From: Patescibacteria group bacterium UBA3531 | GTDB lineage: Bacteria; Patescibacteriota; Minisyncoccia; Phycocordibacterales; UBA3531 | Direction: 5' to 3' | Assembly: GCA_002376885.1 (NCBI GenBank) | Contig: DFOW01000005.1 | Location: 1 to 60,771, forward strand | DNA length: 60,771 nucleotides | Shown: one piece after another, positions 1 to 60,771 of the stretch | Position numbering within the stretch: the stretch's first letter is position 1 | Layout of the letters: every line of letters starts with the position of its first letter | The notes under the pieces: generated by a model | What the model was told of the DNA's origin: nothing | Seen by the model: only the letters and a program-made list of their open reading frames with translations | Database searches by the model: none | Program-made: the position numbers and the translations under genes

Positions 1-60
1 CTATATTTCATGTAGTTTGTCAAGTATAGAAACACCCCTTCCTTAAAGACAGAGAAGAAC

Positions 61-89
61 TTGACAAAAAAGGTTAGATATGGATAATA
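61..89 (+). promoter_or_regulatory. sigma70-like promoter (TTGACA-N17-ATAATA)
   Basis: TTGACA 61-66, 17-nt spacer, ATAATA 84-89; the same TTGACAAAA-type -35 recurs at several other loci in the window. Confidence 0.5.
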
Positions 90-99
90 GATGGTGTTA

Positions 100-129
100 G
101 TCCGATTCTAGACAGAATCGGGCCTTTTT
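100..129 (+). terminator. terminator-like hairpin immediately after the promoter (leader attenuator candidate)
   Basis: 10-bp stem GTCCGATTCT/AGAATCGGGC (one G-U), loop AGAC, followed by CTTTTT. Confidence 0.5.
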
Positions 130-185
130 AATATCTGCTCGCGAGAATGAGCGGTACGAAGTTCGAGCGATTTGCAGATATTAAA

Positions 186-336
186 CCCCACCCTAAATGT
201 GCGTGGGATAGACAAGCGGAGCGCGAGAGGCGAATAGCCTCATCCAAACACAGGCGCAGCACTTCGCCCCAAACAGCGTCTGCCTATTCGACAGACGCAC
301 TGCGCAAAATTTTGCAATGGCACATTTAGGGCGGGG
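186..336. ncRNA. candidate structured RNA / long inverted-repeat element upstream of nusA
   Basis: Closing stem 186-202 with 320-336 (16 pairs, one A-C mismatch). Nested hairpins: GAGGC-GAATA-GCCTC 227-241, GCGTCTG-N9-CAGACGC 276-298, GCGCAG 255-260 with CTGCGC 300-305. Locally GC-rich. The overlapping 60-aa ORF looks spurious. Confidence 0.4.
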
Positions 337-401
337 TACTCAATGTTGTAGTTACTGATTAACTCGGCATTGAACCTCATTAATCATTAAACAACATTGG
401 T

Positions 402-1754
402 ATGTTTGATTTAAAAGTATTAAATTCTGCACTTCTTCAACTCGAAGAAGAAAAAGGAATCCCTAAGACAAAAATTCTTGGGGCTATTGAGGATGCACTT
501 GCCGCAGCCTACAAAAAAGATTACGGAAAGAAGGGGCAAATTGTAAAAGCAAAGTTTGACCCAACAACCGGTAAAGTAGACTTCTTTAAAGTAAAAGTAG
601 TTGTTGACGAATCAATGATCCGCGACCCCGAAGAAGATGAAGAAGTGGGAGAACCAGAAGTTATTAACGAAGACGAAGAAGGAGAAAAGAAGGTTCTTTT
701 TAACGAAGAGCACCATATTTGGCTCCCTGACGCACAAAAAATTAAAGCCGATGTAGAACTTGGCGAAGAAATCGTCTTTCCTCTTGAACAAAAAGAAGAT
801 TACGGACGAATCGCAGCACAAACCGCAAAGCAAGTTATCATTCAACGACTCCGAGAGGCAGAGAAGGTGTCGGTACTTGATGAATTCTCTCAAAAGAAGG
901 GAGAAATTGTTACCGGAAGCGTGCAACGAGTAGAACGTGGAAACGTTTTGATTGACCTTGGACGAATCACAGCTCTTTTACCACGAGACGAACAAATCCC
1001 CGGGGAATATTATAGGCAGGGTGAACGAATCAAAACACTTTTGTTAGATGTTGTTGAAACCGGACGAGGAGTTGATCTTCGTCTCTCTCGGAGCCATCCA
1101 GACTTTTTGGTAAAACTTTTTGAAATTGAATCACCAGAAATCGCAAATGGAACGGTTGAGGTTGGTGCCATTGCACGAGAAGCCGGAAGCAGATCAAAAA
1201 TTGCCGTTGTTAGTAACGATGAAAACATTGATCCAGTTGGATCACTGGTTGGACAACGAGGTATCCGTGTAAACACGGTGATTAATGAACTCGGAGGAGA
1301 AAAGATCGACATTATTGAGTATTCAGATGATCCAGAAACTTTTATTACCCAAGCTCTCTCCCCTGCAAAAGTTATCAGTGTCGAAACCACTGAAAGTGAG
1401 AACGAAGAAGAAGCAGGAAGTGCAAAGGTAGAAGTTGAAGCAGATCAATTCTCTCTTGCCATTGGTAAAGGTGGGCAAAATGTACGACTCGCTGCAAAAC
1501 TTACCGGCTGGAAAATTGATATTGAAGCTCCAACAGGAGAACAAATGAGTGCCACAGAAGACGGTGAAACCACAGGAGACGTTGAAGAAAAAGATAATCA
1601 AGAACAAGAGAGTGAAACTACCGAAGAACCAAACGAAACCGAAGTAACTGAAGAAGAAAAGAAGGAAGAAGAGCCGGCAGAGGAGAAAAAGGAAGAGTCT
1701 TCTGAAGAAACTGAAAGTGTCGAAGAAAATAAAGAAGACAAAAAAGAAGAGTAA
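402..1754 (+). CDS. nusA: transcription termination/antitermination factor NusA with acidic C-terminal tail
   Basis: 450 aa with an N-terminal NusA domain, an S1-like region and KH repeats (GQRGIRVNTV, AIGKGGQNVRLAAKLTGWKIDI). The tail is E/K-rich. Confidence 0.92.
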   Translation: MFDLKVLNSALLQLEEEKGIPKTKILGAIEDALAAAYKKDYGKKGQIVKAKFDPTTGKVDFFKVKVVVDESMIRDPEEDEEVGEPEVINEDEEGEKKVLFNEEHHIWLPDAQKIKADVELGEEIVFPLEQKEDYGRIAAQTAKQVIIQRLREAEKVSVLDEFSQKKGEIVTGSVQRVERGNVLIDLGRITALLPRDEQIPGEYYRQGERIKTLLLDVVETGRGVDLRLSRSHPDFLVKLFEIESPEIANGTVEVGAIAREAGSRSKIAVVSNDENIDPVGSLVGQRGIRVNTVINELGGEKIDIIEYSDDPETFITQALSPAKVISVETTESENEEEAGSAKVEVEADQFSLAIGKGGQNVRLAAKLTGWKIDIEAPTGEQMSATEDGETTGDVEEKDNQEQESETTEEPNETEVTEEEKKEEEPAEEKKEESSEETESVEENKEDKKEE

Positions 1755-1770
1755 GCTATACTAAACATCT

Positions 1771-2295
1771 ATGAATCTTTGGCACGATATAGATCACGGG
1801 AAAAAGGACTCACTTAATGTAGTTGTTGAGATTGGAAAAAATTCCCGCATTAAATATGAACTTGATAAAGAAAGTGGTCAGATAAAAGTTGACCGCGTTC
1901 TTTACTCGCCAATGCACTACCCTGGTAACTATGGGTTTGTTCCAAAAACACTTTGGGATGATGGAGATCCGCTTGATGTATTGGTGCTTTCGCACGAACC
2001 ATTTGTACCGGGGTGCCTTGTGGAAGCTCGGCCGATTGGTGTTCTTGAGATGGTTGACGGAGGAGACTCAGACGCAAAGATCTTGGCAGTACCTGTTGAA
2101 GACCCTCGTTTTAACCATATAAAAGACATAAAGGATATCGACCCACATACACCAGAGGAAATCGCTCACTTTTTTAAAGTCTACAAAGATCTTCAAAAAA
2201 AGGAGGTTTCGGTAGGAGAATGGAAAGGCCGCGAGCAAGCAGAAAAGGACTTTGAACATTCTGTGGAACTCTATAAAGAAAAGTACGGAAAATAG
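1771..2295 (+). CDS. ppa: inorganic pyrophosphatase (family I)
   Basis: 174 aa; YPGNYGFVP and DGDPLDVLV signatures. Confidence 0.92.
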   Translation: MNLWHDIDHGKKDSLNVVVEIGKNSRIKYELDKESGQIKVDRVLYSPMHYPGNYGFVPKTLWDDGDPLDVLVLSHEPFVPGCLVEARPIGVLEMVDGGDSDAKILAVPVEDPRFNHIKDIKDIDPHTPEEIAHFFKVYKDLQKKEVSVGEWKGREQAEKDFEHSVELYKEKYGK

Positions 2296-2343
2296 TCTTC
2301 CACCACCCCAAACTTGTCCAAAAAACCATCCTGGTGCACAATA

Positions 2344-2373
2344 AAACAAGCGTCATATGACGCTTGTTTTATT
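2344..2373. terminator. bidirectional intrinsic terminator
   Basis: AAACAAGCGTC/GACGCTTGTTT palindrome flanked by A-run and T-run. Confidence 0.7.
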
Positions 2374-2389
2374 ACCTTAAATAAAAATT

Positions 2390-3304
2390 ATGCTTTATAA
2401 AAAATTGATTGTACTTCTTGTTGCGCTTGCCCTTGCTCTCCCCGGAGGAGCTTTCGCCGAAGAAGATGGAACAACTACAAATACAACGGAAGACAAGAAA
2501 GAAGTTGAACATCGAGACAAAAAATTAAAAGATGTTCAACTTATCGACGCGCAAAAAATTAAAACACTTCAAGATCGACAAAAAGATGCGCTTCAAACAA
2601 AGCCGCAAGAAAAACGAGATGAGTTTAATAAAAAATTAGAAGAACGAAAACTCGATTCGCAAAAAAAAGCAGACGAGGCACGAGAAAAGGCGCAAGACCG
2701 AATTGAAAAGGCTGACGAAAAACGAGACGCTATTAAAGACAAGTTAGAAGATAGGCAAGATAAAATTCGAGACAGGGCAAGCACAACAAGAGACCGAATC
2801 GAAGAAAAGCGAGAAAAGTTCAATGAACAAAGAAAAGCACGTGTTCGAGCCTTCTTTAAGCGAATGTTTACTCGAATTGAGGCTGGATTTGAACGAACAT
2901 CTAATCTTATTGAACGATTAGAGTCACGAATCGCAAAACTCGAGGAAAATAATCCAAATATCCAAACCGAAGAGGCAAAAACCTTCCTTCTTGAAGCAGA
3001 AGTAAATGTTGCTGCAGGCCTTGACACCTTGGCAAAAATTGAGGTTCTTGCTGAAGATGTAGTATCAGGAGACGATGATCCGCACCTTGTATTTGAAGAA
3101 GTTAAAGCACTCCTTCGGTCTGCCGTCCAAGACTTACGGGACGCACACGAATCAATTAAAAACGCTATCCGAAGCATTAAGGCACAATTTGACCGACCAG
3201 ATGAAGGTGACGATGATGCCGAAGATGTTATTGAAGATGAAAACGAAGACGAGGACGATGATTCATCTGACGATGGAACTGCAACCTCTACAATAACTAA
3301 TTAA
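2390..3304 (+). CDS. secreted coiled-coil protein, K/E/D/R-rich, function unknown
   Basis: 304 aa; signal peptide MLYKKLIVLLVALALALPGGAFA; long charged heptad-like region; acidic C-terminus. Confidence 0.7.
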   Translation: MLYKKLIVLLVALALALPGGAFAEEDGTTTNTTEDKKEVEHRDKKLKDVQLIDAQKIKTLQDRQKDALQTKPQEKRDEFNKKLEERKLDSQKKADEAREKAQDRIEKADEKRDAIKDKLEDRQDKIRDRASTTRDRIEEKREKFNEQRKARVRAFFKRMFTRIEAGFERTSNLIERLESRIAKLEENNPNIQTEEAKTFLLEAEVNVAAGLDTLAKIEVLAEDVVSGDDDPHLVFEEVKALLRSAVQDLRDAHESIKNAIRSIKAQFDRPDEGDDDAEDVIEDENEDEDDDSSDDGTATSTITN

Positions 3305-3323
3305 AACTAATTTAGACTAGCCT

Positions 3324-3689
3324 ATGGATGAAAACCAACAAGTAAATAACGAGAACCAAGCACCACCACAAGACACACAAGCATCTGCGCCTGCCCCCGA
3401 ACAAGGAGGCAAAGGAGCACTCATTGGTGCAATCATTGTTGTTCTTATTTTGATCGGTCTTGGAGTATATGTTTTCTCTAACCGAGAAATCCCTACCGAT
3501 CTTTCTGATGAGGAAAGCGCTCAAATTGAACAGGGAATTTTAAATCTTCCTGATGAGCAAAGAGCATCGCTTGAAGCACAAGGATCGACCGATGCCTTGA
3601 GTGAAATTGAGCAAGATGCAAACAGTACTGACCTTAATAACCTTGATGCAGAACTTCAAGCGATCGACGAAGAACTAGGAGAGCTGTAA
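3324..3689 (+). CDS. single-pass membrane protein, function unknown
   Basis: 121 aa; one TM segment GALIGAIIVVLILIGLGVYVF; acidic C-terminal part. Confidence 0.6.
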   Translation: MDENQQVNNENQAPPQDTQASAPAPEQGGKGALIGAIIVVLILIGLGVYVFSNREIPTDLSDEESAQIEQGILNLPDEQRASLEAQGSTDALSEIEQDANSTDLNNLDAELQAIDEELGEL

Positions 3690-3710
3690 TTTAAAAAGAA
3701 TTCAAAGCAA

Positions 3711-3740
3711 AAACCTCGCCACATAAGACGAGGTTTTTTG
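3711..3740 (+). terminator. intrinsic terminator
   Basis: AAACCTCG-N10-CGAGGTTT followed by TTTTG. Confidence 0.7.
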
Positions 3741-3885
3741 TTTGCAAAAAGACCTAAACCAAGCTACACTAGTGCCTTACTTGTCCCGTCAAAAATTCAA
3801 CAAGAAAGACTGGGTTGACTAACAACGGAGCAAGTCGCAGATTTTCAAAGACCACAACTATTAAAAAGTAACAATTTTGTACGGG

Positions 3886-4908
3886 ATGGAAAGTCTTAAA
3901 ATCAATAAACTCGATAATTCAGAGGTAGAAATCGAAGGAGAAATCTCTGCGGATGTTTTTGCTAAATACCATAAAACTGCCCTTGATAAATTCAAAAAAG
4001 ATGTGGTTGTTGATGGGTTTCGAAAAGGAAACGTTCCAGAGAAAGTACTTTTGGAGAAGGTAGGAGAAGGTGCAGTGCTTCAAGCCGCGGCAGAAGAAGC
4101 TCTGAAGGATCATTACCCAAAAGTAATTCTTGATAATAAAATTGAAGCCATTGGACGGCCGGAAATCACTATCACCAAACTTGCTAAAGATAATCCTCTT
4201 GGATTTAAAGCGCGTACTGCGGTGCTCCCTGAATTTACTCTCCCCGACTACAAAGCACTCGCTAAAAAAGTAACGAGCAAAAAAGAAGAACCTATCGAAG
4301 TTACTGACAAGGATCTAGAAGATGCGCTTGGTGAACTTAAAAAGCGAGAGGAAGCCGTGGCACAAGCACAAAACGAAGGAGATAAAAAGGAGGTTATCGT
4401 AAACGATGACTTTGCAAAAAAATTGGGAGATTTTAAAAACCTAGACGACCTAAAAGAAAAGCTAAAAGAAGGGATTAAAAAAGATAAGGAACACAGAGCG
4501 CATGATAAGCGCAGAGCTGAGATTCTTGATGCACTCGCTGACGGGACTACCCTTTCTGTTCCTGCTGTTCTTGTACAAAACGAACAAGATAAAATGTTTG
4601 CCGACCTTCGGTTCCAAATCGAACGATCTGGCCTTGATTTTAACGATTATTTAAGCCATATTAAAAAAACAGAAAGCGAGCTAAAAGAAAGCTGGCGCGA
4701 AAACGCAGAAAAACGAGCAAAAATTAATCTCATTCTCGAACGAATTATTAAGGAAGAGAAAATTACTCCCGACCCAACAAAAGTAGAGAGCGAAATGACT
4801 GCACTTAAGCAAATGTATCCGGATGTTCCAGAAGACAAGGCACGAAGTTATGCAGAAGGTGTTCTTACGTACGAACAAGTCTACTCATTGTTAGAAGCTA
4901 AACAATAA
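3886..4908 (+). CDS. tig: trigger factor, short form without an obvious PPIase domain
   Basis: GFRKGNVP ribosome-binding signature near the N-terminus. ATG at 3886 is preferred over the TTG at 3877 used by the ORF track. About 340 aa versus about 430 aa typical. Confidence 0.8.
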
Positions 4909-4912
4909 CACT

Positions 4913-5491
4913 ATGATTATCCCAACTGTTTTAGAGAAATCACAATTTGGAGAACGAGCATATGACATTTATTCTCGTCTCCTAAAAGATAGGATCATCT
5001 TTTTGGCGGGCCCTATTGATGACCATAAAGCAAATTTAATTATTGCTCAGCTTTTATTTTTGGAATCACAAGACCCTAAAAAAGATATTAGTTTTTACAT
5101 TAACTCACCAGGAGGGTCAGCAAGCGCAACACTCGCTATGGTAGACACCATGCAACACATTAAGCCAAAAGTCTCAACCGTATGTGTTGGAATGGCAGCG
5201 TCAGGTGGCGCAATCCTTCTTGCGATGGGAGAAAAAGGAAAGCGATATGCACTCCCTAATTCAGAAATCATGATTCACCAACCATTGGGTGGAGCACAAG
5301 GACAAGCAACTGATATTGAAATTACCGCAAAGCATATTTTGTCGTTACGAGAACGACTTAATAAAATGTTAGCAAAAGTCACCGGACAAACCGTTGCACA
5401 GATTGAAAAAGATGTTGAACGAGACTTCTTTATGACCGCAGACCAAGCTAAAAAATACGGCATCGTCGACGAAATCCTCAAGACAAAGTAA
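4913..5491 (+). CDS. clpP: ATP-dependent Clp protease proteolytic subunit
   Basis: 192 aa; GMAASGGA (active-site Ser), MIHQP (His), typical ClpP N-terminus [18 protein letters not shown]. Confidence 0.95.
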
Positions 5492-5509
5492 GCAACATAA
5501 CAACAAACA

Positions 5510-5538
5510 AAAATCCCGCTTGATTGCGGGATTTTTTT
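5510..5538. terminator. bidirectional intrinsic terminator between convergent clpP and dsbA-like genes
   Basis: AAATCCCGC-TTGATT-GCGGGATTT with a T-run on both strands. Confidence 0.75.
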
Positions 5539-5546
5539 GGAAAAAC

Positions 5547-6275
5547 CTATTCCGCGACTGCCTGATCAAATACTTGCCGTAATTGATCCGCCCCCACAAA
5601 CCCATCAATCGGTGCAAGCACTTCCCCATCATCATTTACGATAACTGAAAATGGTGTGCCTACTCCCCGTGCAAGTCCAAGATCTACAAATTGTTGGATG
5701 ATAGCAATCGCATTTCGAGAATCCTCATCAACTCGTTCCTTCATGTCTCCAGAATTAAGACACGCAAGAAATTCTTCTCTATCAAGCCCTGCAAATTCTG
5801 CAATCTCTGGCAACTGCGAATCCAAGAGTCCATTATTTGCTGGGGTTATGTCAAACAATCTATTGGTGTATGCCCAAAAAGTGTCATTACCACCAAGTTC
5901 TGCCGCACATTCGGTTGCCTCTGCTTGTCTAGGTGCTTCTGGATGAAGTTGAGGAAGTGGCAGGTGCCGGTACACCCATGCTACTTGCCCTTCATATTCT
6001 GGTAAAACTTCGTTCAGCGATTCATGAAAGCGCTTACAAAACGGACATTCGGTGTCACTAAACTCTACAAGTTTAATTGGGGCGTCAGCGTCTCCTAGAA
6101 TATGGTCGTCTCGAGTTACTTCTACTTTGATATCAGAAATATCGATAGGTTCGGGTCCAGTTGCCTGGTTCCCTCCTCCTCCATCTTTCAAATAAAGGGC
6201 TCCTGCTATAACAACCCCTGCGATAATAATAGAGATGGGAACCAAATAAGGGTTTTGTGATTGTGTTTCTGACAT
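5547..6275 (-). CDS. membrane-anchored DsbA-family thiol:disulfide oxidoreductase
   Basis: 242 aa; N-terminal TM helix; CPFC active site in SDTECPFCKRFH. Confidence 0.8.
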   Translation of the reverse strand: MSETQSQNPYLVPISIIIAGVVIAGALYLKDGGGGNQATGPEPIDISDIKVEVTRDDHILGDADAPIKLVEFSDTECPFCKRFHESLNEVLPEYEGQVAWVYRHLPLPQLHPEAPRQAEATECAAELGGNDTFWAYTNRLFDITPANNGLLDSQLPEIAEFAGLDREEFLACLNSGDMKERVDEDSRNAIAIIQQFVDLGLARGVGTPFSVIVNDDGEVLAPIDGFVGADQLRQVFDQAVAE

Positions 6276-6563
6276 ACAATATATTAGTTAGTTAATTGAA
6301 TGTACTCACCATACTACGGACACATGCCCTAAAGCAAATTATTAGACAAACATACATACCGCTGGTATACTTAAGTCGTTCCAATTTATTAGAAATTTAA
6401 TTGAAACGCCTAAAAACCTTTAAAAATCAACACTTTTTAGCACATTCACATGGATATTACCTTTCTATCTGAATCTAACACTTTGATCTATTACGACGAT
6501 TTACAGTAAATCGCCGGTTTGAACAGTACTGAAAAGAAGAGGTTTAGGCGGTAGATAACGCTT

Positions 6564-8093
6564 ATGACCACACTAGAACTAATACTTCTCATGGCAACGG
6601 CCGGAGTCGGTGGCATTGTCGTGGGATACGTTTTGCGTTGGACAATCTCTTTAGGGAAGAAGGGGTCAATGGAGCTAAAGGTTCAAGAAACCCTTCTTGA
6701 AGCAAAAGAAAAGGCTCAAAAAATTACTGAAGACGCAGAACACGAGGCTGAAAAAATTGTGGGAGGAGCTCAAAAAGGAGTTAAAGAAAAAGAAGATGAG
6801 CTCAAAAAACGAGAAGATCACCTTTTAAAGAAGGATGAAACACTCGACAAACGACAAGCAGACCTCGATAAAGAAGAAGGCGAACTAAAAGAGAAGATTG
6901 AAGAAGTAAAAGCTATTAAAGAAGAGGTTGGAGAGGCACGCGAAAAAGAATTAAAGAAACTAGAAGAAGTTGCGAGCCTTTCAAAAGATGATGCCAAACA
7001 AGAATTGGTATCACTCATTGAAAAAGATAGCGAAGAAGACTTTCTTAAGCGAATGCAAAAGCTTGAGCAAGAAAACGAAGACCGACTCGACCGAAAAGCA
7101 AAGGACATTTTGGCAAACATTATTCAAAGACTTGCCGTATCAACCGTTGCCGACACTATGGCAACCAATGTCGACCTCCCTGGAGACGACATTAAAGGAA
7201 AAATTATTGGAAAAGAAGGACGAAACATTCGCGCATTTGAGCGTGCAACCGGTGTTGAGGTCTTGATTGACGATACACCAGGAACCGTTACCCTTTCTGC
7301 TTTTGATCCGGTTCGTCGAGCCATTGCAAAAGTAGCAATGGAGAACTTGATTGCTGATGGACGAATCCAACCAGCAAAGATTGAAGAAACCGTAGACAAG
7401 GCACGAGAAGAAATCGGAAACATTATTAAAGAAAAGGGAGAGCAAGCAGCCTATGAATCAGGTGTCATTGGTCTTGATCCACGAATCATTGCAATTATGG
7501 GGCGACTCCACTTTAGAACCAGTTACGGACAAAATGTTTTGCAACACTCAATCGAAATGGCGCACATTGCTGGCATGCTTGCAGAAGAATTAGGTGCAGA
7601 TGTACAAGTGTCACGCGCAGGAGCTTTGTTGCATGACATTGGGAAAGCTGTTGACCATGAAATCCAAGGAACACACGTTGAAATTGGACGAAGAATCCTC
7701 CAAAAGTTTGGTGCAGACGAACGAATCATTAAAGCCATGCAGGCACATCACGAAGAGTATCCGTACGAAACGATTGAGTCTATCATTGTTCAAACCGCAG
7801 ACTCAATTAGTGGAGGACGACCTGGTGCACGTCGCGACAGTGTAGAGAATTACCTTAAACGACTCTCTGACTTGGAAGGAATTGCAACGTCATTTGAAGG
7901 AGTTGAGAAGAGTTATGCCATTCAAGCAGGACGCGAAATTCGTATCTTCGTAAGCCCTGACGTTGTTGGTGACCTTGAAGCTAAAAAATTGGCTCGAGAC
8001 ATTGCTAACCGCATTGAGCAAGAGCTTAAATACCCCGGAGAGATTAAAGTAAACGTGATCAGGGAGAACCGAGTGATAGAATTTGCTCGGTAA
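6564..8093 (+). CDS. rny: ribonuclease Y
   Basis: 509 aa; N-terminal TM, coiled coil, KH (GKIIGKEGRNIRAFE), HD domain (LLHDIGKA). Confidence 0.93.
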   Translation: MTTLELILLMATAGVGGIVVGYVLRWTISLGKKGSMELKVQETLLEAKEKAQKITEDAEHEAEKIVGGAQKGVKEKEDELKKREDHLLKKDETLDKRQADLDKEEGELKEKIEEVKAIKEEVGEAREKELKKLEEVASLSKDDAKQELVSLIEKDSEEDFLKRMQKLEQENEDRLDRKAKDILANIIQRLAVSTVADTMATNVDLPGDDIKGKIIGKEGRNIRAFERATGVEVLIDDTPGTVTLSAFDPVRRAIAKVAMENLIADGRIQPAKIEETVDKAREEIGNIIKEKGEQAAYESGVIGLDPRIIAIMGRLHFRTSYGQNVLQHSIEMAHIAGMLAEELGADVQVSRAGALLHDIGKAVDHEIQGTHVEIGRRILQKFGADERIIKAMQAHHEEYPYETIESIIVQTADSISGGRPGARRDSVENYLKRLSDLEGIATSFEGVEKSYAIQAGREIRIFVSPDVVGDLEAKKLARDIANRIEQELKYPGEIKVNVIRENRVIEFAR

Positions 8094-8196
8094 AAAGCCC
8101 GAAAATCCCTTATCCCCAGCCTGTTTACTCCCAAAATCCGTTGATATATAATGGTTTTTAAGGTCGGCATATATTAAGAGCGGTCATTAAAACACA

Positions 8197-8469
8197 ATGA
8201 ATAAAGCACAAATTGTTGATGCAGTTCACTCAAAGTTGAACACTACCAAAGTAGCAGCAGAAGAAGCTGTTGATACGGTCATCAACTCAATCTTAGACAG
8301 CTTGAAAAAGGGAGAAGAAGTTTCTATTGCCGGTCTCGGCATCTTCTCTGTAAAAGATAGAGCCGCACGAACAGCGCGGAACCCACGTACTGGTGAGCCA
8401 GTACAAATTCCTGCTATGAAGGTACCAAAGTTCCGAGCTGCAAAAGCTTTGAAAGAAGCGGTTAAATAA
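8197..8469 (+). CDS. hup: HU family DNA-binding protein
   Basis: 90 aa; GFGIF-like SIAGLGIFSV and RNPRTGEPVQIPA arm. Confidence 0.93.
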   Translation: MNKAQIVDAVHSKLNTTKVAAEEAVDTVINSILDSLKKGEEVSIAGLGIFSVKDRAARTARNPRTGEPVQIPAMKVPKFRAAKALKEAVK

Positions 8470-8506
8470 AATACGTTCCTCAAAAGAGGAAATCACTACA
8501 CATAAG

Positions 8507-8530
8507 AACCTCACACTCGTGGGGTTTTTA
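8507..8530 (+). terminator. intrinsic terminator after hup
   Basis: AACCTCAC-ACTC-GTGGGGTT then TTTT. Confidence 0.6.
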
Positions 8531-8594
8531 TGTTTTTAGGGTTTTAGAAACAAAAGAACCGCCCGAAGAACATGAGGACAAAGCGATTCTTTTA

Positions 8595-9188
8595 CTAAGC
8601 CCCTCCGTTCTTTGGACGGATAATGAGTTGTGAGTAGCGCGTATCAAGACGGTTAGAGTTCCCTTCGTCGGGTCGTGTCCGTCTACTCCAAACTGATTCA
8701 AAATGGCTTTGGGTGATGCACTTGTAATCCTTTCCGTTCTCTCGTGAATCCCTCAGACAGTAGTAATCCTCTTTATCATCAAACCCGCACACCACATAGA
8801 AGTGATCAACATGGTGAATAATGACGGGGACACCGCGAATGATTGACCCTCGCAACGCCCCGAACGCTGCATCACGCATGGAACGATCGCATGAGACTCG
8901 CTCCAACCTCTGATAGAGCTCGGGCACCGCAAGCGTCACCTTGTGATCACTCATGTTCATGGCTGCTTGTGCAAGCTGACCTATAGTGACGTATATGTTA
9001 AACCCAACGCCTTTCCAATCGCCGCTTGTGTCATCTTGCCTAATTTCTCCTCCTCGCAAGAAGGCAGCAACATCCAGCTGATCTAGGCACTGACCCCAAT
9101 ACCGAAGAACAGCTGTGAGCGTAGCGTATCCGCACCACCCGGATGCCCGCTGCTTAACCCACGGAACATCAGGAATAACAAAACGCAT
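8595..9188 (-). CDS. C39-like papain-fold cysteine peptidase domain protein (cassette A, about 50% GC)
   Basis: 197 aa. Q-x5-C motif in KQRASGWCGYATL. His/Asp block in HHVDHFYVVCGFDD. Own promoter candidate TTGACT/TAAACT at 9211-9238 and a GGGGG RBS. Confidence 0.55.
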   Translation of the reverse strand: MRFVIPDVPWVKQRASGWCGYATLTAVLRYWGQCLDQLDVAAFLRGGEIRQDDTSGDWKGVGFNIYVTIGQLAQAAMNMSDHKVTLAVPELYQRLERVSCDRSMRDAAFGALRGSIIRGVPVIIHHVDHFYVVCGFDDKEDYYCLRDSRENGKDYKCITQSHFESVWSRRTRPDEGNSNRLDTRYSQLIIRPKNGGA

Positions 9189-9210
9189 AACACCCCCTTT
9201 TCTAATTGTT

Positions 9211-9238
9211 AGTTTAGCTGTGCAATTGAAGGAGTCAA
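9211..9238 (-). promoter_or_regulatory. promoter candidate for the C39-like gene
   Basis: minus-strand TTGACT (9233-9238), 16-nt spacer, TAAACT (9211-9216). Confidence 0.4.
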
Positions 9239-9254
9239 TATTTTAAAAAAGCGA

Positions 9255-9288
9255 GAGGGCCCGCGCCATGTTTGTGGCGCGGGCCCCT
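9255..9288 (-). terminator. GC-rich intrinsic terminator of the 130-aa cassette gene
   Basis: GGGGCCCGCGCCA-loop-TGGCGCGGGCCC; on the minus strand followed by CTCGCTTTTTT. Confidence 0.7.
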
Positions 9289-9296
9289 TGTTGTGG

Positions 9297-9689
9297 CTAT
9301 GCCTCCTTGAGGCCACAGGCCTCGAGGAGGAGCTTCCGGAGCGGTTCGTCGCTCTTGCTGTCGACAGCGCGAGCCACTGCCATGGCAACCTCGTCGGGGA
9401 TCCCGATCAAGCGCGCCGCTACCGCGTAGTCACCCTCCTTGAAGAAGGTGCCCATCCGTGCCAAAGCGAGTGCCGTGATAGGACACAGAACACCGTCCTC
9501 CTCGCACGGGCGAGCGAACAGACGGATGTGCTCCGGCTTCTTGCTCGTGGGACGAGGGTGAAGTCTGGCCTTCCACCCTTCCACAGTCACGAGCTTCTCG
9601 ATGGCCTCCGCGATCTCGGCAAACCACCGAAGAGCTTCGTCCTCCGTGAGGGTGGATTCGGTTGTTCTTTCTCTTTGCGCGTCTAACAC
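9297..9689 (-). CDS. hypothetical protein, about 60% GC (cassette A)
   Basis: 130 aa; GTG start with GGAGG 5 nt upstream. The protein-like composition contrasts with the plus-strand shadow ORF. Promoter TTGACT/TAGACT at 9713-9740. Confidence 0.65.
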   Translation of the reverse strand: MLDAQRERTTESTLTEDEALRWFAEIAEAIEKLVTVEGWKARLHPRPTSKKPEHIRLFARPCEEDGVLCPITALALARMGTFFKEGDYAVAARLIGIPDEVAMAVARAVDSKSDEPLRKLLLEACGLKEA

Positions 9690-9712
9690 AACGCACCTCC
9701 TTTTCTTGCTCT

Positions 9713-9740
9713 AGTCTATGGTTTTATTAAAAAGAGTCAA
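9713..9740 (-). promoter_or_regulatory. promoter candidate for the 130-aa GC-rich gene, embedded in the 3' flank of the NADAR gene
   Basis: minus-strand TTGACT (9735-9740), 16-nt spacer, TAGACT (9713-9718). Confidence 0.4.
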
Positions 9741-9745
9741 TTGTT

Positions 9746-10186
9746 TCACTTGTTCTCGTCTCGGATCTTCATCCATAGTTTTCCTAAGTGGTTCTCCCCC
9801 TTCCAATCCGGTCCACGTCCCCAAAAAGAATCTCTCGGGGAATCCTCTATGATTTCTTTCTTGTCGGTTCGAGCTAGCTCTTTTTGCACGTATGGATGTT
9901 GTGCAAGTTTTGCTCGAAGAATTTCTTCCATGACATCAATTTTTATATCATCCCAATCTTTTCTAACACTGTCTTTATAGGTAACTGTCGCTAATTTATA
10001 TGCCTCGTGAGAAGACTTGGCATTTTTTACCTCTTCAATTATTTTTTCGTCTTCAAATTTTGCTGTTTGGTAAGCGTGTTCTGATGTCGTCCATAAAACC
10101 CCTCTCCATTCAACCTTAAAAGAGGAGAAGTTTGAAAAAACATACCCTGGTCGTTCGTAAAACAGAACCTTATTCTCTTTTTCCAT
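9746..10186 (-). CDS. NADAR (YbiA/DUF1768) family protein
   Basis: 146 aa; FSNFSSF...WTTSEHAYQTAKF...FWGRG pattern typical of NADAR/YbiA domains; host-like low GC. Confidence 0.75.
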   Translation of the reverse strand: MEKENKVLFYERPGYVFSNFSSFKVEWRGVLWTTSEHAYQTAKFEDEKIIEEVKNAKSSHEAYKLATVTYKDSVRKDWDDIKIDVMEEILRAKLAQHPYVQKELARTDKKEIIEDSPRDSFWGRGPDWKGENHLGKLWMKIRDENK

Positions 10187-10242
10187 TTCCAGAGTATACC
10201 AACCTAGACGAAAAATATCTCGGGGTGGTCAACTGGACGGTA

Positions 10243-10575
10243 TTAGAACTGGGATTCTTCTCCCCTTCTAATCATGTTCCAAATTTTCAGTATAAGTTTA
10301 TCAATGCCAACACCTATAAAGTATATGACTACCGATATTAGAATGACTGCTATCCAATAACCGAAGGCTGGTCCGTCGATAGGAAGCCCGTTCTTATCCC
10401 ACGTTGTGCTAATAAGAAACGAAGAGTTCACACCCAAAATAATAGCAAACGGCAAAACAGGAAAAGGTAATAAAAGACCACAAAGACCCTCTCCACACGT
10501 TACTGTATTCAGTACAAACAACAAATACATAACCACCAATACTGCACCCGTAATACTCCTTGGTATTTTCTTCAT
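10243..10575 (-). CDS. small multi-pass membrane protein
   Basis: 110 aa; three or four hydrophobic segments. Confidence 0.55.
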   Translation of the reverse strand: MKKIPRSITGAVLVVMYLLFVLNTVTCGEGLCGLLLPFPVLPFAIILGVNSSFLISTTWDKNGLPIDGPAFGYWIAVILISVVIYFIGVGIDKLILKIWNMIRRGEESQF

Positions 10576-10643
10576 ACAAAAAATATACCACAGTTCTAAT
10601 CCACTTGAGGGTGTCCTGTGATATGGCTCAAATTAAGGTTGTT

Positions 10644-10681
10644 TTGGCGGGGTGCTCGACAGGGATCGAACCGGCTCTAAA
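10644..10681 (-). pseudogene. orphan tRNA 3'-half-like fragment ending in CCA
   Basis: The minus strand reads GAGCCGGTTCGATCCCTGTCGAGCACCCCGCCA. This gives a T-loop GTTCGATCC, an acceptor-like 3' strand and CCA. The T-stem is not complementary and there is no 5' half. Confidence 0.4.
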
Positions 10682-10755
10682 TGGTGCGGGTAGGGAGAAT
10701 CGAACTCCCGTCGCCTGATTGGAAGTCAGGCGTTTTACCACTAAACTATACCCGC
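10682..10755 (-). tRNA. tRNA-Trp (anticodon CCA), CCA encoded
   Basis: Cloverleaf by eye: acceptor GCGGGTA/TACCCGC, anticodon stem CCTGA/TCAGG with loop CTTCCAA, T arm GGGAG-TTCGATT-CTCCC. Confidence 0.9.
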
Positions 10756-11424
10756 TTATTTTGTGTACACCTCATTCATCCACGCTTCTATTTTCCGTGA
10801 AAAGTATATACCAAATTTTTTATTTCCTTCGCTCCTTACGGTAAGGTGTACTGTCCCATAAGGTAACTTTCCTCGTTTATATACCTTTTTCCCTGTTCTT
10901 TTGTCAATTTGCGTTTTATTGAACTGGGCCTTTGATAAGCTTGTGACCTTTGCCCAGTAATTAACACACGCTTCTATATCGCTATCCGGATACAAATAAA
11001 GTGTTATGGAAAAATTATTTTTTGAAAGTCCACACACTTCCTGGAACCAACGCAGTGCTAACTTGATAACGTCAGGATTTGAATTAACAATACGCACAAT
11101 CCCATGACTTTTTGTCCCCTCACCAATATAGAGCCCCAATCCTAACATAAAAATATCTCTTTTGTTAAGGCTCCCTATTTCCTTTTTTGCTTCACTTTGT
11201 GCTTTTCGTATGGAAGCACGCTTGATCTCATTTTTAACAGTGGCTGACCTAGCACGAGCTTTTCCAATCTTTACAACTGTCTCTTTATTTGGTGTATAGG
11301 GGATTTTTCTAAGCCAGTGACTAAGCGTACTTTTAGAAACACCTACTTCGTCAGCGATAAAACTGTACGAATACCCATTTTGGCGTAACTTTATTGCTCT
11401 TTCTTTTGCTGCTTGCTTACTCAC
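10756..11424 (-). CDS. HTH plus LAGLIDADG-like homing-endonuclease-like protein
   Basis: 222 aa. N-terminal HTH (YSFIADEVGVSKSTLSHWL). LGLGLYIGEGTKS resembles a single LAGLIDADG motif. The stop codon directly abuts the 5' end of tRNA-Trp. Confidence 0.5.
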   Translation of the reverse strand: MSKQAAKERAIKLRQNGYSYSFIADEVGVSKSTLSHWLRKIPYTPNKETVVKIGKARARSATVKNEIKRASIRKAQSEAKKEIGSLNKRDIFMLGLGLYIGEGTKSHGIVRIVNSNPDVIKLALRWFQEVCGLSKNNFSITLYLYPDSDIEACVNYWAKVTSLSKAQFNKTQIDKRTGKKVYKRGKLPYGTVHLTVRSEGNKKFGIYFSRKIEAWMNEVYTK

Positions 11425-11483
11425 ATCTACAGTATATCACATAATATACATATGTTCGTATTTTTATCATCGTCCAGATAACT

Positions 11484-11511
11484 AAAAACCCCGCAAAGTT
11501 GCGGGGTTTTT
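11484..11511. terminator. bidirectional intrinsic terminator
   Basis: AAAAACCCCGC-AAAGTT-GCGGGGTTTTT. Confidence 0.7.
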
Positions 11512-11527
11512 AGTTAGGAGTGTGATA

Positions 11528-11644
11528 CTACTCAGTAGCAGCTTCACCTTCTCCACCTTCAGCTGGTGCAGCTTCTCCTTCTGGAGTAGCTTCACCTTCA
11601 GTTGCTTCTGCACCTTCTGGTGCCATATCTTCTAGTACGATCAT
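11528..11644 (-). CDS. candidate 38-aa acidic micro-ORF (MIVLEDMAPEGAEATEGEATPEGEAAPAEGGEGEAATE)
   Basis: ATG-to-TAG frame with a periodic GAA/GGT-rich repeat. No clear RBS. Similar in style to the micro-ORF at 57905-57991. Confidence 0.25.
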   Translation of the reverse strand: MIVLEDMAPEGAEATEGEATPEGEAAPAEGGEGEAATE

Positions 11645-11714
11645 TGTAAATTCAATGTAAGTCGATTGATAAGTTACGACCGAGTAAACAAAAAGCCCTT
11701 TCAGGCTTAGAGGT

Positions 11715-11742
11715 ATTGTAGCCTATCAGGACTTTTTGTCAA
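11715..11742 (-). promoter_or_regulatory. strong sigma70-like promoter (TTGACA-N16-TACAAT) followed at once by a hairpin plus T-run
   Basis: Minus-strand TTGACA 11737-11742 and TACAAT 11715-11720. The hairpin AAGCC-N6-GGCTT (about 11689-11704) is followed by TTTGTTT. Confidence 0.5.
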
Positions 11743-11804
11743 ACCCGTCAAATAATTTTGTTTACAAAATTAGCTTTGCTATTTGACAGGTTCAATCAGT
11801 TTCT

Positions 11805-13124
11805 TTAACTATTTTGAATAGCGTTCAGTCCGTTTCCGTTTCTGTTTCGTTCTCGTTCTTCACGCAATCCCTTTAATTGTTCGTGCAAGGTTTGCACATA
11901 TACAAAGATAGCAACCAAAAGGACAATCAAAATGGTAAGGATAATCCACCCAAACACCGTGCTTGGGAAGAATCCTCCATTTGAGAGAATGAGTGCTCCT
12001 TGTCCGTTAGCGCGAGCATCGTCAACATCTGCCAAAGTGCCTGCGGTTGTGGTTGCGTTTTCATCTCCATTGTCTCCAAAACCAAAGAGTCGTGCCCAGA
12101 ACCCTCGAGTGTCCTCTTGTGCAGTTGTATCGTTAGAAGATTGAGAGGTGTCGTTTGTGTTTCCGCCTGTATCTGAACCAGAACCTTGATTATTTGAAGC
12201 TGTTCGTGACCCACTTGTTTGAGAAGGCGCGCTTCCTGTATTGTTTGTTCCTTGTGATGACTGATTAGTGTTTGACGTATTAGTGTTAAGAGCAACTGTT
12301 GGAACGCTAAGCGGTTGGTTGAACCCAGTCACTAGTCCCCCATCACTTGTAAATGCCAAGACAGAACCAACGGCTCGTCCACCTGGACCAAGAACTTCGG
12401 CTCGGTAGTAATAAATTGTCCCTGGTGTTAGACCAGTCAGTGTTTCTTGAAAACTAAGACCAAGGAACCCTGCTCCCAAGCCCTTAACTTGGGTTTGTTG
12501 CAAAATGTCAGGGGTGGTTCCCCATCTAAAGTATGCGCTAATGTTTGCGCTCGTATTGGTTTCTGCTTGTCCACGAATAATAACGGTATTGTCGTTAACA
12601 ATCTGCGGAACAAGGGTTACTGCTGTTGGCGCTGGGTATGAAGAGGTAGTGTCGATAATGGTACCAACGTTACTGATAAAGCTTCCGAGCGATTCAGAAA
12701 ACCCATCAATAATCCTAAATCGAATAGTGTCTCCGTATACATATTCTCCGTCAGATTCTTGCGCTACTGCTCGATAGTAATAAAAATCTTCTATATCAAG
12801 ATTAGACAAAAAATGAGAAAGGAAAATTTCATCGTCCCCTATCAAAATAGAGCTGGTTCGTTTACCAAGCGATGACGTCTCTCCCCATTCAAACCATGCG
12901 TTTCCAATGTTTGTTTCATCAGAAAGGTCTGCAATCATTTTAAGTTCTGCGCTCCCTTTATCTTCACCTGATCGATAAAATGATGGTGTAAACGTTACTA
13001 CGTCTCCAAATGGATCGTCGTCATGATCGGCAAGTGCCACTCCTGGCAAAAGGAGAGCAAGCACAAAAAGCCCCACTAAGAGGGTTTCTGCTACTTTTTT
13101 TGCTGTCTGCGCAAAAATATTCAT
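11805..13124 (-). CDS. surface protein with repeated Fn3-like modules, S/T/N/G-rich linker and C-terminal TM anchor
   Basis: Signal peptide from MNIFAQTAKKVAETLLVGLFVLALLLPGVALA (start moved to 13124). Repeated W..T...YYYRA modules. C-terminal TM WIILTILIVLLVAIFVYV. Confidence 0.7.
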   Translation of the reverse strand: MNIFAQTAKKVAETLLVGLFVLALLLPGVALADHDDDPFGDVVTFTPSFYRSGEDKGSAELKMIADLSDETNIGNAWFEWGETSSLGKRTSSILIGDDEIFLSHFLSNLDIEDFYYYRAVAQESDGEYVYGDTIRFRIIDGFSESLGSFISNVGTIIDTTSSYPAPTAVTLVPQIVNDNTVIIRGQAETNTSANISAYFRWGTTPDILQQTQVKGLGAGFLGLSFQETLTGLTPGTIYYYRAEVLGPGGRAVGSVLAFTSDGGLVTGFNQPLSVPTVALNTNTSNTNQSSQGTNNTGSAPSQTSGSRTASNNQGSGSDTGGNTNDTSQSSNDTTAQEDTRGFWARLFGFGDNGDENATTTAGTLADVDDARANGQGALILSNGGFFPSTVFGWIILTILIVLLVAIFVYVQTLHEQLKGLREERERNRNGNGLNAIQNS

Positions 13125-13195
13125 GGTTGGCATTATACAGTACTGACACTTGTTTGTCAATGCTTTCTCTTGATGCCTTTTTTAGTCGGGACGCC

Positions 13196-13268
13196 GGGAT
13201 TCGAACCCGGAATCGCTCGGTCCCAAACCGAGAATGTTAGCCGTTACACCACGTCCCGTCATCATGCT
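13196..13268 (-). tRNA. tRNA-Pro (anticodon TGG)
   Basis: acceptor CGGGACG/CGTCCCG; anticodon stem CTCGG/CCGAG with loop TTTGGGA; T arm CCGGG-TTCGAAT-CCCGG. Confidence 0.9.
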
Positions 13269-13304
13269 TATTAGCCACGCTATAGTAGCACAAAACTCAA
13301 TATT

Positions 13305-13697
13305 TTAAAGCAAAATGTCCTCTAAATGTTCCATCTCATCAACTTCTCCCTCTTTTAAATACACTGCGATTGCATCAACTTGGTAATCTTCGTCCTCTTT
13401 TCCCTCTTCTCTTAGGTAGGTTTGGATAATTCTTCGGAGGCGATCTTTTTTCTGCTTAGTAATATTAAAAAGTGGGTTGTAATCAAAATCCCCCTCTTTC
13501 TTGACAGAGATTGACTTCACCTCAACAAAATGGATCACTCCTTTTTTTGCAGCAATGATGTCAAGCTCTCCCCAGGGTTTTAAATAATTTCTTCCAAGAA
13601 CGGTAAACCCATTCTTCTCCAAGTGTTGTACCGCAATATCTTCCCCCTTGTCTCCTGTTTCTCTATTCTTACTCTTCATATCTTTCACGTGAAACAC
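13305..13697 (-). CDS. yraN: YraN family (UPF0102) endonuclease-like protein
   Basis: 130 aa; GDKGEDIAVQHLEKNGFTVLGRNY...GELDIIA...IHFVEVK pattern. Confidence 0.8.
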   Translation of the reverse strand: MFHVKDMKSKNRETGDKGEDIAVQHLEKNGFTVLGRNYLKPWGELDIIAAKKGVIHFVEVKSISVKKEGDFDYNPLFNITKQKKDRLRRIIQTYLREEGKEDEDYQVDAIAVYLKEGEVDEMEHLEDILL

Positions 13698-13923
13698 TTA
13701 AATCGTTTCTTTGGTAACATTACTGCTGTCTTTTTGGCTTCAAAGACCCTATCTTTAAAATGTCCTTATTTTAAGCCACTTTTCATATGAAACGGACATA
13801 ACGATAGTGTTTGTCTTTGACCTTTATACACATATCCCCAGTTTTATCCCCATTTCTTATTGGACTTTTCCACATAAGAATCCACATTCTGGGGACAAGT
13901 AATGCTCTTAAGGACATTTACTA

Positions 13924-14064
13924 GTGCGGGTAGGGACCTGTCTGCCGACAGGCAGGGAATCGGTCACAGATATTTTGCTCCGCCTGCCTGACGTCAGGCA
14001 GGCAAAATTCCGCGACCCCGCCTCGGTGCTCAGACCAATGGCACACCTCCGGCTTTCGATTCCC
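13924..14064 (-). other. GC-rich structured insert beginning with a duplicated, interrupted tRNA-Gly 3' end (integration-scar-like)
   Basis: GTGCGGGTAGGGA at 13924-13936 repeats 14115-14127. It is followed by a 20-nt hairpin CCTGTCTG-CCGA-CAGGCAGG and then GAATCG (the continuation of the tRNA T-loop). A perfect palindrome GCCTGCCTGAC/GTCAGGCAGGC lies at about 13982-14003. GGGAATCG (13955-13962) pairs with CGATTCCC (14057-14064). Confidence 0.45.
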
Positions 14065-14115
14065 AATACACCTTAAAATTATAGCCCAACACACGGTTGA
14101 GTCATAATTTTCATG

Positions 14116-14186
14116 TGCGGGTAGGGAGAATCGAACTCCCGACTCGTCCTTGGCAAGGACGTGTTATACCACTTAACCATACCCGC
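14116..14186 (-). tRNA. tRNA-Gly (anticodon GCC)
   Basis: Acceptor GCGGGTA/TACCCGC; anticodon stem CGTCC/GGACG with loop TTGCCAA. The T arm is identical to that of tRNA-Trp. Confidence 0.9.
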
Positions 14187-14199
14187 TGTGTGCTATATC

Positions 14200-14298
14200 G
14201 GGACTCGGCCACTCTCGCAGAATAGCTATTCTGCTCCATCGGCCCCCACTCGAGCCTTCGTGCTGCGCACGGCTTTGCAGGCTCTCGGTTCGAGTCCC
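14200..14298. ncRNA. candidate about 100-nt GC-rich structured RNA between tRNA-Gly and tRNA-Arg
   Basis: Closing stem GGGACTCG (14200-14207) with CGAGTCCC (14291-14298). Hairpins: GCAGAATA-GC-TATTCTGC 14217-14234, and GAGCCT...AGGCTC 14253-14284 enclosing CGTGC-TGC-GCACG. Contains a T-loop-like GGTTCGAGTCC but no cloverleaf. Confidence 0.35.
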
Positions 14299-14357
14299 CC
14301 TAAAAGCATTAAAATAATATTTCAAGGACACTTCTTGCCCTCGAAATTTATTTTAGG

Positions 14358-14429
14358 TGCTCCCGGAGGGACTCGAACCCCCAACGACGGTTCCGAAGAC
14401 CGTTGTGATATCCATTTCACCACGGGAGC
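14358..14429 (-). tRNA. tRNA-Arg (anticodon TCG)
   Basis: acceptor GCTCCCG/CGGGAGC; anticodon stem ACGGT/ACCGT with loop CTTCGGA; T arm GGGGG-TTCGAGT-CCCTC. Confidence 0.88.
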
Positions 14430-14501
14430 ATGTTCACAGAACCCCTTAACTGTAGTACAAAACTAGGAATTTGGCAAAATGTGGGTTAAAATCAACGTAT
14501 T

Positions 14502-15971
14502 ATGGATGACAAGGCCATTCCACAAGAAGTGAAAGAAACCGTAAAAACCCTCGAAAACAAGGGTTTTTTGGCCTATGTAGTAGGTGGATCAGTTCGGGAC
14601 ATTCTCCGTGGTAAAACCCCCAAAGATTGGGATATTACCACTAACGCAAAGCCAGAAGATATCGAGGCTTCTTTTCCAAAAACCTTCTACAACAATTCAT
14701 TTGGAACCGTAACGGTAGTCCACGAAGAAGCAAAGGATCCAAGCGTAAAAGAGATCCAAATCACCCCATTCCGAGTCGAATCTAAGTATTCCGACAAGCG
14801 CCATCCCGACAAAATCACCTTCAGCGACAATGTCGAAGACGACCTAAAACGACGAGACTTTACCATGAACGCCATCGCCCTTGATATTTCTAAAGGACAT
14901 TTTATTGACCTTTATAAAGGACAAGAAGATATTAAAGAGGGAGTCATTAAGGCAGTAGGGGACGCAAAAGAACGCCTCTCTGAAGACGCTCTTCGTATTA
15001 TGAGAGCCGTACGGTTAGCGGGCGAACTTGGTTTCACGATTAACATTGATCTTGTAGGAGCTATAAAAGAGCTTGCTCCAAGCTTGAACGATATTGCCAT
15101 GGAGCGCATTCAAGACGAATTCAGCAAGATTGTTATGTCAGACAACCCAAAGGAGGCTTTTGAACTTATGCATAAACTAGGGATCCTCGAGGTGATTGTT
15201 CCAGAGCTCCTTGAGGGGGTAGGAATTGGCCAAAACCAGGCCCATTCGTACGAAGTGTTTGAGCATAATCTTAGATGTCTCCAACACGCAGCAAACAGAA
15301 AGTTTCCGTTTCACGTGAGACTTGCGGCTCTCTTTCATGATGTTGCTAAGCCCGCTACCAGAAAATGGGGGGAGAAAAATAAAGACTGGACGTTCTATGG
15401 CCACGACGTAGTGGGAGGCCGAATGACTAAAAAGATCCTTACCCGCATGAAGTTTTCACGTGAAACGACAGAATTGGTAACTAAGCTAGTTCGATATCAC
15501 CTCTTTTTCTCAGACCCTGATGTAGTAACTATGTCCGCTGTCAGACGACTCGTACGCAATATGGGCAAGGACCATATTTGGGACCTTATGAACGTACGTG
15601 CTTGTGACAGAATTGGAACCGGGCGCCCTAAGGAGGCTCCCTACAGGCTAAGGAAATATGAATCCATGATTGAACAAGCGCTTGCTGATCCTATTTCAGT
15701 TGGAATGCTTAAAATGGATGGAGAAACTATTATGAAAACTACCGATACAAAACCAGGGCCCCGTATTGGATGGATCTTACACGCACTTCTTGAGGAAGTT
15801 TTGGAGGATCCAAAAAAGAATACCGAAGAGTACTTGGGTTCACGTGTAACCGAACTCAATACGCTCTCTGATGAAGAATTAAAATCACTAGGGGAAAAAG
15901 GAAAGGAGAAGAAAGAAGAAAAAGAGGAAGAACAAGTAGAGGAAATCAGAAAAAAGCACTGGGTAAAATAG
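14502..15971 (+). CDS. cca: CCA-adding enzyme / tRNA nucleotidyltransferase with HD domain
   Basis: 489 aa; GGSVRDILRG...DWDITT nucleotidyltransferase motif; HD region (LFHDVAKP); K/E-rich tail. Confidence 0.88.
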   Translation: MDDKAIPQEVKETVKTLENKGFLAYVVGGSVRDILRGKTPKDWDITTNAKPEDIEASFPKTFYNNSFGTVTVVHEEAKDPSVKEIQITPFRVESKYSDKRHPDKITFSDNVEDDLKRRDFTMNAIALDISKGHFIDLYKGQEDIKEGVIKAVGDAKERLSEDALRIMRAVRLAGELGFTINIDLVGAIKELAPSLNDIAMERIQDEFSKIVMSDNPKEAFELMHKLGILEVIVPELLEGVGIGQNQAHSYEVFEHNLRCLQHAANRKFPFHVRLAALFHDVAKPATRKWGEKNKDWTFYGHDVVGGRMTKKILTRMKFSRETTELVTKLVRYHLFFSDPDVVTMSAVRRLVRNMGKDHIWDLMNVRACDRIGTGRPKEAPYRLRKYESMIEQALADPISVGMLKMDGETIMKTTDTKPGPRIGWILHALLEEVLEDPKKNTEEYLGSRVTELNTLSDEELKSLGEKGKEKKEEKEEEQVEEIRKKHWVK

Positions 15972-15996
15972 CCCTTAGAGGCAGTCAAAAACGAAG

Positions 15997-16024
15997 AAAA
16001 CCGCTCGGTTGAGCGGTTTTTTTT
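15997..16024 (+). terminator. intrinsic terminator after cca
   Basis: AAAACCGCTC-GGTT-GAGCGGTTTT then TTTT. Confidence 0.8.
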
Positions 16025-16036
16025 GTATTGACGACA

Positions 16037-16143
16037 GGGGGAGAGCGGACCAGGTTCCGGATCGTTGATGCTATTTTAGGTCGCCCACAAGGGGTAACCC
16101 TCTATTAGAGTATCCTCGACTGGAATCTGCCGCTCCCACCCCC
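16037..16143. ncRNA. candidate about 107-nt GC-rich structured RNA
   Basis: GGGGGAGAGCGG (16037-16048) pairs with CCGCTC..CCCCC (16130-16143). The segment lies in a 450-bp non-coding gap between cca and the xer gene. It has no credible ORF. Confidence 0.3.
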
Positions 16144-16475
16144 GCGCCAACTGCACGAGAGGCGTAACGTCCCGTGTGAACCTTCTGTCTTTATAATATT
16201 CAAAATGTCCTTTATGTCAAATCAGTTGTGTAGAAACAAATAGACCCCGCCTTTTCCTCGTAGGGTTTGGCAGGGCCTGGGGGAGCAGGTGAGAAGGTGC
16301 GGGCTTAGGTTGCTTTTTAAAAAAGTGGGTGAGGCAACGCTACCGTATTCTTTTCATCTGCTTCTTCGCTCGATGTGGAGTATACCGAGCATGAAGAACT
16401 GTGTCCGATATAAGTATAGCAATCTAAAAGACATGCACAAAATATTCTTGTGGATAAGTGTCTTTTAGATGTCCT

Positions 16476-17366
16476 TTATCGCTTTTTACCGTGGAATTTC
16501 TTATGAATATCTCGCAAGGCCTTATCGGTTACATGGGTATATACCTGGGTGGTTGCAATATTTGCATGGCCAAGCATGGCTTGAACACTACGGAGATCAG
16601 CACCGTTTGAAAGAAGGTCAGTTGCAAAAGAGTGCCGAATAACATGCGGTGTTACTTTTTTACTAATGCCCGCCGCTATTGCATAGTGCTTCACCAATCG
16701 TTCAACGCTTCGTGTGGTGAGCGGGGTAGCATCGTCAATGGTTTTGTCGCTTTTAGGAATTGCCACAAAGAGGTGTTCTGACATGTCAGCACGTTTATCT
16801 AAATAATCCTTGAGTGCATCCCGCGCGCTAGGGGAGAGAAACACCACTCGCACTTTTTGCCCCTTTCCTCGGACTGAAAATTCGTCTCGTTTTAGATCAA
16901 CGGCGTCAATCGTAAGCCCTACAAGCTCCGACACACGGAGTCCTGTAGAGAATAAAAGCTCTAAAATAGCCTTGTCTCGCAACGTTTTTAGATCAGTTCC
17001 TTTTGGGGCCTGAAGCAATCTCTCGAGCTCGTCAGCAGAAATAAGGTCGAGTTCACGCCCTCCCGTTTTTGCAAGCTCGATCCGTTCTGGCGCCAGCGAC
17101 TCAATGCCTCGTTTTGCTAAATATTTCAAAAAAGACCGAAGAGCAATCAGATAATAGTTCTGCGTATTTTTTTTGAGTTCTTCGCGATTGAGGGTAAGAC
17201 GATATTTCCTAACAATATCGTCGGTGATTTTGCGAGGGTCTTTTAACCCAGAGAAATCAATAAACTTAGCAAGGTATCTGTCATAGTTTTCAACCGTTTT
17301 TAAGCTTCGCCCTCGTTCAATTTCAAGGTATTCAAGAAATTCTTGCTTTAAATCATGCAAATCCAT
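16476..17366 (-). CDS. tyrosine recombinase, XerC/XerD family
   Basis: 296 aa; N-terminal SAM-like domain; catalytic region HVIRHSFATDLL...LGHANIATTQVYTHV. Confidence 0.88.
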   Translation of the reverse strand: MDLHDLKQEFLEYLEIERGRSLKTVENYDRYLAKFIDFSGLKDPRKITDDIVRKYRLTLNREELKKNTQNYYLIALRSFLKYLAKRGIESLAPERIELAKTGGRELDLISADELERLLQAPKGTDLKTLRDKAILELLFSTGLRVSELVGLTIDAVDLKRDEFSVRGKGQKVRVVFLSPSARDALKDYLDKRADMSEHLFVAIPKSDKTIDDATPLTTRSVERLVKHYAIAAGISKKVTPHVIRHSFATDLLSNGADLRSVQAMLGHANIATTQVYTHVTDKALRDIHKKFHGKKR

Positions 17367-17486
17367 GGTAGAAGTATACCAGAATATTGTGCGACGTACC
17401 TATGCTGCACAATATTTTGAGTTTATTCGACGTTTTTAATGTTGAATAAACTGTGTTGTGCGACACAACCTAAAAATCTCAAACAC

Positions 17487-17514
17487 TTGACAAAAATTCT
17501 ACCTAGGGTAAAGT
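17487..17514 (+). promoter_or_regulatory. sigma70-like promoter (TTGACA-N16-TAAAGT) for the GC-rich RNA
   Basis: TTGACA 17487-17492; TAAAGT 17509-17514. Confidence 0.45.
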
Positions 17515-17519
17515 ACTCT

Positions 17520-17891
17520 TCACGGCTGGCCGCCTTGCGGGGCACGGGATTCCTACGGGATTCCTCTTGCTACCGCCCGCCCGCCGTAGTCAAAAAACGG
17601 CAAACCTTGGCCCATCACGGGTCAAACGATCTGGGGGATCGAGTGACGAACTCGTCGCATCCGCCGTAGGTCTAGGCGCCCAGGGCGCCCAGGTACAAAC
17701 CGCAGCTAAGCCCGAATGAGGGGCATACGCTCGCCTCGTAGACCGAGGCAACCAGGACCCACAAAGAGATGGAATGTCGCGCCAACGGCCGCGGCCCCAC
17801 TGGGAAAAGCCTCTCACGAATACAGGTCCTTGGGCCGTAAGGTCCTCCGGGGCCGGAATCGACACCACATCGATTCCGGCCCTTCATCTTT
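17520..17891 (+). ncRNA. about 370-nt GC-rich non-coding RNA of unknown class, with its own promoter and terminator
   Basis: No protein-like ORF (the ORFs present are W/R/P-rich). Many local hairpins: CGAGT-GACGA-ACTCG, GCCTCG-TAGAC-CGAGGC, GGCGCC-CAG-GGCGCC. Tandem ACGGGATTCCT x2. Terminator GGCCGGAATCGA-N7-TCGATTCCGGCC (17851-17881) followed by CTTCATCTTTT. Confidence 0.55.
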
Positions 17892-17950
17892 TAATAAACA
17901 CCATTAAACCCTTGCAATAAGCCATATTTAATGCTATTATCATTTTCACG

Positions 17951-18217
17951 ATGTTAAAGACAAAGAAAAAGCAGGCAATCATTAAGAAGAGCCGAAGAAA
18001 CGATAAAGACACTGGATCACCCGAGGTCCAGGTTTCTATGCTGACTGAACAAATCAAAGAACTCACAAAACACCTAAAAAAGCATCAAAAAGATAATCAC
18101 TCTAGGCGAGGCCTCCTTGCCATGGTTGCAAAACGACGCAGCCACCTTAAATACCTTGAGAAGAATGACACACGACGCTACAATGCAATCGTGAAGAAGC
18201 TTTCTCTCAAGCGCTAA
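17951..18217 (+). CDS. rpsO: 30S ribosomal protein S15
   Basis: 88 aa; DTGSPEVQV...LT..I..L..HLK.H.KD.HSRRGLL.MV..RR..L.YL pattern. Confidence 0.93.
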
Positions 18218-18220
18218 GAC

Positions 18221-18760
18221 ATGCCAATTGTAAAGCAGAAAAATCAACGAGTGGGTGTTTTTATAGACACTCAGAACCTTTATCACAGTGCTAAAAACTT
18301 GTACAAAGCACGCGTTAACTTTGCAAACGTTTTAAAAGACGCGGTTGCTGGACGAAACCTGGTCCGAGCTATTGCCTATGTGGTAACTACCGAAGCCGGA
18401 GACGAAAAGGCTTTCTTTGAGGCGCTTGAAAAAATTGGGATCGAAACAAAAACAAAAGACCTTCAGATATTCTATGGAGGTGCAAAAAAGGCAGACTGGG
18501 ACGTAGGGCTCGCCGTTGACGCCATTAAACTTGCACCAAAGCTTGATGCCATTGTTATCGCGTCAGGTGATGGAGACTTTGTTCCTCTAGTAGAGTATCT
18601 TAAGGCAGAAACCCAAGTCGAGGTGGTTTCGTTCGGTAAAAGCTCATCAAGTAAATTACGTGAATGCGCAGATGACTTTATTGACATGGATGAAACCCCT
18701 GGACGTTACCTTTTGGGTAAGGGCTCATGGATTCCTAAGGTACCAGGAATTAATAAGTAA
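18221..18760 (+). CDS. NYN domain (LabA/DUF88-like) protein
   Basis: 179 aa; VGVFIDTQNLYHS...IASGDGDFVPLV pattern. Confidence 0.8.
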   Translation: MPIVKQKNQRVGVFIDTQNLYHSAKNLYKARVNFANVLKDAVAGRNLVRAIAYVVTTEAGDEKAFFEALEKIGIETKTKDLQIFYGGAKKADWDVGLAVDAIKLAPKLDAIVIASGDGDFVPLVEYLKAETQVEVVSFGKSSSSKLRECADDFIDMDETPGRYLLGKGSWIPKVPGINK

Positions 18761-18922
18761 GTCGTACATTACACATTAATCGTTTCGTCGACAGATAGAT
18801 AGATTTGAAATTGATTCAAGTCTAAAATCTGGCGATGAAACCCATCGCACTACTTGTCCTGTTAGAAATTTCAACAGACACAGTACTGCAACTATTATTA
18901 GTCTTTAAAAATTTCTAATAGG

Positions 18923-21112
18923 ATGCAAACAAAAGAATACACCTGCCAGGTTGATGGTAAAACCATCACGGCAACCTTTTCTGATCTTGCAGATCAGGCA
19001 CACGGATCAGTTATTGTAAAAAGTGGTAACACCGCTGTACTTGCAACGGCTGTCATGAGTCCAGTAGAGAAAAAAGATCTAGACTATTTTCCACTTGTTG
19101 TTGATTATGAAGAAAAGTTTTACGCCGCGGGCCTTCTTTTAGGAGGACGCTTCATGAAACGAGAGGGACGCCCGAGCGAAGAAGCAATTTTAGCGGGCCG
19201 AATGGTAGACAGAACCATCCGTCCGCTCTTTGATCACAACGTGCGCAACGAAGTGCAAGTGGTTATCACTGTTCTATCAATCGATGAAGAACAAGACCCC
19301 GATGTTTTGGGAATTATTGCGGCATCGCTTGCGCTTGGAACTTCAAATATTCCATGGGCAGGCCCCGTTGGTGCAGTACGAATTGGAATAAACCAAAAAG
19401 GAGATTCTTTTACCGTTAATCCAAACTATACCGAACGAGAAGACTGTTACCTCGACATGCTCGTATGCGGAAAGGGAGGAAACATTAACATGATTGAAAC
19501 TGCCGGAGGCCAAGTTTCCGAAGACGAGGCCAGCAAAGCATTTGAAAAGGCGATTGAAGAGATCACAAAGCTTGAAGAATGGCAAAACAAAATCATAAAA
19601 GAAGTTGGTGAAACCAAAAAAGAAGCTCCTGAACATAAAGAAAACACCGAGCTCGTGAAACTCTATGAAGACAAGATTGGTTACAAAAAAATGGTTGACT
19701 ATGTCTTTGGACACGGGGCTGGAAAGACAGGGATTAACATGTTGTTTGACGAGTGGCGAGACATGCTCGAAGAAGCCTTCCCCGAAGATGCTTCAATGGT
19801 TACCAAAGGGTTCCATTTTATGCACGAGCAAATTGATATTGCTCTTCATAAAGAAGCACTCGAGAACAATAAGCGACCTGACGGCAGGGGATTTGACGAA
19901 GTGAGAGACCTACATGCCCAAGCAGGCGGAGTTTCTGACTCGCTCCATGGTGTTGGAATTTTTTACCGAGGTGGAACTCATGTATTAAGTGTCTTAACTC
20001 TTGGTGGACCACAAGATTCTCAACTTGTTGAGGGAATGGAGTTCCGCGGCAAAAAACATTTCATGCATCACTATAACTTCCCGCCATTCTCAAGTGGAGA
20101 AACCGGACGAATTGGAGGAGTAAACCGGCGCGCCATCGGGCACGGAGCACTTGCAGAAAAGGCACTCAAGGCAGTTTTGCCGACACATGAAGAATTTCCG
20201 TACACCATGCGACTCGTTTCAGAATCAATGGCATCAAACGGATCAACGTCTATGGCAAGTGTATGTGGATCAACGCTCGCTCTTATGGATGCAGGAGTCC
20301 CTATAAAACGTCCTGTGGCAGGAATCGCCATGGGCCTCATGACCGATGGAAAAACACACAAAGTATTAACCGACATCCAGGGTCCAGAAGACCATCACGG
20401 TGACATGGACTTTAAAGTTGCGGGGACAAATGAAGGGATCACCGCAATACAAATGGATGTAAAAGTAGATGGCATTCCTGTAGATGTATTAAAAGAGGCG
20501 CTCAAAGATGCCAAAGCTGCGCGACTTCATATTTTAAAAACGATTACAAGCGCAATCCCAGAACCAAGAAAAGAAATGAAAGAAAGTGCTCCGCGAGTTA
20601 TCTCACTGCCTATCGATGAAGAAAAGATTGGTTTACTTATTGGTCCAGGAGGAAAAACGATCCGTGGACTTGTTGAACAAACGGGCGCACAAATTGACGT
20701 TGAACAAGACGGTGAAGATCGAGTCATTATTACCGGTAAAAAAGAGGCAACCGATAAAGCGCTCGAAGCCGTCGGTGCCATTACCAAAGAATGGAGTGTT
20801 GGCGACACCACAGAAGGTGAGGTGGTTAAGCTCTTTGACTTTGGGGCCGTGGTAAAAATTTCAGATTATGCAGAAGGACTAGTACACATTTCAGAAATCG
20901 CACCAGACAGAATCGAAAACATTGCCGAATACGTTTGCACGGGCGACACTGTTCCTGTAAAAGTTATTAAAACCGACATGGGCGGTAAATTATCGCTTTC
21001 AATTAAACAAGCAGACCCTGATTACGCAAAAAAACGTGGCAAAAAAGCCTGCGATGCAGAAGTTATCAAAAAATCAGATAATGGACGCGGACGTCCAGGA
21101 GGGAGACAATAA
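18923..21112 (+). CDS. pnp: polyribonucleotide nucleotidyltransferase (PNPase)
   Basis: 729 aa; two RNase PH domains, KH (LLIGPGGKTIRGL) and S1 (GEVVKLFDFGAVVKI) domains. Confidence 0.95.
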   Translation: MQTKEYTCQVDGKTITATFSDLADQAHGSVIVKSGNTAVLATAVMSPVEKKDLDYFPLVVDYEEKFYAAGLLLGGRFMKREGRPSEEAILAGRMVDRTIRPLFDHNVRNEVQVVITVLSIDEEQDPDVLGIIAASLALGTSNIPWAGPVGAVRIGINQKGDSFTVNPNYTEREDCYLDMLVCGKGGNINMIETAGGQVSEDEASKAFEKAIEEITKLEEWQNKIIKEVGETKKEAPEHKENTELVKLYEDKIGYKKMVDYVFGHGAGKTGINMLFDEWRDMLEEAFPEDASMVTKGFHFMHEQIDIALHKEALENNKRPDGRGFDEVRDLHAQAGGVSDSLHGVGIFYRGGTHVLSVLTLGGPQDSQLVEGMEFRGKKHFMHHYNFPPFSSGETGRIGGVNRRAIGHGALAEKALKAVLPTHEEFPYTMRLVSESMASNGSTSMASVCGSTLALMDAGVPIKRPVAGIAMGLMTDGKTHKVLTDIQGPEDHHGDMDFKVAGTNEGITAIQMDVKVDGIPVDVLKEALKDAKAARLHILKTITSAIPEPRKEMKESAPRVISLPIDEEKIGLLIGPGGKTIRGLVEQTGAQIDVEQDGEDRVIITGKKEATDKALEAVGAITKEWSVGDTTEGEVVKLFDFGAVVKISDYAEGLVHISEIAPDRIENIAEYVCTGDTVPVKVIKTDMGGKLSLSIKQADPDYAKKRGKKACDAEVIKKSDNGRGRPGGRQ

Positions 21113-21135
21113 ATTTTTATAAATAATAAAAACTA

Positions 21136-21168
21136 AAAAGCCCGGGAGTGTTACCTTCCGGGCTTTTT
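21136..21168. terminator. bidirectional terminator shared by pnp and the convergent GC-rich cassette B
   Basis: AAAAAGCCCGGGA-N8-TCCGGGCTTTTT. Confidence 0.75.
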
Positions 21169-21180
21169 GGCTACCGCTGG

Positions 21181-21459
21181 CTACTGCCAGCTTTCGTCGC
21201 CTCTGAAATCCTCGAAGATGTCCTGTGTTGCATCTTTGTCGTCGCTCCACAGGATTACATTGAATCCCGAGAGATCATCCTTTTGCCGAATCTGGACAGA
21301 GGCAATTTCTCCCTCATACTCCGTGTCACCGACATGAAGGGCAAGCTCTGCACCAGCCGCCGGAACGAAGGGGAGGATGAAGTCCTTTGAGAAGATCTCT
21401 TCATTCTCTTCACGACCAAGAACCACCACAACCGTGACACAAATTTCAGGAACACTCAT
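21181..21459 (-). CDS. hypothetical acidic 92-aa protein, GC-rich (cassette B)
   Basis: ATG with AGGAGG 5 nt upstream; protein-like composition; the overlapping plus-strand 201-aa ORF is S/T-rich low-complexity. Confidence 0.6.
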   Translation of the reverse strand: MSVPEICVTVVVVLGREENEEIFSKDFILPFVPAAGAELALHVGDTEYEGEIASVQIRQKDDLSGFNVILWSDDKDATQDIFEDFRGDESWQ

Positions 21460-21649
21460 CGTGTCCTCCTTAAAAGAACATTCTGTTTCGTCTTGCCGAT
21501 TTGACTTGGAAGACTCGTCAGTCAGCCTTGGGCTGAGACAGAGGAAGTTTTTGAATAGAACTTCCGAAACTATGGAACCTGTGGTCTCGCCCGTGTTCCC
21601 CGATGGTTATTACCTCCACCGGTTGGCACGGATCCCCACTCACGCAAGG

Positions 21650-21931
21650 TTACCATTCGTCGGCGCGGTATTCTCTGCACAAGCGCTCACCGTACTCCAG
21701 TTTGGTACCATCTCCTGGGTACACAACAATACGGTTAAGGTGGGATGCCCACGATGCTCGCTCACCATACACTTCGCGCACAGCACAGCAAATCACATCC
21801 CACGCAACGCTCTTCAGCCAAACAAGTCCCTCTCCGTCACCCATTTTGTAGACAGGGTTGTCTCGCAGTTCGCGCAACTCTTCATAGAGTTGCGCGTATG
21901 CCCGCCAAGCCTCTATGACACGGGTATCCAT
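21650..21931 (-). CDS. hypothetical 93-aa protein, GC-rich (cassette B)
   Basis: ATG at 21931 with AAGGAG 7 nt upstream (the track starts one codon earlier, at a GTG). Confidence 0.6.
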   Translation of the reverse strand: MDTRVIEAWRAYAQLYEELRELRDNPVYKMGDGEGLVWLKSVAWDVICCAVREVYGERASWASHLNRIVVYPGDGTKLEYGERLCREYRADEW

Positions 21932-22123
21932 CACGATTCTCCTTGCAAAGAACTAGTGGGCATTATTGCCCGAGAGGGATAAGCACTTACTCATCACCTC
22001 ACTATTTCTACGCCAATTATATTCTAATCTGTCAAGTTTGTGCGTTTATATAGATACGTTTTATTATAAATACCTATATTTTTAGCCATATCTTAGATAC
22101 ATATTTAATTTTGTGCGTTTGGA

Positions 22124-22151
22124 TTGACAAAAATAGAGTGTTTTGTATGCT
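22124..22151 (+). promoter_or_regulatory. promoter (TTGACA-N16-TATGCT); predicted leaderless or near-leaderless trmB-like mRNA
   Basis: The -10 element ends 6 nt before the ATG at 22158, and there is no room for an RBS. Confidence 0.45.
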
Positions 22152-22157
22152 TAAGTC

Positions 22158-22970
22158 ATGTATGAATTTGATGCATTACTAGCAGAAAAGCTTGAACGGG
22201 CGGGGCTTTCCGATAAAGAGGCATCTGTTTATACGGCACTTTTGGGCACAAAAGGAGCCTTTCCATCAAGAATAGCCCAAATTACCAAGCTCAACCGCAC
22301 CACTATCTACCATATTCTTGATTCGCTTATGGTTAAGGGGCTGGTAACGGAGCTTGAGAAAAGAAGTAAGCTCTTCTACCAAGCCGAGCACCCACGAAAT
22401 GTGGAACGACTTGCACAAAATCGGATTGTACAAGCAAAACGCAACCTTGAGTACGCACAAGGACTCCTTCCCAAACTTGAAGGGCTTTTTGCACGCGCCG
22501 ACAACAAGCCGATTGTTAAATTTTTTGAAGGAAAAGAAGGGGTTTTGAGAGTATATGAGGACCACATTGCTACAGACAAGCCCTATGAGATGCTTGGATG
22601 GAGCAATACGGCTAACTTAATGAAATTTCTCCCTCAGTCCTTTATTGACTCTTATATTAAAAAGAAGGAGAAAATTGGAATTACCACACGAGGAATATTC
22701 CCTGACACCGAGACAGATGTTGAATACAATAAAAGAATTTACAAGGGAGTGTCCGAGAAAACCCAAGTGAAGCATAAAAATATTCCCCAAAAAGACTTTC
22801 CGTACAACAGCGAAATTACTGTGTATGGAGACAACAAGGTATCCATTATTAACTTCAACGAACCGCAACCGGCGGGAACTATTATAGAAGACAAGACAAT
22901 CCACGGCATGATGAGAATGATTTTTGAACTGTCATGGGCGGGCGCAAGTGTAGAACCAATTAAAAAGTAA
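22158..22970 (+). CDS. TrmB family transcriptional regulator
   Basis: 270 aa; N-terminal winged HTH (LSDKEASVYTALLGTKGAFPSRIAQITKLNRTTIYHILDSLMVKGLV) plus C-terminal effector-like domain. Confidence 0.75.
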   Translation: MYEFDALLAEKLERAGLSDKEASVYTALLGTKGAFPSRIAQITKLNRTTIYHILDSLMVKGLVTELEKRSKLFYQAEHPRNVERLAQNRIVQAKRNLEYAQGLLPKLEGLFARADNKPIVKFFEGKEGVLRVYEDHIATDKPYEMLGWSNTANLMKFLPQSFIDSYIKKKEKIGITTRGIFPDTETDVEYNKRIYKGVSEKTQVKHKNIPQKDFPYNSEITVYGDNKVSIINFNEPQPAGTIIEDKTIHGMMRMIFELSWAGASVEPIKK

Positions 22971-22986
22971 GTTATAATACAAACCA

Positions 22987-24504
22987 ATGGCAGAACACTC
23001 TCAAAAAAAACAAGGTCCTGTTACAAAAGAAGCTGACGCACTGTTAGAGGATCTTGATCTTCCGCCTATCAGAACCCTTCAGGGTGATTTGGCAAACTTA
23101 CTTGAAAAAAACAAACTCACAGAAGGTGACTTCAAAAAGCTCGACAAAAACTTACGTCGAGAAACTGAAAGCTATCGCAAAAAAGGAGGAGATAAAAAAG
23201 CGGGAGATATGCTCAAGCTCTTTGCAGAAGAAACTGAAAGTGTGACCTCTAAAAAAGATACGGGCCCTGACGAAATTTCTAAACTCTTCTCAAGTCCTAA
23301 AGATACTTTTGTAGATAAGGCAAGCAAAAAGGCACGGATCGATACTGAAAAATTAAAGAAAAACCTTATTTATGAATCAGGAGACGGAGGAGGGCCACTC
23401 CCGAAAGGTGACTCCCCTAAACCTGCCCCTAAAAAAGCAGAAGAAGAAAAGACGGATCCTTCAATTATTCTCCCCCAAAAAAACTCTAAAGAAAAAGAGG
23501 GGCAAACTCCTATTGTTGCAACGCAATCTCCTATAACTCCTAAAAAAGAATCTCCAAAAGATCACACAGATGGAATAGTTGGAGGGACCCCTGTCAGAAC
23601 ACTTCCAAAGATTGTTAAAAAACCGCCTCCGCCTCCACCACCAAAACCAAATCCACTCGTTGAGCTCGAAAAGGAACGCATGCGGATCCAAAATGAATTG
23701 CAAAGTCTTCCGGCAAAAGAGCAGGTGATTGATCAAAACATTCAAAAATTAAACGAGCAAAAAGAACGGCTCACTAACTTTTTAAATCCACTCGTACAAA
23801 AAGAGGCAGAGATTGAAGAACGCATTACTCAAATAGAAACCCAAGAAGCACAAACCCCTGACGTTGCAACACGCAAGCAATTAGAACAAACCCGGTGGAC
23901 TCTTGAAGACCAAAGACGAGAAACTGAAGAAAAGCGTTGGCAGGCAGACCAAGAAATTATCAAACTTCAAAAAGATATTGAAGAAGCCGCAGGACGAAAA
24001 CAAACATTCACTAATAAACGAACATCGCTTGAGCTTGAGCTCACTAACCTTGATAAAAAGAAGCGTGCACTTTTGGCAGAAAAAGAACTCAACATTTTGC
24101 GCGACAAACTAGAAGAGGTTGAAACCATGAAGGAACCACTTGAACTTGAATGGATTAGCTTGAACGAACGAAAAGAACGAGACACAAGTGACCTAACACG
24201 ACTCACTAATGAAGAGGAAGGTGTCTTGGCAAAACTTCGTGATGTAGAAATCCAAGAGAGAGAGACAAGTGATCCTAATCAGCGTCACTCTTTTGAAGTT
24301 GAGCGCTGGAAGACAGAAGAAGCACGTCGTGAGATCGAAAAAAACAAATGGTCTCTTGAAGAAGAGCTTGAGAACATCACAAACGGAATGAAGGAACTTG
24401 GTATAAAGTATAAAAAAGTACTTGAAGCAGAAGCATTAATTGAAGAAAAAATAGAAGAGCTCGAAACTCTCCAAAGTGAAGTAGAGGTAAGTACTAATTT
24501 CTAA
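22987..24504 (+). CDS. coiled-coil protein with poly-proline tract, function unknown
   Basis: 505 aa; KKPPPPPPPKPNP followed by a long E/K/Q heptad region. Confidence 0.65.
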   Translation: MAEHSQKKQGPVTKEADALLEDLDLPPIRTLQGDLANLLEKNKLTEGDFKKLDKNLRRETESYRKKGGDKKAGDMLKLFAEETESVTSKKDTGPDEISKLFSSPKDTFVDKASKKARIDTEKLKKNLIYESGDGGGPLPKGDSPKPAPKKAEEEKTDPSIILPQKNSKEKEGQTPIVATQSPITPKKESPKDHTDGIVGGTPVRTLPKIVKKPPPPPPPKPNPLVELEKERMRIQNELQSLPAKEQVIDQNIQKLNEQKERLTNFLNPLVQKEAEIEERITQIETQEAQTPDVATRKQLEQTRWTLEDQRRETEEKRWQADQEIIKLQKDIEEAAGRKQTFTNKRTSLELELTNLDKKKRALLAEKELNILRDKLEEVETMKEPLELEWISLNERKERDTSDLTRLTNEEEGVLAKLRDVEIQERETSDPNQRHSFEVERWKTEEARREIEKNKWSLEEELENITNGMKELGIKYKKVLEAEALIEEKIEELETLQSEVEVSTNF

Positions 24505-24510
24505 ACACCC

Positions 24511-25905
24511 ATGGCAGATACGAACGATAAGGGGAACGGAAAAGAATATGAATCAAAACTAGAAGAAGCCAGACGAGAACTCTCTGGTAGTTTTTCGTCG
24601 CCACGTGCAAAAACAGCCGATGAATCTGCCGTACACGCCATACAAAAAGATGAAGTTCTTTCTAATCTTTCTGACGATGAACTTGCCGAAAAAAAACGAG
24701 AGGCACAAATGGCACTTGGTGGCGCACCCAGGCAAAAAAAGAGGGTGTACTCAAAACTTGAGCGAGAAGCTCTTGCTCGTGCACAAGATGTGTCTCGCAT
24801 TATGAAGGCGCGAGAAGAAGAACACGAAAGATCTCGCACCGCACCGCCCCCAACTAATTTACCTGGAACACATGTTGCCCCTCCTAAGGTCACTCCCGAT
24901 CAAGTCCATTTTAAAAAACAAGTCACCAAACCATCATATGCCACACGATTTGTTGCTTCAGTCAAAGATTCTGATATCGATGCCCTTTTAAATGAAACAA
25001 AAGGAGAGAAAAATAAAGATGTGGAACAAGCACCCGTTGTGAAACCGGCACAAACAAACCCATTACCACAACTTAAAAAACAAACAGATCACGAAAAACT
25101 TTCTGAAGAGATCACCAAAGAGAAACAATCACTTGTTCAACTTGCTATTGAAGAACAAAAGCGTCGGGCCGCACTCTCCCAAAGTGGATATTATGAAAAG
25201 GCGCAACGTCGCCAAACCGTTATTATTATTGCCGCAATTGTGTTTGCACTCTTGGGAACAGGACTCATTATTTATAATGTCTTTTTGACGCGTCCCGAGG
25301 TTGAGATTCCAACGGGCCCTGAAGCACAAGAATATTTGGTAACGCCAAACACTGTTCGGAGTCTTTCTCTCTCTCCTCTTTTGACTGCCCCCGACCGGTT
25401 TCAATCACTTGTTACCGAAGTTACGCTTGACCCTGGCTCAATCCAAGCAATTCGAGTTACACAAGAAGAAGGAACTGGTATTGTTGCGCCCGTTAATGAA
25501 ACACTCTCTGGTCTTTCAATCGACATTCCAGAAGAACTTGCACGAACACTAGGGAGCGATTACATGGTTGGTGCATATGGAGACATTAGCAATTATGCAT
25601 TCTTGGTGCTCCAGGTTGATTCCTTCTCGCAAGCGTTTTCATCTATCCTTTCGTGGGAGCGCGAGGGACTTGCCGGACTTTATAATGTCTTAACCGGAAG
25701 CACCATAAACGTAGAAGCCCGTGGAACGAGCTGGAAGGATGTTTATATTAGAAATATTGATGCACGAGTCCTTGAAAACCGCTCCGGAGACATCTTCCTT
25801 GTCTATTCATTTATTGATAAGAATACCTTGGTTATTGCGCCTTCAGTTAACACCTTCCTTGAGATCGTAGACAGAACCCGCACACCAGAACAGATTTTAC
25901 GGTAG
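24511..25905 (+). CDS. single-pass membrane protein, function unknown
   Basis: 464 aa; charged N-terminal half, TM TVIIIAAIVFALLGTGLIIYNVF, extracytoplasmic C-terminal domain. Confidence 0.65.
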   Translation: MADTNDKGNGKEYESKLEEARRELSGSFSSPRAKTADESAVHAIQKDEVLSNLSDDELAEKKREAQMALGGAPRQKKRVYSKLEREALARAQDVSRIMKAREEEHERSRTAPPPTNLPGTHVAPPKVTPDQVHFKKQVTKPSYATRFVASVKDSDIDALLNETKGEKNKDVEQAPVVKPAQTNPLPQLKKQTDHEKLSEEITKEKQSLVQLAIEEQKRRAALSQSGYYEKAQRRQTVIIIAAIVFALLGTGLIIYNVFLTRPEVEIPTGPEAQEYLVTPNTVRSLSLSPLLTAPDRFQSLVTEVTLDPGSIQAIRVTQEEGTGIVAPVNETLSGLSIDIPEELARTLGSDYMVGAYGDISNYAFLVLQVDSFSQAFSSILSWEREGLAGLYNVLTGSTINVEARGTSWKDVYIRNIDARVLENRSGDIFLVYSFIDKNTLVIAPSVNTFLEIVDRTRTPEQILR

Positions 25906-25918
25906 TGTGTTTTTGATA

Positions 25919-25947
25919 TTGACATTACAAAAAATAAAGTGTATTAT
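25919..25947 (+). promoter_or_regulatory. promoter (TTGACA-N17-TATTAT) of GC-rich cassette C
   Basis: TTGACA 25919-25924; TATTAT 25942-25947. Confidence 0.5.
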
Positions 25948-25992
25948 ATTTTTTAGAAATTTCGCCCTTTTTAAATAAGAGGAGAATCTCAA

Positions 25993-26346
25993 ATGGCGCT
26001 TACGGTAGCATCGCCCAAGCTGAGTCTGGCAGAGGCCACCCTCGGAAGGTGGGTGGGCTTGCCCATCAACATGGGTGGAGAGCTCGGATACGTCGCATGC
26101 GCAGGTCGCGTGACGGCAGTCAACGACGACAAGAGCATCGTCGTGACGCTTCTCGGTTCGACCTGGCCCCGAACGGAACTCCGTGGGACGATCATCTCGA
26201 TCACCCAGGAGCGCTTCGGCAGGGGTGAGGCCACGATCTACGCGATGACCAACGACGAAGAAGCGGAGCACACGGAAGAAGCCCAGAAGTGGATCGAAGA
26301 ACAGCGTGGCTTCCTCGAGCGCCTCATGGAGGCGCTCGAGAGCTAG
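25993..26346 (+). CDS. hypothetical 117-aa protein, GC-rich (cassette C)
   Basis: ATG preceded by AAGAGGAG; the composition switches abruptly at the start codon. Confidence 0.65.
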   Translation: MALTVASPKLSLAEATLGRWVGLPINMGGELGYVACAGRVTAVNDDKSIVVTLLGSTWPRTELRGTIISITQERFGRGEATIYAMTNDEEAEHTEEAQKWIEEQRGFLERLMEALES

Positions 26347-26371
26347 CTGGTTCCGAGAAGGAGTCACGTCC

Positions 26372-26560
26372 ATGAATCAAGACCAGTTCGGAAAGATGAT
26401 CGTCTGCTGGCTCGGTCCAGCGTTCGTGATTCTCGCGTCCCCGTTCATCCTCGCTGGCCTCATCCTCGCCGTGCAGAACCTTCCCCTGGGTGGGTTCACG
26501 ACCGACGAGACGAAGCACGAGATCACGGTCACGGGAGAGTTCACCTTCCCTCCGTACTAG
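26372..26560 (+). CDS. hypothetical 62-aa membrane protein, GC-rich (cassette C)
   Basis: ATG at 26372 with AAGGAG about 10 nt upstream; TM WLGPAFVILASPFILAGLILAV. Confidence 0.55.
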   Translation: MNQDQFGKMIVCWLGPAFVILASPFILAGLILAVQNLPLGGFTTDETKHEITVTGEFTFPPY

Positions 26561-26582
26561 AGCGTCGGAGGAGATGACACAG

Positions 26583-26622
26583 AAGCCCCTTAGTAGGAAA
26601 CGAACAGGGGCTTTGTCTTTTT
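26583..26622 (+). terminator. terminator of cassette C
   Basis: AAGCCCCT-N15-AGGGGCTT then TGTCTTTTT. Confidence 0.65.
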
Positions 26623-26670
26623 AAATCTCTCAAGAAACCACATTTGGGAGCATCTACTTATAAATCTCTC

Positions 26671-26796
26671 TTGGAGCAGGGTTTGAGAACCTGCCGGAGA
26701 AAATTTTGCTTGGCTCAGCCGTAGGCTGAAAAATTTTCGAGGATAAGCGAGCGCTCCGCAGGAGAGCGCGAAGCGGGTTCTCAAACCCTGCTCCAA
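26671..26796 (+). ncRNA. structured RNA motif, copy 1 (P1 plus three-way junction with conserved CTGCCGNAG / TGCTTGG / YCGAGGATAAG)
   Basis: P1 is 26671-26691 with 26776-26796 (21 bp). CTGCCGGAG 26691-26699; TGCTTGG 26707-26713. Hairpin TCAGCC-GTA-GGCTGA 26715-26729. TCGAGGATAAG 26737-26747. Hairpin GCGCTC-N7-GAGCGC 26751-26769. CTTGG pairs with TCGAG through G-U pairs only on the plus strand. Confidence 0.55.
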
Positions 26797-26848
26797 AAAA
26801 AATAAACCCTATTGAATTTCGCAAGCCACCACGATACACTAAAGGCAT

Positions 26849-27211
26849 ATGTCATTAGATTTAGAATTTTTTAAGGGGGAATTAGAAAAAGAACAAGCAA
26901 AGCTCGAGGAAGAGCTTAGAGCTATGGGTGCCAAACAAAATCCCAACAACCCCGATGATTGGGAAGCAGTACCTGATGACGTCTCTCAACAGACTGCCGA
27001 CAAAAACGAAATGGCAGATAGGCTCGAAGACTTTGAACAAGCACGCTCAACAGAAGTATCGCTTGAACTTCGACTCAACCAAGTTAAAAGTGCCCTCAAA
27101 AAAATAGACGATGGTACGTATGGCAAGTGCGAGGAAGGGGGCGAAGATATCCCAGAAGAACGCCTAAGAGCAAACCCTGCCGCAACCACCTGCATCGACC
27201 ACGCAAAGTAA
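26849..27211 (+). CDS. DksA/TraR-family-like protein with degenerate zinc finger
   Basis: 120 aa. Coiled-coil N-terminal part. The C-terminal YGKCEEGGEDIPEERLRANPAATTCIDH retains two of the four usual Cys. Confidence 0.65.
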   Translation: MSLDLEFFKGELEKEQAKLEEELRAMGAKQNPNNPDDWEAVPDDVSQQTADKNEMADRLEDFEQARSTEVSLELRLNQVKSALKKIDDGTYGKCEEGGEDIPEERLRANPAATTCIDHAK

Positions 27212-27217
27212 TCACAT

Positions 27218-27247
27218 AAAACCCCGCCTGGGGTTTTATTGTTTTTT
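27218..27247 (+). terminator. intrinsic terminator
   Basis: AAAACCCC-GCCT-GGGGTTTT then ATTGTTTTTT. Confidence 0.75.
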
Positions 27248-27265
27248 GGAATATAAAAGGGTAGG

Positions 27266-27826
27266 GTGGTAGCCAGACTGGCATGGCGCCAGAGGAGACA
27301 GGAATTGGAAACTCATTACCATTTGAGAAGCGGGAGTCCCCAGGATGGAATCCTCCTTGGTCCGGGCGCGATTCTTCAGGCGGGCGACAAGCTGGCGCAT
27401 CCCGACGGGTTCTGGGAACCGTGCATGACCCCAGGAGCTCTTCTTTGGGATAGGCCGAAAGAGGTTTGCTGGGTTCGCCCCGTCGACCTCCCTCGGCACC
27501 TGAAGGACCTCTTGGTCTTCATTGCCGAGCGGGGGCGCCTCCTGTACCGACGAGACGAGACGCTCTTCGAAGAAGGAACGCAAGGGAAGATCGACACACG
27601 CCCGTGCTGGAAGATGCTCCGCGGAGCACACGAGGTAGACCGAGCCGATGCAACGAGTGGTGGCATTCCCGGTATCGGGGCACTTGCCTTCGTCGATCCG
27701 CTCCTTGCCTACGGACTTCTCACTCCCGCAAGCGGGAGTGAAGTGCTCTTCTCTCCCAACGAGTACGGGACACGTGTTGCCATCAACCATCTCGCCGAAA
27801 GGTGGGCAGATGAGGTTGCGACATAG
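27266..27826 (+). CDS. hypothetical protein, GC-rich (cassette D); start codon uncertain
   Basis: The plus frame ends at TAG 27824-27826, followed by a plus-oriented terminator. A TTG near 27305 with GGAG upstream is an alternative start. The 233-aa minus-strand ORF is judged a shadow. Confidence 0.5.
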   Translation: MVARLAWRQRRQELETHYHLRSGSPQDGILLGPGAILQAGDKLAHPDGFWEPCMTPGALLWDRPKEVCWVRPVDLPRHLKDLLVFIAERGRLLYRRDETLFEEGTQGKIDTRPCWKMLRGAHEVDRADATSGGIPGIGALAFVDPLLAYGLLTPASGSEVLFSPNEYGTRVAINHLAERWADEVAT

Positions 27827-27837
27827 TCGCAAGACCA

Positions 27838-27876
27838 GGGGCCGTCCACAGCTGTGGACGGCCCCTTCTTCTTTTG
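27838..27876 (+). terminator. GC-rich terminator of cassette D
   Basis: GGGGCCGTCCAC-AGCT-GTGGACGGCCCC then TTCTTCTTTTG; a T-run follows only on the plus strand. Confidence 0.75.
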
Positions 27877-27891
27877 TGATACACTCTCCCC

Positions 27892-29439
27892 ATGGTTTCG
27901 CGCGTGTATTCTGCACAAACTGTTGGGATAGAACCACAACTCGTCACCGTCGAAGTCGACATGGGACGAGGCCTTCACTCCTTCTCTATTATTGGTCTTC
28001 CCGACCGCGCCATCGAAGAAGCAAAAGACAGAATTAATGCAGCTATAAAAAATTCTGGGTACAAACCTCCACAAAAAGGAAACAAACGAGTCGTTATTGC
28101 ACTCGCACCAGCGGACCTTAAAAAAGAGGGTCCGATTTTTGATTGTGCTATGGCGCTTGGCGCACTCAAAGCAGCAGGCGACATCCAGTTTAATGAAGAA
28201 GGAAAACTATTTTTGGGAGAACTCGCCTTAAATGGAGACCTTCGACCCATAAAGGGGGCGCTCCCCATTGCACGGTACGCAAAACTCCTTGGGTTTAAAG
28301 AACTCTATCTCCCAAAACAAAATGCACAGGAGGCAGCACTCATTGGCGGCATCACTATTTATGGGGTGAGTACCTTAAAAGAATTAATTGAGCACATTAA
28401 CACCGACAAAGACGCTGAACAAATAACACTTACCAAACAATCCCAAACAAAAATCAAAATTGGCGAGCCCACGCAAAGCTTTATCGACTTCTCTGACGTT
28501 AAAGGGCAAGAGACAGCAAAGCGCGGGTTGGAAATTGCAGCAGCAGGCGGACACAATGTGGGAATGTATGGGCCACCAGGAACTGGTAAAACGCTTTTGG
28601 CAAAAGCATTCTCTGGTATCTTGCCCGCTCTTACTTTAGACGAAGTGATTGAAGTAACCGGAATTCATTCTGCGGCTGGCGCACTTAAAAAAGATGGAGC
28701 AATAACCGACCCACCATTTAAATCTCCTCATCACACTGCAAGTTATGTTTCGCTAGTTGGAGGAGGAACCTATCCAAGACCAGGAGAAATTACGCTCGCA
28801 CATCGTGGAGTTTTGTTTTTAGATGAATTTCCTGAATTTGAAAAACGAGTTATTGATTCTCTCCGCCAACCTCTTGAAGATAAGATCGTAAACATAAGTC
28901 GTGCAAAAGATTCTGTCAGGTTCCCAGCAGATTTTATTTTACTTGCTGCTATGAACTTGTGCCCGTGCGGAAACACCGGCCTTACTAAAAAAGAATGCGT
29001 CTGTAATCCAGCAGCGCTTTTGCGTTACAAGCGAAAAATATCAGGGCCCATTATCGATAGAATTGATTTATGGTTGTCGGTACCTGAAATAGATATAGAA
29101 AAACTTTCGGATGACACAAAGGGGGAGCCATCTCATGCTGTCCGTTCCCGAATAGAGAGCGCCCGATTGCTTCAAAAGTCCCTTTTTAAAAAACATAACC
29201 TTTCACTTTCTGCTAATAGCCAAATCGGACCAAAAGAAATTAAAAAGGTGGCACCGCTCAATACAAAAGAATTAGGTCTTTTAAATGAAAGCGCTAAAAA
29301 ATTAGGGCTCTCTGCCAGAAGCTATCATAAAGTTATTAAAGTTGCTCAAACCATTGCCGCCCTTGATGGGAAAGAAAGGATCGAGACTCCACACCTTCTT
29401 GAAGCACTCCAATACCGACCCAAAAACTTGAGTTTGTAA
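27892..29439 (+). CDS. comM: YifB/ComM family Mg-chelatase-like AAA+ ATPase
   Basis: 515 aa; N-terminal Lon-protease-like domain; Walker A GPPGTGKT; Walker B VLFLDEFPEF. Confidence 0.9.
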   Translation: MVSRVYSAQTVGIEPQLVTVEVDMGRGLHSFSIIGLPDRAIEEAKDRINAAIKNSGYKPPQKGNKRVVIALAPADLKKEGPIFDCAMALGALKAAGDIQFNEEGKLFLGELALNGDLRPIKGALPIARYAKLLGFKELYLPKQNAQEAALIGGITIYGVSTLKELIEHINTDKDAEQITLTKQSQTKIKIGEPTQSFIDFSDVKGQETAKRGLEIAAAGGHNVGMYGPPGTGKTLLAKAFSGILPALTLDEVIEVTGIHSAAGALKKDGAITDPPFKSPHHTASYVSLVGGGTYPRPGEITLAHRGVLFLDEFPEFEKRVIDSLRQPLEDKIVNISRAKDSVRFPADFILLAAMNLCPCGNTGLTKKECVCNPAALLRYKRKISGPIIDRIDLWLSVPEIDIEKLSDDTKGEPSHAVRSRIESARLLQKSLFKKHNLSLSANSQIGPKEIKKVAPLNTKELGLLNESAKKLGLSARSYHKVIKVAQTIAALDGKERIETPHLLEALQYRPKNLSL

Positions 29440-29442
29440 GCG

Positions 29443-29471
29443 TTGACAAAAATATAAAAATAGTGTATATT
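29443..29471 (+). promoter_or_regulatory. consensus promoter (TTGACA-N17-TATATT) of GC-rich cassette E
   Basis: TTGACA 29443-29448; TATATT 29466-29471; starts 4 nt after the comM stop. Confidence 0.55.
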
Positions 29472-29573
29472 TACGAATGGATAATCGGGTTGAGAATGTC
29501 TCTTCCTGGTTAATTAACCCCACGACTGCAAACAGGCTGTATGAGCCTAGACAGTCACTAGAAGGGTTGTTCC

Positions 29574-30866
29574 ATGACAAGCGAACTGACGACACTGAAT
29601 CTTCCTGCCAACCGACCGAGTCCCCAGGAGCTCTTCGACTACCCCCAGTACACGATCCCCGGGATCACCACTTGGGAGCAGGTCGTGCTCCTCGGGAGCA
29701 AGAACATCGGGGCGATGATCAGCCGGTGTCGCTCCCGCGAGAAGGAGCTCACCAGCAGGATCCAGCGGCTCGTCGAGAAGCAGAAGCTTCTCGAAGGCAA
29801 GTCCGGTGACGACATCAAGGAGATGGCCAAGGGTTTCGAGAATCCCACCATCACCGAGACGGGTGTCCCGGACGGTAGCTGGAACGACGACCTGGAGCCG
29901 ACCGACGGGGCGAGTAAGGCCCGCGAACGCGGGGCGACCACCTTCAACATCTGCGGGTGGTGCACGCACGCCGGTGGAGGCACCTGTCGCTACGGCTACT
30001 ACATCAAGACCAGCTGTGGCCTGATGCACGGCGACTCGCCCGAGACGGCCTTCAACACACCTTGTCTCCTCCAGGAGATGGGGAACGACCAGATCACGGC
30101 GATCGTCGAACGCACCAAGAACCTGATCATGGACACCAAGGAACTCCGCGAGAAGGTGCGGACCGGAATCCGGATCCTGCAGCAGCTCAAGGAGAACGAG
30201 GGGTCCACGGAGAAGCCCTACCTGATGTCCCTCCGTCCGCATGACCACTTCAACGTCGGCGACGACGTGATGGTGCGCATCGGCGGCCACGACAACGTGA
30301 TCGTGGAGGGCGAGTGGGCTCCGGCGATGGTGGTGTTCGGCTACCGTCATCACGATGGCTGCGTGAGCACCCAGACGCTGTTCCCGATCCACAACGGTGA
30401 AAATCTCGAGGGTCGGGGATGGGGCTTCGGGATGAGTCGTCCGGAATGCCTCCTCAGGAGCGAGTTCAGCTACCTGCGGGACGCCTTCGAGAACGACCTC
30501 TGGTTCCTGCGGCTTTGGCTGCAGGCGCTCGACGAGAAGCTGACGGGCTTCAACCCCGTAAGCTTCCGGAAGGCACTCCAGGACGGTGCGATCGCCGACC
30601 CGCCCGAGGACTGGGATCCCCCCGTCGACGAGATCGCTGTTCGAAGCGTCGAGGATGCGCAGTGCGTACTCCAGATGCTCAACGTCGACCTCTTCGACAC
30701 GGAGGAGAAGGTTCGTGGCTGGGTCAACATGCAGCTGCAGTTCGTTCACCCCGACAAGCACGCCAACGGCAACAAGGGCGCCCAGTCCTATGCCGAGCGT
30801 CAGACGAAGGCGGTGTATGCGGCGCGTGATCTCCTGATCCAGCGCCTGCGGGATCGTCAGAGCTAG
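29574..30866 (+). CDS. 430-aa protein with C-terminal J domain (HPD motif) and central Cys-rich region, GC-rich (cassette E)
   Basis: J-domain-like C-terminus: DAQCVLQMLNVDL..EEKVRGWVNMQLQFVHPDKH...AYAARDLL, with HPD at 30747-30755. Cys cluster CGWCTHAGGGTCRYGYYIKTSCG. The 442-aa antisense ORF is a shadow. Confidence 0.75.
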   Translation: MTSELTTLNLPANRPSPQELFDYPQYTIPGITTWEQVVLLGSKNIGAMISRCRSREKELTSRIQRLVEKQKLLEGKSGDDIKEMAKGFENPTITETGVPDGSWNDDLEPTDGASKARERGATTFNICGWCTHAGGGTCRYGYYIKTSCGLMHGDSPETAFNTPCLLQEMGNDQITAIVERTKNLIMDTKELREKVRTGIRILQQLKENEGSTEKPYLMSLRPHDHFNVGDDVMVRIGGHDNVIVEGEWAPAMVVFGYRHHDGCVSTQTLFPIHNGENLEGRGWGFGMSRPECLLRSEFSYLRDAFENDLWFLRLWLQALDEKLTGFNPVSFRKALQDGAIADPPEDWDPPVDEIAVRSVEDAQCVLQMLNVDLFDTEEKVRGWVNMQLQFVHPDKHANGNKGAQSYAERQTKAVYAARDLLIQRLRDRQS

Positions 30867-30884
30867 GAGGCGCAAGCCTCAATC

Positions 30885-30930
30885 GGCCCCGGCCACTAAC
30901 TTCGGTTAGTGCGTCCGGGGCCATTTTGTT
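30885..30930 (+). terminator. GC-rich terminator of cassette E
   Basis: GGCCCCGG...CCGGGGCC enclosing CACTAAC-TTCG-GTTAGTG, then ATTTTGTT. Confidence 0.7.
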
Positions 30931-30972
30931 CCTATTCTGTAACTTTTTTTAATTAATCTCGTTATATACAAC

Positions 30973-31039
30973 GAAGGGCAGATAGTCTCATAGACGAGAC
31001 CTGATGAGCTCACAAGAAAACGAGCGAAATCTGTTTTTC
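30973..31039 (+). ncRNA. type III hammerhead self-cleaving ribozyme (complete catalytic core)
   Basis: Stem III: 30973-30983 with 31029-39. Cleavage triplet AUA, with the cut predicted after 30984. Stem I: GTCTC-ATAGAC-GAGAC, 30985-31000. CTGATGA 31001-07. Stem II: GCTC-N10-GAGC, 31008-25. GAA plus A15.1, 31026-29. Confidence 0.8.
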
Positions 31040-31088
31040 AATGTAAGCCTCAACCCTAGTTAGTAGTTTGCCTTACTAAACAGGGTCA

Positions 31089-31119
31089 ACACAAAACCCC
31101 CATATGGGGGTTTTGTGTT
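31089..31119. terminator. bidirectional terminator (serves the M23 peptidase gene on the minus strand)
   Basis: ACACAAAACCCCC-ATA-GGGGGTTTTGTGT. Confidence 0.75.
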
Positions 31120-31181
31120 CGCCTGAGATGTCTCCTTACTTTTATTATGAAAAGTTAAAATGGGTTTACCCGTTCAGTATT

Positions 31182-32267
31182 TTAGAAAGGGTTTTTTGCT
31201 CCGCGCACTTCAAAGTGAACATGGGGCCCTGTTGAGCGTCCGGTGTTCCCAACGTATCCAATAACTTGTCCTTGAACCACGCTTTGCCCAGCATACACAA
31301 TGTTACTTGAGTTGTGCGAGTATACCGTCTGTGTTCCGTTAGGGTGTGCAATAACAATGTAATTTCCGTACCCTCCATTCCAGCCTGTTCGTGAAATAAT
31401 CACATCCCCACTTGCCGCCGCTAAGATAGGTGTTCCTGTTGGGGTAGCCAAGTCAACAGCATTGTATCCGTGAAGCCCTTGTGTTCGTTTGTATCCAGTA
31501 ACGGGAGCACTAAAGTATCCACTAATTGCTGGACCTCCTGCTCCTCTTACAATAGCGCCTGTTGCGGTAGAGGTATAACTACTTTGAATTTTTCCATCGG
31601 GAACAATAATACTGTCGCCAACAGCCAAAACATGACCGTCTTGTATTCCATTAAATGAAATAATTTCTTCTGTCTTTACGCCATATTTCTTAGCGATACT
31701 TGCGAGCGTGTCTCCACTTTTTACGGTGTGCTCAATTCCGCTTACTGGCAAAATTACAAGCGTTTGTCCTTCATGAATCACACCACCTCGTCCAATATCA
31801 TTTGCCCAAATAATAGTGTCGGTTGTTACTCCAAATAGTTTTGCAATTTGCGAAAGGGAGTCACCAGAACGAACCACATACACACTAATTTGTTCTGGCC
31901 GTGGGGCAATTTCGGTATTACCCCTGGAACCAAGTGGTCCATTGTCGGCCACAAGTGCTTGCCCGTCAGCAATCGTTACGTCCCCACCTCCTTTAGCTGG
32001 GTTGGGGTCTGGGTTAAGGGCCGCACGCAAAAGCGCTACGTTTTGAGAGTTGATATCGTAGGTAAGATCATTATCTACTCCAAATAAACTCCCCAAAAAA
32101 GAAACAATCCCGGCATGAGCAGGGAGAGCAAAGGATCCAAGGATAATAAGGGCAACCACAAGGGTAGTGGCCTTTTTAAATGAAAGGTTCTTTAAAGTTC
32201 GTATAATCGCCTGAAGCCATGTACCGGAAGGTTCAGGGTCTTGTAGATTCGATGTAATAAGCCTCAA
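31182..32267 (-). CDS. LysM-LysM-M23 family peptidoglycan endopeptidase
   Basis: 361 aa; TM anchor; two LysM repeats (YVVRSGDSLSQIAKLFGV, HTVKSGDTLASIAKKYGV); M23 motifs (GLHGYNAVD, GPHVHFEV). Confidence 0.88.
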   Translation of the reverse strand: MRLITSNLQDPEPSGTWLQAIIRTLKNLSFKKATTLVVALIILGSFALPAHAGIVSFLGSLFGVDNDLTYDINSQNVALLRAALNPDPNPAKGGGDVTIADGQALVADNGPLGSRGNTEIAPRPEQISVYVVRSGDSLSQIAKLFGVTTDTIIWANDIGRGGVIHEGQTLVILPVSGIEHTVKSGDTLASIAKKYGVKTEEIISFNGIQDGHVLAVGDSIIVPDGKIQSSYTSTATGAIVRGAGGPAISGYFSAPVTGYKRTQGLHGYNAVDLATPTGTPILAAASGDVIISRTGWNGGYGNYIVIAHPNGTQTVYSHNSSNIVYAGQSVVQGQVIGYVGNTGRSTGPHVHFEVRGAKNPF

Positions 32268-32406
32268 TATTATGTGAGCAATTGAGTATAAGTTGCAAAA
32301 AAAGCCTTATTTCAGGCCATATTTGCTGTGACCGTAGTAATTACTCACCCACCATTTTACCCCTAGGGAAGGAAAAAGCAATGATTTTGTGGATAAGAAA
32401 ATACTC

Positions 32407-32436
32407 TTGACAAAAGAGTGATTATTGTGCTATAGT
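32407..32436 (+). promoter_or_regulatory. promoter (TTGACA-N18-TATAGT) of the GC-rich pilin cassette
   Basis: TTGACA 32407-32412; TATAGT 32431-32436; a perfect DnaA-box 9-mer TGTGGATAA lies at 32388-32396 just upstream. Confidence 0.5.
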
Positions 32437-32495
32437 TCCTCCAGTTTCTGGGAGAAATCCCACCACAGAACCTTCACACCAAGGAGATCGATACC

Positions 32496-32897
32496 ATGCG
32501 GAACCACCGCAACGGCTTCACCCTGATCGAGCTCATGATCGTCGTCGCCATCATCGGCATCTTGGCGGCCATCGCCATCCCGAACTTCCTGCATTTCCAG
32601 ATCAAGCAGCAGATGAACGTGGAGTTCCAGGAGGTCGCCACGGCCCTCGAGCTGTCGGACGCCGGGGACCCCGTCCCCTCGCTGTGCACCGGCACCTGGC
32701 GCAACGAGAAGGGCAACCGCTTCGACTGCTACCTCAAGAGCTTCGAGGATGGCGGTCACGTGGTGACCATCCGCTTCTACTACCAGGACGACCCGGACCC
32801 CAGCCATGCGCTGACCTGGGCGATCAACGAAAACGGCGAGGTGGATCTCCCGACCTACGAGTCCCTGCGTCACCCACACAGGCAGACGAGCTCCTAG
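32496..32897 (+). CDS. type IV pilin / pseudopilin with canonical class III signal peptide, GC-rich (cassette F)
   Basis: 133 aa; MRNHRNG|FTLIELMIVVAIIGILAAIAIPNF (G-1, F+1, E+5); two Cys in the C-terminal half; AAGGAG RBS. Confidence 0.85.
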   Translation: MRNHRNGFTLIELMIVVAIIGILAAIAIPNFLHFQIKQQMNVEFQEVATALELSDAGDPVPSLCTGTWRNEKGNRFDCYLKSFEDGGHVVTIRFYYQDDPDPSHALTWAINENGEVDLPTYESLRHPHRQTSS

Positions 32898-32920
32898 GCA
32901 GCCGTCCTTCGGGACGTCGA

Positions 32921-32960
32921 GAGCCTTGACAGCACATCACTGTCGGGGCTCTTTCTTTTT
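32921..32960 (+). terminator. terminator of the pilin gene
   Basis: GAGCCTTGACAG-N7-CTGTCGGGGCTC (two G-U pairs) then TTTCTTTTT. Confidence 0.7.
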
Positions 32961-33004
32961 ATTTATTTTGAACGTAAAGTGATAGAAGAAACACGGAGGG
33001 TCTC

Positions 33005-33169
33005 ATGAAATTGTTACGCACACTAGGTGCTGTCGCAGCTCTCTTGTTCGTCGGGTTCCTCGCTTGGAGGGCATTCACCGGAGAAGGTGAGCCCGGATCG
33101 CTCCTTCTGATCGGAGCAGGAATCGCAGGGCTCTCGCTCTTGCGAACCAGGCACCCGGTGAGCTACTAG
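33005..33169 (+). CDS. 54-aa protein: signal/TM helix plus PEP-CTERM-like tail, GC-rich (cassette F)
   Basis: MKLLRTLGAVAALLFVGFLAWRAFTGEGEPGSLLLIGAGIAGLSLLRTRHPVSY; GGAGGG RBS. The tail (EP-GSLLLIGAGIAGLSLL-RTR) resembles a PEP-CTERM sorting signal. Not in the ORF track because it is under 60 aa. Confidence 0.45.
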   Translation: MKLLRTLGAVAALLFVGFLAWRAFTGEGEPGSLLLIGAGIAGLSLLRTRHPVSY

Positions 33170-33176
33170 GGACTCT

Positions 33177-33207
33177 GCCCCGGCGCATGCGCCGGGGCTT
33201 CCTTTTT
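33177..33207 (+). terminator. GC-rich terminator
   Basis: GCCCCGGCGC-AT-GCGCCGGGGC then TTCCTTTTT. Confidence 0.75.
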
Positions 33208-33269
33208 ACCAAAATTTTTTTCTCCCAAAAATAATACTTGGGATCTGGAAACTTTTTAAAATTTGTCCC

Positions 33270-33392
33270 GAGACAGGGCTTGAAGTACTGCCGCAGGCGA
33301 AACATGCTTGGTTCTGCGTGAACAGAATGTGAGCCGAGGATAAGGAAACCCTATCGCTGGAATAGGGTTTCCGGTGCTTCAAGCCCCGTCTC
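33270..33392 (+). ncRNA. structured RNA motif, copy 2 (same architecture as 26671-26796)
   Basis: P1 is 33270-33285 with 33377-33392 (one A-C mismatch). CTGCCGCAG 33288-33296; TGCTTGG 33305-33311. Hairpin TTCTG-N6-CAGAA 33312-33327. CCGAGGATAAG 33334-33344. Hairpin GAAACCCTA-N9-TAGGGTTTC 33345-33371. Confidence 0.55.
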
Positions 33393-33417
33393 AAAACCCC
33401 GTGCTACAATACACCCC

Positions 33418-35355
33418 ATGAATTACCTCGAAGGGTTAAACAAAGGACAAAAAGAGGCCGTACTCCACAAAGACGGTCCGCTTTTAATTTTTGCAGGGGC
33501 GGGTGCCGGCAAAACAAAAACCGTTACTCACAGAATCCTTCATCTTATTCAAGAAGGAGTTGCCCCAACAAGTATTTTGGCTGTTACGTTTACCAACAAG
33601 GCGGCGGGCGAGATGCGCGACCGTGTCATGTCACTTATTGAAAAAGATAATGTTTTAAGTTTCCCCAGCTCTAACCCCTGGGTAGTGCGTCAGCATTTAC
33701 CCGAGATCTCAACATTCCATTCTCTGGGAGTAAAAATTCTAAAAGAGCATGCAAAAGATATTGGTAAAACAAAAAACTTTACCATTCTAGATAAAGACGA
33801 CTCATTGCGAGCAATTAAACGTATCTTAAAACGACTTGACCTAGACCCTAAACAATATGAACCTCGAAAAATCTTAAATAGAATCTCTCGCACAAAAGGA
33901 GATGGAGTTGGATTTAAAGAGTTTGCAGAAGGTACTCATGATTTTTTTGGAAACATTGTGGTAACCGTATGGGAAAAGTATGAAAAAGAACTTAGGGAAA
34001 CAAATGCTCTTGATTTTGACGACCTTTTAGTAAAAACACTTCACTTACTTGAACAAAACAAAGAAATTTTAGAAAAGTATCAAGAACGATGGAGGTACAT
34101 TCATGTGGATGAGTACCAAGACACTAACCGTGTTCAATATGAATTCACTAAACTCTTAGCAAACAAATACAAAAATATTTGTGTGGTGGGGGACAATGAT
34201 CAATCTATTTACAGTTGGCGGGGAGCAGACTACTCAAACATTCTTAATTTTGAAAAGGATTACCCAAAGGCGAAAATTGTTCTTTTAGAAGAAAATTACC
34301 GCTCAACTAAAACCATTATTAGTGCCGCAAATGAGGTCATTAAAAAGAATCGTGAACGAATTGAAAAGAATTTATTTACCAGCCGTGACGATGGAGAAAG
34401 AATTTTGGTGTATGCAGCACCCGACGAGAAGAAAGAGGCGGAATTTATCGTGGGGAAGACCAAAGAATTAATTGATAAGGGGACCAATCCAAAAGATATT
34501 GCCGTTCTGTACCGAGCAAACTTTCAGTCACGAATTTTAGAAGAAAAGTTTTTGCATTCTGGTATCCCGTACCAAGTCCTTGGTGTGCGTTTTTTTGAAC
34601 GAAAAGAAATTAAAAACATGCTCGCATATTTGCGTGCCGCTATTAATCCCGACGACCTTCACAGTATTGAAAGAATCATTAATGTACCAGCACGTGGTAT
34701 TGGGAAGGTTACGCTTGCAAAAGTGTTTGGCGGACAAAGAGAGTCTCTCTCACCAAGAATGAAAGAAAAGGTAGACACTTTTTTTGAAATCTTAAAATCA
34801 ATTAACAATAAAAGTCATGTACTTGCACCATCGGAGCTTCTAAAATATGTTGCACGAGTTTCAGGAATTGAGGGCGCCCTTAAAAAAGGGAGTGAAGACG
34901 ATTTAGAACGACTCGAAAACATTAACGAGCTGGTAACCCTTGCAACCAAATACGACACACTCCCTGCTGAAGAAGGACTTGATCTCTTTTTAGAAGATGC
35001 GTCTCTTATGACAAGTGACCAAGATCAAATAGAAGACGCTAAAGGAGTAAAGTTAATGACCGTACACGCTGCAAAAGGTCTTGAGTTTGATTATGTTTTT
35101 GTAACAGGACTTGAAGAAGATCTTTTCCCTCATACAAAGTTGGGGAGTGAAGAAAAAGATGAAGAAGAAGAGCGCAGACTTTTTTATGTTGCTGTCACTC
35201 GCGCAAAAGAAAAACTCTTTTTAACGTATGGACATAAACGAATGCTCTATGGGCAAGAAACAATGAATCTTCCGTCGCAATTTATTTACGATATAGATGA
35301 AAGCCTGATCGAAAACCAAGAGGGTGCCTACGAGACCGTGATTAGTATAGAGTAG
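33418..35355 (+). CDS. pcrA: UvrD/PcrA-type superfamily 1 DNA helicase (compact)
   Basis: 645 aa; Walker A AGAGAGKTKT; DEYQDTN; VGDNDQSIYSWRGA; TVHAAKGLEFD. Confidence 0.9.
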   Translation: MNYLEGLNKGQKEAVLHKDGPLLIFAGAGAGKTKTVTHRILHLIQEGVAPTSILAVTFTNKAAGEMRDRVMSLIEKDNVLSFPSSNPWVVRQHLPEISTFHSLGVKILKEHAKDIGKTKNFTILDKDDSLRAIKRILKRLDLDPKQYEPRKILNRISRTKGDGVGFKEFAEGTHDFFGNIVVTVWEKYEKELRETNALDFDDLLVKTLHLLEQNKEILEKYQERWRYIHVDEYQDTNRVQYEFTKLLANKYKNICVVGDNDQSIYSWRGADYSNILNFEKDYPKAKIVLLEENYRSTKTIISAANEVIKKNRERIEKNLFTSRDDGERILVYAAPDEKKEAEFIVGKTKELIDKGTNPKDIAVLYRANFQSRILEEKFLHSGIPYQVLGVRFFERKEIKNMLAYLRAAINPDDLHSIERIINVPARGIGKVTLAKVFGGQRESLSPRMKEKVDTFFEILKSINNKSHVLAPSELLKYVARVSGIEGALKKGSEDDLERLENINELVTLATKYDTLPAEEGLDLFLEDASLMTSDQDQIEDAKGVKLMTVHAAKGLEFDYVFVTGLEEDLFPHTKLGSEEKDEEEERRLFYVAVTRAKEKLFLTYGHKRMLYGQETMNLPSQFIYDIDESLIENQEGAYETVISIE

Positions 35356-35400
35356 GGGTATGCATGTTTACCCGCCCAACTTTCTTAATGCCATAAGAAA

Positions 35401-36240
35401 ATGAGAAAAAAAGAGTCAGGGAAAAAATTACCACAAAATAAAAAATCCATTGATGGTCAGAAAGTTTTGCGGGCAAAACGATCACTGGGGCAAAACTTTT
35501 TAATATCTAAAGCTGTTGCGCAGTCTATTGCAAATGCGGGAGAACTTACCAATAACGATACCGTACTTGAAGTTGGGCCCGGAAAAGGAATTCTTACCAG
35601 AGAGCTCTTAGTGCAAGCAGGAACGGTTATTGCCTTTGAAAAAGACGATGAACTTTATGCAAAACTCAAAGAAATTTTTGAAAAAGAAATTGACTCAAAA
35701 AAACTTATTTTAATTCACGACGATATTTTTAACTTCGAAAATCATCGTGATAGTTTTGGTGAATCTTTGAAGACATTAAAAATTGTTGCCAATATTCCGT
35801 ACAACATTACCGGAAAATTGTTGCCGTTCTTTTTTGGTCTCGCTCCAATGCCATCAAAAATTGTTCTTTTGGTTCAAAAAGAAGTTGCCGATAGAATTGT
35901 TGCGCGCGATGGAAAAGAAAGTATTTTATCGATCAGTGTAAAAGCGGTTGGGACACCACGGTCTCTTAAAAAAGTCTCTAAAAAACTTTTTTCACCCTCT
36001 CCCAAAGTAGATTCTGCTGTTCTTTTAATCAGCGACATTTCTAAAAAAAATTTTGAAAAAGTAGACGAGCAAACCTTTTTTAAGCTTGTAAAACAAGGGT
36101 TTTCTGAAAAACGAAAGATGCTCAAAAACAACCTCGACACCGATAGAGACAAATTATTTGCCTGTGGTATAAAGGAGTCGGCACGAGCCGAAGAGCTTAC
36201 CGTAAACGACTGGCTCTGCCTTACAAAACATGAATTATAA
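35401..36240 (+). CDS. rsmA: 16S rRNA (adenine1518/1519-N6)-dimethyltransferase
   Basis: 279 aa; SLGQNFL, EVGPGKGILT, ANIPYNIT motifs. Confidence 0.9.
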   Translation: MRKKESGKKLPQNKKSIDGQKVLRAKRSLGQNFLISKAVAQSIANAGELTNNDTVLEVGPGKGILTRELLVQAGTVIAFEKDDELYAKLKEIFEKEIDSKKLILIHDDIFNFENHRDSFGESLKTLKIVANIPYNITGKLLPFFFGLAPMPSKIVLLVQKEVADRIVARDGKESILSISVKAVGTPRSLKKVSKKLFSPSPKVDSAVLLISDISKKNFEKVDEQTFFKLVKQGFSEKRKMLKNNLDTDRDKLFACGIKESARAEELTVNDWLCLTKHEL

Positions 36241-36679
36241 AATTGGATTACTTGCAATTCTTTTATTTATAGGATTTTTAATAATCCTTCCTTCGTATGA
36301 AGGAACCCAAACCGACAAACGAATCCCTCTTACCATTGGGGAGACAGAGCTGTTTGTTACCCTTGCTGATACTGACCAAAAAAGAACAGTGGGGCTGTCT
36401 GGGCGTCCATCACTCCCCGAAGATGAGGGCCTATTGTTTGTGTTCGACAGACCCGGAACCTATTCATTTTGGATGAAAGATATGAACTTTCCAATCGATA
36501 TTATTTGGATTGATGAAAATTCACAAATAACTGAGGTCACACACTCTGTTTTGCCAGAGAGTTTCCCTGAAACATTTTCATCGCAAAACCCTAGCAAGTT
36601 TGTACTTGAGGTAAACGCTGGTTTCTCAAAAGAAAACAATATTACACCAGGCGAATTTATAGAGATAGAACTTAATTAA
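36230..36679 (+). CDS. DUF192 domain protein
   Basis: 149 aa; TM/signal, then GLSGR..L..DEGLLFVF......FWMKDMNFPIDIIWID pattern. Confidence 0.75.
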   Translation: MNYKIGLLAILLFIGFLIILPSYEGTQTDKRIPLTIGETELFVTLADTDQKRTVGLSGRPSLPEDEGLLFVFDRPGTYSFWMKDMNFPIDIIWIDENSQITEVTHSVLPESFPETFSSQNPSKFVLEVNAGFSKENNITPGEFIEIELN

Positions 36680-37155
36680 ACTCCCGGAACAAGAGAGGTC
36701 CCCACACCAGACCCTGGCGGGAAGGTTACCTGCCAATTGGTATTAATATTTACACACCAAATCACAACAAAAACAGAACATACCCCACCTTGTGTTGCTG
36801 TTCCCAACACAGCATTGCCAGGGTTAAGTGCATAGTTTTGTTTAAGTGACGAAACGTGCGCATTGTATACGCCAGCAGGACCAGAGACAGGGATCGTTAC
36901 AAAAGCGATACTCTGACTACACAAACAGGGGAGTGATGCTATAACACGGCCGCCAAAGTTCTGCGGGAAGGTTTGTCCTGTTCCTGCTCCCCCTCCACCA
37001 AGAACACTCAACAAAATGTTGGCATATAAATTAAAAGCAAAACGAACCGCATCATCAAAATCAAAACCTGCCTGAACCGCTTGCGGAACAAAGAAAAGCG
37101 GTGGGCCAAACACAATGGCAAGCACGATAAAGATTGCAATTATTTTTACTTTCAT
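36676..37155 (-). CDS. secreted Gly/Cys-containing protein, function unknown
   Basis: 159 aa; signal peptide MKVKIIAIFIVLAIVFG; five Cys. Confidence 0.55.
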   Translation of the reverse strand: MKVKIIAIFIVLAIVFGPPLFFVPQAVQAGFDFDDAVRFAFNLYANILLSVLGGGGAGTGQTFPQNFGGRVIASLPCLCSQSIAFVTIPVSGPAGVYNAHVSSLKQNYALNPGNAVLGTATQGGVCSVFVVIWCVNINTNWQVTFPPGSGVGTSLVPGV

Positions 37156-37156
37156 A

Positions 37157-38275
37157 TTAATCAGTTACTAAGTTAAAAATAATAGGATTACTGATTCCAT
37201 TTTGGTTTGATACTGAAAAAATATTGGGGAAACCAATAACGCGGGAACCAGTTGGTGTATCAAATAATTCTCGAATATTTTCTGGAACAGTTACGGTTAC
37301 CGTAATTGTTGTCCCATCAGATGAAACGTCTTCGTAATTAAAGAAGGTAGAAAGCACTGTATTGTCTGTTTGAGAAAATCCACTTCCCGTAATGGTTATG
37401 GTTGTCCCAACAGGACCACTCTTAGGAGCAATTGCATCAATGCGCGGTGTTCCAGGAACACCGGGAGTTTCTATAATAGTGAAGTTAAAGGTGTTGCTTG
37501 TTCCATTTTCGTTTGAAACACGAATCGGGTAGGTTGTACTTTCTGCAATCTCAAGTGTTGTAGTGCACGATTCAGGAAGGGGAACTGTAAAAGCACATTC
37601 AGGAGAAAGCGTTGTGGGAACCAAAAATGAAATACTTGTTCCGTCCGTACTTACTACATCTGGAAAAAATCCATTTCCAAAATGAACATCGTTCAAGTCA
37701 GTAAATCCTCTCCCCAAAATCGTAAAAGTTTCTCCGCGAGTCCCAGAACTTTGTGAAAGTCCCGTAATAGCAAGGGTCGCTTGTGATTCTGTGCCTGTTG
37801 CACCCGGTTGTGCCAAAAGCTCATTTAATTTTGCCCGAGTACGAGGGCCAAAAAAACCGTTTCCAGTAACAAGCCCTGCCGGCGTCAAAATATCTCCTCT
37901 ATAGGTATTTTGAAAGCGAATCACAGAATCCCTTGTTTTAGAGCCATAAAATGTGCTTTCTTGCCCTGGGGATCCTGCTCCCTGTGCCGCGATTTGGCAA
38001 CAAACAAGGCTATTTAGAGCCCTTTGAAGGTTTCTTACCTCTTCGTTTCTGTCCCCAAAAGAAAGGTTTTGGGTGAAGGTATATTGAAAACTTGACGAGT
38101 TTGTACCCCCACGCAAGGCCGATTCAACGTTTGAAAGCGTAACTCCGTCAGCACCAAAACTTGTCAAGAGATTAAGAATTGAGTCTATTTGTGTTTCGGT
38201 CAATGCCTCTGTATACAAAAATCCCCCAAAAACAAGGACTAAGACCATACAAAAAGAGACAAAAACTCGTTTCAT
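37157..38275 (-). CDS. secreted protein with PG_binding_1-like domain and IPT/TIG-like repeats
   Basis: Start moved to MKRVFVSFCMVLVLVFG. GDRNEEVRNLQRALN...FYGSKTRDSVIRFQ resembles a peptidoglycan-binding domain. The repeats contain ITGLSQSSGTRGETFTILGRGF and IDAIAPKSGPVGTTITITGSGF. Confidence 0.65.
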   Translation of the reverse strand: MKRVFVSFCMVLVLVFGGFLYTEALTETQIDSILNLLTSFGADGVTLSNVESALRGGTNSSSFQYTFTQNLSFGDRNEEVRNLQRALNSLVCCQIAAQGAGSPGQESTFYGSKTRDSVIRFQNTYRGDILTPAGLVTGNGFFGPRTRAKLNELLAQPGATGTESQATLAITGLSQSSGTRGETFTILGRGFTDLNDVHFGNGFFPDVVSTDGTSISFLVPTTLSPECAFTVPLPESCTTTLEIAESTTYPIRVSNENGTSNTFNFTIIETPGVPGTPRIDAIAPKSGPVGTTITITGSGFSQTDNTVLSTFFNYEDVSSDGTTITVTVTVPENIRELFDTPTGSRVIGFPNIFSVSNQNGISNPIIFNLVTD

Positions 38276-38398
38276 TGTTTTATCGTAACACACACATCTT
38301 CTAAAAAAATCCAATACTAAAAGCCTTATCCACAAAGGGTAAAACCGCGCGTAGGAGAAGGTTACTAAAGGCGGTATAATTTCTAAAAGAACGATATT

Positions 38399-39133
38399 TT
38401 GAAAGGTTTTTTTGGGAAAACGGGAGTTGGTATTTTAGTTGTGATCCTCGTCATCATTGGTGGTTTGTGGTTTGTAGGAAATGAATCACAAAAAGCAAAA
38501 GGTCTTCTTTTTGTCCAAGAAATAGATCGAGAAAATGATAGTTCCTTCGAGGGTGGAGCCCTTGCAAATTTTGGTACTGACACCGAAACAAGCAAAATCG
38601 CCCGAGAACTCTATAACACCTACCTTGAAGACGAGACGGGAAAAGATGCTGAAGACATAACTGAAGTCGATCTTGAAAAACTTCTTGATTCTCCCGACAT
38701 CAAAGAGGCGCGGAAGGTACAAACGTTTACCACAAGCGATATACAGATTGTTCCGCTCACCAATAATTCCCAAGCACAATACGAAGCCGACCTTGCTGCC
38801 ATAAATCAGGCTCACTTTTTTGAAGATCTTGGAACCGAGTCGAATAGTTTGAAAAAGGTTGCAACACCGGGTGCAACAACAGAACAAAAAGAGGAAGGAC
38901 TCGCTGAACTCAAACGTTCTGAAGAAGCTTATCGGGGGATGCGCGACGGACTTCTTGTCACACCTGTTCCAACACCATTTGTTTCAAGACATTTAGAGCT
39001 TGTTAACACCTTCGAGAAGCTCACGGTAAGCACACAACTTATGCAAAATACTTCTGTCGATCCTGTTTACATAATTCCTGCGACACAACTTTTTACCGAA
39101 GCACTCCAAGTTCTTTTCGCACTGCAAACATAA
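38399..39133 (+). CDS. membrane-anchored protein, first gene of the T4SS-like cluster
   Basis: 244 aa; TTG start; TM GVGILVVILVIIGGLWFVG; TATAAT at 38375-38380. Confidence 0.55.
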   Translation: MKGFFGKTGVGILVVILVIIGGLWFVGNESQKAKGLLFVQEIDRENDSSFEGGALANFGTDTETSKIARELYNTYLEDETGKDAEDITEVDLEKLLDSPDIKEARKVQTFTTSDIQIVPLTNNSQAQYEADLAAINQAHFFEDLGTESNSLKKVATPGATTEQKEEGLAELKRSEEAYRGMRDGLLVTPVPTPFVSRHLELVNTFEKLTVSTQLMQNTSVDPVYIIPATQLFTEALQVLFALQT

Positions 39134-39140
39134 CAAAACG

Positions 39141-40007
39141 ATGACTCATATTTTAAAAACATTTTTTATTGGAACCACTATTTTTGTAATTACCATTGCT
39201 GCACTTTTCTCGTTTCATGTTTACAGAACACATGCGCAATTAAATGAGGCGCTATCATGTGGAACAGCAGCACTCTCATCTGTTATCTCTGGAGCATTTG
39301 TTATTCCCGACCCAACAAAAGTTCCCATTCAAGATAGAGCTATTGAAGCAAAAGAGTTTTTGCTCGACTGTTCAGTGCGAGAAGCAGCACAACTTGTGAG
39401 TGAAAACGTTGTTCAAGCAACTATCCAGTGGGTTAACACAGGCTTCGGAGGGCAACCATTTTATGTACAAGATCTTAGTCAGTTTTTTGCCGGAATTGAG
39501 GATGCTGCAACACAAGACTTTCTTTCAAATCAACTTCCTGGGAGTCTTAATCAGCCATTCCAAGGTGCAGTAAGTCAACGCATTGCACAAAGCCAGTCCA
39601 GACCGACCCTAAATCAAATCTATACATGCTCTGGAGAAAATATTGACCAGGTATTCCAAGGGGGGGCGAGTGATAGCTGGCTTTCATTTATCGACGCAAC
39701 AACAAATCCCGGCTGCAGTCCCGATGCTGCATACTACACTGGTGAGTCTATCCTTGCCCAACAACAGCAACAATCAAAAAAAGAGTACGAACAATTACTT
39801 ACACAAGGAGAAGGAACTCTTCCTGAACGAGACGCAGCAGGCAACATTGTCACACCAGGGGCCATCATTAATGATCTTCTAAAACAAAACCTTGGTGTCG
39901 GACTTGATCAGCTTACACAAACTGATGAAATTGCAGAACTTTTTGATGCACTTGTGAATAGAAGCTTTACTATTATGAGCGGGGGAGGGAGCTTATTTGA
40001 AAGTTAA
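39141..40007 (+). CDS. membrane-anchored protein, T4SS-like cluster
   Basis: 288 aa; N-terminal TM FFIGTTIFVITIAALFSF. Confidence 0.55.
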   Translation: MTHILKTFFIGTTIFVITIAALFSFHVYRTHAQLNEALSCGTAALSSVISGAFVIPDPTKVPIQDRAIEAKEFLLDCSVREAAQLVSENVVQATIQWVNTGFGGQPFYVQDLSQFFAGIEDAATQDFLSNQLPGSLNQPFQGAVSQRIAQSQSRPTLNQIYTCSGENIDQVFQGGASDSWLSFIDATTNPGCSPDAAYYTGESILAQQQQQSKKEYEQLLTQGEGTLPERDAAGNIVTPGAIINDLLKQNLGVGLDQLTQTDEIAELFDALVNRSFTIMSGGGSLFES

Positions 40008-41899
40008 TGAATAAAAAATTCCCACAATTCATTGCGATTCTTGTTCTGATATCCATCCTGCTTCTTCCGATTTCAGAAGTCCACGCGGATACAGATCAAG
40101 GAATTGTTTCTTGGCTCTTTGACAGGATCGTCCGAGGAACTCTTTCGGTTGCCACGGGTGCCCTTGATAGTGAAGGGAACCTTGTTGGTAAAACTCTCTC
40201 TGGCCTTACGTGGTATTTTGTTACAGTCCCCGCAACTATATTTGCCGGGTTTGCAGGAATCTTTTTTGATTGGATGGCGGCAATCTCGCTTGGTACACCG
40301 CTTGGTTCAGGACCAAACGCTGACTCCATTTACAACATCTCTTCAGACAGAACTGGCGCTGGCGGATTTGTTTATTTAGGATGGTCTATTCTTCGCGACA
40401 TTACCAACATTATCTTTATTTTTATTGTTCTTTATATTGGTATTAGCACTATTTTAGGAATACTGTCTGGTGACCTTAAAAAACTTCTTATTAGAATTGT
40501 GCTTGCCGCTATTTTTATAAACTTTAGCTTAGTCCTTACCGGTCTTGTTATCGACGCATCAAATGCTGCCGCTCTCGGTTTTTACAATGCTTTTCCTGAA
40601 AGTAATGATTTAGTTACTAAACTTGGTATCGCGCCACCGGGGAGCAAGTCCCTTACTGCACCAATTGCAAAAACACCAGGCTTTACTGATTTATTTAACA
40701 CAGAGACATTTGTAGCAGGCAATACAACCACTGTCTCGCCAGCAACATCAGGGGGGAGTGATGGAAAAGGGGCAATGTTTAATATTGTACGCGCTATTAT
40801 GGTTGGGATGGGGGGGCTCATCATGATCACTGCTGGATTTTTGTTCTTAACACGAACCATCATTCTTATTTTTGTTATGATTCTTTCGCCACTCGCAATC
40901 GCAGCATATGCTATTCCAAATTTTGGTGAAAAATACTTTAAAGAGTGGTTAAACCACTTACTTCATCATGCATTTTGGGCGCCAGCGTTTATGATTATGT
41001 ACTACGTTGCTGTGCGTCTTATTACGAGCACCTTCTTCTCAACTTATGGAGCTTCTCCTGGAGGAGGAATCATTCAACGTCTTGTTATATATAGTGTTAA
41101 TCTAGGACTTGCCCTTGGATTCCTGTGGGGATCAATTGTTATTTCAAGAAAACTAGCCGGGTACGGACGGGCAAGTATTATTAATAGCAAAATTCTCAAA
41201 ACAAGCGATAGGACTATCGGAAGAATTGGTCAAAATACCATTGGCCGTGCCGCAAGTACCATTTCTAATTCAGATGCAGCAAAACGATTTGCGGCACGAA
41301 ACCCTCGAATTGGTGCCATGATGCTTCGTCCAATTGATTACACGGCAAGTGCAACCTTTGGAGGAGCAAAGGGTGGGTATAATAAAGCACTTGAAAATAA
41401 AGTTGAAAGACAGGCAAAACTTTATGATAAGGTCGGTAAAGACAAGGAAGGAAATGATCTCAAGCTCTATAGCGGTGGCCTATTGTCAAGAGCTTACAGC
41501 AAAGCAATTGGCTTAGAGCCCGACAGGGATGCTCAAAATGAGTTTGTTAGAAGTCTTGGAAAGCAAAGATCCAAAAGAACAGCCCTCTCTGGCTTTAAGC
41601 GAGGTGAAGGTAAGAAGGTAAATGTTGTTGAGGAAAGATACACAAAAGAAGACGAGAAAAAGGGTCTTGGGAAAGCTGGGGAAATTAAGAAGGCATACAC
41701 AACAACCGTGGGGGGGAAACAAACACGAGCCGATAGGGAAACCCTTCTAAAAATTAAAAAGAAGAGTGGCAAAAGCAACCTAGACAAACTAAAAGACGAA
41801 ATAGAGAAGGACGCAAAAGAAAAGGCAACCAAAGAAGCAGGGGAATCTAAGCCAGAAACAGAAAAGTCTCCTGAATCTGGTGGAGGGGAATCATCATAA
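40007..41899 (+). CDS. polytopic membrane protein, VirB6/TrbL-like
   Basis: 630 aa; signal peptide, at least six TM segments, K/E-rich cytoplasmic tail; position upstream of PrgI-like and VirB4-like genes. Confidence 0.45.
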   Translation: MNKKFPQFIAILVLISILLLPISEVHADTDQGIVSWLFDRIVRGTLSVATGALDSEGNLVGKTLSGLTWYFVTVPATIFAGFAGIFFDWMAAISLGTPLGSGPNADSIYNISSDRTGAGGFVYLGWSILRDITNIIFIFIVLYIGISTILGILSGDLKKLLIRIVLAAIFINFSLVLTGLVIDASNAAALGFYNAFPESNDLVTKLGIAPPGSKSLTAPIAKTPGFTDLFNTETFVAGNTTTVSPATSGGSDGKGAMFNIVRAIMVGMGGLIMITAGFLFLTRTIILIFVMILSPLAIAAYAIPNFGEKYFKEWLNHLLHHAFWAPAFMIMYYVAVRLITSTFFSTYGASPGGGIIQRLVIYSVNLGLALGFLWGSIVISRKLAGYGRASIINSKILKTSDRTIGRIGQNTIGRAASTISNSDAAKRFAARNPRIGAMMLRPIDYTASATFGGAKGGYNKALENKVERQAKLYDKVGKDKEGNDLKLYSGGLLSRAYSKAIGLEPDRDAQNEFVRSLGKQRSKRTALSGFKRGEGKKVNVVEERYTKEDEKKGLGKAGEIKKAYTTTVGGKQTRADRETLLKIKKKSGKSNLDKLKDEIEKDAKEKATKEAGESKPETEKSPESGGGESS

Positions 41900-41901
41900 A
41901 C

Positions 41902-42675
41902 ATGGAAGAACCATCACTAAAAGAACAACTTGAGTCACTCCCCATCGAACTTCAGAATTTCATTCTCTCTGAAGAGACACGAGGGAGAACAAGGTACATA
42001 GGAGAATCTATGGGGCTAACCCCTGACCAGGTCTCTACATTAGAAGAGGAAGTCTTTATTTCCCTCATCGGATCAAATAGCCCCCAAAACTTACCTTCCA
42101 ATTTTGTTGAGGGAGGAATTGATCAAAAGACTGCAAATAAATTGGTAGATGAGCTCCATAAAACCATTTTTTCTCAAGTCAGGGGCCATTTAAATAAAAT
42201 CTACAAAGAAGAAAACCAACAAATAGAGGCAAAAAAGCAACAAGCTCCTCCGAATCTTCCGACACAGTCATCAACAAACGAAATCCCTATTAAAAAAGAA
42301 GCTTCTATTCCTGCCCCAGCTCCAACACAAGTCACCGAACAAGTTCACGCCCCACCCCCTGTGCAAACCACACCAAAACCAGACACGAGTTCTGATCTTG
42401 AACAAACACTTGCTGATTTGGACACCATCTTAAAACCCGACCCCGCAACAAAACCCAATTGGTTACACAAAGAAGTGGGAGAAAAGCAAAAAATCTTACA
42501 CGACTTAGAAGTACCGCCCCCTCCCGACAAAAAAGAGAAGAGTGTTTTTGAAAAAAAGCTCGATGAAAACCTCTATAAAAAGGATTCGAAGAAAAAACCG
42601 AGCGACGACCCCACCTCAGGCGACGAAACTCATAAAAAGTTTAATAGTGATCCTTATCGAGAACCCATTCCATAA
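41902..42675 (+). CDS. Pro/Lys-rich protein, T4SS-like cluster
   Basis: 257 aa; low-complexity P/K/E-rich C-terminal half. Confidence 0.5.
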   Translation: MEEPSLKEQLESLPIELQNFILSEETRGRTRYIGESMGLTPDQVSTLEEEVFISLIGSNSPQNLPSNFVEGGIDQKTANKLVDELHKTIFSQVRGHLNKIYKEENQQIEAKKQQAPPNLPTQSSTNEIPIKKEASIPAPAPTQVTEQVHAPPPVQTTPKPDTSSDLEQTLADLDTILKPDPATKPNWLHKEVGEKQKILHDLEVPPPPDKKEKSVFEKKLDENLYKKDSKKKPSDDPTSGDETHKKFNSDPYREPIP

Positions 42676-42680
42676 AACCA

Positions 42681-43094
42681 ATGCAATTTCATATCCCACA
42701 ATTTATTGATATAGAAGACAAAATTTTTGGACCATTCACGTTCAAACAGTTTGTGTATGTTTTGGGAGCGGTTGGTGCCGGATTTATTTTCTATCAACTC
42801 TTTGGCCTCTTTATTGGGTTTATTTTAACAATTCCTGTTGCGGTGCTTGCCTTCTTTTTAGGGTTCAAGCCAGTAGGGGGGCGGCCATTCTCGGCCGTTC
42901 TTGAGGGAGCGCTCCGATACTTTTGGGGGAGCAAACTCTATTTATGGAAAAAAGAAAAAACAAAAGAAACAAAGGTTCAAAAAACACAAATTCAGACTGA
43001 CACAACCCCCACACAAGCACTCCCAAACGTTGTCGAAGGAAAGCTTGATTCAATGTCGTGGAGCTTAGACACCCAAACTAAAAAAGAGGCATAA
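42681..43094 (+). CDS. PrgI/VirB3-like small membrane protein
   Basis: 137 aa; IPQFIDIEDKIFGPFTFKQFVYVLGAVGAGFIFY followed by a second TM; lies immediately upstream of the ATPase genes. Confidence 0.45.
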   Translation: MQFHIPQFIDIEDKIFGPFTFKQFVYVLGAVGAGFIFYQLFGLFIGFILTIPVAVLAFFLGFKPVGGRPFSAVLEGALRYFWGSKLYLWKKEKTKETKVQKTQIQTDTTPTQALPNVVEGKLDSMSWSLDTQTKKEA

Positions 43095-43096
43095 TT

Positions 43097-43756
43097 ATGG
43101 CATTACGATCAAGATCAACACAAGAATTTGTACCCATCGAAGACATTCGAGATGGTGTGGTGATCCTAAAAAATGGATCAATGCGTATGGTGCTTATGGT
43201 TTCTTCTATTAACTTTGCTCTTAAGTCAGAAGACGAGCAAACAGCGCTCCTTTTACAATTCCAAAACTTTTTAAACTCTCTTGATTTCAGTGCTCAATTT
43301 TTTCTTCAATCACGACGGCTCGACATTAACCCTTATATTGAGTCGCTTCAAGCGCGGACGGAGGTTCAAAAAAGTGAGCTCATTAAAATTCAAACGCGAG
43401 AGTACATTGAGTTCGTAAAAAACTTTACCTCTTCAATCAACATCATGTCTAAAACCTTCTTTGTCGTTATTCCATACTATCCATCAGTTATTGATTCAGG
43501 AAACAAAGGACTTTTAGGACGATTTTTACCCGGTAAAAAAAGCGGTGGAGATGCAATTAAAGAAACTCGTTTTGAAGAAGACAAAATTCAGCTCGAACAA
43601 AAAGTAACGATCGTTGAACAAGGATTAACATCCGTTGGTGTAAGAACAGCACGACTTGGAACAGAAGAATTGGCAGAGCTGTTCTACAAATCATTTAACC
43701 CAGGAGAGAAGTCAGGTGCACCACTTGGGGGACAACCAGGACAACAAAAGAAATAA
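43097..43756 (+). CDS. T4SS-associated protein, possibly a detached VirB4 N-terminal-like module
   Basis: 219 aa; its stop is 1 nt before the VirB4-like ATG; FVPIEDIRDGVVILKNGSMRMVLMVSSINFALKS. Confidence 0.35.
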   Translation: MALRSRSTQEFVPIEDIRDGVVILKNGSMRMVLMVSSINFALKSEDEQTALLLQFQNFLNSLDFSAQFFLQSRRLDINPYIESLQARTEVQKSELIKIQTREYIEFVKNFTSSINIMSKTFFVVIPYYPSVIDSGNKGLLGRFLPGKKSGGDAIKETRFEEDKIQLEQKVTIVEQGLTSVGVRTARLGTEELAELFYKSFNPGEKSGAPLGGQPGQQKK

Positions 43757-43757
43757 T

Positions 43758-45605
43758 ATGGCATTCAATTTATTTAACAAAAAAAAGAAAGAAGAAGAGA
43801 ACTTAATAGGGAATCTGTTACCTGAAGAACTTTCAAGCAATCCTGTTCTTGAAATGACTGATGTTATTGCCCCAAGTGCTCTTAAAATTAATCCAAACAA
43901 TCTTAACTTGGGTGGCACGTTTGCGCGAACTCTTTTTGTTGTCTCATACCCACGGTTTTTAACCGAGAGCTGGCTTTCGCCAATTATTAATCTTGACCGT
44001 GTTTTTAACGTTTCGATTTTTACACACCCTGTTGAAACCAATAAGGTGTTGCGGCAATTACAAAAAAAGTTAGCAGAAATCCAAAGTCAAATTAGCCTAC
44101 GAGAAGAAAAGGGCTTGGTGCGCGATCCAAAGCTCGACACCGCCTACCAAGATATTGAACGATTGCGAGACCAACTCCAACAATCACAAGAAAAACTCTT
44201 TGACGTAGGACTCTACGTAACTATTTTTGGAGATTCTGAAGAAGACTTAAATAAAACAGAAACTGAAATTAAATCAGTTCTTGATTCGAAGTTAATTTAC
44301 TTAAAACCGGCGCTTTTCCAACAAGCAGAAGGTTTTAGGAGTGTGCTTCCTATTGGACAAGACGAGCTTCAGGTGCATTCAAAACTTAATTCCGCACCGC
44401 TTTCAAGCTTCTTCCCATTTGTTTCGTTTGACCTTACTTCAAACCAAGGAATTTTGTATGGAATCAATCGTCATAACTCAAGTCTGATTCTGTTTGACCG
44501 CTACTCAATGGAAAACTATAACTCTATTATTTTTGCAAAGAGTGGTGCTGGTAAGTCATACTTCACCAAACTTGAGATTTTACGGACACTTATGTTTGAT
44601 ACTGACGTCATTGTTATCGACCCTGAACGTGAGTATGAATACATGGCAGAGGCAGTAGGAGGAAGATACTTCAATATTTCTCTTTCAAGTGAACACCATA
44701 TTAATCCGTTTGACCTTCCTGACCCGGCAGACGATGAGAGTCCGTCTGATGTCCTTCGAAGCAATATTATTACCTTAGTAGGACTATTCAGAATTCTTTT
44801 AGGAGGGCTCTCTCCTGAAGAAGATTCAATCTTAGACAATGCTATTACTGAAACCTATGCATTAAAAGACATCACCACCGACGGAAACTTTAAAGGCAAG
44901 GAGCCACCACTTCTCTCTGATCTTGAAACTGTCTTGGCCGGAATGGAAGGTGGGGAAAGCCTGGCACAACGCCTCTACAAATACACACGCGGTACCTGGG
45001 CTGGGTTCATTAACCAACCAACCAATGTTGATATCAGCAAAAAATTTGTAGTGTTTTCAGTGCGAGACATGGAAGACGAGCTTAAACCCGCCGCCATGTA
45101 CATTGTTATGCACCATATTTGGAGCGCCATCAGAAAACAATTAAAGAGACGACTTCTTGTTATTGATGAGGCCTGGTGGATGATGAAGTCAGAAGACACA
45201 GCAAGCTTTGTGTTCTCGCTTGCAAAACGAGGACGAAAATATTACCTGGGTGTTGCAACTATTACTCAAGACGTGGGCGACTTCCTGCGCTCGCCTTATG
45301 GCTTACCAATTATTACCAACTCCTCTATTCAGATCCTCTTAAAACAGTCCCCGGCGTCTATTGATTTGGTTCAAAAAACGTTCAACTTAACTAATGAAGA
45401 AAAGTTCTTGCTCCTTGAATCAGGAGTGGGGGAAGGAATCTTTTTTGCAGGACTCAAGCATGTGGCTATGAAAGTGGTTGCCTCATACACAGAAGACCAA
45501 CTTATTACGAGTGACCCCTCACAACTTCTTCAAATTAAGCGCGCCCGACAAGAATTAAAAGATTTAAGGCAAGAAAAAGTAAAGCAAACACAAAACAATG
45601 GTTAG
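43758..45605 (+). CDS. virB4: VirB4/TraC-like T4SS ATPase
   Basis: ATG at 43758 is preferred over the upstream in-frame start at 43656. Walker A FAKSGAGKSYFTK; Walker B RLLVIDEAWWMM. Confidence 0.8.
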   Translation: MAFNLFNKKKKEEENLIGNLLPEELSSNPVLEMTDVIAPSALKINPNNLNLGGTFARTLFVVSYPRFLTESWLSPIINLDRVFNVSIFTHPVETNKVLRQLQKKLAEIQSQISLREEKGLVRDPKLDTAYQDIERLRDQLQQSQEKLFDVGLYVTIFGDSEEDLNKTETEIKSVLDSKLIYLKPALFQQAEGFRSVLPIGQDELQVHSKLNSAPLSSFFPFVSFDLTSNQGILYGINRHNSSLILFDRYSMENYNSIIFAKSGAGKSYFTKLEILRTLMFDTDVIVIDPEREYEYMAEAVGGRYFNISLSSEHHINPFDLPDPADDESPSDVLRSNIITLVGLFRILLGGLSPEEDSILDNAITETYALKDITTDGNFKGKEPPLLSDLETVLAGMEGGESLAQRLYKYTRGTWAGFINQPTNVDISKKFVVFSVRDMEDELKPAAMYIVMHHIWSAIRKQLKRRLLVIDEAWWMMKSEDTASFVFSLAKRGRKYYLGVATITQDVGDFLRSPYGLPIITNSSIQILLKQSPASIDLVQKTFNLTNEEKFLLLESGVGEGIFFAGLKHVAMKVVASYTEDQLITSDPSQLLQIKRARQELKDLRQEKVKQTQNNG

Positions 45606-46128
45606 TAATGAAGCAACACTTGAATATATGGGGGAGTTAGACCTCGAAGAGGAAGCTACCTTAACTCATGAAATTGAAGTTTTAGGAGAAACCCAACATA
45701 GGATTAGCGAAGGGTCGTTTTATATAATGCTTAACACTGCACTTATCTTTGATTTTGCACAAATTGCTATTGCTGTTATTTCTTTTGTTTTGGGGTTGGG
45801 GCCCATTGGTCTTTTTATTGCTGCTATTTTAAATAGGGTGGTCTGGCTTGTGGGATGGATAACATTTACCATCTGGTTTCGTTTAAAAAATCTTGGGATA
45901 TTTACTCTTACCAACCGTCAATTTTTAAAAAGATTTGGCAAACGCTTTTTGATTGCTGTCGCGGGTTTTATTCCTGGACTTGGTACTCTGCCTGACTTTA
46001 CTATTCTTGTTATAATGGTATATGCCGAAACACGAACACTGGACAATAAGAGAATACAAAAAGTGGCACAGGCACTCGATGAATTGGGATACGACAGCAA
46101 TTATCTTAGAGAACTTCTGAAACAATGA
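45598..46128 (+). CDS. multi-pass membrane protein, T4SS-like cluster
   Basis: 176 aa; four hydrophobic segments; overlaps neighbours by 8 and 4 nt (operonic). Confidence 0.55.
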   Translation: MVSNEATLEYMGELDLEEEATLTHEIEVLGETQHRISEGSFYIMLNTALIFDFAQIAIAVISFVLGLGPIGLFIAAILNRVVWLVGWITFTIWFRLKNLGIFTLTNRQFLKRFGKRFLIAVAGFIPGLGTLPDFTILVIMVYAETRTLDNKRIQKVAQALDELGYDSNYLRELLKQ

Positions 46129-47114
46129 GTATTACGTATAAAAAAATAATCATGGAAATAACAGTCATACTGTTGTTTTTAACAATACCTCTGATCGCAT
46201 CTGCACAGGTATTTTCTCCAACTGATCTTATTATTTCTGCTGACACACAAAACCCAGAACCAAACGAAGAAGTGACGGTGCAGGCAGAGTACTATCTGTC
46301 TGACACGTCACGGGCAACGGTCTCGTGGTACAAAAACGGACAATTACAATCCCAAGGAACCGGCAACATCGCGTTCACCTTTATGGCTGGAGATGTGGGG
46401 GAGCAAACATCCATCCGCGCTGTTCTTGTCACACAAGAAGGAACCACCGTCTCTCAAACTAGAAACTTCACCCCTGTTGCACTTAATCTTGTATGGGAGG
46501 CACAAACAAACGTTCCTCCGTTCTATAAAGGTAAGGCTCTTTCTACTAACAATAGTCCGCTTCGGGTTGTAGCACTTCCTCGATTTGAGAGTGGGAGCAT
46601 AAAACTTTCCCCTAATGAACTTTTTTACGAGTGGTTCCATAATGGAAACCAGCTAACTGAACAGTCAGGGAAGGGCAAAAACTATGTAGATGTGATCAAT
46701 GTATCAGGGTTTGGAGAATCAGTTGTCTCGGTAACTGTATTAAGTCCTGGGAAAAGTCTGGTTACGCAAAAAAGCATTTCCATACCTGTCACCCAACCAG
46801 AGATTTATTTTTACGAATTTGATCCACTAAACGGAACCAATTACAGAAATGCTCTTGGGGAGAATATTACAGTAACCCAAAGCCAGATTAACATTAAGGG
46901 AGAGCCCTATTTCGCAAACAAAGAAAGACTGAGTGAAAGTCGTTACACATGGACAGCAAACAACCAACCTCTCGCTACCGACTCAGAAACACCCGACGTA
47001 GTTACACTAGTAAGAAATGGTGGAGATGGTGGCCGTTTAATTGTTCGTCTTCTGGTTGAATCGTTTGGTAGCATGGCACAAGGCCTACAAAAAGCCCTTA
47101 CATTAACTTTTTAA
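46125..47114 (+). CDS. secreted beta-rich protein, T4SS-like cluster
   Basis: 329 aa; signal peptide ending IASAQ. Confidence 0.55.
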   Translation: MSITYKKIIMEITVILLFLTIPLIASAQVFSPTDLIISADTQNPEPNEEVTVQAEYYLSDTSRATVSWYKNGQLQSQGTGNIAFTFMAGDVGEQTSIRAVLVTQEGTTVSQTRNFTPVALNLVWEAQTNVPPFYKGKALSTNNSPLRVVALPRFESGSIKLSPNELFYEWFHNGNQLTEQSGKGKNYVDVINVSGFGESVVSVTVLSPGKSLVTQKSISIPVTQPEIYFYEFDPLNGTNYRNALGENITVTQSQINIKGEPYFANKERLSESRYTWTANNQPLATDSETPDVVTLVRNGGDGGRLIVRLLVESFGSMAQGLQKALTLTF

Positions 47115-47115
47115 T

Positions 47116-47994
47116 ATGAAATACTTTTTTATTTTATTTATCCTTATTCTTGTTTTTCCTCTTGGGGTAAGTGGCCTTGAGTTTAACCCTATTGAGCCTT
47201 TTACAGCGCCGGGTGGGGAGGAGGTTAGACGAGGAACATCATTTACTGATTATCTTTCAACGATCTACAACACTGCTATTGGCGCCTCTGCAATACTTGC
47301 TGTCATTATGATTGTTATTGCGGGATTCCAATACACAACAAGTGCTGGTAAAGAATCTTCTATTTCAAATGCAAAATCACGAATATGGAACGCCGTCGCG
47401 GGTCTTTTGCTTGTTTTGGGCGCCTGGATCTTTCTTTTTACACTCAACCCAAACTTTGTTGAAAATACACTTTGCATAGAAAGACTTGACGGCTTGGGTG
47501 GTTGCGTTGACGACGGCACAGAACCCACAGGGGGCGCTGGTGGTGATGATTTTCCTTCGGGGGACCTTGGGAGATCTATTCCTGATGCGGCAGTTGTTGC
47601 CCAAATTTGCAGCATTCCAAACGTCTCTATTAATTACGACCGTTGTGGCTTGTCCGACCCTGGCCCGTGCCCACCCGGCCAAACACGAGGATGCACCTCT
47701 TTAAACGATCTCCCTGGTAGGGCTATTGTTCGTCTCGAGGCGCTTGCTAACGACTGCGCACAACAATATAGCGCCAGCACCTGTTCTATCACAGTAACCG
47801 GAGGAACCGAGGGGGGACATCAAACACATGGTCCTGGTATCCCAATTTTGGATTTAAGAAAACAAACAGTTTTTGACGAGTATGTTGAAAATACTGCGGT
47901 CAGTACTCGAGCAGTTCCTTCGGGGACTGAATACAGACTCCCTAACGGAACTCGGCTCGTAGACGAAGGAACTCATTGGCACGTAATTTTTTAA
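47116..47994 (+). CDS. T4SS-pilin (VirB2/TrbC-like) domain fused to a LAS/M15-like zinc peptidase domain
   Basis: N-terminal part: signal peptide, FNPIEP, two TM helices flanking FQYTTSAGKESSISNAKSRIW. C-terminal part: ITVTGGTEGGHQTHGPGIPILDL (H..D) and GTHWHV (HxH). Confidence 0.5.
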   Translation: MKYFFILFILILVFPLGVSGLEFNPIEPFTAPGGEEVRRGTSFTDYLSTIYNTAIGASAILAVIMIVIAGFQYTTSAGKESSISNAKSRIWNAVAGLLLVLGAWIFLFTLNPNFVENTLCIERLDGLGGCVDDGTEPTGGAGGDDFPSGDLGRSIPDAAVVAQICSIPNVSINYDRCGLSDPGPCPPGQTRGCTSLNDLPGRAIVRLEALANDCAQQYSASTCSITVTGGTEGGHQTHGPGIPILDLRKQTVFDEYVENTAVSTRAVPSGTEYRLPNGTRLVDEGTHWHVIF

Positions 47995-47997
47995 AAA

Positions 47998-49515
47998 ATG
48001 AAACGAAGTATTCAAATAATAATCATTGTATTTATTTTAATTCTCGGAGGAGGGGGCCTTCTTTTCTCATTTGGGTACTTGGGAGGAGAAAATACCCCAG
48101 AAGCTATACAAAACCTTTTCCCTGAAGGAGAAAACACCAATCAAGAAAACACAGGTAATAACAATGTAAACTCAAACGGAGAACAATTTCCTTCCGGAAA
48201 CAATGGCAACAATGGTTCAGGAGAAACAATTGACACTTCTCGATTTTCACAAATTTTTCTAGGAGGCGTTTCTGGGTACACCGTACTTGAACAAAATGGC
48301 AACACCCTGATCCGTTTCATGGAAAAAGAAACCGGGCACATTTATGATTACAACGAAAGCAATGGTTCTGTTGTAAAGCAATCTAATCAAACTATGCCGG
48401 GCGTAGAGGAGGTTGTGTGGAGCAAAGATGGAAATGCTTTTGTTGCCCGATATTTTGATCAAGATCAGAGACGAGTCAAAACTACACTCCTTTCTTTTGA
48501 CAAAGAAGCAACCGAATCAAACCTTTATACGTTCACGCGCACCAGGTTACAAGGGGACCGTGGGGAGGATATTCTTTTTCTTCAAAGGACACTCAATCAA
48601 AACCCAGAAACTCAAATTGCCCAATCTGGAGCAGGGTCTCCTGGAAACGAAACTGAATTCTTTGGTGGCAAAACTACTTCTGCTTTAAAGGCCTTACAAG
48701 CACAAGAGGGGATTGAACAAACAGGGAATCTTGATGCCGAAACACTTGTTGTAATAAACGACATTAACCAAGCTCTTTTTGGAACACAAAATGAAGACAT
48801 TACTGAAACAAGTCTTTCCGTAAGAGACCTGGGGGACATTTCTATGATTACAAGCAATGGCGATTCTGTGTTTTATACAAAAGAAGAGGGGAGTGGTATC
48901 GTTGGTTACGTAGATAATTTCTTCTTCTCTTCACCTCTTCGTATTTTTGAAAGCCCCTTGCGGGAATGGAGTATTTCGTGGCCAGAGAAGAACACTATCC
49001 TTCTCCAAACAAAGGCGAGCAGCGAGGCCGAGGGAACCCTTTATGCGCTCAACCCAAGTACGGGTTCTCTTGTACGGATTTTGAGCAAATTAGACGGTCT
49101 TGTGGCTCAAGGAACCCCAAACAAAAACACTCTTGTATACTCTCAGACACAATCAGATTCTGTTGTAACATCGGTTTTGAGCGATGGAAACATCAACAAC
49201 CTACAAATAAGAACCCTTGCCGAGAAGTGTATCGGAGGAAACAATAATGAAAATCTTATTTTTTGTGCCGTCCCTGAATCACTTGGGACGGAAGCGCTCC
49301 CAGACGCCTGGTACAAAGGCCTTGTTTCTTTTTCTGATCAATTATGGATGATTAACAGTGATCAGAACACCGATACACTATTGTTTGACTCTGATAGGCG
49401 TTCTCTTAGTATTCAATTTGATGCTATCGCACCACAGACAAACAAGGCCGATAGTAGTCTTTACTTCATCAATAAAAAAGATGGCTCTCTTTGGGGTGTT
49501 CGTTTAAGCCAATAA
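47998..49515 (+). CDS. membrane-anchored protein with PG_binding_1-like domain and beta-propeller-like regions
   Basis: 505 aa; TM; GDRGEDILFLQRTLN...FFGGKTTSALKALQ. Confidence 0.6.
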   Translation: MKRSIQIIIIVFILILGGGGLLFSFGYLGGENTPEAIQNLFPEGENTNQENTGNNNVNSNGEQFPSGNNGNNGSGETIDTSRFSQIFLGGVSGYTVLEQNGNTLIRFMEKETGHIYDYNESNGSVVKQSNQTMPGVEEVVWSKDGNAFVARYFDQDQRRVKTTLLSFDKEATESNLYTFTRTRLQGDRGEDILFLQRTLNQNPETQIAQSGAGSPGNETEFFGGKTTSALKALQAQEGIEQTGNLDAETLVVINDINQALFGTQNEDITETSLSVRDLGDISMITSNGDSVFYTKEEGSGIVGYVDNFFFSSPLRIFESPLREWSISWPEKNTILLQTKASSEAEGTLYALNPSTGSLVRILSKLDGLVAQGTPNKNTLVYSQTQSDSVVTSVLSDGNINNLQIRTLAEKCIGGNNNENLIFCAVPESLGTEALPDAWYKGLVSFSDQLWMINSDQNTDTLLFDSDRRSLSIQFDAIAPQTNKADSSLYFINKKDGSLWGVRLSQ

Positions 49516-50244
49516 CTCTTTTGCTTTTCTTTTAACCAAAAGCTCGTGAACAATTGAGAAGAGGTTGCTCGTAAACCAATAAAGGGGAACAACCGCAGGG
49601 AACCCAAACGAAATAACAGCAATCATTACAGGGAGCACATATCTCATTTGTGTCCCGAGTCCTTTTTTAAACTCATCAGCAAATGTGAGCGCCTCTCCTG
49701 GTTTCTTTTCTTCTGGTTTTATTGGAGGAATAGAGAGTTTCATCAAAAAGTATTGAGAAACCCCCGCAATAAGAGAGAGGATAATGCTTCGTTCAATCAA
49801 ATCAAAACCAAAAAACTTAAAAGCAATCATCTCCGGCATGGGGACAGAGGAGTAAAGAAGGTCTGGATTTACCACCCCACTTGAAAGCCCCCTCCAAAAA
49901 ACCCAATAAAGTCCGAAGATTATAGGGATTTGAATAAGTGTCAAAATGCAACCAGAAAATGGATTGATTCCATGTTCTTTATACAGTTCCATGATGGCAC
50001 GAGCCTGGTCTTGCTGGTTGTTTTTGTGTTTCTCTTTTAATTTTTTTATTTCAGGGTCGAGTTTTCTTAGGCCAGCTTGAGTCGTAACTGATTTATGCGA
50101 AAGCGGTAAGATTGCAAACTTAACAAGAAGGGTGAGGATAATGACTGATGCCCCAATACTTCCTCCAGTAAGCCCTGTAAAAAAAATAAGGGCATTGTAG
50201 AGGGGAATAAAAATAACACTATTAAAAATATCGGTAATGAACAT
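49504..50244 (-). CDS. yidC: membrane protein insertase YidC (short form)
   Basis: 246 aa; LPLS.K...Q..L..L.PE...LKEK........Q...ELYK.HG.NP..GC pattern. Confidence 0.9.
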   Translation of the reverse strand: MFITDIFNSVIFIPLYNALIFFTGLTGGSIGASVIILTLLVKFAILPLSHKSVTTQAGLRKLDPEIKKLKEKHKNNQQDQARAIMELYKEHGINPFSGCILTLIQIPIIFGLYWVFWRGLSSGVVNPDLLYSSVPMPEMIAFKFFGFDLIERSIILSLIAGVSQYFLMKLSIPPIKPEEKKPGEALTFADEFKKGLGTQMRYVLPVMIAVISFGFPAVVPLYWFTSNLFSIVHELLVKRKAKELLA

Positions 50245-50249
50245 ATGAT

Positions 50250-50471
50250 TTATATTAATGGATCAATTCTTTTGGCCTGTTTTGGGTGACAACGAATAAT
50301 TCTTTTTAAAGAAAGGGTTCCTCCTTTCATTACTCCATACTTTTCGATTGCTTGCTTTGAATACTCTGAACACGTTGGATAAAACACACACGGATTGTAT
50401 CGGTATCCAAATACTTCTTTACTAAATAAAAACTGGTAAATATTTATGGCGTTTGTTGCTATTTTTTTCAT
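50250..50471 (-). CDS. yidD: membrane protein insertion efficiency factor YidD
   Basis: 73 aa; C.FYPTCSEY...A....G...G..L...R...CHP. Confidence 0.88.
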   Translation of the reverse strand: MKKIATNAINIYQFLFSKEVFGYRYNPCVFYPTCSEYSKQAIEKYGVMKGGTLSLKRIIRCHPKQAKRIDPLI

Positions 50472-50477
50472 GTGTCT

Positions 50478-50801
50478 TTATGCAAAAATCTTTTTCACGT
50501 CCTCTTCAAGCTCTTTAAATGATACCCTCTCTGAATTTTTTTTAAGATATAACGAATAGGTTCCTTTCTTCCATTTCGGCTCAAGTTTTTTAATTATATG
50601 ACGCACACGTCGTCTTACCAAGTTTCTTTGTGTTGCTTTTTTAATCGCGCGCGTGGGGGCCACAATTAAAAATTTTGTGGAGGTGTCCCCATTCCGGTGG
50701 GGGACAAAGGTAGACGACATAAATACCCCCGAGAACCTTACAGACCCCCTTATTTTGGGGGTCTTTTCTTTTTGAGAGAGTCTGTGGTGCTTGGAGAGCA
50801 C
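50478..50801 (-). CDS. rnpA: ribonuclease P protein component
   Basis: 107 aa; RNR-type basic motif KATQRNLVRRRVRH; position between rpmH and yidD. Confidence 0.85.
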   Translation of the reverse strand: MLSKHHRLSQKEKTPKIRGSVRFSGVFMSSTFVPHRNGDTSTKFLIVAPTRAIKKATQRNLVRRRVRHIIKKLEPKWKKGTYSLYLKKNSERVSFKELEEDVKKIFA

Positions 50802-50808
50802 AAATTAT

Positions 50809-50955
50809 CTACCCTGAAACACTGAGGGAATGTCGCCCTTTTCTTCGCCTTCTTTGAAGGGTTTGTTTGCCTGTTTTTGTCTTGCTACGAGACCGAAAAC
50901 CATGGGTTTTTGCTCGTTTTCGCTTCTTTGGCTGATATGTTGTTGACATGGCAAG
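50809..50955 (-). CDS. rpmH: 50S ribosomal protein L34
   Basis: 48 aa from my own translation (TTG start): [48 protein letters not shown]. Absent from the ORF track because it is under 60 aa. Confidence 0.8.
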
Positions 50956-51004
50956 TAGTGTATACTAACTCCTAGCAAAAATCAATTTTAATGGTCTTTT
51001 TTCA

Positions 51005-51024
51005 TAATCCACACATAATCCACA
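51005..51024. promoter_or_regulatory. two tandem DnaA-box-like 9-mers TAATCCACA upstream of dnaA
   Basis: 51005-51013 and 51016-51024, each one mismatch from TTATCCACA. Confidence 0.55.
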
Positions 51025-51099
51025 GATAATGAACGGCCTGCCCATGTTTTGATTTTCTTATCTGGATCACTATAATTAACCTCATATTTTGTATTGAAT

Positions 51100-52476
51100 A
51101 TGCATACCAACGAAACAATTTGGACATCCGCATTAACGCAAATAGAACTCTCTGTTTCAAAGGCAAACTTCAATACCTGGTTTAAAAATACATTTATCGC
51201 AAAACAAGATAGTGGAACTATCTATTTAAGCGTTCCTAACGCCTTCGTAAAGGACTGGCTTGCTAATAAATACCATACAAACATTGTACGTGCCTTAAGA
51301 GAGGTACATCCAACCACTCGATGTGTTGAATATGTCATCTCAAAGACACCACCATCTCAAAAAGTTCAACTTGCACAACAAAAACAGGAGGAGGTGTTTA
51401 GCGAACAAATGTCTCTTCGTGATTTTGATGTAAACAGAAACGATGGACTCAATCCAAAATATATTTTTGACACATTTATCGTTGGCCCTTTCAATGAGCT
51501 AGCCCACGCAGCGGGGCAGGCGGTTATAAAAAACCCCGGCTCAAGTTACAATCCGCTTTTTATTTATGGAGGTACTGGTCTTGGTAAAACACACATGATC
51601 CAAGCAATTGGTAATCAAATCAAAAAACAAAACCCCAACAAAAAGATTTATTACATTACCTCTGAACAATTTGCTATTGAATACATTGATTCGGTTCAAA
51701 ACAATAAAATGTATCTCTTTAAAGAGCGCTTCAGAAAATATGACCTTCTTATTATGGATGACATCCAATTTATTTCTGGAAAAGAGAAGACGCAAGAAGA
51801 GCTCTTTCATTTATTTAACAGTTTATATGAAAACAATAAGCAAATTATTTTCTCAAGCGATCAACCACCGAAGGTTATCCCACAACTTGAGGATCGTTTA
51901 CGCTCCCGATTTGAAGGGGGAATGATTGTTGATATCTCAAAGCCGGACTTTGAATCTCGCCTTGCGATCCTAAAAAACAAACTAAAACAAGGCGAATATG
52001 CCCCTTCTGATGAAATTATTGAGTTTACTGCCTCAGTCATCCAAGACAATATTCGTGAGCTTGAGGGTGTTTTAAACTCAATTATTTGCCAAAGCCAACT
52101 AAAAAAACGAGACCTCTCTATCCAGGAGGTTAAGCAACTTATTAAAAACAATACAAAACCTCAAAAAACAATCTCTATTAAAGATGTTATGAAGATTGTT
52201 TCAGACTTTTACAACATTGAGGAGCGAGCACTTTTAGAGAAGTCTCGACGTAAAGAAGTGGTCAAACCCAGACAAGTTGTTATGTATATTTTGCGAGAAG
52301 ATTTAAACACGTCATACCCTTATATTGGTCAAAAGTTGGGTGGGCGAGACCACACAACAGTGATTCATGCCTGTGAAAAAATTAAAAAAGATATAAAGGA
52401 TAATTCTGTTTTAAACCAAGAGATCGAACAAATTAAAAACATACTGTATAACAACCAAGGACAAGGTGTTGTTTAA
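51100..52476 (+). CDS. dnaA: chromosomal replication initiator DnaA
   Basis: ATG at 51100 (the track starts at TTG 51094); Walker A GGTGLGKTH; DDIQF; C-terminal DNA-binding helix region. Confidence 0.95.
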   Translation: MHTNETIWTSALTQIELSVSKANFNTWFKNTFIAKQDSGTIYLSVPNAFVKDWLANKYHTNIVRALREVHPTTRCVEYVISKTPPSQKVQLAQQKQEEVFSEQMSLRDFDVNRNDGLNPKYIFDTFIVGPFNELAHAAGQAVIKNPGSSYNPLFIYGGTGLGKTHMIQAIGNQIKKQNPNKKIYYITSEQFAIEYIDSVQNNKMYLFKERFRKYDLLIMDDIQFISGKEKTQEELFHLFNSLYENNKQIIFSSDQPPKVIPQLEDRLRSRFEGGMIVDISKPDFESRLAILKNKLKQGEYAPSDEIIEFTASVIQDNIRELEGVLNSIICQSQLKKRDLSIQEVKQLIKNNTKPQKTISIKDVMKIVSDFYNIEERALLEKSRRKEVVKPRQVVMYILREDLNTSYPYIGQKLGGRDHTTVIHACEKIKKDIKDNSVLNQEIEQIKNILYNNQGQGVV

Positions 52477-52477
52477 A

Positions 52478-52719
52478 TGTGGAAAAGAATGAAAAAGAAA
52501 TGAATTACTTCTTGGTAAAAAATGGAAAAAGTTTAGAAGAACTTTTAGAAAGAAAATAAAAGATAAGGATTCCACATATTATAGAGAAGGTATTCCACAA
52601 GAAACACAAAGATACCTACCAATAAAAACCAAGAAAACAAAGTGTTATGTAAAGTTTTCAACATATCAACAACACTAATAGTAAAAATAAATTTTAAACA
52701 CTTATAAATAAAACCATTA
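52478..52719. promoter_or_regulatory. candidate oriC (DnaA boxes plus AT-rich unwinding region) between dnaA and dnaN
   Basis: TGTGGAAAA 52478-52486, GATTCCACA 52568-52576 and TATTCCACA 52591-52599. Very A+T-rich stretches lie toward 52650-52719. Confidence 0.55.
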
Positions 52720-53814
52720 ATGAAATTCGAGTGTAAGTTAGACAACTTAAAACAGAAAATCCTTCTTCTGGAAAAAATCACCGGACGAAACTTATCGCTC
52801 CCAATACTTAACTCAGTACTTTTTATTGTTAAGGGTAATACCATTCTTCTTCGTGCAACTAATCTCGAAGTAGGGGTTGAAATAACTATTCCGGCAAAAA
52901 TTGGTAAAGAAGGAACATTTGCAATAGAGGGACGTGTTATTAGTAGTTTTCTTAATTCACTTGATGGGGATGAGAATATTACATTTGAACAACTCGATAA
53001 CACTATCTCTATAACCACCAAAAAGCACTCTACAATCATTAAAATCACTCCACATGATGACTTTCCTAGTCTCCCTAAAATTCACCAAAATAAGGCAAAA
53101 ATTAGGCCTCAAATACTTATTGAGGGGTTACGATCAGTATGGTTTTCGGCATCAGTTTCAGATATAAAACCTGAAATTGCGAGTATCTACCTTTACTCAC
53201 AAGGAAGAGACCTTGTTTTTGTAGCTACTGACTCATTCCGACTTGCAGAAAAAACAATCAAAGGCGTGGGGGTTAATATTGACCCTATTCTTATCCCATT
53301 AAAAAACGCCCTTGAAATTGGAAGATTCTTTGATGGGGCAGTAGACGAGCTTTCGGTTTCTTCAGATAAAAACCAATTAGCACTTGAAACAAAAGAGATT
53401 TACTTTACAACACGGCTCACCGATGGAGTGTACCCCGATTACCGACAAATTATTCCAAAAGGAACAAAGACACAAGTAGTGGTGCTTAAAAAAGATTTTG
53501 TAAACTCTCTTAAAACAGCAAACATTTTTGTTGATGATTTCAATAAAATTAATCTCAAAATTATTCCTGAGGACTCTCTTTTAGAAATAGAATCAAAAAA
53601 TACAAAAGTAGGAGAAAACACTACACAAATTGAGGCGCACCTGGAAGGCGACCCTATTGAAATGAGCTTTAACTTTAAATATCTTTCAGAGGTGTTTCCT
53701 ATTATTACGCATGACAGCGTTGCACTTAGATTTAATGACACCAATAAGCCGCTTATTATTAGTCCTGTGGGTGACCCAAGTCTTCTTTATCTTGTGATGC
53801 CGGTTAATCGTTAA
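52720..53814 (+). CDS. dnaN: DNA polymerase III beta sliding clamp
   Basis: 364 aa; three-domain clamp length; position after dnaA; MPV at the C-terminus. Confidence 0.92.
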   Translation: MKFECKLDNLKQKILLLEKITGRNLSLPILNSVLFIVKGNTILLRATNLEVGVEITIPAKIGKEGTFAIEGRVISSFLNSLDGDENITFEQLDNTISITTKKHSTIIKITPHDDFPSLPKIHQNKAKIRPQILIEGLRSVWFSASVSDIKPEIASIYLYSQGRDLVFVATDSFRLAEKTIKGVGVNIDPILIPLKNALEIGRFFDGAVDELSVSSDKNQLALETKEIYFTTRLTDGVYPDYRQIIPKGTKTQVVVLKKDFVNSLKTANIFVDDFNKINLKIIPEDSLLEIESKNTKVGENTTQIEAHLEGDPIEMSFNFKYLSEVFPIITHDSVALRFNDTNKPLIISPVGDPSLLYLVMPVNR

Positions 53815-53818
53815 CCGT

Positions 53819-54082
53819 ATGGCATGGAAAGACATAAACCCCTTTCTTTCTCGATTTAAACACCTTGAGCCCCCCGACAAGGCTGTTAAAGACGTGTGTG
53901 TGCGTATTGTTAAGCAAACGCTCGACATACATTTAAAACATGAAGAAATACGAGTTGAAAAATATTCAATCAGACTTTTTACAAGTCCGGTAGTAAAAAA
54001 CGAGATTTTTTTACATAGATCTCAAATACTTCTTGATATAAACAAGACGCTTGCTGGAAAACATATTCAAGATATTGTTTAA
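53819..54082 (+). CDS. small DUF721/DciA-like protein
   Basis: 87 aa; position after dnaN; IRLFTSPVVKNEIFLHRSQILLDINKTLA resembles the DUF721 core. Confidence 0.35.
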   Translation: MAWKDINPFLSRFKHLEPPDKAVKDVCVRIVKQTLDIHLKHEEIRVEKYSIRLFTSPVVKNEIFLHRSQILLDINKTLAGKHIQDIV

Positions 54083-56640
54083 CGAATGTCGATAGAGACT
54101 GACTCTTCGTTCACATTACGAACCGTATCGTAAGCACGCACCGTAATAGTATTTGTTCCTTTTCGGTACGAGACACTAGAAGGAGATACTGTAAAGGTAA
54201 ACGGGGCACTATTGCGCGTTCCCAAATACTCTCCATTGAAGAAGAAGTCAACTTGGGTCACCGGATTAACACCTTGTATGTTTGCACCAATTGCAATAGA
54301 GCTTTCGAGTGTAAAGTTTTGATTATTACCAGGAGAAGTAATAGTGATGGTTGGTCTAAACTCTGGTTTATGGATCGTATCAAGCTCGGTTGGAATGACA
54401 GAACTTGTTTCTTCAATGATTCCATTATCTTCAACCCACTTACGCACAGGGGTTTCCCACAACTCATATTGAGAATCGTTCTCCGGATTTTCGGGAACGT
54501 TTCCGTTTGGATTATTTTTATTAACCCAATGCAAAATAGAATGAACCTCTTTAATCACTTTTTGTTCGCGGGTTTCGTCAGGAGTAAATTCAGTTGCAAG
54601 GTTTCCAGAAATACTATCAATTTCATACACTTGGCCTCCCTCCCATACGCCACGTAACACTGGTTTTATGTTACGAGGATCGGTGCTGCTTGTATATTGT
54701 TTAAATTGTTCGGGTGGAAATTTATTAAGAGCCTCTCGCATGAATTCGTTCCACATAGGAGCAACCACAAATCCTGCGACACGTCGTTCCATAGAGCTAT
54801 TGTCGTTATTTCCGGCCCACGCACCAATGGCAATGTTTGGGGTGTATCCAACAATCCAAGCATCCCTATAATCGTTTGTGGTACCTGTTTTTGCAGCAAC
54901 ATCCCGTCCGGGGAAGTGAAGTGGTGAGTTAAATCCAAATGATGGCGCTCGTGCATCGTTATCACTCAATACATCATTAATTTGGAGTGCAACATCCTCT
55001 TCAAGAACACGTCGCGACCGTAAGTTAAATTCTTCTAAAACATTACCGTTCTTGTCTTCAATTTTTATAATTTTTTCGTGGGGGTTACGCAAGCCATTGT
55101 TTGCAAACACAGAGTAGGCGCTTGTGAGCTCAAGAAGGGTAACCTCTCCACCTCCAAGCACAAGCGTAAGACCATACTGGTTCACATCGTTTAAACTTGA
55201 AATCCCTAAGTCTCGAGCAGTTTCAAGAGAGTCAATGAGCCCCGCAAGGTAGAGGGTTTTTACGGCTGGGATGTTTACCGATTGAGCAAGAGCATCTCGT
55301 AAGCTAATGGGTCCACGGAACGTATTGTCGTAGTTTACCGGCGAATAACACACATCAGGGTTCACGCCAGGAAGTGGTTCTCCTTCAGAGTCACATGCTG
55401 TTGAGAATTGTGTGGGAAGATCAAAAACAGTGGTGTCAGGAGTGTAGCCTTCTTTAAATGCTGTCGCGTAAACGAAGGGTTTAAACGCAGAACCTGGCTG
55501 TCGTTTTGCGAGTGTAATATTAAAGTTCCCATCTTCTTCGGTGTCAAAATAATCTTTTGATCCCACCATGGTTAAGATGTGGCCCGTTTTAGGGTCGATT
55601 GCAATGATCCCAGCGTTGCTTGCATTAAAGTTCTCTGCATTAAGTTCTGCATAGCGAGCAACAATTTCTTCTGCTTTTTGTTGAAGCTCCCAGTCGAGAG
55701 TAGTTATAACGTTGAGTCCTTGGGTTTCAACTGCGTCACGACCATATTCTCGTTCAAGGTATTCGCGAACATACATTACAAAATGTGGTGCTTTGATTCC
55801 TTGCTCGCTTGGTGGAGCGAACAACACTTCTTCTTGTTTAGCGCCAGCGGCTTCTTCTTCGGTAATAAACCCAAGCTCTACCATTCGATCAAGTACAAGA
55901 TTTTTCCGTGCCTCAAGGTCGTCGGTATTATCTCCGTAAGGAGAATAGTAGGTTGGTGCCTGAGGAAGGGCGGCAAGGTAGGCGGACTCTGCAAGAGATA
56001 CATCTTTTGCATTCTTTCCAAAGAAAGCAAGACTTGCTTCTTCAATTCCATACAACGTTCCACCGTACGGTGCCTCGTTTAAGTACATGTGGAGAATCTC
56101 GTCTTTTTCAAGAACACGCTCAAGTTTTAATGAAAGAACCGCCTCCTTTAATTTTCGAACATAACGCTTTTCGTTAGTGAGAAGAGTAAGTTTTACTACT
56201 TGTTGTGTAATCGTAGACCCCCCCTGCCCACGCAAGTCAAACGAAAGAAGGTTGCTTATAAAGGCTCGTGCAATAGCGGTTGGTTTAACTCCTTTGTGGT
56301 CGTAAAATTCAGAGTCTTCAATGGCAACGGTTGCGTTTCGTGCATAACGAGAAATCTCTTCAAACGGAACAACTTGCCGTTTAACATCTCGGTAAACATC
56401 AAATAAAAGTACCTCTCCGGTTCTGTCATAAATCTTGGTTGATTCTTCTATTTTTCTTTGTTCAAATGATTGAAAGTCAGGGAGGGGGACGAGCGCAAAC
56501 CATAAAATAAAGATCCCCGTAAGCAAAAAACCTCCACTTACAAGGAGGGCAAGAAGGTGTCTCGTGCGCTCTTTTTTGGCATGGTGATGTGCCTTTTTGA
56601 TTATATTTTTCACCATATTTTCTCTTTTAAACTTTAGCAT
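54079..56640 (-). CDS. class A penicillin-binding protein (transglycosylase/transpeptidase) with C-terminal extension
   Basis: 853 aa; TM; GT51 motifs (AIEDSEFYDHKG, GGSTITQQ); transpeptidase SAFKP and KTGTT. Confidence 0.92.
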   Translation of the reverse strand: MLKFKRENMVKNIIKKAHHHAKKERTRHLLALLVSGGFLLTGIFILWFALVPLPDFQSFEQRKIEESTKIYDRTGEVLLFDVYRDVKRQVVPFEEISRYARNATVAIEDSEFYDHKGVKPTAIARAFISNLLSFDLRGQGGSTITQQVVKLTLLTNEKRYVRKLKEAVLSLKLERVLEKDEILHMYLNEAPYGGTLYGIEEASLAFFGKNAKDVSLAESAYLAALPQAPTYYSPYGDNTDDLEARKNLVLDRMVELGFITEEEAAGAKQEEVLFAPPSEQGIKAPHFVMYVREYLEREYGRDAVETQGLNVITTLDWELQQKAEEIVARYAELNAENFNASNAGIIAIDPKTGHILTMVGSKDYFDTEEDGNFNITLAKRQPGSAFKPFVYATAFKEGYTPDTTVFDLPTQFSTACDSEGEPLPGVNPDVCYSPVNYDNTFRGPISLRDALAQSVNIPAVKTLYLAGLIDSLETARDLGISSLNDVNQYGLTLVLGGGEVTLLELTSAYSVFANNGLRNPHEKIIKIEDKNGNVLEEFNLRSRRVLEEDVALQINDVLSDNDARAPSFGFNSPLHFPGRDVAAKTGTTNDYRDAWIVGYTPNIAIGAWAGNNDNSSMERRVAGFVVAPMWNEFMREALNKFPPEQFKQYTSSTDPRNIKPVLRGVWEGGQVYEIDSISGNLATEFTPDETREQKVIKEVHSILHWVNKNNPNGNVPENPENDSQYELWETPVRKWVEDNGIIEETSSVIPTELDTIHKPEFRPTITITSPGNNQNFTLESSIAIGANIQGVNPVTQVDFFFNGEYLGTRNSAPFTFTVSPSSVSYRKGTNTITVRAYDTVRNVNEESVSIDIR

Positions 56641-56682
56641 AGGGGTTAGGACAAAAAAAGGAAATCATGTTACCGTAGTAGC

Positions 56683-57867
56683 ATGAATAGAAGCCAAAAC
56701 GATCTTATTGGAGATATCCTCGACAGAGGAACAGAAGATATTTTGGTACGTGAGAGTTTAGAAAAAAAACTCAAATCTGGCAAGACACTCAATGTTAAGT
56801 TAGGTATTGACCCCACTTCAAAAAATATCCATTTAGGGCGTGCCATTCCCTTAAGGAAGCTCAAACAATTCCAAGACTTAGGCCACAAAATAACCCTTAT
56901 TGTGGGTGATTTTACCGCCCGAATTGGTGATCCAAGTGACAAGCTCGAAAAACGACCCATGTTGACCTCAAAAGAGATCAAAGAAAACATGCGGGACTAC
57001 AAACAATTGATTGGAAAGATTTTAAACCTTCGCAAAACAAAATTTGTTTACAACAGTAGGTGGCTCTCACGTCTTAAGTTTGAAGAACTAAGCCACATAG
57101 CAGAAGTGTTTTCAGTAAACCAGCTTAGTGCGCGTCGCAATTTTAAAGATCGTCTTGCACGTGGGGAAGAAGTTAGCTTACGAGAATTTTTATACCCCAT
57201 CATGCAAGGGTATGATTCGGTAAAAGTAAAAGCCGATGTTGAAATAGGTGGTTTTGATCAATTGTTTAACTTGCGAGCCGGTAGAACCATTCAAAAGTTT
57301 TACCAACAAGAAGAGCAAGATATTTTAACAACCACCATGCTCGAAGGAACCGACGGAAGAAAGATGTCGAGCTCGTGGGGGAATGTTATTAATATAAACG
57401 ATGCTCCAAACGATATGTTTGGAAAGCTTATGCGAGTAAACGATGAGCTTATTGCAAAGTACTTTCTTCTTTGTACAGAACTGCCCCTATCAGAAATTGA
57501 TGAGTATGAAAAAAAGCTTCATAACGGAACCAATCCCCGTGATATTAAATTAAGGTTGGCAAACGCGATTGTTGCTTTGTATCATGGAGAAGACGAGGCA
57601 CAAAAAGCAGAAGACTATTTTGTAAACACGTTTAGTAAAAAAGAATTACCAACTGACCCCGATACAAAATTAAAGGGAGTGAAAGGAGAAGAGCTTGTCG
57701 ACGTTTTAGTTCGAGAAGGTTTTGTTTCTTCAAAGAGTGAATATAGACGAAAACGAGATGAGGGAGCTGTTTCTCTTGATGGAGAAAAAATAACAGGAGA
57801 TGTTCAAATACAAGAAGACTCAATCATAAAAATAGGGAAAAAGATTGCAAAAATAATTGTCTCCTAA
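56683..57867 (+). CDS. tyrS: tyrosine--tRNA ligase
   Basis: 394 aa; GIDPTSKNIHLGRA (HIGH-like), KMSSS (KMSKS), C-terminal S4-like domain. Confidence 0.9.
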   Translation: MNRSQNDLIGDILDRGTEDILVRESLEKKLKSGKTLNVKLGIDPTSKNIHLGRAIPLRKLKQFQDLGHKITLIVGDFTARIGDPSDKLEKRPMLTSKEIKENMRDYKQLIGKILNLRKTKFVYNSRWLSRLKFEELSHIAEVFSVNQLSARRNFKDRLARGEEVSLREFLYPIMQGYDSVKVKADVEIGGFDQLFNLRAGRTIQKFYQQEEQDILTTTMLEGTDGRKMSSSWGNVININDAPNDMFGKLMRVNDELIAKYFLLCTELPLSEIDEYEKKLHNGTNPRDIKLRLANAIVALYHGEDEAQKAEDYFVNTFSKKELPTDPDTKLKGVKGEELVDVLVREGFVSSKSEYRRKRDEGAVSLDGEKITGDVQIQEDSIIKIGKKIAKIIVS

Positions 57868-57872
57868 AAACT

Positions 57873-57898
57873 AAAACCCCCGCGCATGCGGGGGTTTT
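57873..57898. terminator. bidirectional terminator
   Basis: AAAACCCCCGC-GCAT-GCGGGGGTTTT. Confidence 0.8.
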
Positions 57899-57904
57899 AG
57901 GTAA

Positions 57905-57991
57905 CTATTCTTCGTCGTCTCCTCCTTCCTCTTCGTCGTCTCCATCATCGTCTCCGTCCATGTCGAGTCGAGGTGTGTAGTCGAGTACCAT
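57905..57991 (-). CDS. candidate 28-aa acidic micro-ORF (MVLDYTPRLDMDGDDDGDDEEEGGDDEE)
   Basis: ATG-to-TAG frame downstream of ruvC; no close RBS; style matches 11528-11644. Confidence 0.2.
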   Translation of the reverse strand: MVLDYTPRLDMDGDDDGDDEEEGGDDEE

Positions 57992-58071
57992 ATACACGAT
58001 ATGTTAGTCTCCTATAAAGCGACCTTTTAAAACACTACATTTGTACTAAAAATTAAAAGGAGGAGCAAACC

Positions 58072-58617
58072 CTAAGAAATCCCTTTTGGGGATAAAGTGT
58101 TGATATCTCGATAGAGGCATGCAAGGCCCGTAGCTATAGCGTCAAACTCGTCATCTAAGCGCTTTTTTTCAGGGAGTTTTACCGTGTGACCAACCATAAT
58201 TGCCACTTGGTTTTTGGGCGCTGTGCCGTGGCCTGCGATCGTCATTTTAATTTCAAGGGGGGTATATTCAAAAATAGGCAGGTTAAACGTTTTTGATAAG
58301 TAAATAACCATGCCTCTAACCTCAGAAACTCGAGAAGCCGTCTTTTGATTTTTAGTAACAAAAAGATTCTCTACAGCAACAGCATCCGGACTCCATTTTT
58401 TTAAAAGGTTTTCAAGTTCTTTCCCTAAAAAAAGAAGTCTGTCTGAAAATTCATCAGATTTATTTGTTACAAAACAGTCAGAAAAAAGAAGAGACTCTCT
58501 TCCATCTTCTTTTTTGACCAGAGCCACACCAAATCGGTCGTACCCTGGGTCAATACCAAGAACAATTATAGGTTCTGTATCTTTTTTACTCTTCATTTGA
58601 GAAGACAGTATCGACAT
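58072..58617 (-). CDS. ruvC: crossover junction endodeoxyribonuclease RuvC
   Basis: IIVLGIDPGYDRFGVA catalytic start; the true start may be the Met at 58596. Confidence 0.9.
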   Translation of the reverse strand: MSILSSQMKSKKDTEPIIVLGIDPGYDRFGVALVKKEDGRESLLFSDCFVTNKSDEFSDRLLFLGKELENLLKKWSPDAVAVENLFVTKNQKTASRVSEVRGMVIYLSKTFNLPIFEYTPLEIKMTIAGHGTAPKNQVAIMVGHTVKLPEKKRLDDEFDAIATGLACLYRDINTLSPKGIS

Positions 58618-59116
58618 CCTCTTTTTCTTCCAGTTTCTCTATAACCTTTGCAAGCTTTTCTTTGTCATCGTCACCTAAAGGAGTTTTTGTTTGGGGGACC
58701 CATTCGTTTCCAGATTTTTCAAATGCCCAACTTGCTGCACCTTGTGCTGCAAGTGACAAACCAAACGATGAAAGTGCATGCTTTACTTCTTGGGAAGCCC
58801 TATTTTTATTGTCGGTGAACCCTTCAATAATAAGAGCAACACCACCAGGGCCATAAGCCTCGTATGTTACTTGTTCGAGAGCTTGCGCATTTTTACCACT
58901 TGCTCGTTCAATGGTTCGTTCAATATTTTGTTTTGGCATGCTGTCGGCTTGCGCGCGCTCAATTGCTGACCTGACAGAAGGGGACGACGCATCTCCGCCA
59001 GCTTCTTTTAAGGCAATCGTAATGTTTTTTACGTGCGTGCTAAATATCTTACTTTTTTTAGCATCGGTTGCTGCTTTTTTGTGTTTAATTTTTGAAAATT
59101 TATTATGTCCTGCCAT
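58586..59116 (-). CDS. yebC: YebC/PmpR family protein (short, 176 aa)
   Basis: MAGHNKFSKIKHKKAATDAKKSKIF...A.....MPK.NIERTIERASG. Confidence 0.88.
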   Translation of the reverse strand: MAGHNKFSKIKHKKAATDAKKSKIFSTHVKNITIALKEAGGDASSPSVRSAIERAQADSMPKQNIERTIERASGKNAQALEQVTYEAYGPGGVALIIEGFTDNKNRASQEVKHALSSFGLSLAAQGAASWAFEKSGNEWVPQTKTPLGDDDKEKLAKVIEKLEEKEDVDTVFSNEE

Positions 59117-59117
59117 G

Positions 59118-60146
59118 TTATAAAAGTTTCTTTTGTTGTGATTCTGGTAATTCGATCCCTAGGTGTTCGTACCCAAGTGCGGTGAGCACGCGTCCGCGCG
59201 GAGTCTTTTCTATAAGTCCTAACTGGATTAAGTAGGGCTCATGAACCTCTTCTAACGTTTGTTCATCTTCTCCGATAGCGGTTGCAATAGTGCTAATACC
59301 AACGGGCCCCCCGCCAAACTTGAGCGCAATTGCCTCAAGAATATTTGTATCAAGCGAAGACAATCCTAACTCATCTACTCCCAATAAGTCGAGCGCCTCA
59401 AGTACGGTCTCTTTTGTGAGTGGTTTTTTATGTACTTGGGCATAGTCGCGTGCTCGTTTAAGTAAATGGTTTGCGGTTCTGGGAACGCTTCGTGCGCGCT
59501 TTGCAATTTCTTCTGCACCACTTTCATCAATCTCGATATCTAAAATTTTTGCACTTCTAGTGATGATTCTTTTGATTTCACCATCAGTGTAAGGATTGAG
59601 TCGGTATGTTCCACCTCCAAATCGTGATCGAAGTGGAGAAGAAAGAAGTGCCATTCGCGTGGTTGCTGCAACCAAGGTAAACGGAGGAAGTTCAAGTTGG
59701 ATAGTGCGAGCGCCTGGACCTTTTCCAATAATAATGTTTAAAGTACCAGACTCCATAGCAGGATAGAGTACTTCCTCAATCATTTTGTTAAGTCGATGGA
59801 TTTCATCAATAAACAAAACGTCTCCATGAGAGAGATTAGTTAAAATAGAGGCAAGATCACCAACTTTCTCAATCGCAGGGCCCGAGGTCATTTTAATTTG
59901 AGTGCCCATTTCTTTAGCTACCAGGTAGGCTAGGGTGGTTTTACCAAGGCCAGGAGAGCCATAAAAAAGAAGATGCTCTGGTGGGTGGCTGCGCTCGGTC
60001 GCAGCTCCCAAGAGGATCTGAAGATTCTTTTTAATGTCTTCTTGCCCCACATAATGTTCCCAAGAAATAGGCCGAAGGGCGCTATCAAGAAACTTGCCGT
60101 CGTTTCCTGCATTTTGATGATTCTCAATTGGGGGCTCTGTTGACAT
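59118..60146 (-). CDS. ruvB: Holliday junction branch migration helicase RuvB
   Basis: 342 aa; Walker A GSPGLGKTT; VLFIDEIHRL; C-terminal winged helix. Confidence 0.95.
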   Translation of the reverse strand: MSTEPPIENHQNAGNDGKFLDSALRPISWEHYVGQEDIKKNLQILLGAATERSHPPEHLLFYGSPGLGKTTLAYLVAKEMGTQIKMTSGPAIEKVGDLASILTNLSHGDVLFIDEIHRLNKMIEEVLYPAMESGTLNIIIGKGPGARTIQLELPPFTLVAATTRMALLSSPLRSRFGGGTYRLNPYTDGEIKRIITRSAKILDIEIDESGAEEIAKRARSVPRTANHLLKRARDYAQVHKKPLTKETVLEALDLLGVDELGLSSLDTNILEAIALKFGGGPVGISTIATAIGEDEQTLEEVHEPYLIQLGLIEKTPRGRVLTALGYEHLGIELPESQQKKLL

Positions 60147-60231
60147 ACAGAGATAGTATATAGTATGATGCCGGAACGCTAAAGGGGTCTAGGGGGCTTG
60201 ACCCCTCAAATCACTAACGTATTTGTAGGGG

Positions 60232-60259
60232 TTGACAAATATTTCATCTATGCTACTAT
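60232..60259 (+). promoter_or_regulatory. promoter (TTGACA-N16-TACTAT) driving the hairpin leader and the terminal GC-rich gene
   Basis: TTGACA 60232-60237; TACTAT 60254-60259. Confidence 0.45.
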
Positions 60260-60293
60260 GTTTTGCAGCATATATAGTAGTTGATCTTTCTTA

Positions 60294-60458
60294 TTGAGGT
60301 CATACATCTCTAAGCAATCGGGCCGCAAGGCAAAGGGTTTTATAAAGAGGACGCCCTGGTGCTTCGTTTACGAAGACTCTCTGGAGCTATCCTTCGAGTA
60401 ATGCCTTTTAACTTTAATTTATACGATTAACTGATTGCTTAGAGGTGTGTGGCCTCAA
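60294..60458 (+). ncRNA. 165-nt element closed by a 26-bp stem; possible divergent third member of the CTGCCG/GATAAG motif family
   Basis: 60294-60319 pairs with 60433-60458 at all 26 positions. Three of these are U-G pairs that would be C-A mismatches on the minus strand. Internal GCCGCAAGGCAAAG (60322-35), TGCTTCG (60360-66) and TCGAGTAATG (60394-60403) echo the motif blocks. Confidence 0.45.
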
Positions 60459-60561
60459 AAATGGGTCACACCGTTCTTTGAGATAATTTGTATCTAAACG
60501 GGCCCGTGCATATCTTGCGAGGTGCAAGAGAAGACGACGTCCACACAGGAAAGGACTTGCC

Positions 60562-60771
60562 ATGAAAAAGGCAACCCTTGATCAGGGAATGAAAATCCTC
60601 GAGCTTTTCAGAGAGGTGCCGTGTGAGCAGGTACAGAGCCTGCTCTCGTCGGGTCTCCTCGCCGACCTTCGTGATGGCAACATCGCGAGAGTCGACAGGA
60701 ACGCGTTTCGGGAGATGGTGGGGCTTGCGCCCTTCGATCTTCCTCTCCTCGCACCGCTCGAGCAGATCCCC
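60562..60771 (+). CDS. hypothetical protein, GC-rich, 3'-truncated by the window edge (cassette G)
   Basis: ATG at 60562 after AGGAAAGG; MKKATLDQGMKILELFREVPCEQVQSLLSSGLLADLRDG...; the composition jumps to GC-rich. Confidence 0.55.
   Translation, partial: MKKATLDQGMKILELFREVPCEQVQSLLSSGLLADLRDGNIARVDRNAFREMVGLAPFDLPLLAPLEQIP

Follow-up and report, generated by a model that had tools for sequence, protein, structure and literature searches.

The 60,771-nt stretch of DNA analysed here (hereafter, the window) carries a conserved array of housekeeping genes whose intergenic gaps hold small G+C-rich islands, in total 11 ORFs in eight units (A1, A2, B, C, D, E, F/F2 and G; Table 1), each unit being 0.5–1.5 kb long and containing one or two genes. 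These islands are probably accessory genes which have been acquired horizontally, on seven or eight separate occasions at the least, as units comparable to the morons of phages.

Composition and build of the islands

The 52 host ORFs of the window have a GC3 of 0.345 (sd 0.046), with a maximum of 0.483 which all 11 island ORFs surpass (0.515–0.940; z = 3.7–12.9 with respect to those host ORFs), and in this sense the islands are compositionally foreign, as the original prediction had maintained. The excess sits mainly at third codon positions, the promoters and leaders being host-like. At the level of windowed GC, with a mean of 0.43 for the whole window, the GC-rich segments of that prediction were recovered where it had placed them, and its hand counts of G+C (37/60, 18/60 and 27/60) proved exactly right on recount. 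The relatives were compared by ORF-level GC, raw windowed GC being confounded by the GC-rich cores of conserved genes: the density of GC-rich outlier ORFs in 8–34 kb is 2.7 per 10 kb, about twice the maximum of 111 related loci (median 0). A reading of the islands as GC-rich RNA genes is ruled out for A1, D, E and F by profile or homologue evidence together with codon-position GC, and is unlikely for the others because they show GC3>GC1>GC2 and a ribosome-binding site (RBS). A further GC-rich segment, at 17.5–17.9 kb and absent from the earlier list, is probably an RNA gene, unclassified and of 375 nt, rather than a protein cassette.

Table 1. Position and content of the islands, of the RNA elements in their gaps and of the GC-rich segments.
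Feature	Position	Strand	Content
Cassette A1	8476–9238	-	predicted promoter TTGACT-16-TAAACT 9238–9211; ORF 9188–8595, 197 aa; probable terminator hairpin 8491–8476; GC3 0.515 (z 3.7)
Cassette A2	9256–9740	-	predicted promoter TTGACT-16-TAGACT 9740–9713; AGGAGG RBS; ORF 9689–9297, 130 aa; terminator a 13-bp GC hairpin, 9287–9256; GC3 0.733 (z 8.4)
Cassette B	21136–22035	-	TTGACA 22035–22030, no good -10 box; ORFs B2 21934–21650 (94 aa) and B1 21459–21181 (92 aa; RBS ahead); terminator 21170–21136, common to B and pnp; GC3 0.55–0.56
Cassette C	25919–26622	+	predicted promoter TTGACA-17-TATTAT 25919–25947; ORFs C1 25993–26346 (117 aa) and C2 26372–26560 (62 aa, membrane-like); terminator 26583–26622; GC3 0.78 and 0.83
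Cassette D	27305–27866	+	after dksA terminator; ORF 27305–27826, TTG start, 173 aa; 13-bp terminator 27837–27866; GC3 0.64
Cassette E	29443–30929	+	predicted promoter TTGACA-17-TATATT 29443–29471; structured leader 29472–29573 (~100 nt); ORF 29574–30866, 430 aa; terminator 30885–30929; GC3 0.854
Cassette F/F2	32407–33198	+	predicted promoter TTGACA-18-TATAGT, extended TG, 32407–32436; F: ORF 32496–32897, 133 aa, terminator 32919–32953, GC3 0.94; F2: ORF 33005–33169, 54 aa, terminator 33177–33198, GC3 0.64
Cassette G	60232–60771, cut by window end	+	promoter-like TTGACA 60232; leader ~300 nt; long-stem structure 60294–60458 (folding z -8.3); ORF from 60562, GC3 0.70
Type III hammerhead motif 1	21542–21482	-	between B2 and B1, within cassette B
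Type III hammerhead motif 2	30973–31039	+	AT-rich stretch 3′ of E terminator
R1 copy 1	26660–26806	+	between cassette C terminator and dksA; folding z -8.2
R1 copy 2	33257–33398	+	between F2 terminator and uvrD/pcrA
GC-rich segment 1	8776–9716		GC 0.56
GC-rich segment 2	21131–21986		GC 0.52
GC-rich segment 3	25958–26796		GC 0.56
GC-rich segment 4	27.3–27.9 kb		GC 0.60
GC-rich segment 5	29518–30950		GC 0.62
GC-rich segment 6	32426–33430		GC 0.56
GC-rich segment 7	60553–end		GC 0.58

Most units have a predicted strong TTGACA-type promoter, an RBS and a putative hairpin/T-run terminator, and the largely uniform build of promoter, RBS, ORF and terminator that had been proposed is borne out. In 20.9–33.5 kb the promoter scan found only three 11/12 matches, those of C, E and F; A1 and A2 have 9/12 matches, and no convincing promoter was found by the scan for B or D, which the original prediction had also called unclear. 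The predicted promoters begin very close to the upstream stop codon at A2 (6 nt past that of the NADAR gene), C (14 nt) and E (3 nt past that of comM), and the strongest hairpins in the terminator scan lie 3′ of A2, D, F and F2.

As for the products, the earlier calls fared unequally. A1 is a C39-like cysteine peptidase by profile, as had been proposed (Pfam Peptidase_C39_2, 9e-10; PF13529, 39.7 bits against a gathering score of 24; PF03412, 22.2 against 22), and F has the N-terminal prepilin motif, with a hydrophobic helix after it, of the type IV pilin it was taken for, or of a pseudopilin (PF07963, N_methyl, 1e-10; TIGR02532, 6e-10 and 38.5 bits against a cut-off of 16.3). The PEP-CTERM-like peptide, F2, is a borderline case, with a signal peptide and a tail that reaches 15.5 bits against the TIGR02595 cut-off of 16. 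For E, whose predicted structure (AF2 pLDDT 87) combines a Cys-rich core with a J-domain-like C-terminus, the J-domain call is weakly supported: the HPD motif is present and conserved and Foldseek gives the C-terminus a probability of 0.8–0.85, but with E>1, the PDB profile match is weak (E 0.76) and there is no Pfam match. D would fold into an N-terminal beta domain and a winged-helix-like C-terminus (AF2 pLDDT 89), with weak MarR-like matches; its 26 homologues, all remote, place its start at the TTG of 27305 and not at 27266 as called earlier, and a word-indexed search returned only D itself. The start of C2 was likewise corrected, to 26372. for D and E, Foldseek had no significant global match in either PDB or BFVD; no family match was found for A2 or G, nor any Rfam match for G; PADLOC had no defence-system match for any island protein; and PHROG matches were only of pilin and NADAR type. 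Gene callers trained on the AT-rich host placed E and F on the wrong strand (the + strand translation of E has homologues at 1e-150), and therefore public annotations lack these proteins or give them wrongly.

Conserved gene order and reality of the junctions

The source organism, marine and tiny, is a bacterium that belongs to the Paceibacteria (CPR). The islands sit between genes that are adjacent in related genomes, the same housekeeping genes being neighbours in up to 143 related Paceibacteria loci, and between 25.9 and 33.4 kb every gap is occupied by an island, as the original prediction had it. The dksA–comM gap measures 681 nt here against a median of 37 nt in relatives (n = 143), the h464–dksA gap 944 against 41 nt, the comM–M23 gap 1743 against 210 nt, and the M23–uvrD gap 1151 against 369 nt. 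No homologue of the island proteins was found at 159 related loci, and the larger gaps of other loci are not GC-rich. Since the gaps of relatives are short, the homologues absent and the larger gaps of ordinary composition, the islands are best understood as lineage-specific insertions. That a single transfer would not suffice, as had been argued from the first, follows from the host genes of conserved order that separate the units and from a GC3 that spans 0.52 to 0.94. A metagenome scan with ComM found no relative above ~61% identity, hence no nucleotide-level empty site and no dating. In one other Paceibacteria locus (L051) a comparable GC-rich cassette, with an unrelated gene, lies downstream of comM.

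Sharp compositional junctions in a metagenome-derived contig could also come from GC-rich reads of another organism stitched into an AT-rich assembly, an artefact that the original prediction had left among its explanations. The probability of this is practically nil. Contigs 100% identical were found in ERZ842013, GCA_002708165.1, SRR5324449, ERR599159, GCA_001371435.1, JGI 3300020447 and ERZ27286447, and for more than 14 AT/GC junctions the assemblies of different samples, whether of SPAdes, MEGAHIT or Logan type, agree at 100% identity; the junctions of cassette B are the same in Logan contigs of single runs. Because the identical sequence has been assembled from at least six datasets, the islands are not chimeric, and their being joined to host-type promoters, RBSs and shared terminators points the same way. 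All the recovered copies are identical, without presence/absence polymorphism of the islands.

The family of island E and the RNA elements

Island E belongs to a Patescibacteria-wide family in which promoter, leader, ORF and terminator are conserved as one unit. Its homologues number 149, those with names coming from Paceibacterota, Minisyncoccota and Kaiserbacteria, and of its 36 genome loci the majority bear a Patescibacteria label; promoter, leader and terminator show conservation across 9 genomes, 14 of 22 pairs being compensatory. The unit is also mobile in position, its neighbours being unrelated from genome to genome, in such a way that two E loci almost never have flanking genes in common; in two genomes the neighbours are Ltp, HTH_17, a tyrosine integrase and a serine recombinase. 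The nearest homologue is only 57% identical, and thus no recent donor of E is identified.

Two hammerhead motifs and two copies of an element that we call R1 all fall precisely in gaps that bear islands. Both motifs, putative ribozymes, resemble the type III hammerheads of bacteria and phages (RF00008) in having a complete catalytic core, helices I–III and a legal cleavage triplet; one of them stands between two ORFs of the same orientation, and a homologue in another CPR genome is placed likewise. They differ from those hammerheads in that both fall below the Rfam gathering score of 48.5 (35.4 and 27.6 bits), owing to the shortness of stem I and its loop. The motif 3′ of E has the full CUGAUGA/GAAA core, three stems and an AUA cleavage triplet (Hammerhead_3, 27.6 bits, E 4e-4 locally). 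In ~1.4 Mb of relatives there are only two convincing hammerheads (L051 by scan, L083 by nhmmer). R1, of ~140 nt, combines a long outer stem with a three-way junction, matched by its covariance model, and 20 of 35 pairs are compensatory across 4 copies; beyond the window it appears in one other MAG only, and an exact-pattern genome scan gave mostly chance or coding matches in Actinobacteria, one being true by the covariance model. Neither the hammerheads nor R1 were found in the 36 other E loci.

Origin of the islands

We infer a horizontal origin for the islands other than E, and the route of their entry, from the observations above. The sites would have been the intergenic gaps of the tightly packed array pnp ... 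dksA–comM–M23 peptidase–uvrD, conserved across Paceibacteria, and each island would have been kept as a self-contained unit with a sigma-70-type promoter, leader, RBS, one or two ORFs and an intrinsic terminator. The high GC3 would point to donors, or a mobile gene pool, with more G+C than this genome of 43% GC, its spread of 0.52–0.94 would reflect differing donors or ages, and at least E would have been drawn from the Patescibacteria gene pool. In favor of acquisition, E stands as a lone GC-rich gene in AT-rich hosts (L105, 0.51 against 0.37; L107, 0.60 against 0.435; L100, 0.60 against 0.47), and its GC3 does not correlate with that of its flanks (rho -0.01, mean offset +0.21). Entry could have occurred by uptake of DNA with subsequent recombination, illegitimate or through short homology, or by delivery through a CPR phage or integrative element and loss thereafter of all but the useful unit. 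Repeat searches at the cassette ends found no shared ends, terminal inverted repeats, target duplications or attC-like sites; there is no integrase or transposase at the island boundaries and no phage gene near the islands. Viral-contig scans with the single proteins E, A1 and A2, as well as tblastn of A1 and E against GenBank phages, returned nothing. A tRNA-Gly 3′ repeat occurs at 13916–13936 and at none of the islands.

It is unlikely, in our judgement, that the G+C richness is intrinsic and maintained by selection, whether for the sake of mRNA structure or stability, to control translation or to evade AT-targeting nucleases or silencers, in genes that could be long-term residents of the CPR pangenome and not recent transfers. 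E speaks for it, since homologues at 53–87% identity retain a GC3 excess over the flanks at 9 of 11 loci, irrespective of host GC3, and since it has a conserved regulatory leader; the third-position nature of the excess and the unrelated mini-cassette of L051 in the same gap would also fit. However, the two exceptions, L106 and L108, are high-GC hosts, the genes are missing from all 159 syntenic relatives, the neighbours of E are unrelated in every genome, and the GC3 values of the islands are widely unlike each other; moreover, we know of no selective force that yields a GC3 of 0.85–0.94 in a 0.35 genome. Quite unlikely, too, is a dedicated and unrecognised Patescibacteria dispersal system, such as the original prediction had suggested, a cellular counterpart of phage morons, that inserts promoter-leader-ORF-terminator units between genes by a recombinase acting in trans or an RNA intermediate, with the hammerheads and R1 as functional parts or footprints. 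The conserved unit of E, which extends from its -35 box as far as its terminator, the promoters 3–14 nt past a stop codon and the rarity in relatives of RNA elements that here fall in island gaps are in its favor, but post-insertion selection would equally trim random inserts to the functional unit, the RNA elements do not accompany E elsewhere, the cassettes have no common ends, and the only candidate enzyme nearby, the sole tyrosine recombinase of the surroundings, is a XerC/D-like gene at 16476–17366, 9 kb away.

Returning to horizontal acquisition in separate events, neither a donor nor a close homologue came to light for A1, A2, B1, B2, C1, C2, F or G. This lack of CPR homologues for most islands would suit capture from the high-GC host cell of a presumed episymbiont, as would the classical pilin or pseudopilin F, with the highest GC3, and the tail of F2, PEP-CTERM being a sorting signal typical of diderm bacteria. 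We hold such a source to be improbable, because E, the sole traceable island, is Patescibacteria-wide, a genome scan with F gave only generic N-terminal pilin-motif matches, in Marinobacter and Pirellulaceae, without a donor, and the score of F2 is below its cut-off. Thus, of the originally suggested repeated capture from a high-GC donor, the repetition is kept, while other CPR bacteria or their mobile elements, given the distribution of E, are a better guess than the host of an episymbiont. In the accessible part of one study, most detected gene transfers into Patescibacteria originate in other Patescibacteria, and single-gene transfers are frequent, which fits E; the same part gives no account of single-gene runs bearing promoters and terminators, of extreme GC3 contrast, of consecutive core gaps or of whole-cassette conservation that includes a leader (PMC12455944).

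Among known systems, one or two genes per unit, no integrase and no flanking repeats rule out a classical genomic island or integrative element. Integron cassettes are promoterless, end in attC and stand in one array beside intI/attI. The islands share with them the small, mostly single-ORF mobile format, heterogeneous composition, functions that are unknown and the side-by-side arrangement; in contrast, they have their own promoter or terminator and housekeeping genes between them, and the missing shared end palindrome (no attC-like repeat), the own promoters and the lack of IntI rule out this identity. Closest are the morons, which spread by horizontal transfer and whose insertion mechanism, to our knowledge, is not established. 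These phage genes possess a promoter and a terminator of their own and deviant GC, and lie between genes adjacent in relatives (Juhala/Hendrix; PMC3594210). The islands are likewise extra genes of deviant composition between genes adjacent in relatives, with predicted consensus promoters for A1, A2, C, E and F and none clear for B and D, but they lie in a cellular core chromosome (rpsO, pnp, dksA, comM, uvrD) and not in a phage or prophage, and number at least eight, within ~25 kb plus one at the contig end.

The genomes of CPR/Patescibacteria are minimal, and these bacteria probably live on other cells. In this contig, almost every available gap of a conserved core array would hold a foreign gene that, to judge from its sequence, expresses itself, and E travels through the phylum as a complete package of regulation and coding. 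The hammerheads, the R1 motif, the E leader and the unclassified RNA of 375 nt qualify as candidate new RNA families. Should the pattern hold generally, moron-like accretion could rank among the main routes by which streamlined symbionts innovate, and such units would be easy markers of the CPR mobile gene pool.

Composition and authenticity of the islands

The GC-rich segments lie where the original prediction had placed them, and its three hand counts of G+C proved exact on recount. Within a window of 43% G+C, the host ORFs (n = 52) have a G+C content at third codon positions (GC3) of 0.345 ± 0.046, with a maximum of 0.483, whereas the island ORFs deviate from them by z = 3.7–12.9, rising from A1 (0.515), B1 (0.548), B2 (0.558), F2 (0.636), D (0.644) and G (0.700) to A2 (0.733), C1 (0.780), C2 (0.825), E (0.854) and F (0.940). 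The GC excess is greatest at these positions, a pattern to be expected if protein-coding DNA stems from a GC-rich background. The coding strand of both E and F is the plus strand, because E has homologues at 1e-150 and F contains a prepilin motif; public gene calls put both on the opposite, wrong strand, where the antisense frame stays open because of the high GC3, and the real proteins are therefore absent from the annotations.

The surrounding genes include those for RNase Y, HU, four tRNAs, the CCA-adding enzyme, XerC/D, S15, PNPase, DksA, ComM, an M23/LysM peptidase and UvrD/PcrA, followed by more operons up to 60 kb. Between 8923 and 35211, contigs from at least six independent datasets (L001-L005 and L092-L097) agree with the sequence at 100% identity over stretches of up to 22 kb, which excludes the assembly artefact that had been offered as one explanation. 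The identical contigs come from ERZ842013, GCA_002708165.1, SRR5324449, ERR599159, GCA_001371435.1, JGI 3300020447 and ERZ27286447, of which ERR599159 and GCA_001371435.1 are Tara Oceans data. As ComM finds relatives, at 55–61% identity, only in CPR genomes of the Paceibacteria/Parcubacteria type, the source is a Paceibacteria population without a close sequenced relative, apparently marine, and either strikingly clonal or represented through a widely shared sequence source.

Insertion, architecture and products

The gene order pnp ... h464-dksA-comM-M23(-)-uvrD (h464 being the gene upstream of dksA) recurs among 159 related loci, drawn from genomes as well as metagenomes, in none of which were homologues of the island proteins found. 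The gaps between these genes are much shorter in the relatives: a median of 41 nt between h464 and dksA (n = 58) against 944 nt in the window, where island C lies; 37 nt (n = 143) against 681 nt between dksA and comM, with island D; 210 nt (n = 50) against 1743 nt between comM and M23, with island E; and 369 nt (n = 29) against 1151 nt between M23 and uvrD, with F/F2. In 20 of 50 relatives the stretch between comM and M23 exceeds 500 nt, so that this gap is a recurrent insertion site. Where gaps are larger in other lineages, the GC of the gap DNA is at most about 0.05 above that of the genome. Measured at the level of ORFs, GC-rich outliers reach 2.7 per 10 kb at 8–34 kb of the window, compared with a median of 0 and a maximum of 1.5 in 111 related loci. 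The islands are real, and their density is unusual. In another Paceibacteria genome, L051, a TTGACA promoter, a GC-rich 69-aa ORF (0.60 vs 0.43) and a terminator lie directly downstream of comM; the ORF, read from its sequence, has paired CxxC motifs and is Zn-ribbon-like. Because of this unit, the phenomenon is not confined to the lineage of the window.

Promoter and terminator scans bore out the predicted build of promoter, short ORFs and terminator, B and D being without a clear promoter: B has a TTGACA but no good -10 box, and D follows the dksA terminator. Only three sites at 20.9–33.5 kb match 11 of 12 sigma-70 positions, namely the predicted promoters of C, E and F; those of A1 and A2 match 9 of 12. 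Strong predicted terminators of the hairpin/T-run type lie 3′ of A2, C, D, E, F and F2, and the distance from the upstream stop codon to the predicted promoter is 6 nt for A2, 14 nt for C and 3 nt for E. The start of C2 was corrected to 26372 and, by alignment with remote homologues, that of D to TTG 27305.

As to products, A1 matches the C39-like peptidases in a family library and F is type IV pilin-like, both as proposed, while of the PEP-CTERM-like peptide assigned to F2 there remains a 54-aa peptide with a borderline tail. D is one of a small family of proteins of about 150 aa, of which 28 representatives remain when 1.84 billion proteins are clustered at 50%, and its confident model has a winged-helix-like C-terminus. 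A2, B1, B2, C1, C2 and G have no family match in Pfam, PHROGs, NCBIfam or PADLOC. The J-domain protein proposed for E holds only as a weak likeness of the C-terminus, the confident model (pLDDT 87) having no significant structural neighbour.

Island E and the structured RNAs

E has 149 homologues, the named ones from Paceibacterota, Minisyncoccota and Kaiserbacteria, and a genome scan gave 36 loci, the majority labelled Patescibacteria. Many AT-rich hosts likewise carry the homologue as a solitary GC-rich gene with sharp bounds; in 11 full-length loci its GC3 (0.49–0.85) is uncorrelated with that of the flanks (rho -0.01), with a mean offset of +0.21, and the flanking genes are practically never common to two loci. 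The promoter TTGACA-N17-TATAAT is conserved, and the terminator in parts. Conservation extends to the leader, about 100 nt long, where two hairpins and AACCCC precede GGAGGUUGUUCC-AUGACA; of the 22 pairs predicted there, 14 have changed in a compensatory way across nine genomes, and the leader is a candidate cis-regulatory RNA. The spread of the family, its unshared flanks and the conserved promoter and leader show E to be a complete expression unit that belongs to the CPR gene pool and is mobile in position. In two genomes E adjoins an Ltp-like lipoprotein, an HTH_17 protein, a tyrosine integrase and a serine recombinase, and two IMG/VR contigs carry a shorter relative of its core, one of them together with an HNH endonuclease and an endolysin-type peptidase.

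Coordinates of RNA elements and other features (window positions unless a related locus is named)
Feature	Position	Strand	Remark
Hammerhead motif type III, copy 1	21482-21542	-	between B2 and B1, 23 nt before B1 RBS
Hammerhead motif type III, copy 2	30973-31039	+	3′ of E terminator
Homologous hammerhead motif	L083 3862-3925	+	another CPR genome; ORF-hammerhead-RBS-ORF, as at B2/B1
Hammerhead motif	L051 457-509	-	
R1	26660-26806	+	between island terminator and next housekeeping gene
R1	33257-33398	+	between island terminator and next housekeeping gene
R1	L022 4897-5047	-	one other Patescibacteria MAG
R1	L271 3831-3974	+	same MAG
E leader	29472-29573	+	equivalents in L099-L106
G-leader structure	60294-60458	+	folding z -8.3
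RNA gene candidate	17487-17895	+	between xerC/D and rpsO; folding z -4.45
tRNA-Gly(gcc) repeat and flanked GC-rich non-coding DNA	13916-13936, 13937-14106		
T-arm-like sequence	14287-14305		opposite strand, beside tRNA-Arg
GC-rich unit downstream of comM	L051 11560-12030	-	
Antisense miscall over E	29547-30875	-	404/442-aa ORF
Antisense miscall over F	32430-32879	-	147-aa ORF

Both hammerhead motifs of the window have full catalytic cores and three helices, with scores below the Rfam gathering threshold. When about 1.4 Mb of related loci were scanned, one motif was convincing (L051) and another poor; the scan missed the copy in L083, so the true count in these loci is at least two. R1, a repeated element of about 140 nt with a long outer stem, a three-way junction and conserved CGAGGAYAAG and UGCUYGG, shows compensatory changes at 20 of 35 pairs (four copies, two distant Patescibacteria genomes); an Rfam search gave no match, and R1 may represent either an RNA motif or an element of the MITE type. 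The leader (about 300 nt) of the GC-rich ORF G, which is truncated, contains a long-stem multi-branch structure that matches neither the R1 model nor Rfam. Between 17487 and 17895, a TTGACA promoter, a GC-rich 375-nt RNA (58% G+C) and a strong terminator, with no credible ORF and no Rfam match even in local search, suggest a structured RNA gene rather than a protein cassette. A second copy of the 3′ 21 nt of tRNA-Gly(gcc) lies at a distance of 191 nt, with GC-rich non-coding DNA between the two, and a T-arm-like GGTTCGAGTCC lies near tRNA-Arg; this region may be an integration-site remnant or an undetected RNA.

Origin of the islands

That a single transfer would not suffice, as originally argued, can be stated more firmly: a single event is excluded, because the units are kept apart by conserved host genes whose order is conserved too, and because the GC3 of the units differs widely. 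The GC richness might instead be intrinsic and maintained by selection, as is suggested by the diverged E homologues, which keep their GC excess. A specific, dedicated dispersal mechanism, which we consider improbable, would draw on the conservation of E at the level of the unit, on promoters flush behind upstream stop codons, and on the ribozyme motifs and structured elements that share the island-bearing gaps; a repeat search found no recombination signature.

The best description of the islands is that foreign genes have accreted, in the manner of morons, in the core chromosome of a CPR bacterium; they are likened to phage morons (PMC3594210) as apparently self-contained accessory units. 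PMC12455944 attributes most gene transfers into Patescibacteria to other Patescibacteria, and the island data agree with this. The accessory genes would have been acquired horizontally and repeatedly, and kept as moron-like units.

Follow-up and report, generated by a model that had tools for sequence, protein, structure and literature searches.

Two stretches of the window, by which we mean the whole 60.8-kb stretch of DNA analyzed here, are copies of one RNA architecture. They lie at positions 26671-26796 (copy 1) and 33270-33392 (copy 2), both on the plus strand, and together with their homologues on other contigs they show an element that is dispersed and strand-specific and in which a complex fold is under selection. 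It represents a real family of structured RNA of candidate-phyla-radiation bacteria, one that is undescribed to the extent covered by Rfam 15 and the literature searched.

Copies of the Element in the Window

The blocks CTGCCG(G/C)AG, TGCTTGG, and CGAGGATAAG are common to the two copies and occur in identical order. Composite patterns match the window exactly twice, with 0.00 matches expected from shuffles, and the two matches are found where an earlier note, made from the sequence alone, had placed two stretches of one architecture. Two covariance models, R1, built from six cleanly aligned copies, and R2, rebuilt from all matches, were run over the whole window without filters, and these two are the only complete copies in it. 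The MFE is -69.6 kcal/mol for copy 1 and -66.7 kcal/mol for copy 2 (z scores in Table 1), and the plus strand folds more stably than the minus (-66.7 and -57.4 kcal/mol). The arms of the closing helix P1, which had been described as completely different in the two copies, turn out to be related (GAGCAGGGTTTGAGAAC vs GAGACAGGGCTTGAAGTAC): 15 of the 26 outer P1 columns are identical, and one change between the two is compensated, T-to-C being offset by A-to-G on the opposite arm (T-A to C-G).

A possible third copy had also been mentioned. No complete one was found, and what the window does hold is a truncated 5' arm with its box at 26619-26656. The box, TT(T/A)TAAATCTCTC, is present there as a direct repeat. 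The arm is near-identical to the P1 arms of two copies of subtype D on other contigs (L058:19590-19691 and L030:4426-4539), and no 3' arm that matches it is present in the window. Another candidate third copy, at 15571, was a chance match within a coding gene. The P1 arms were considered as guides as well; they have no further occurrences in the window, and the idea of a target was dropped.

Table 1. Element copies, their parts, and adjacent promoter-like boxes in the window
Feature	Position	Strand	Basis
Truncated third copy: box TTTTAAATCTCTC and solo D-subtype 5' P1 arm AAGAAACCACATTTGGGAGCATC	26619-26656	+
-10-like box TTATAAATCTCTC directly before copy 1 P1, putative promoter	26658-26670	+	sequence
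Copy 1, subtype A, complete element, 126 nt	26671-26796	+	R2 121.4 bits; MFE z = -7.5 vs shuffled sequence
Copy 1 P1 5' arm, 24 nt, pairs with 26773-26796	26671-26694	+	sequence; P1 covariation
Copy 1 J1/2 CGGAG (family consensus C-CGSAG)	26695-26699	+	nearly invariant in alignments
Copy 1 P2 5' strand AAAAUUU, pairs with 26731-26737	26700-26706	+	P2 covariation
Copy 1 bulge UGCUUGG, 7 nt	26707-26713	+	alignment
Copy 1 hairpin P2a	26714-26730	+	covariation
Copy 1 P2 3' strand AAAUUUU	26731-26737	+	covariation
Copy 1 J2/3 CGAGGAUAAGCGA	26738-26750	+	alignment
Copy 1 hairpin P3, 6 bp, loop CGCAGGA of 7 nt (consensus CGYNGGA)	26751-26769	+	covariation, loop conservation
Copy 1 J3/1 GAA (subtype A)	26770-26772	+	alignment
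Copy 1 P1 3' arm, then eight-A run (26795-26804 = AAAAAAAAAT)	26773-26796	+	sequence
-10-like box TACACT, 8 nt before ATG at 26849, putative dksA promoter, outside element	26835-26840	+
-10-like hexamer TAAAAT, 7 nt before copy 2 P1, putative promoter	33257-33262	+	read from sequence
Copy 2, subtype B, complete element, 123 nt	33270-33392	+	R2 87.4 bits; MFE z = -8.3 vs shuffled sequence
Copy 2 P1	33270-33290/33372-33392	+
Copy 2 J1/2	33291-33296	+
Copy 2 P2 with tandem G-A	33297-33304/33328-33334	+
Copy 2 bulge	33305-33311	+
Copy 2 P2a	33312-33327	+
Copy 2 J2/3	33335-33344	+
Copy 2 P3	33345-33354/33362-33371, loop 33355-33361	+
Extended -10-like box TGCTACAAT, 7 nt before ATG at 33418, putative uvrD promoter, outside element	33402-33410	+

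Consensus Fold, Covariation, and Strand

The consensus fold was derived from alignment A8, which comprises 14 distinct copies from four lineages. In this alignment, which was fitted to the model and so favors the structure (the margin is nevertheless wide, and independent folds of single sequences had shown the helices beforehand), 93.5% of the cells form standard pairs in helices P1, P2, P2a, and P3, and both-sided changes are seen at 33 of the 37 helix pairs (P1, 14 of 17; P2, 7 of 7; P2a, 6 of 7; P3, 6 of 6). The covariation score is 0.857, as against 0.25 for column shuffles and 0.09-0.19 when the partners are slid by 1-3 columns, and the picture was unchanged on an earlier set of 12 copies. 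The covariation of all four helices agrees with the view, taken from two copies in the earlier note, that conserved single strands combined with stems of changing sequence that keep pairing indicate a functional fold.

P1 closes the element with at least 20 bp in every copy and with about 30 bp or more in some (up to 33). On top of it sits a three-way junction, one arm of which consists of P2, the 7-nt bulge UGCUUGG, and P2a, and the other of P3. The strands that join the helices, CCGSAG, YGAGGAUAAG, and GAA, are nearly invariant. The same is true of the U-G wobble that P1 has at its inner end (CUGC/GCGG). P2 has 7-8 bp and in some copies includes a tandem G-A step. Its 5' strand is the stretch of 7-8 nt that had been regarded as a spacer; it pairs with the 7 nt before YGAGG, and all seven pairs covary, as in GCGCAGU/ACUGCGC, GCAAUAC/GUAUUGC, and GUGUUUU/AAAACAC. 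The bulge lies on the 5' strand and is the same in 12 of the 14 copies, the exceptions being UGCUCGG (L063:6037-6150, equivalent to the minus-strand copy of L030) and GGCAUGG (a weak copy of subtype C). P2a is variable, and it is missing from one D-type copy and thus dispensable. J2/3 reads YGAGGAUA(A)G followed by NRA; within it, the 11 copies that the pattern scans detected all have GAGGAUAAG, and the D-type copies carry GAGGAUAGAG. In P3, 100% of the cells pair, and the 7-nt loop has the consensus CGYNGGA. J3/1 is GAA in subtype A, and a longer P3 takes its place in subtype B. In all, some 35 nearly invariant nucleotides sit in the junctions, bulge, and loop, and the stems around them covary freely. 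Two GGA motifs about 20 nt apart are exposed, GAGGA in J2/3 and NGGA in the P3 loop.

The plus strand, to which the earlier note had assigned the fold, is indeed the folded strand. Over all helices, G-U pairs number 33 and A-C pairs 6, and model R2 gives copy 1 121.4 bits on the plus strand and 17.2 on the minus, and copy 2 87.4 and 14.3. The G-U excess and the gap in score point to the same strand, which is also the one that folds more stably.

Another pairing that had been proposed, between CTTGG and YCGAG, is not part of this consensus. The two are pairable in 98% of the cells, but both-sided changes are seen in none of the pairs (one side only varies), so that the counts speak neither for nor against it. 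TGCTTGG falls in the 7-nt bulge, and the pairing clashes with the covarying P2. Since YCGAG directly follows the 3' strand of P2, leaving no linker to cross 7 bp, the geometry of such a pseudoknot suggests that this helix could form only as an alternative conformer, not alongside P2. The GA/GAA step around P3 was also considered as a K-turn or K-junction, an idea rejected on account of an extra A and the absence of the step from subtype B.

Homologues, Distribution, and the Possibility of a Mobile Repeat

Homologues were sought by an exact-pattern scan of 185,579 species genomes, by a separate scan of metagenome contigs, and with the covariance models. The genome scan gave two true copies, both in Candidatus Nomurabacteria RIFCSPHIGHO2_02_FULL_38_15, and eight chance matches inside genes; the metagenome scan gave seven new copies besides duplicates of known ones. 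R1 added a diverged copy, L030:4426-4539, and R2 added two in flanking DNA of the same genome, L058:19590-19691 (52 bits) and a weak C-type copy, L058:10484-10606, which at 21 bits was accepted only because J1/2, GAGGA, and the P3 loop CGCUGGA were recognized by eye. The check that the earlier note had proposed, building such models and searching with them, thus yielded further homologues that covary, and a plain MITE-like repeat is not borne out.

The window matches PAMJ01000007.1 in the marine (Tara Oceans) assembly GCA_002708165.1 (Parcubacteria/Paceibacterota), to which L017 (PAMJ01000005.1) also belongs. L018 and L030 were put in the same population by shared samples, by NCBI proteins MAZ40626 and MAZ41105, and by similar tetranucleotide composition, L012 only by composition and the common Tara metagenome assembly. 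On these assignments, the population has at least nine complete copies (111-144 nt, of subtypes A, B, C, and D) and one fragment in the approximately 133 kb sampled, with a density of roughly one copy per 15-30 kb. Apart from the copies already located, there are copies at L060:13400-13510 and L063:5873-5984 and on L012. Nomurabacteria-type contigs (at least three copies) and the unplaced contigs L020 and L028 are further carriers. Within the species, both window copies are fixed in three independent assemblies, and the model finds both again in L054.

So many copies of a non-coding unit that falls in the size range of 100-300 bp are what is seen with MITEs, and the element could be a selfish, non-autonomous mobile repeat of the MITE, REP, or PATE type, its arms and hairpins being recognized as DNA, possibly as single-stranded DNA of the top strand, by an enzyme encoded elsewhere. 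Any RNA would then be incidental or just a hairpin at the 3' end of a transcript. We regard this explanation as the main rival of the small RNA proposed below, although as rather unlikely. A good deal speaks for it. Besides the copy number, there is the truncated solo arm at 26619-26656, and on L030 the diverged copy and a known one stand back to back, 52 nt apart. Copies lie in random orientation to their neighbors in short spacers at gene ends. The six relatives that share the gene order of the window (see below) have none, so that orthologous sites differ in presence and absence, as is seen with MITEs. Among copy 1, the plus-strand copy of L030, and the L012 copy, high identity breaks off sharply some 11 bp into P1, much as it does where a terminal inverted repeat ends, and the outer arms are wholly different and still complementary. 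The inner 11 bp or so of P1 are common within a subtype; across the family, however, the identity of P1 columns to those of the window copies is only 8-58%, and they covary instead. A marine and a groundwater lineage have cores of 74-78% identity. G-T wobbles are tolerated in single-stranded DNA hairpins too. Finally, the Breaker laboratory has classed motifs with many copies and inconsistent orientation as candidates for mobile or repeat elements (PMC11109978).

Against such a repeat stands the distribution of conservation. The arms vary and the unpaired junction nucleotides are conserved, which is the opposite of a transposase-recognized inverted repeat, and the four covarying helices include two internal hairpins for which a DNA repeat has no need. 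No transposase or integrase gene adjoins the element at any of the 14 loci, and collections of viral contigs, phages, and plasmids contained nothing similar to it. Nor is there a visible target-site duplication, in that no direct repeat flanks either window copy, where the insertion boundaries are inexact and the empty sites of relatives too diverged to define them. Of the earlier claim that the element is a fold rather than a simple repeat, one part therefore stands, as covariation rules out a plain repeat, and the other does not, as the many copies, patchiness, truncated copy, and random orientation are repeat-like. The two sets of results mean that a functional RNA and a repeat are not mutually exclusive readings.

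A further conceivable reading is that bacteria of the candidate phyla radiation carry here a new kind of element based on RNA, selfish or catalytic. It would be a self-cleaving ribozyme of a new class or else a repeat that spreads via the conserved three-way-junction fold of its own transcript or single strand. This would explain why unpaired junction nucleotides rather than terminal repeats are conserved between marine and groundwater lineages while copies come and go at orthologous sites, and yet we hold it to be quite doubtful.

In its core, copy 1 has 74-78% identity with the Nomurabacteria copies but only 53% with copy 2 of its own genome, which suggests that the subtypes are old or that the element moves between lineages. 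For the origin of the outer arms, two proposals were dropped: a genome-specific outer P1 maintained by concerted evolution, when L017 proved to be of the same assembly (GCA_002708165.1) as the window, and insertion into a pre-existing terminator hairpin, for which the A and T runs are on the wrong side, whichever strand is considered.

Neighboring Genes

The gene that follows is for a DksA/TraR zinc-finger protein in copy 1 and for a UvrD/PcrA helicase in copy 2. The earlier note implied a link to dksA, and a cis-acting leader or riboswitch for the downstream gene might be read from the fact that both copies are on the same strand as that gene, 52 nt before dksA and 25 nt before uvrD, and from the aptamer-like look of a three-way junction with conserved joining strands. 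This reading is largely refuted, and its chance of being right is very small indeed. The putative promoter boxes of the two genes lie downstream of the element (Table 1), the dksA box marking the limit of any influence that the element might have, and they are kept in relatives that are element-free: the arrangement TACACT-N8-ATG recurs in L032, and the box TGCTACAAT is identical in L032 and L038. (Neither box was called by a two-hexamer promoter scan.) The order dksA-comM-lysM/M23-uvrD-ksgA is kept in six other Paceibacteria, whose UvrD proteins are 58-75% identical. None of the six has an element at the corresponding positions before dksA and uvrD, or anywhere within +-10 kb, and in the relative with the 75% identical UvrD the dksA spacer is just 44 nt. 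A platform for a terminator or for sequestering a ribosome-binding site is also missing. In nine of the 14 copies the next gene is convergent, its stop codon being 2-30 nt from the 3' end of the element, and the five co-directional genes that follow the others are unrelated (for a DksA-like protein, UvrD, a protein with an N-terminus that, by eye only, resembles Fe/Mn superoxide dismutase, and two unknown proteins). Given the boxes between element and ATG, the empty syntenic sites, and the convergent neighbors, a leader role for dksA or uvrD is rejected. No other gene or small ORF is consistently adjacent either; six flanking and five other nearby small ORFs are without mutual similarity.

The location at gene ends may instead suggest intergenic punctuation, the long hairpin serving as a transcription stop, an RNase III site, or a 3'-end stabilizer, as in REP, ERIC, or Correia sequences. 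The nine convergent stop codons, so close to the base of P1, leave no room for another terminator; on L060 the element occupies the entire 140-nt spacer between two convergent genes; and an L058 copy, flanked by the RNase H and comEC genes of the opposite strand, would be read within the message of these two genes. A role of this kind is nevertheless improbable. On neither strand does a U-tract come after a hairpin, the genes upstream of copies 1 and 2 have terminator hairpins of their own ahead of the element, and a stop or stabilizer needs no conserved junction, bulge, or loop and no strand-specific G-U bias.

Ends of the Putative Transcript

Candidate promoters are found at the 5' end. The box TTATAAATCTCTC of copy 1 also precedes the fragment, and the similar TTTAAACTCTCTCC precedes the L018 copy, so that TAAA(T)CTCTC stands directly before P1 in all three. 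The two-hexamer scan did not call the boxes before P1 of copies 1 and 2. AT-rich spacers yield -10-like boxes by chance.

At the other end, an A-run comes directly after P1 in all copies of the window population. No U-tract follows P1: an A-run or mixed sequence does so on the plus strand, and on the minus strand the U-run precedes the hairpin. This counts against a free-standing small RNA, in that no 3' end is marked. No terminator-like site is called at the element, which thus does not qualify as an intrinsic terminator.

Comparison with Known RNA Families and Repeats

The earlier note could not place the motif in an RNA family, and the searches gave the same result. With Rfam 15 (4227 models) at gathering thresholds, the whole window has four tRNAs only, and at permissive cutoffs (E <= 10 for the two window copies and E <= 5 for four more) there was no real family match; the long P1 hairpin gave a spurious match to a miRNA precursor model, at 34 bits against a threshold of 90. 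Literature searches on the conserved strings and on RNA motifs of these phyla returned nothing relevant. The element resembles the orphan motifs of Weinberg and Breaker in Rfam in being defined by covariation and conserved nucleotides only. It is like their candidates for mobile or repeat elements in its many copies per genome, its inconsistent orientation to genes, and the lack of an assigned function, but most of those sit with transposase, integrase, or nuclease genes, with which the element is not associated.

Among classical repeats, Correia elements of Neisseria, ERIC/IRU of enterobacteria, RUP, and REP/BIME are similar in length (100-150 nt), inverted-repeat ends, the long hairpin of the transcript, short spacers at gene ends, high copy number, and patchy presence. 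The two-turn hairpin, moreover, is of the type cut by RNase III in Correia elements. However, these repeats have conserved terminal repeats with a simple imperfect palindrome inside, whereas in the element the arms vary freely, and the interior is a three-way junction that is not palindromic, in a fold whose four helices covary and whose unpaired nucleotides are conserved. The element is, in addition, common to distant lineages. As to other mobile structures, a retron would have the inverted repeats, but no reverse transcriptase gene is present in the annotated loci. The ends of P1 do not fit the R''/R' boxes of integron attC sites (RYYYAAC ... GTTRRRY), and the neighbors are core housekeeping genes in conserved synteny instead of gene cassettes arrayed in one orientation.

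Three groups of structured RNA invite comparison. Y RNAs, the partners of Ro/Rsr, are about 100-130 nt long, hold their 5' and 3' ends in a long stem below a structured head, and can be multicopy; in contrast to the element, they have a Ro-binding bulged stem helix as their conserved part and, in bacteria, a tRNA-like module. The Rfam models of Y RNA do not match, and no rsr gene was seen. The likeness to 5S rRNA is one of topology only (about 120 nt, a closing helix, and a three-way junction with one arm interrupted by an internal loop or bulge and one hairpin arm). There is no sequence similarity and no 5S match at E <= 10 or E <= 5, and the element, unlike 5S rRNA, has many copies that differ in their stems and are located outside rRNA operons.

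The third group is that of the hammerhead and twister-sister ribozymes, which likewise have three helices around a highly conserved junction and are dispersed, multicopy, independent of gene context, and patchy. The element might accordingly be a new class of small self-cleaving ribozyme, in which the junctions, bulge, and loop would form a putative active site and P1 would hold the ends. About 35 nearly invariant nucleotides framed by covarying stems would suit a catalytic core, bacterial hammerhead and twister ribozymes are as scattered as the element is, and in subtype A only, the purine-A step before P3 and the GAA after it could form tandem sheared G-A pairs like those beside hammerhead stem II. 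We nonetheless give this proposal little credence. No ribozyme family of Rfam scores even at the permissive E-values, the hammerhead core (CUGANGA...GAAA...UH) is absent, its place being taken by CCGSAG, YGAGGAUAAGNRA, and GAA, and no hammerhead model matches. Subtype B is without the GA/GAA step. A P1 of 20-33 bp, furthermore, is far longer than ribozymes need. When candidate motifs like this one are put to the test, most fail to cleave.

A Proposed Free-Standing Small RNA

We tentatively favor, as the most likely reading, that each copy is a free-standing unit, spreading like a repeat, whose product is a small RNA of about 110-145 nt, strand-specific and with extensive structure; we infer every step of its mechanism. 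Each copy would be transcribed under a -10-like box of its own, 6-10 nt upstream of P1. The two turns of P1 would protect the ends of the RNA and would be a natural substrate for trimming by RNase III, an enzyme specific for double-stranded RNA. The junction, bulge, and loop may fold into one recognition surface, which may include the two exposed GGA motifs, for a trans-acting partner, most likely a protein. New copies would arise by duplication or transfer, and the family would thereby turn over like a repeat. Several GGA motifs exposed in loops, together with a CsrA-family protein in the genome, would be expected of a protein sponge of the CsrB/Rsm type, and the element has two such motifs. 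A search of approximately 1 Mb of sequence, which covers only a fraction of the genome and so is uninformative for whole genomes, gave no gene for CsrA, Hfq, or RNase III.

As a point against this reading, the copy number, patchiness, and truncated copy fit a functional gene family and a selfish repeat equally well. The greater closeness of the core of copy 1 to the Nomurabacteria copies than to copy 2 could also mean horizontal spread.

Significance

The genomes of Parcubacteria and other bacteria of the candidate phyla radiation are tiny, at about 1 Mb or less, and hardly any of their DNA is non-coding. We know of almost nothing on their regulatory or catalytic RNAs. Each copy of the element costs about 125 nt, and roughly one is kept per 15-30 kb; between distant lineages, about 35 unpaired nucleotides stay nearly invariant and four helices covary. 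The element is therefore unlikely to be neutral. Many copies and a patchy distribution are an unusual combination with unpaired nucleotides so deeply conserved. If the element is a small RNA with a protein partner, it offers a way into some unknown process of symbionts that are uncultivated; as a ribozyme, or as a mobile element that depends on structure, it would represent a new class. The case of dksA illustrates that closeness to a gene can mislead where -10-like boxes sit a few bases before the start codon. Boxes in such positions suggest that the messages of these genes may be leaderless.

Arrangement of copies in the Tara population

On one contig (L030) of the marine Tara population to which the window belongs, a subtype A and a subtype D copy of the element lie back to back, separated by an AT-rich spacer of 52 nt within which the promoters of both copies, if present, would have to fit. 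A diverged C-type copy, whose score of 21 bits is that of plain hairpins in unrelated loci, fills the RNase H-comEC spacer. Because it lies there on the strand opposite to both genes, it would be read as antisense inside the RNase H/comEC message. In every copy of this population, the 3' arm of P1, the helix that pairs the element's two ends, is immediately followed by 4-8 A; this run is absent from copies of other lineages. On either strand it lies on the wrong side of P1 for a terminator U-tract.

Upstream of copy 1 is a truncated element, made up of a box (TTTTAAATCTCTC) and, after it, a 5' P1 arm that stands alone (AAGAAACCACATTTGGGAGCATC). The window has no 3' arm matching this solo arm, which is nearly the same as the arms of D-type copies elsewhere in the population. 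The box recurs at 26658-26670, ahead of copy 1.

Genes next to the element

The genes following the two copies have -10-like boxes, TACACT for dksA and TGCTACAAT for uvrD, just 7-8 nt 5' of the ATG, and this layout is retained in relatives that lack the element; the two messages are therefore probably leaderless. The order dksA-like, comM, LysM/M23 peptidase, uvrD, ksgA, DUF192 and a PrgI/TraC/TraG-like secretion cluster is conserved in seven Paceibacteria. One relative without the element, L068, has an ORF that weakly matches Y1 (IS200-like) transposase.

Several copies have genes for DNA repair or competence as neighbours (uvrD, recJ, rnhA/comEC), and recA and ssb are near. This closeness may be due to chance, the genomes being so small.

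A GC-rich hairpin repeat (CCCCTC...GGAGAGGGG) stands ahead of every copy in Nomurabacteria-type contigs, so what is repeated in that lineage may extend beyond the RNA motif. In one of these contigs (L004), two such repeats precede the copy in tandem.

Coordinates of features in the window and in other contigs (L handles)
Feature	Location	Strand
A and D copies, back to back	L030:4426-4703 (= L063:5873-6150)	opposite
Diverged C-type copy	L058:10484-10606 (= L017:4262-4384)	
A-run after P1	window 26795-26804; equivalent position in L012, L017, L018, L030, L058	
Truncated element	window 26619-26656	
Box-to-ATG, uvrD	window 33402-33418	
Box-to-ATG, dksA	window 26835-26851	
Box-to-ATG, relatives	L032:7530-7548, L038:2137-2153	
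Conserved gene order	window 26849-36240; also L032, L038, L066-L069	
ORF with weak Y1 match, adjoining ksgA	L068:12721-13413	
GC-rich hairpin repeat	L004:7680-7790, L006:5075-5135, L023:4370-4420	
Four tRNA genes	window 10685-14429 (10685-10755, 13186-13258, 14116-14186, 14358-14429)	-

What the first reader, a model, noticed from the sequence alone, without database searches (positions are those of the whole stretch)
30973..31039. Complete type III hammerhead ribozyme downstream of the J-domain cassette
All invariant core nucleotides are present in the right order. The cleavage triplet AUA is at 30982-30984, with the cut predicted after A30984. Stem I is the hairpin GUCUC-AUAGAC-GAGAC. CUGAUGA follows. 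Stem II is GCUC-N10-GAGC, with the conserved G10.1-C11.1 pair. GAA follows, and A15.1 pairs with U16.1. Stem III has 5 Watson-Crick bp, extendable to 11 with three G-U pairs. It lies 43 nt past the cassette E terminator and before the convergent M23 peptidase terminator. No obvious gene needs processing there. Bacterial hammerheads usually mark phage or mobile DNA, so this supports a mobile origin for the neighbouring GC-rich DNA.
Basis: partly seen in the sequence, partly recalled or inferred. Interest (0 to 1): 0.75.

Follow-up and report, generated by a model that had tools for sequence, protein, structure and literature searches.

The report
Hammerhead ribozyme beside inserted foreign gene
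The sequence is a complete, statistically non-random type III hammerhead (self-cutting RNA) motif sitting just after a GC-rich gene that was inserted into a marine ultra-small (Patescibacteria) bacterial genome; a second, more canonical one lies 9.5 kb away, so it is a new example of a known kind of element, its cutting activity still untested.

Summary
That includes the AUA17 cleavage site, stems I, II and III, CUGAUGA, GAA, and the G10.1-C11.1 and A15.1-U16.1 pairs. The hammerhead fold is the minimum-free-energy structure.

A motif of this quality is expected about 1.6e-7 times per window by chance. My scan found a second type III hammerhead at 21482-21542 (-), with a GUC site, between two orphan ORFs.

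Rfam RF00008 scores both below its gathering score of 48.5 (27.6 and 35.4 bits). Eight canonical phage type III hammerheads also fell below it (37-48 bits), so that threshold is not a fair refutation test. A model built from phage hammerheads separates both from background (E = 0.004 and 2e-7; next best 2.8).

Synteny with about 80 related genomes shows both hammerheads lie in lineage-specific GC-rich insertions. No homologue of HH#1 was found, and its AUA triplet is atypical. Activity is therefore inferred, and a decayed copy remains possible.

In a truncated genome scan, 73 of 95 validated hits were in Patescibacteria. These were almost all type III and sat 3' of GC-richer orphan ORFs.

Verdict: a real hammerhead motif and a new member of a known kind.

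The parts
30973..30983 (+). HH#1 stem III, 5' strand (16.11-16.1). The core-proximal 5 Watson-Crick pairs are 30979-30983.
   Evidence: Sequence; MFE fold; descriptor hit.
30984..30984 (+). HH#1 cleavage-site nucleotide A17 (triplet AUA 30982-30984). The predicted cut is between 30984 and 30985.
   Evidence: Position relative to the core and stems. Cleavage itself is inferred, not shown.
30985..31000 (+). HH#1 stem I hairpin: GUCUC / AUAGAC / GAGAC. It can also be read as 5 bp plus an A.C mismatch plus a UAGA loop.
31001..31007 (+). HH#1 catalytic core, C3-A9 (CUGAUGA).
31008..31025 (+). HH#1 stem II hairpin: GCUC / ACAAGAAAAC / GAGC, with G10.1-C11.1 and an A-rich loop 2.
31026..31039 (+). 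HH#1 core G12-A13-A14 (31026-31028) and stem III 3' strand (A15.1 at 31029, through 31039).
29574..30866 (+). It is a conserved CPR protein family with an invariant CGWC motif and an HPD motif near the C-terminus. No Pfam match.
29443..29471 (+). Near-consensus sigma-70-type promoter match (TTGACA-17-TATATT, 11/12), 4 nt after the ComM stop. It is the likely promoter of the 430-aa gene and the inferred source of read-through transcripts that reach HH#1.
   Evidence: a consensus match only.
30885..30930 (+). Strong GC-rich hairpin plus AUUUUGUU tract. This is a terminator-like element between the gene and HH#1.
31053..31119 (+). Imperfect hairpin (31053-31086) followed by a perfect 16+16 palindromic bidirectional terminator (31088-31119). 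The terminator is shared with the convergent M23/LysM peptidase gene (31182-32267, - strand).
   Evidence: (I23).
21482..21542 (-). HH#2, a second type III hammerhead: UCUGUC|UCAGCC-CAA-GGCUGA CUGACGA GUCUU-N15-AAGAC GAA ACAGA. The predicted cut is between 21537 and 21536 on the - strand.
   Evidence: RF00008 35.4 bits; E = 6.7e-4 over the whole window; 38.4 bits, E = 2e-7.
21650..21934 (-). Orphan ORF o94 (93-94 aa, GC about 0.55) upstream of HH#2, with an AAGGAG ribosome-binding site.
   Evidence: it matches only itself among 5.8e9 proteins.
21181..21459 (-). Orphan ORF o92 (92 aa) downstream of HH#2. AGGAGG lies at 21470-21465 and the ATG follows 22 nt after the ribozyme's 3' end. A terminator follows at 21134-21166.

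Best explanation
The site is a genuine type III hammerhead ribozyme gene (HH#1). It lies at the 3' flank of a horizontally acquired, GC-rich gene cassette inserted between comM and the convergent M23 peptidase gene of a marine Patescibacteria (Paceibacteria-like) genome.

Proposed mechanism:
1. Transcripts start at the cassette promoter (29443-29471).
2. Some of them read through the terminator-like hairpin (30885-30930) and carry the ribozyme.
3. Stem I and stem II hairpins form co-transcriptionally. Stem III closes once 31029-31039 is made.
4. The 2'-OH of A30984 attacks the adjacent phosphate.
5. The upstream mRNA is left with a 2',3'-cyclic phosphate at 30984. The downstream RNA (ribozyme, hairpin, terminator) is left with a 5'-OH.
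6. The effect is to fix the 3' end of the foreign gene's mRNA. It also uncouples that mRNA from downstream RNA that would otherwise run toward, and antisense to, the M23 gene.

The second hammerhead (HH#2) does the analogous job between two orphan cistrons. It leaves the downstream mRNA with a 5'-OH and a folded ribozyme 22 nt ahead of its start codon.

Shown: the motif, its fold, its statistical significance, the insertion context, and the family-wide context.
Inferred: transcription through the site, self-cleavage, and the consequences for the RNA.
For: - All invariant core nucleotides and the three core-adjacent pairs are present.
- The hammerhead fold is the MFE for the motif alone and in a 162-nt context (P = 0.85 and 0.44). 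It is within 1-2.4 kcal/mol of the MFE in 259-426-nt contexts.
- The expected chance frequency is about 1.6e-7 per window.
- A second hammerhead lies in the same window.
- An independent phage-derived covariance model gives E = 0.004 with filters off, with clear separation from background.
- A16.2-U15.2 preserves stem III pairing where the consensus has G-C. Natural AUC/GAAAU variants exist (5 of 215), and A17 occurs in 35 of 215.
- Relatives lack both the insert and any hammerhead at this locus.
- In 109 Patescibacteria type III hammerheads, 65 lie within 100 nt downstream of a same-strand ORF. The 400 nt upstream is 6-7 GC points above the locus background (p = 1e-8), and downstream it is not. 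HH#1 shows the same pattern: 0.59 upstream, 0.45 downstream.
- L046, a related MAG, has a type III hammerhead 3' of a GC-richer ORF between convergent genes.
- The literature reports that clustered bacterial hammerheads flank small non-conserved ORFs. It proposes that they process long transcripts, and the tandem sets tested cleaved in vitro (PMC3088659; PMC6155905).
Against: - There is no direct evidence of transcription or cleavage.
- RF00008 scores 27.6 bits, below the gathering score of 48.5. The site is lost by the filters in whole-window scans.
- No homologue was found in viral, genome or metagenome collections. None lies next to 36 homologues of the upstream gene. No covariation test is therefore possible.
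- All other assemblies of this locus are 100% identical.
- The AUA triplet was seen in 0 of 215 sampled natural type III hammerheads. A review reports it as up to orders of magnitude slower than GUC or GUA in minimal ribozymes (PMC3138052).
- Loop 1 and loop 2 differ from the common UGUGU / AAAA pair, so the tertiary contact is unverified.
- A strong terminator-like hairpin sits upstream and may let little transcription through.
- No promoter match lies directly upstream.
Confidence: 0.6

Rival explanations
1. HH#1 is a decaying or already inactive relic of a hammerhead that arrived with the inserted DNA. The consensus is still intact, but the RNA is no longer made or cleaves too slowly to matter.
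For: - The AUA triplet is absent from 215 sampled natural type III hammerheads, and a review reports it as slow (PMC3138052).
- It has the lowest covariance-model scores of the hammerheads examined (27.6 and 21.4 bits).
- Stem I is read as 5 bp plus an A.C mismatch.
- It lies behind a terminator-like hairpin and has no promoter of its own.
- It has no conserved partner elsewhere.
- Perreault et al. note that some genomic hammerheads may not be functional.
Against: - Not one of the 13 invariant or near-invariant core positions, nor any of the three core-adjacent pairs, is damaged.
- Stem III is unusually long (11 pairs), and the hammerhead fold is the MFE.
- A16.2-U15.2 keeps the pairing.
- With A16.2 at 5/215 and A17 at 35/215, under one AUA would be expected in 215. 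Its absence is therefore not significant.
Confidence: 0.25
2. HH#1 is the 5'-processing element of a small non-coding RNA. An independent transcript would start in the AT-rich spacer (30931-30972). It would be trimmed by the ribozyme to a roughly 135-nt RNA (30985 to about 31119) made of the hammerhead, the 31053-31086 hairpin and the terminator.
For: - The region 30867-31125 is exceptionally structured (z = -8.3).
- The ribozyme is followed by a hairpin and a terminator and by no ORF.
- A type III topology leaves the ribozyme on the 3' product.
Against: - There is no promoter-like match between 30930 and 30972.
- Local Rfam scans find no known RNA family there.
- Among 108 Patescibacteria type III hammerheads, a terminator-like site within 120 nt downstream is no more frequent than at random positions (7.4% against 7.2%).
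- The terminator is most simply the host's convergent-gene terminator.
Confidence: 0.08
3. The match is a chance occurrence of the hammerhead consensus in a hairpin-rich intergenic region.
For: The RF00008 E-value, scaled from the 81-nt search to the whole window, would be about 0.1.
Against: - The expected frequency is 1.6e-7 per window for this grade.
- The stricter descriptor hit 0 of 400 shuffles.
- A second, independent hammerhead lies in the same window.
- The context matches the family-wide pattern.
Confidence: 0.01
4. The hammerhead is a functional part of the mobility or establishment mechanism of GC-rich gene cassettes in Patescibacteria. It might act as an RNA-level boundary or tag, rather than simply processing mRNA.
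For: - Five intergenic gaps of one conserved syntenic block carry GC-rich inserts.
- Type III hammerheads in Patescibacteria sit at a sharp boundary between GC-rich and AT-rich sequence.
- They lie next to cargo ORFs that are almost all unrelated to one another (77 of 83 singletons).
Against: - Three of the five inserts in the window have no ribozyme of any Rfam class.
- No shared end repeats were found.
- No recombinase or reverse transcriptase is linked to them.
- Ordinary mRNA processing explains the same data.
Confidence: 0.06

Closest known systems
Type III hammerhead ribozymes of bacteria and phages (Perreault et al. 2011, PMC3088659; de la Pena et al. 2017 review, PMC6155905)
   Same: - Same core and same three-helix topology with stem III open.
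- Intergenic position next to small or unannotated genes in foreign DNA.
- More than one ribozyme in the neighbourhood.
- HH#2 is nearly identical to the consensus of phage and Patescibacteria copies (CUGUC ... CUGAYGA GUC ... GAC GAAACAG).
   Different: - HH#1 has an AUA triplet rather than GUC or GUA (0 of 215 sampled).
- It has a 10-nt A-rich loop 2 and a very long stem III.
- It sits behind a terminator-like hairpin.
- The two ribozymes are on opposite strands and in separate inserts, not in one polycistronic array.
- No phage structural genes are nearby.
Rfam RF00008 Hammerhead_3 (seed dominated by viroid, satellite and plant sequences)
   Same: Full-length alignment to all 54 model positions with the correct structure.
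   Different: Scores are 27.6 bits (HH#1) and 35.4 bits (HH#2), below the gathering score of 48.5. Eight canonical phage copies tested were also below it.
Patescibacteria type III hammerheads found here (L248-L367, L046)
   Same: Type III topology; a position 3' of a GC-richer, usually orphan ORF with AT-rich sequence just downstream; stem II GCUC/GAGC.
   Different: Those copies mostly carry loop 1 UGUGU-like, loop 2 AAAA or GAAA, and GUC. HH#1 shares only the architecture and stem II, which was the search key, so that similarity is partly by construction.
Engineered ribozyme insulators such as RiboJ (an sTRSV type III hammerhead placed before a ribosome-binding site). From my own knowledge, not tested here.
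   Same: It works like HH#2: a type III hammerhead about 10-25 nt upstream of the ribosome-binding site cuts away upstream RNA. That gives the downstream cistron a defined 5' end.
   Different: It is a synthetic part. This is not a membership claim.
3'-UTR hammerheads of mammalian CLEC2 genes. From my own knowledge, not tested here.
   Same: It works like the proposed role of HH#1: a ribozyme in the 3' region of an mRNA severs the message from its downstream end.
   Different: It is eukaryotic, discontinuous and of type III-like arrangement, and its effect depends on polyadenylation. It is unrelated in sequence.

Membership tests
Hammerhead ribozyme, type III | Core C3-U4-G5-A6-N7-G8-A9 between stems I and II | tested here: met
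   CUGAUGA at 31001-31007.
Hammerhead ribozyme, type III | Core G12-A13-A14 between stems II and III | tested here: met
   GAA at 31026-31028.
Hammerhead ribozyme, type III | Cleavage triplet N-U-H (U16.1, and position 17 not G) | tested here: met
   AUA at 30982-30984. It obeys NUH but is a rare and reportedly slow triplet.
Hammerhead ribozyme, type III | Pairs adjacent to the core: 1.1-2.1, 10.1-11.1 and A15.1-U16.1 (the rejection rule of Perreault et al.) | tested here: met
   G30985-C31000, G31008-C31025 and A31029-U30983. The rule is quoted.
Hammerhead ribozyme, type III | Three helices with stems I and II closed by loops and stem III open | tested here: met
   MFE structure; descriptor hit; covariance-model alignments.
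Hammerhead ribozyme, type III | Covariance-model score at or above the Rfam gathering score (RF00008, 48.5 bits) | tested here: not met
   27.6 bits. The control shows the cut-off is too strict for prokaryotic copies: eight phage hammerheads scored 37.3-47.9 bits.
Hammerhead ribozyme, type III | Significant score against an independent model of prokaryotic or phage type III hammerheads | tested here: met
   Model R1 with filters off over the whole window: 21.4 bits, E = 0.004, rank 2. Background is at most 10.1 bits. E-values from this short calibration are rough.
Hammerhead ribozyme, type III | Loop 1 to loop 2 tertiary contact needed for fast cleavage at physiological Mg2+ | not testable with these tools
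   Stem lengths (5 or 6 bp, and 4 bp) and an A-rich loop 2 are compatible. No Watson-Crick pseudoknot is possible because loop 2 has no U.
Hammerhead ribozyme, type III | Conservation with compensatory changes in homologous copies | tested here: inconclusive
   No homologous copy was found, and other assemblies are 100% identical.
Hammerhead ribozyme, type III | Site-specific self-cleavage giving 2',3'-cyclic phosphate and 5'-OH ends | not testable with these tools
   This needs in vitro transcription or end-specific RNA-seq.
Clustered prokaryotic/prophage hammerheads flanking small genes (Perreault 2011) | Several hammerheads close together | tested here: met
   Two within 9.5 kb. However, they are on opposite strands and in separate inserts.
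Clustered prokaryotic/prophage hammerheads flanking small genes (Perreault 2011) | Flanking ORFs are small and not conserved | tested here: met
   o92 and o94 match only themselves among 5.8e9 proteins. The gene next to HH#1 is 430 aa and conserved within CPR, so this feature is met for HH#2 only.
Clustered prokaryotic/prophage hammerheads flanking small genes (Perreault 2011) | Prophage context (integrase and phage genes nearby) | tested here: inconclusive
   - A tyrosine recombinase gene lies at 16476-17366 (-).
- There are no PHROG hits for the insert ORFs except the pilin-like one.
- There is no megablast match to phage records.
- Neighbours are housekeeping genes in conserved synteny.

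The most novel reading that the evidence does not exclude
Type III hammerheads may be a strongly enriched, lineage-wide feature of Patescibacteria (CPR) genomes. There they would form the 3' boundary of GC-rich, mostly orphan gene cassettes that settle in intergenic gaps. The two ribozymes in this window would then be members of a ribozyme-tagged cassette system that has not been described, rather than stray prophage remnants.
Probability: 0.2. Interest if true: 0.75.

Novelty: new member of a known kind. Interest (0 to 1): 0.5.

Why it matters
On its own the site adds one atypical (AUA) type III hammerhead and one canonical one to the many known in bacteria. That is useful mainly as an annotation and as a marker of foreign DNA.

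The context gives it more value. This is a streamlined marine Patescibacteria genome in which a conserved housekeeping gene block has acquired a GC-rich insert in nearly every intergenic gap, and two of those inserts carry hammerheads.

A limited scan suggests that Patescibacteria hold a disproportionate share of genomic type III hammerheads, always at a transition from GC-rich to AT-rich sequence next to unrelated orphan ORFs. I found no paper in the searchable library that links hammerheads with this phylum.

If a proper survey confirms the pattern, it would offer a tractable setting for the long-open question of what bacterial hammerheads are for. The genomes are small, and the modules are simple: one gene plus one ribozyme.

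Tried and rejected
- Rfam gathering scan of the window: only 4 tRNAs.
- Megablast of 28-34 kb against phage records: no match.
- Search for homologues of HH#1, keeping loop 2 and the core fixed and the stems free:
  - One chance match in genomes (L117, stems do not pair).
  - None in IMG/VR.
  - None in JGI metagenomes. A JGI contig identical to the window exists (L119), so that collection evidently does not hold it.
- 36 genome loci encoding homologues of the 430-aa protein (289 kb): no hammerhead. The ribozyme is therefore not a conserved partner of that gene.
- Population variation: six other assemblies of the locus are 100% identical, so no covariation can be read.
- o92 and o94 have no relatives, so there is no comparative test for HH#2 either.
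- Exact-protein lookup of the called 319-aa product: not on record.
- Very relaxed descriptors add only weak hits inside coding regions (3524-3608, 44231-44298, 21741-21820). I judged these to be chance.
- Other ribozyme classes in the remaining GC-rich inserts: none in the whole-window scan at E <= 5 or in local scans at E <= 0.5.
- Shared terminal repeats among the inserts: none.
- The idea that hammerhead plus terminator is a conserved unit: rejected. 8 of 108 Patescibacteria hammerheads have a terminator-like site within 120 nt, which equals the random baseline.
- The 99.6% pairing in alignment A3 is not evidence. Those sequences were selected by a descriptor that requires pairing.
Full report
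**1. The observation**

The sequence at 30973-31039 (+) reads GAAGGGCAGAUA|GUCUC-AUAGAC-GAGAC-CUGAUGA-GCUC-ACAAGAAAAC-GAGC-GAA-AUCUGUUUUUC.
- The AUA triplet is at 30982-30984.
- Stem I is a 5-bp hairpin.
- CUGAUGA is at 31001-31007.
- Stem II has 4 bp, with G10.1-C11.1.
- GAA is at 31026-31028.
- A15.1 pairs with U16.1.
- Stem III has 5 Watson-Crick pairs that extend to 11 pairs with three G-U.

On its own the 67-mer folds into exactly this three-way junction as its minimum-free-energy structure (-19.5 kcal/mol, 57% of the ensemble, z = -2.98). In a 162-nt context the hammerhead fold is still the MFE (ensemble probability 0.44). In 259-426-nt contexts it lies 1-2.4 kcal/mol above the MFE. That is ordinary for a ribozyme that folds co-transcriptionally.

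**2. Chance**

I wrote a descriptor for the three circular permutations of the hammerhead: CUGANGA, GAA, H17, and three helices.
- With relaxed limits (stems >=4/3/4, G-U allowed, loops 3-40) it finds 5 hits in 400 dinucleotide-preserving shuffles of the window, or 0.0125 per window.
- With Watson-Crick stems >=4/4/5 it finds none in 400 shuffles.
- An analytic expectation reproduces the relaxed figure (0.0122). It gives 1.1e-5 for Watson-Crick 4/4/5 and 1.6e-7 per window for a motif of HH#1's grade.
- The real window contains two hits.

**3. A second hammerhead**

The second hit lies at 21482-21542 on the - strand: UCUGUC|UCAGCC-CAA-GGCUGA-CUGACGA-GUCUU-N15-AAGAC-GAA-ACAGA. It has the canonical GUC site.

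It sits between two small ORFs of a - strand operon. The upstream ORF is o94 (21650-21934) and the downstream ORF is o92 (21181-21459). Its 3' end is 22 nt before the o92 start codon, and an AGGAGG ribosome-binding site lies in between. Each ORF matches only itself among 5.8 billion proteins.

**4. Covariance models**

The Rfam gathering scan reports only four tRNAs.
- In an 81-nt search, RF00008 aligns HH#1 end to end at 27.6 bits (gathering score 48.5; E = 1.4e-4 for that search).
- HH#2 scores 35.4 bits, with E = 6.7e-4 in the whole-window E-value scan.

Eight canonical GUC or GUA type III hammerheads in eight IMG/VR loci scored 37.3-47.9 bits, all below 48.5. An AU-rich subclass was not reported at all. 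The RF00008 cut-off is therefore not a valid refutation test for prokaryotic copies.

I then built a model (R1) from 17 phage type III hammerheads, chosen so that they do not share HH#1's stem II. Over the whole window with filters off:
- HH#2 scores 38.4 bits (E = 2e-7).
- HH#1 scores 21.4 bits (E = 0.004).
- The best background hit scores 10.1 bits (E = 2.8).

HH#1 is thus a real but divergent member.

**5. How HH#1 is atypical**

Among 215 type III hammerheads collected here, the cleavage triplets were GUC 122, GUA 30, UUC 20, GUU 12, CUC 10, CUU 7, AUC 5, and AUA 0. A review states that AUA can be orders of magnitude slower than GUC or GUA in minimal ribozymes (PMC3138052).

Two points weigh against reading this as decay:
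- A at 16.2 (5/215, always with U15.2) and A at 17 (35/215) both occur naturally. Fewer than one AUA would be expected in this sample.
- HH#1 keeps the 16.2-15.2 pair as A-U.

Loop 2 (ACAAGAAAAC) is A-rich like the common AAAA or GAAA loops, but longer. Stem I can be read as 5 bp plus an A.C mismatch plus a UAGA loop. Whether the loop-loop contact forms cannot be judged here.

**6. Whose genome, and what surrounds it**

Neighbouring genes are housekeeping: PNPase, a DksA-type zinc finger, ComM/YifB, an M23/LysM peptidase, UvrD and KsgA. The best relatives of ComM are Paceibacteria, Nomurabacteria and Vogelbacteria MAGs at no more than 61% identity.

Identical copies of the locus occur in marine assemblies: ENA ERZ842013, JGI 3300020447, GCA_002708165.1, CESG01 and ERR599159. 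From their accession series I take these to be Tara Oceans data.

In about 80 related loci the order PNPase-(p505)-p464-DksA-ComM-M23(-)-UvrD-KsgA is conserved with short gaps. ComM to M23 is roughly 10-300 bp in about 16 loci, and DksA to ComM is roughly 30-50 bp.

In the window, each of these gaps holds a segment far richer in GC than the 0.43 background:
- 21150-22000 (o94, HH#2, o92)
- 25990-26600
- 27266-27826
- 29574-30930
- 32496-33200

The ComM-M23 gap is 1743 bp. It contains:
- a near-consensus promoter match 4 nt after the ComM stop (29443-29471, 11/12);
- a 430-aa gene with GC 0.60-0.65;
- a strong hairpin with a U-tract (30885-30930);
- a 42-nt AT-rich spacer;
- HH#1;
- a further hairpin (31053-31086);
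- the bidirectional terminator (31088-31119).

The whole 30867-31125 stretch is exceptionally structured (z = -8.3). None of the 80 relatives has a hammerhead at this position. The ribozyme therefore came with, or after, the insertion.

**7. The upstream gene**

The 430-aa protein has about 150 homologues, all no more than 57% identical, in Paceibacterota, Minisyncoccota, Kaiserbacteria and Saccharibacteria. They share invariant cysteines (CGWC...) and a near-invariant HPD motif close to the C-terminus. Pfam and PHROGs give nothing. Four distant relatives sit in large IMG/VR contigs.

None of 36 genomic loci encoding homologues (289 kb) has a hammerhead. The ribozyme is not a conserved companion of this gene family.

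**8. Wider context found on the way**

Those loci hold 259 descriptor-valid hammerheads in 1.06 Mb: 164 type I, 79 type III and 16 type II. This agrees with the known link to phages (PMC3088659, PMC6155905).

- 78 of the 120 loci are named as Patescibacteria lineages.
- In 73 of those 78, the match is a validated hammerhead.
- 109 of the 112 hammerheads in those loci are type III.
- 21 loci have more than one; L262 has eight in 4 kb.

For the 109 Patescibacteria copies:
- Only one lies inside a long ORF.
- 65 lie within 100 nt downstream of a same-strand ORF; the upstream ORFs extracted in the clustering step have a median length of about 107 aa.
- 40 have a Shine-Dalgarno sequence plus a start codon within 120 nt downstream.
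- The upstream ORFs are almost all unrelated to each other (77 of 83 singletons).
- The 400 nt upstream average 0.499 GC against 0.431 for distant parts of the same locus (per-locus Wilcoxon p = 1e-8; true in 85% of loci). The downstream 400 nt do not differ.
- The profile is +3 to +7 GC points over about 600-700 nt upstream and -7 to -8 points in the first 100 nt downstream.

Viral type III copies show a weaker version of the same asymmetry (p = 4e-4). Viral type I copies show none.

HH#1 (0.59 upstream, 0.45 downstream) and HH#2 (0.54, 0.49) fit the pattern. So does L046, whose hammerhead follows a GC-richer 218-aa ORF between convergent genes.

Full-text searches found no paper that links hammerhead ribozymes with Patescibacteria, CPR, Saccharibacteria or Parcubacteria.

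These survey numbers are preliminary. The scan was keyed on one stem II sequence and truncated at 120 rows. Taxon labels come from record titles. The enrichment was not normalised against the phylum's share of the database.

**9. Mechanism**

The best-supported reading is that HH#1 is the 3'-flanking ribozyme of the inserted cassette. Transcripts from the 29443 promoter that pass the 30885-30930 hairpin fold into the hammerhead and cut between A30984 and G30985. This leaves the mRNA with a 2',3'-cyclic phosphate end and releases the downstream RNA with a 5'-OH. HH#2 would separate the o94 and o92 cistrons in the same way.

This is the role proposed for clustered prophage hammerheads, several of which were shown to cleave in vitro (PMC3088659).
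- Shown here: the motif, its fold, its significance, the insertion context and the family-wide pattern.
- Inferred: transcription, catalysis and the effect on the RNA.

The main rival is that HH#1 is a slow or dead relic. The evidence for that is the AUA triplet, the low model scores, the position behind a terminator-like hairpin, and the lack of any conserved counterpart.

A role in 5' processing of a small RNA is less likely. There is no promoter match, and a hammerhead followed by a terminator is not a recurrent arrangement (8 of 108, equal to the random baseline). Chance is excluded for practical purposes.

**10. Verdict**

- It is a new member of a known kind. HH#1 is an atypical copy and HH#2 a canonical one.
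- Interest is moderate for the site itself. It would be higher if the Patescibacteria-wide pairing of GC-rich orphan cassettes with a 3' type III hammerhead holds up in a controlled survey.

Noticed in passing
window 21482-21542 (-): A second, canonical (GUC) type III hammerhead lies between two orphan ORFs (o94 21650-21934, o92 21181-21459). It ends 22 nt upstream of the o92 start codon.
   Followed up: yes
window 21150-22000, 25990-26600, 27266-27826, 29574-30930, 32496-33200 (also about 8600-9700): Nearly every intergenic gap of a syntenic housekeeping block conserved across Paceibacteria-like genomes holds a GC-rich (0.52-0.65) insert, against a 0.43 background. Each insert carries its own ORF(s) and a GC-rich hairpin. 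No shared end repeats were found.
   Followed up: partly
L248-L367 (genome contigs pattern scan): 78 of 120 loci matching a generic hammerhead pattern come from Patescibacteria/CPR MAGs, and 73 of them hold validated hammerheads. 109 of the 112 hammerheads there are type III. No paper in the library links hammerheads to this phylum. The scan was truncated and keyed on one stem II, so the enrichment is not yet quantified.
   Followed up: partly
L248-L367, L124-L243: Type III hammerheads sit at a compositional step. GC is +3 to +7 points for about 600-700 nt upstream and -7 to -8 points in the first 100 nt downstream. The upstream-versus-background difference is strong in CPR (p = 1e-8) and weaker in viral type III (p = 4e-4). 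It is absent for viral type I.
   Followed up: partly
L262 2474-6528 (+): Eight type III hammerheads lie within about 4 kb of a Parcubacteria MAG contig, spaced 140-2100 nt apart. Several intervals have no ORF of 45 aa or more.
   Followed up: partly
L046 457-509 (-): A related MAG has a type III hammerhead (GUC) about 30 nt after the stop of a GC-richer 218-aa ORF, between convergent genes. This is the same layout as HH#1.
   Followed up: partly
window 29547-30875 (-) versus 29574-30866 (+): The GC-rich gene has a long antisense ORF (442 aa). Public assemblies call a 404-aa gene on what appears to be that opposite strand. The + strand ORF is the one with about 150 homologues and conserved Cys and HPD motifs.
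   Followed up: partly
window 25919-25947 (+) and 29443-29471 (+): Two 11/12 sigma-70-type promoter matches lie immediately after the stop codons of host genes (p464 and ComM) and just before GC-rich inserts. This suggests each insert has a strong promoter of its own.
   Followed up: no
window 26664-26803 (+): A long inverted repeat (31-nt arms, 87% complementary, 78 nt apart) sits inside or at the edge of a GC-rich insert. The only Rfam matches are spurious miRNA-precursor-type hits.
   Followed up: no
window 16476-17366 (-) and 17600-17800: A tyrosine recombinase (Phage_integrase Pfam) gene lies about 4 kb from HH#2. Next to it is a 580-bp intergenic stretch with a 200-bp block at 0.635 GC and no Rfam match.
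   Followed up: no
window 10685-14429 (-): Four tRNA genes lie on the - strand within 3.8 kb. Two of them are 81% identical over 73 nt.
   Followed up: no
L119 (JGI 3300020447 contig): A JGI metagenome contig identical to the window exists. Even so, the exact-pattern scan of metagenome contigs for HH#1 returned nothing. That collection therefore does not contain this record, and negative results from it are weaker than they look.
   Followed up: no
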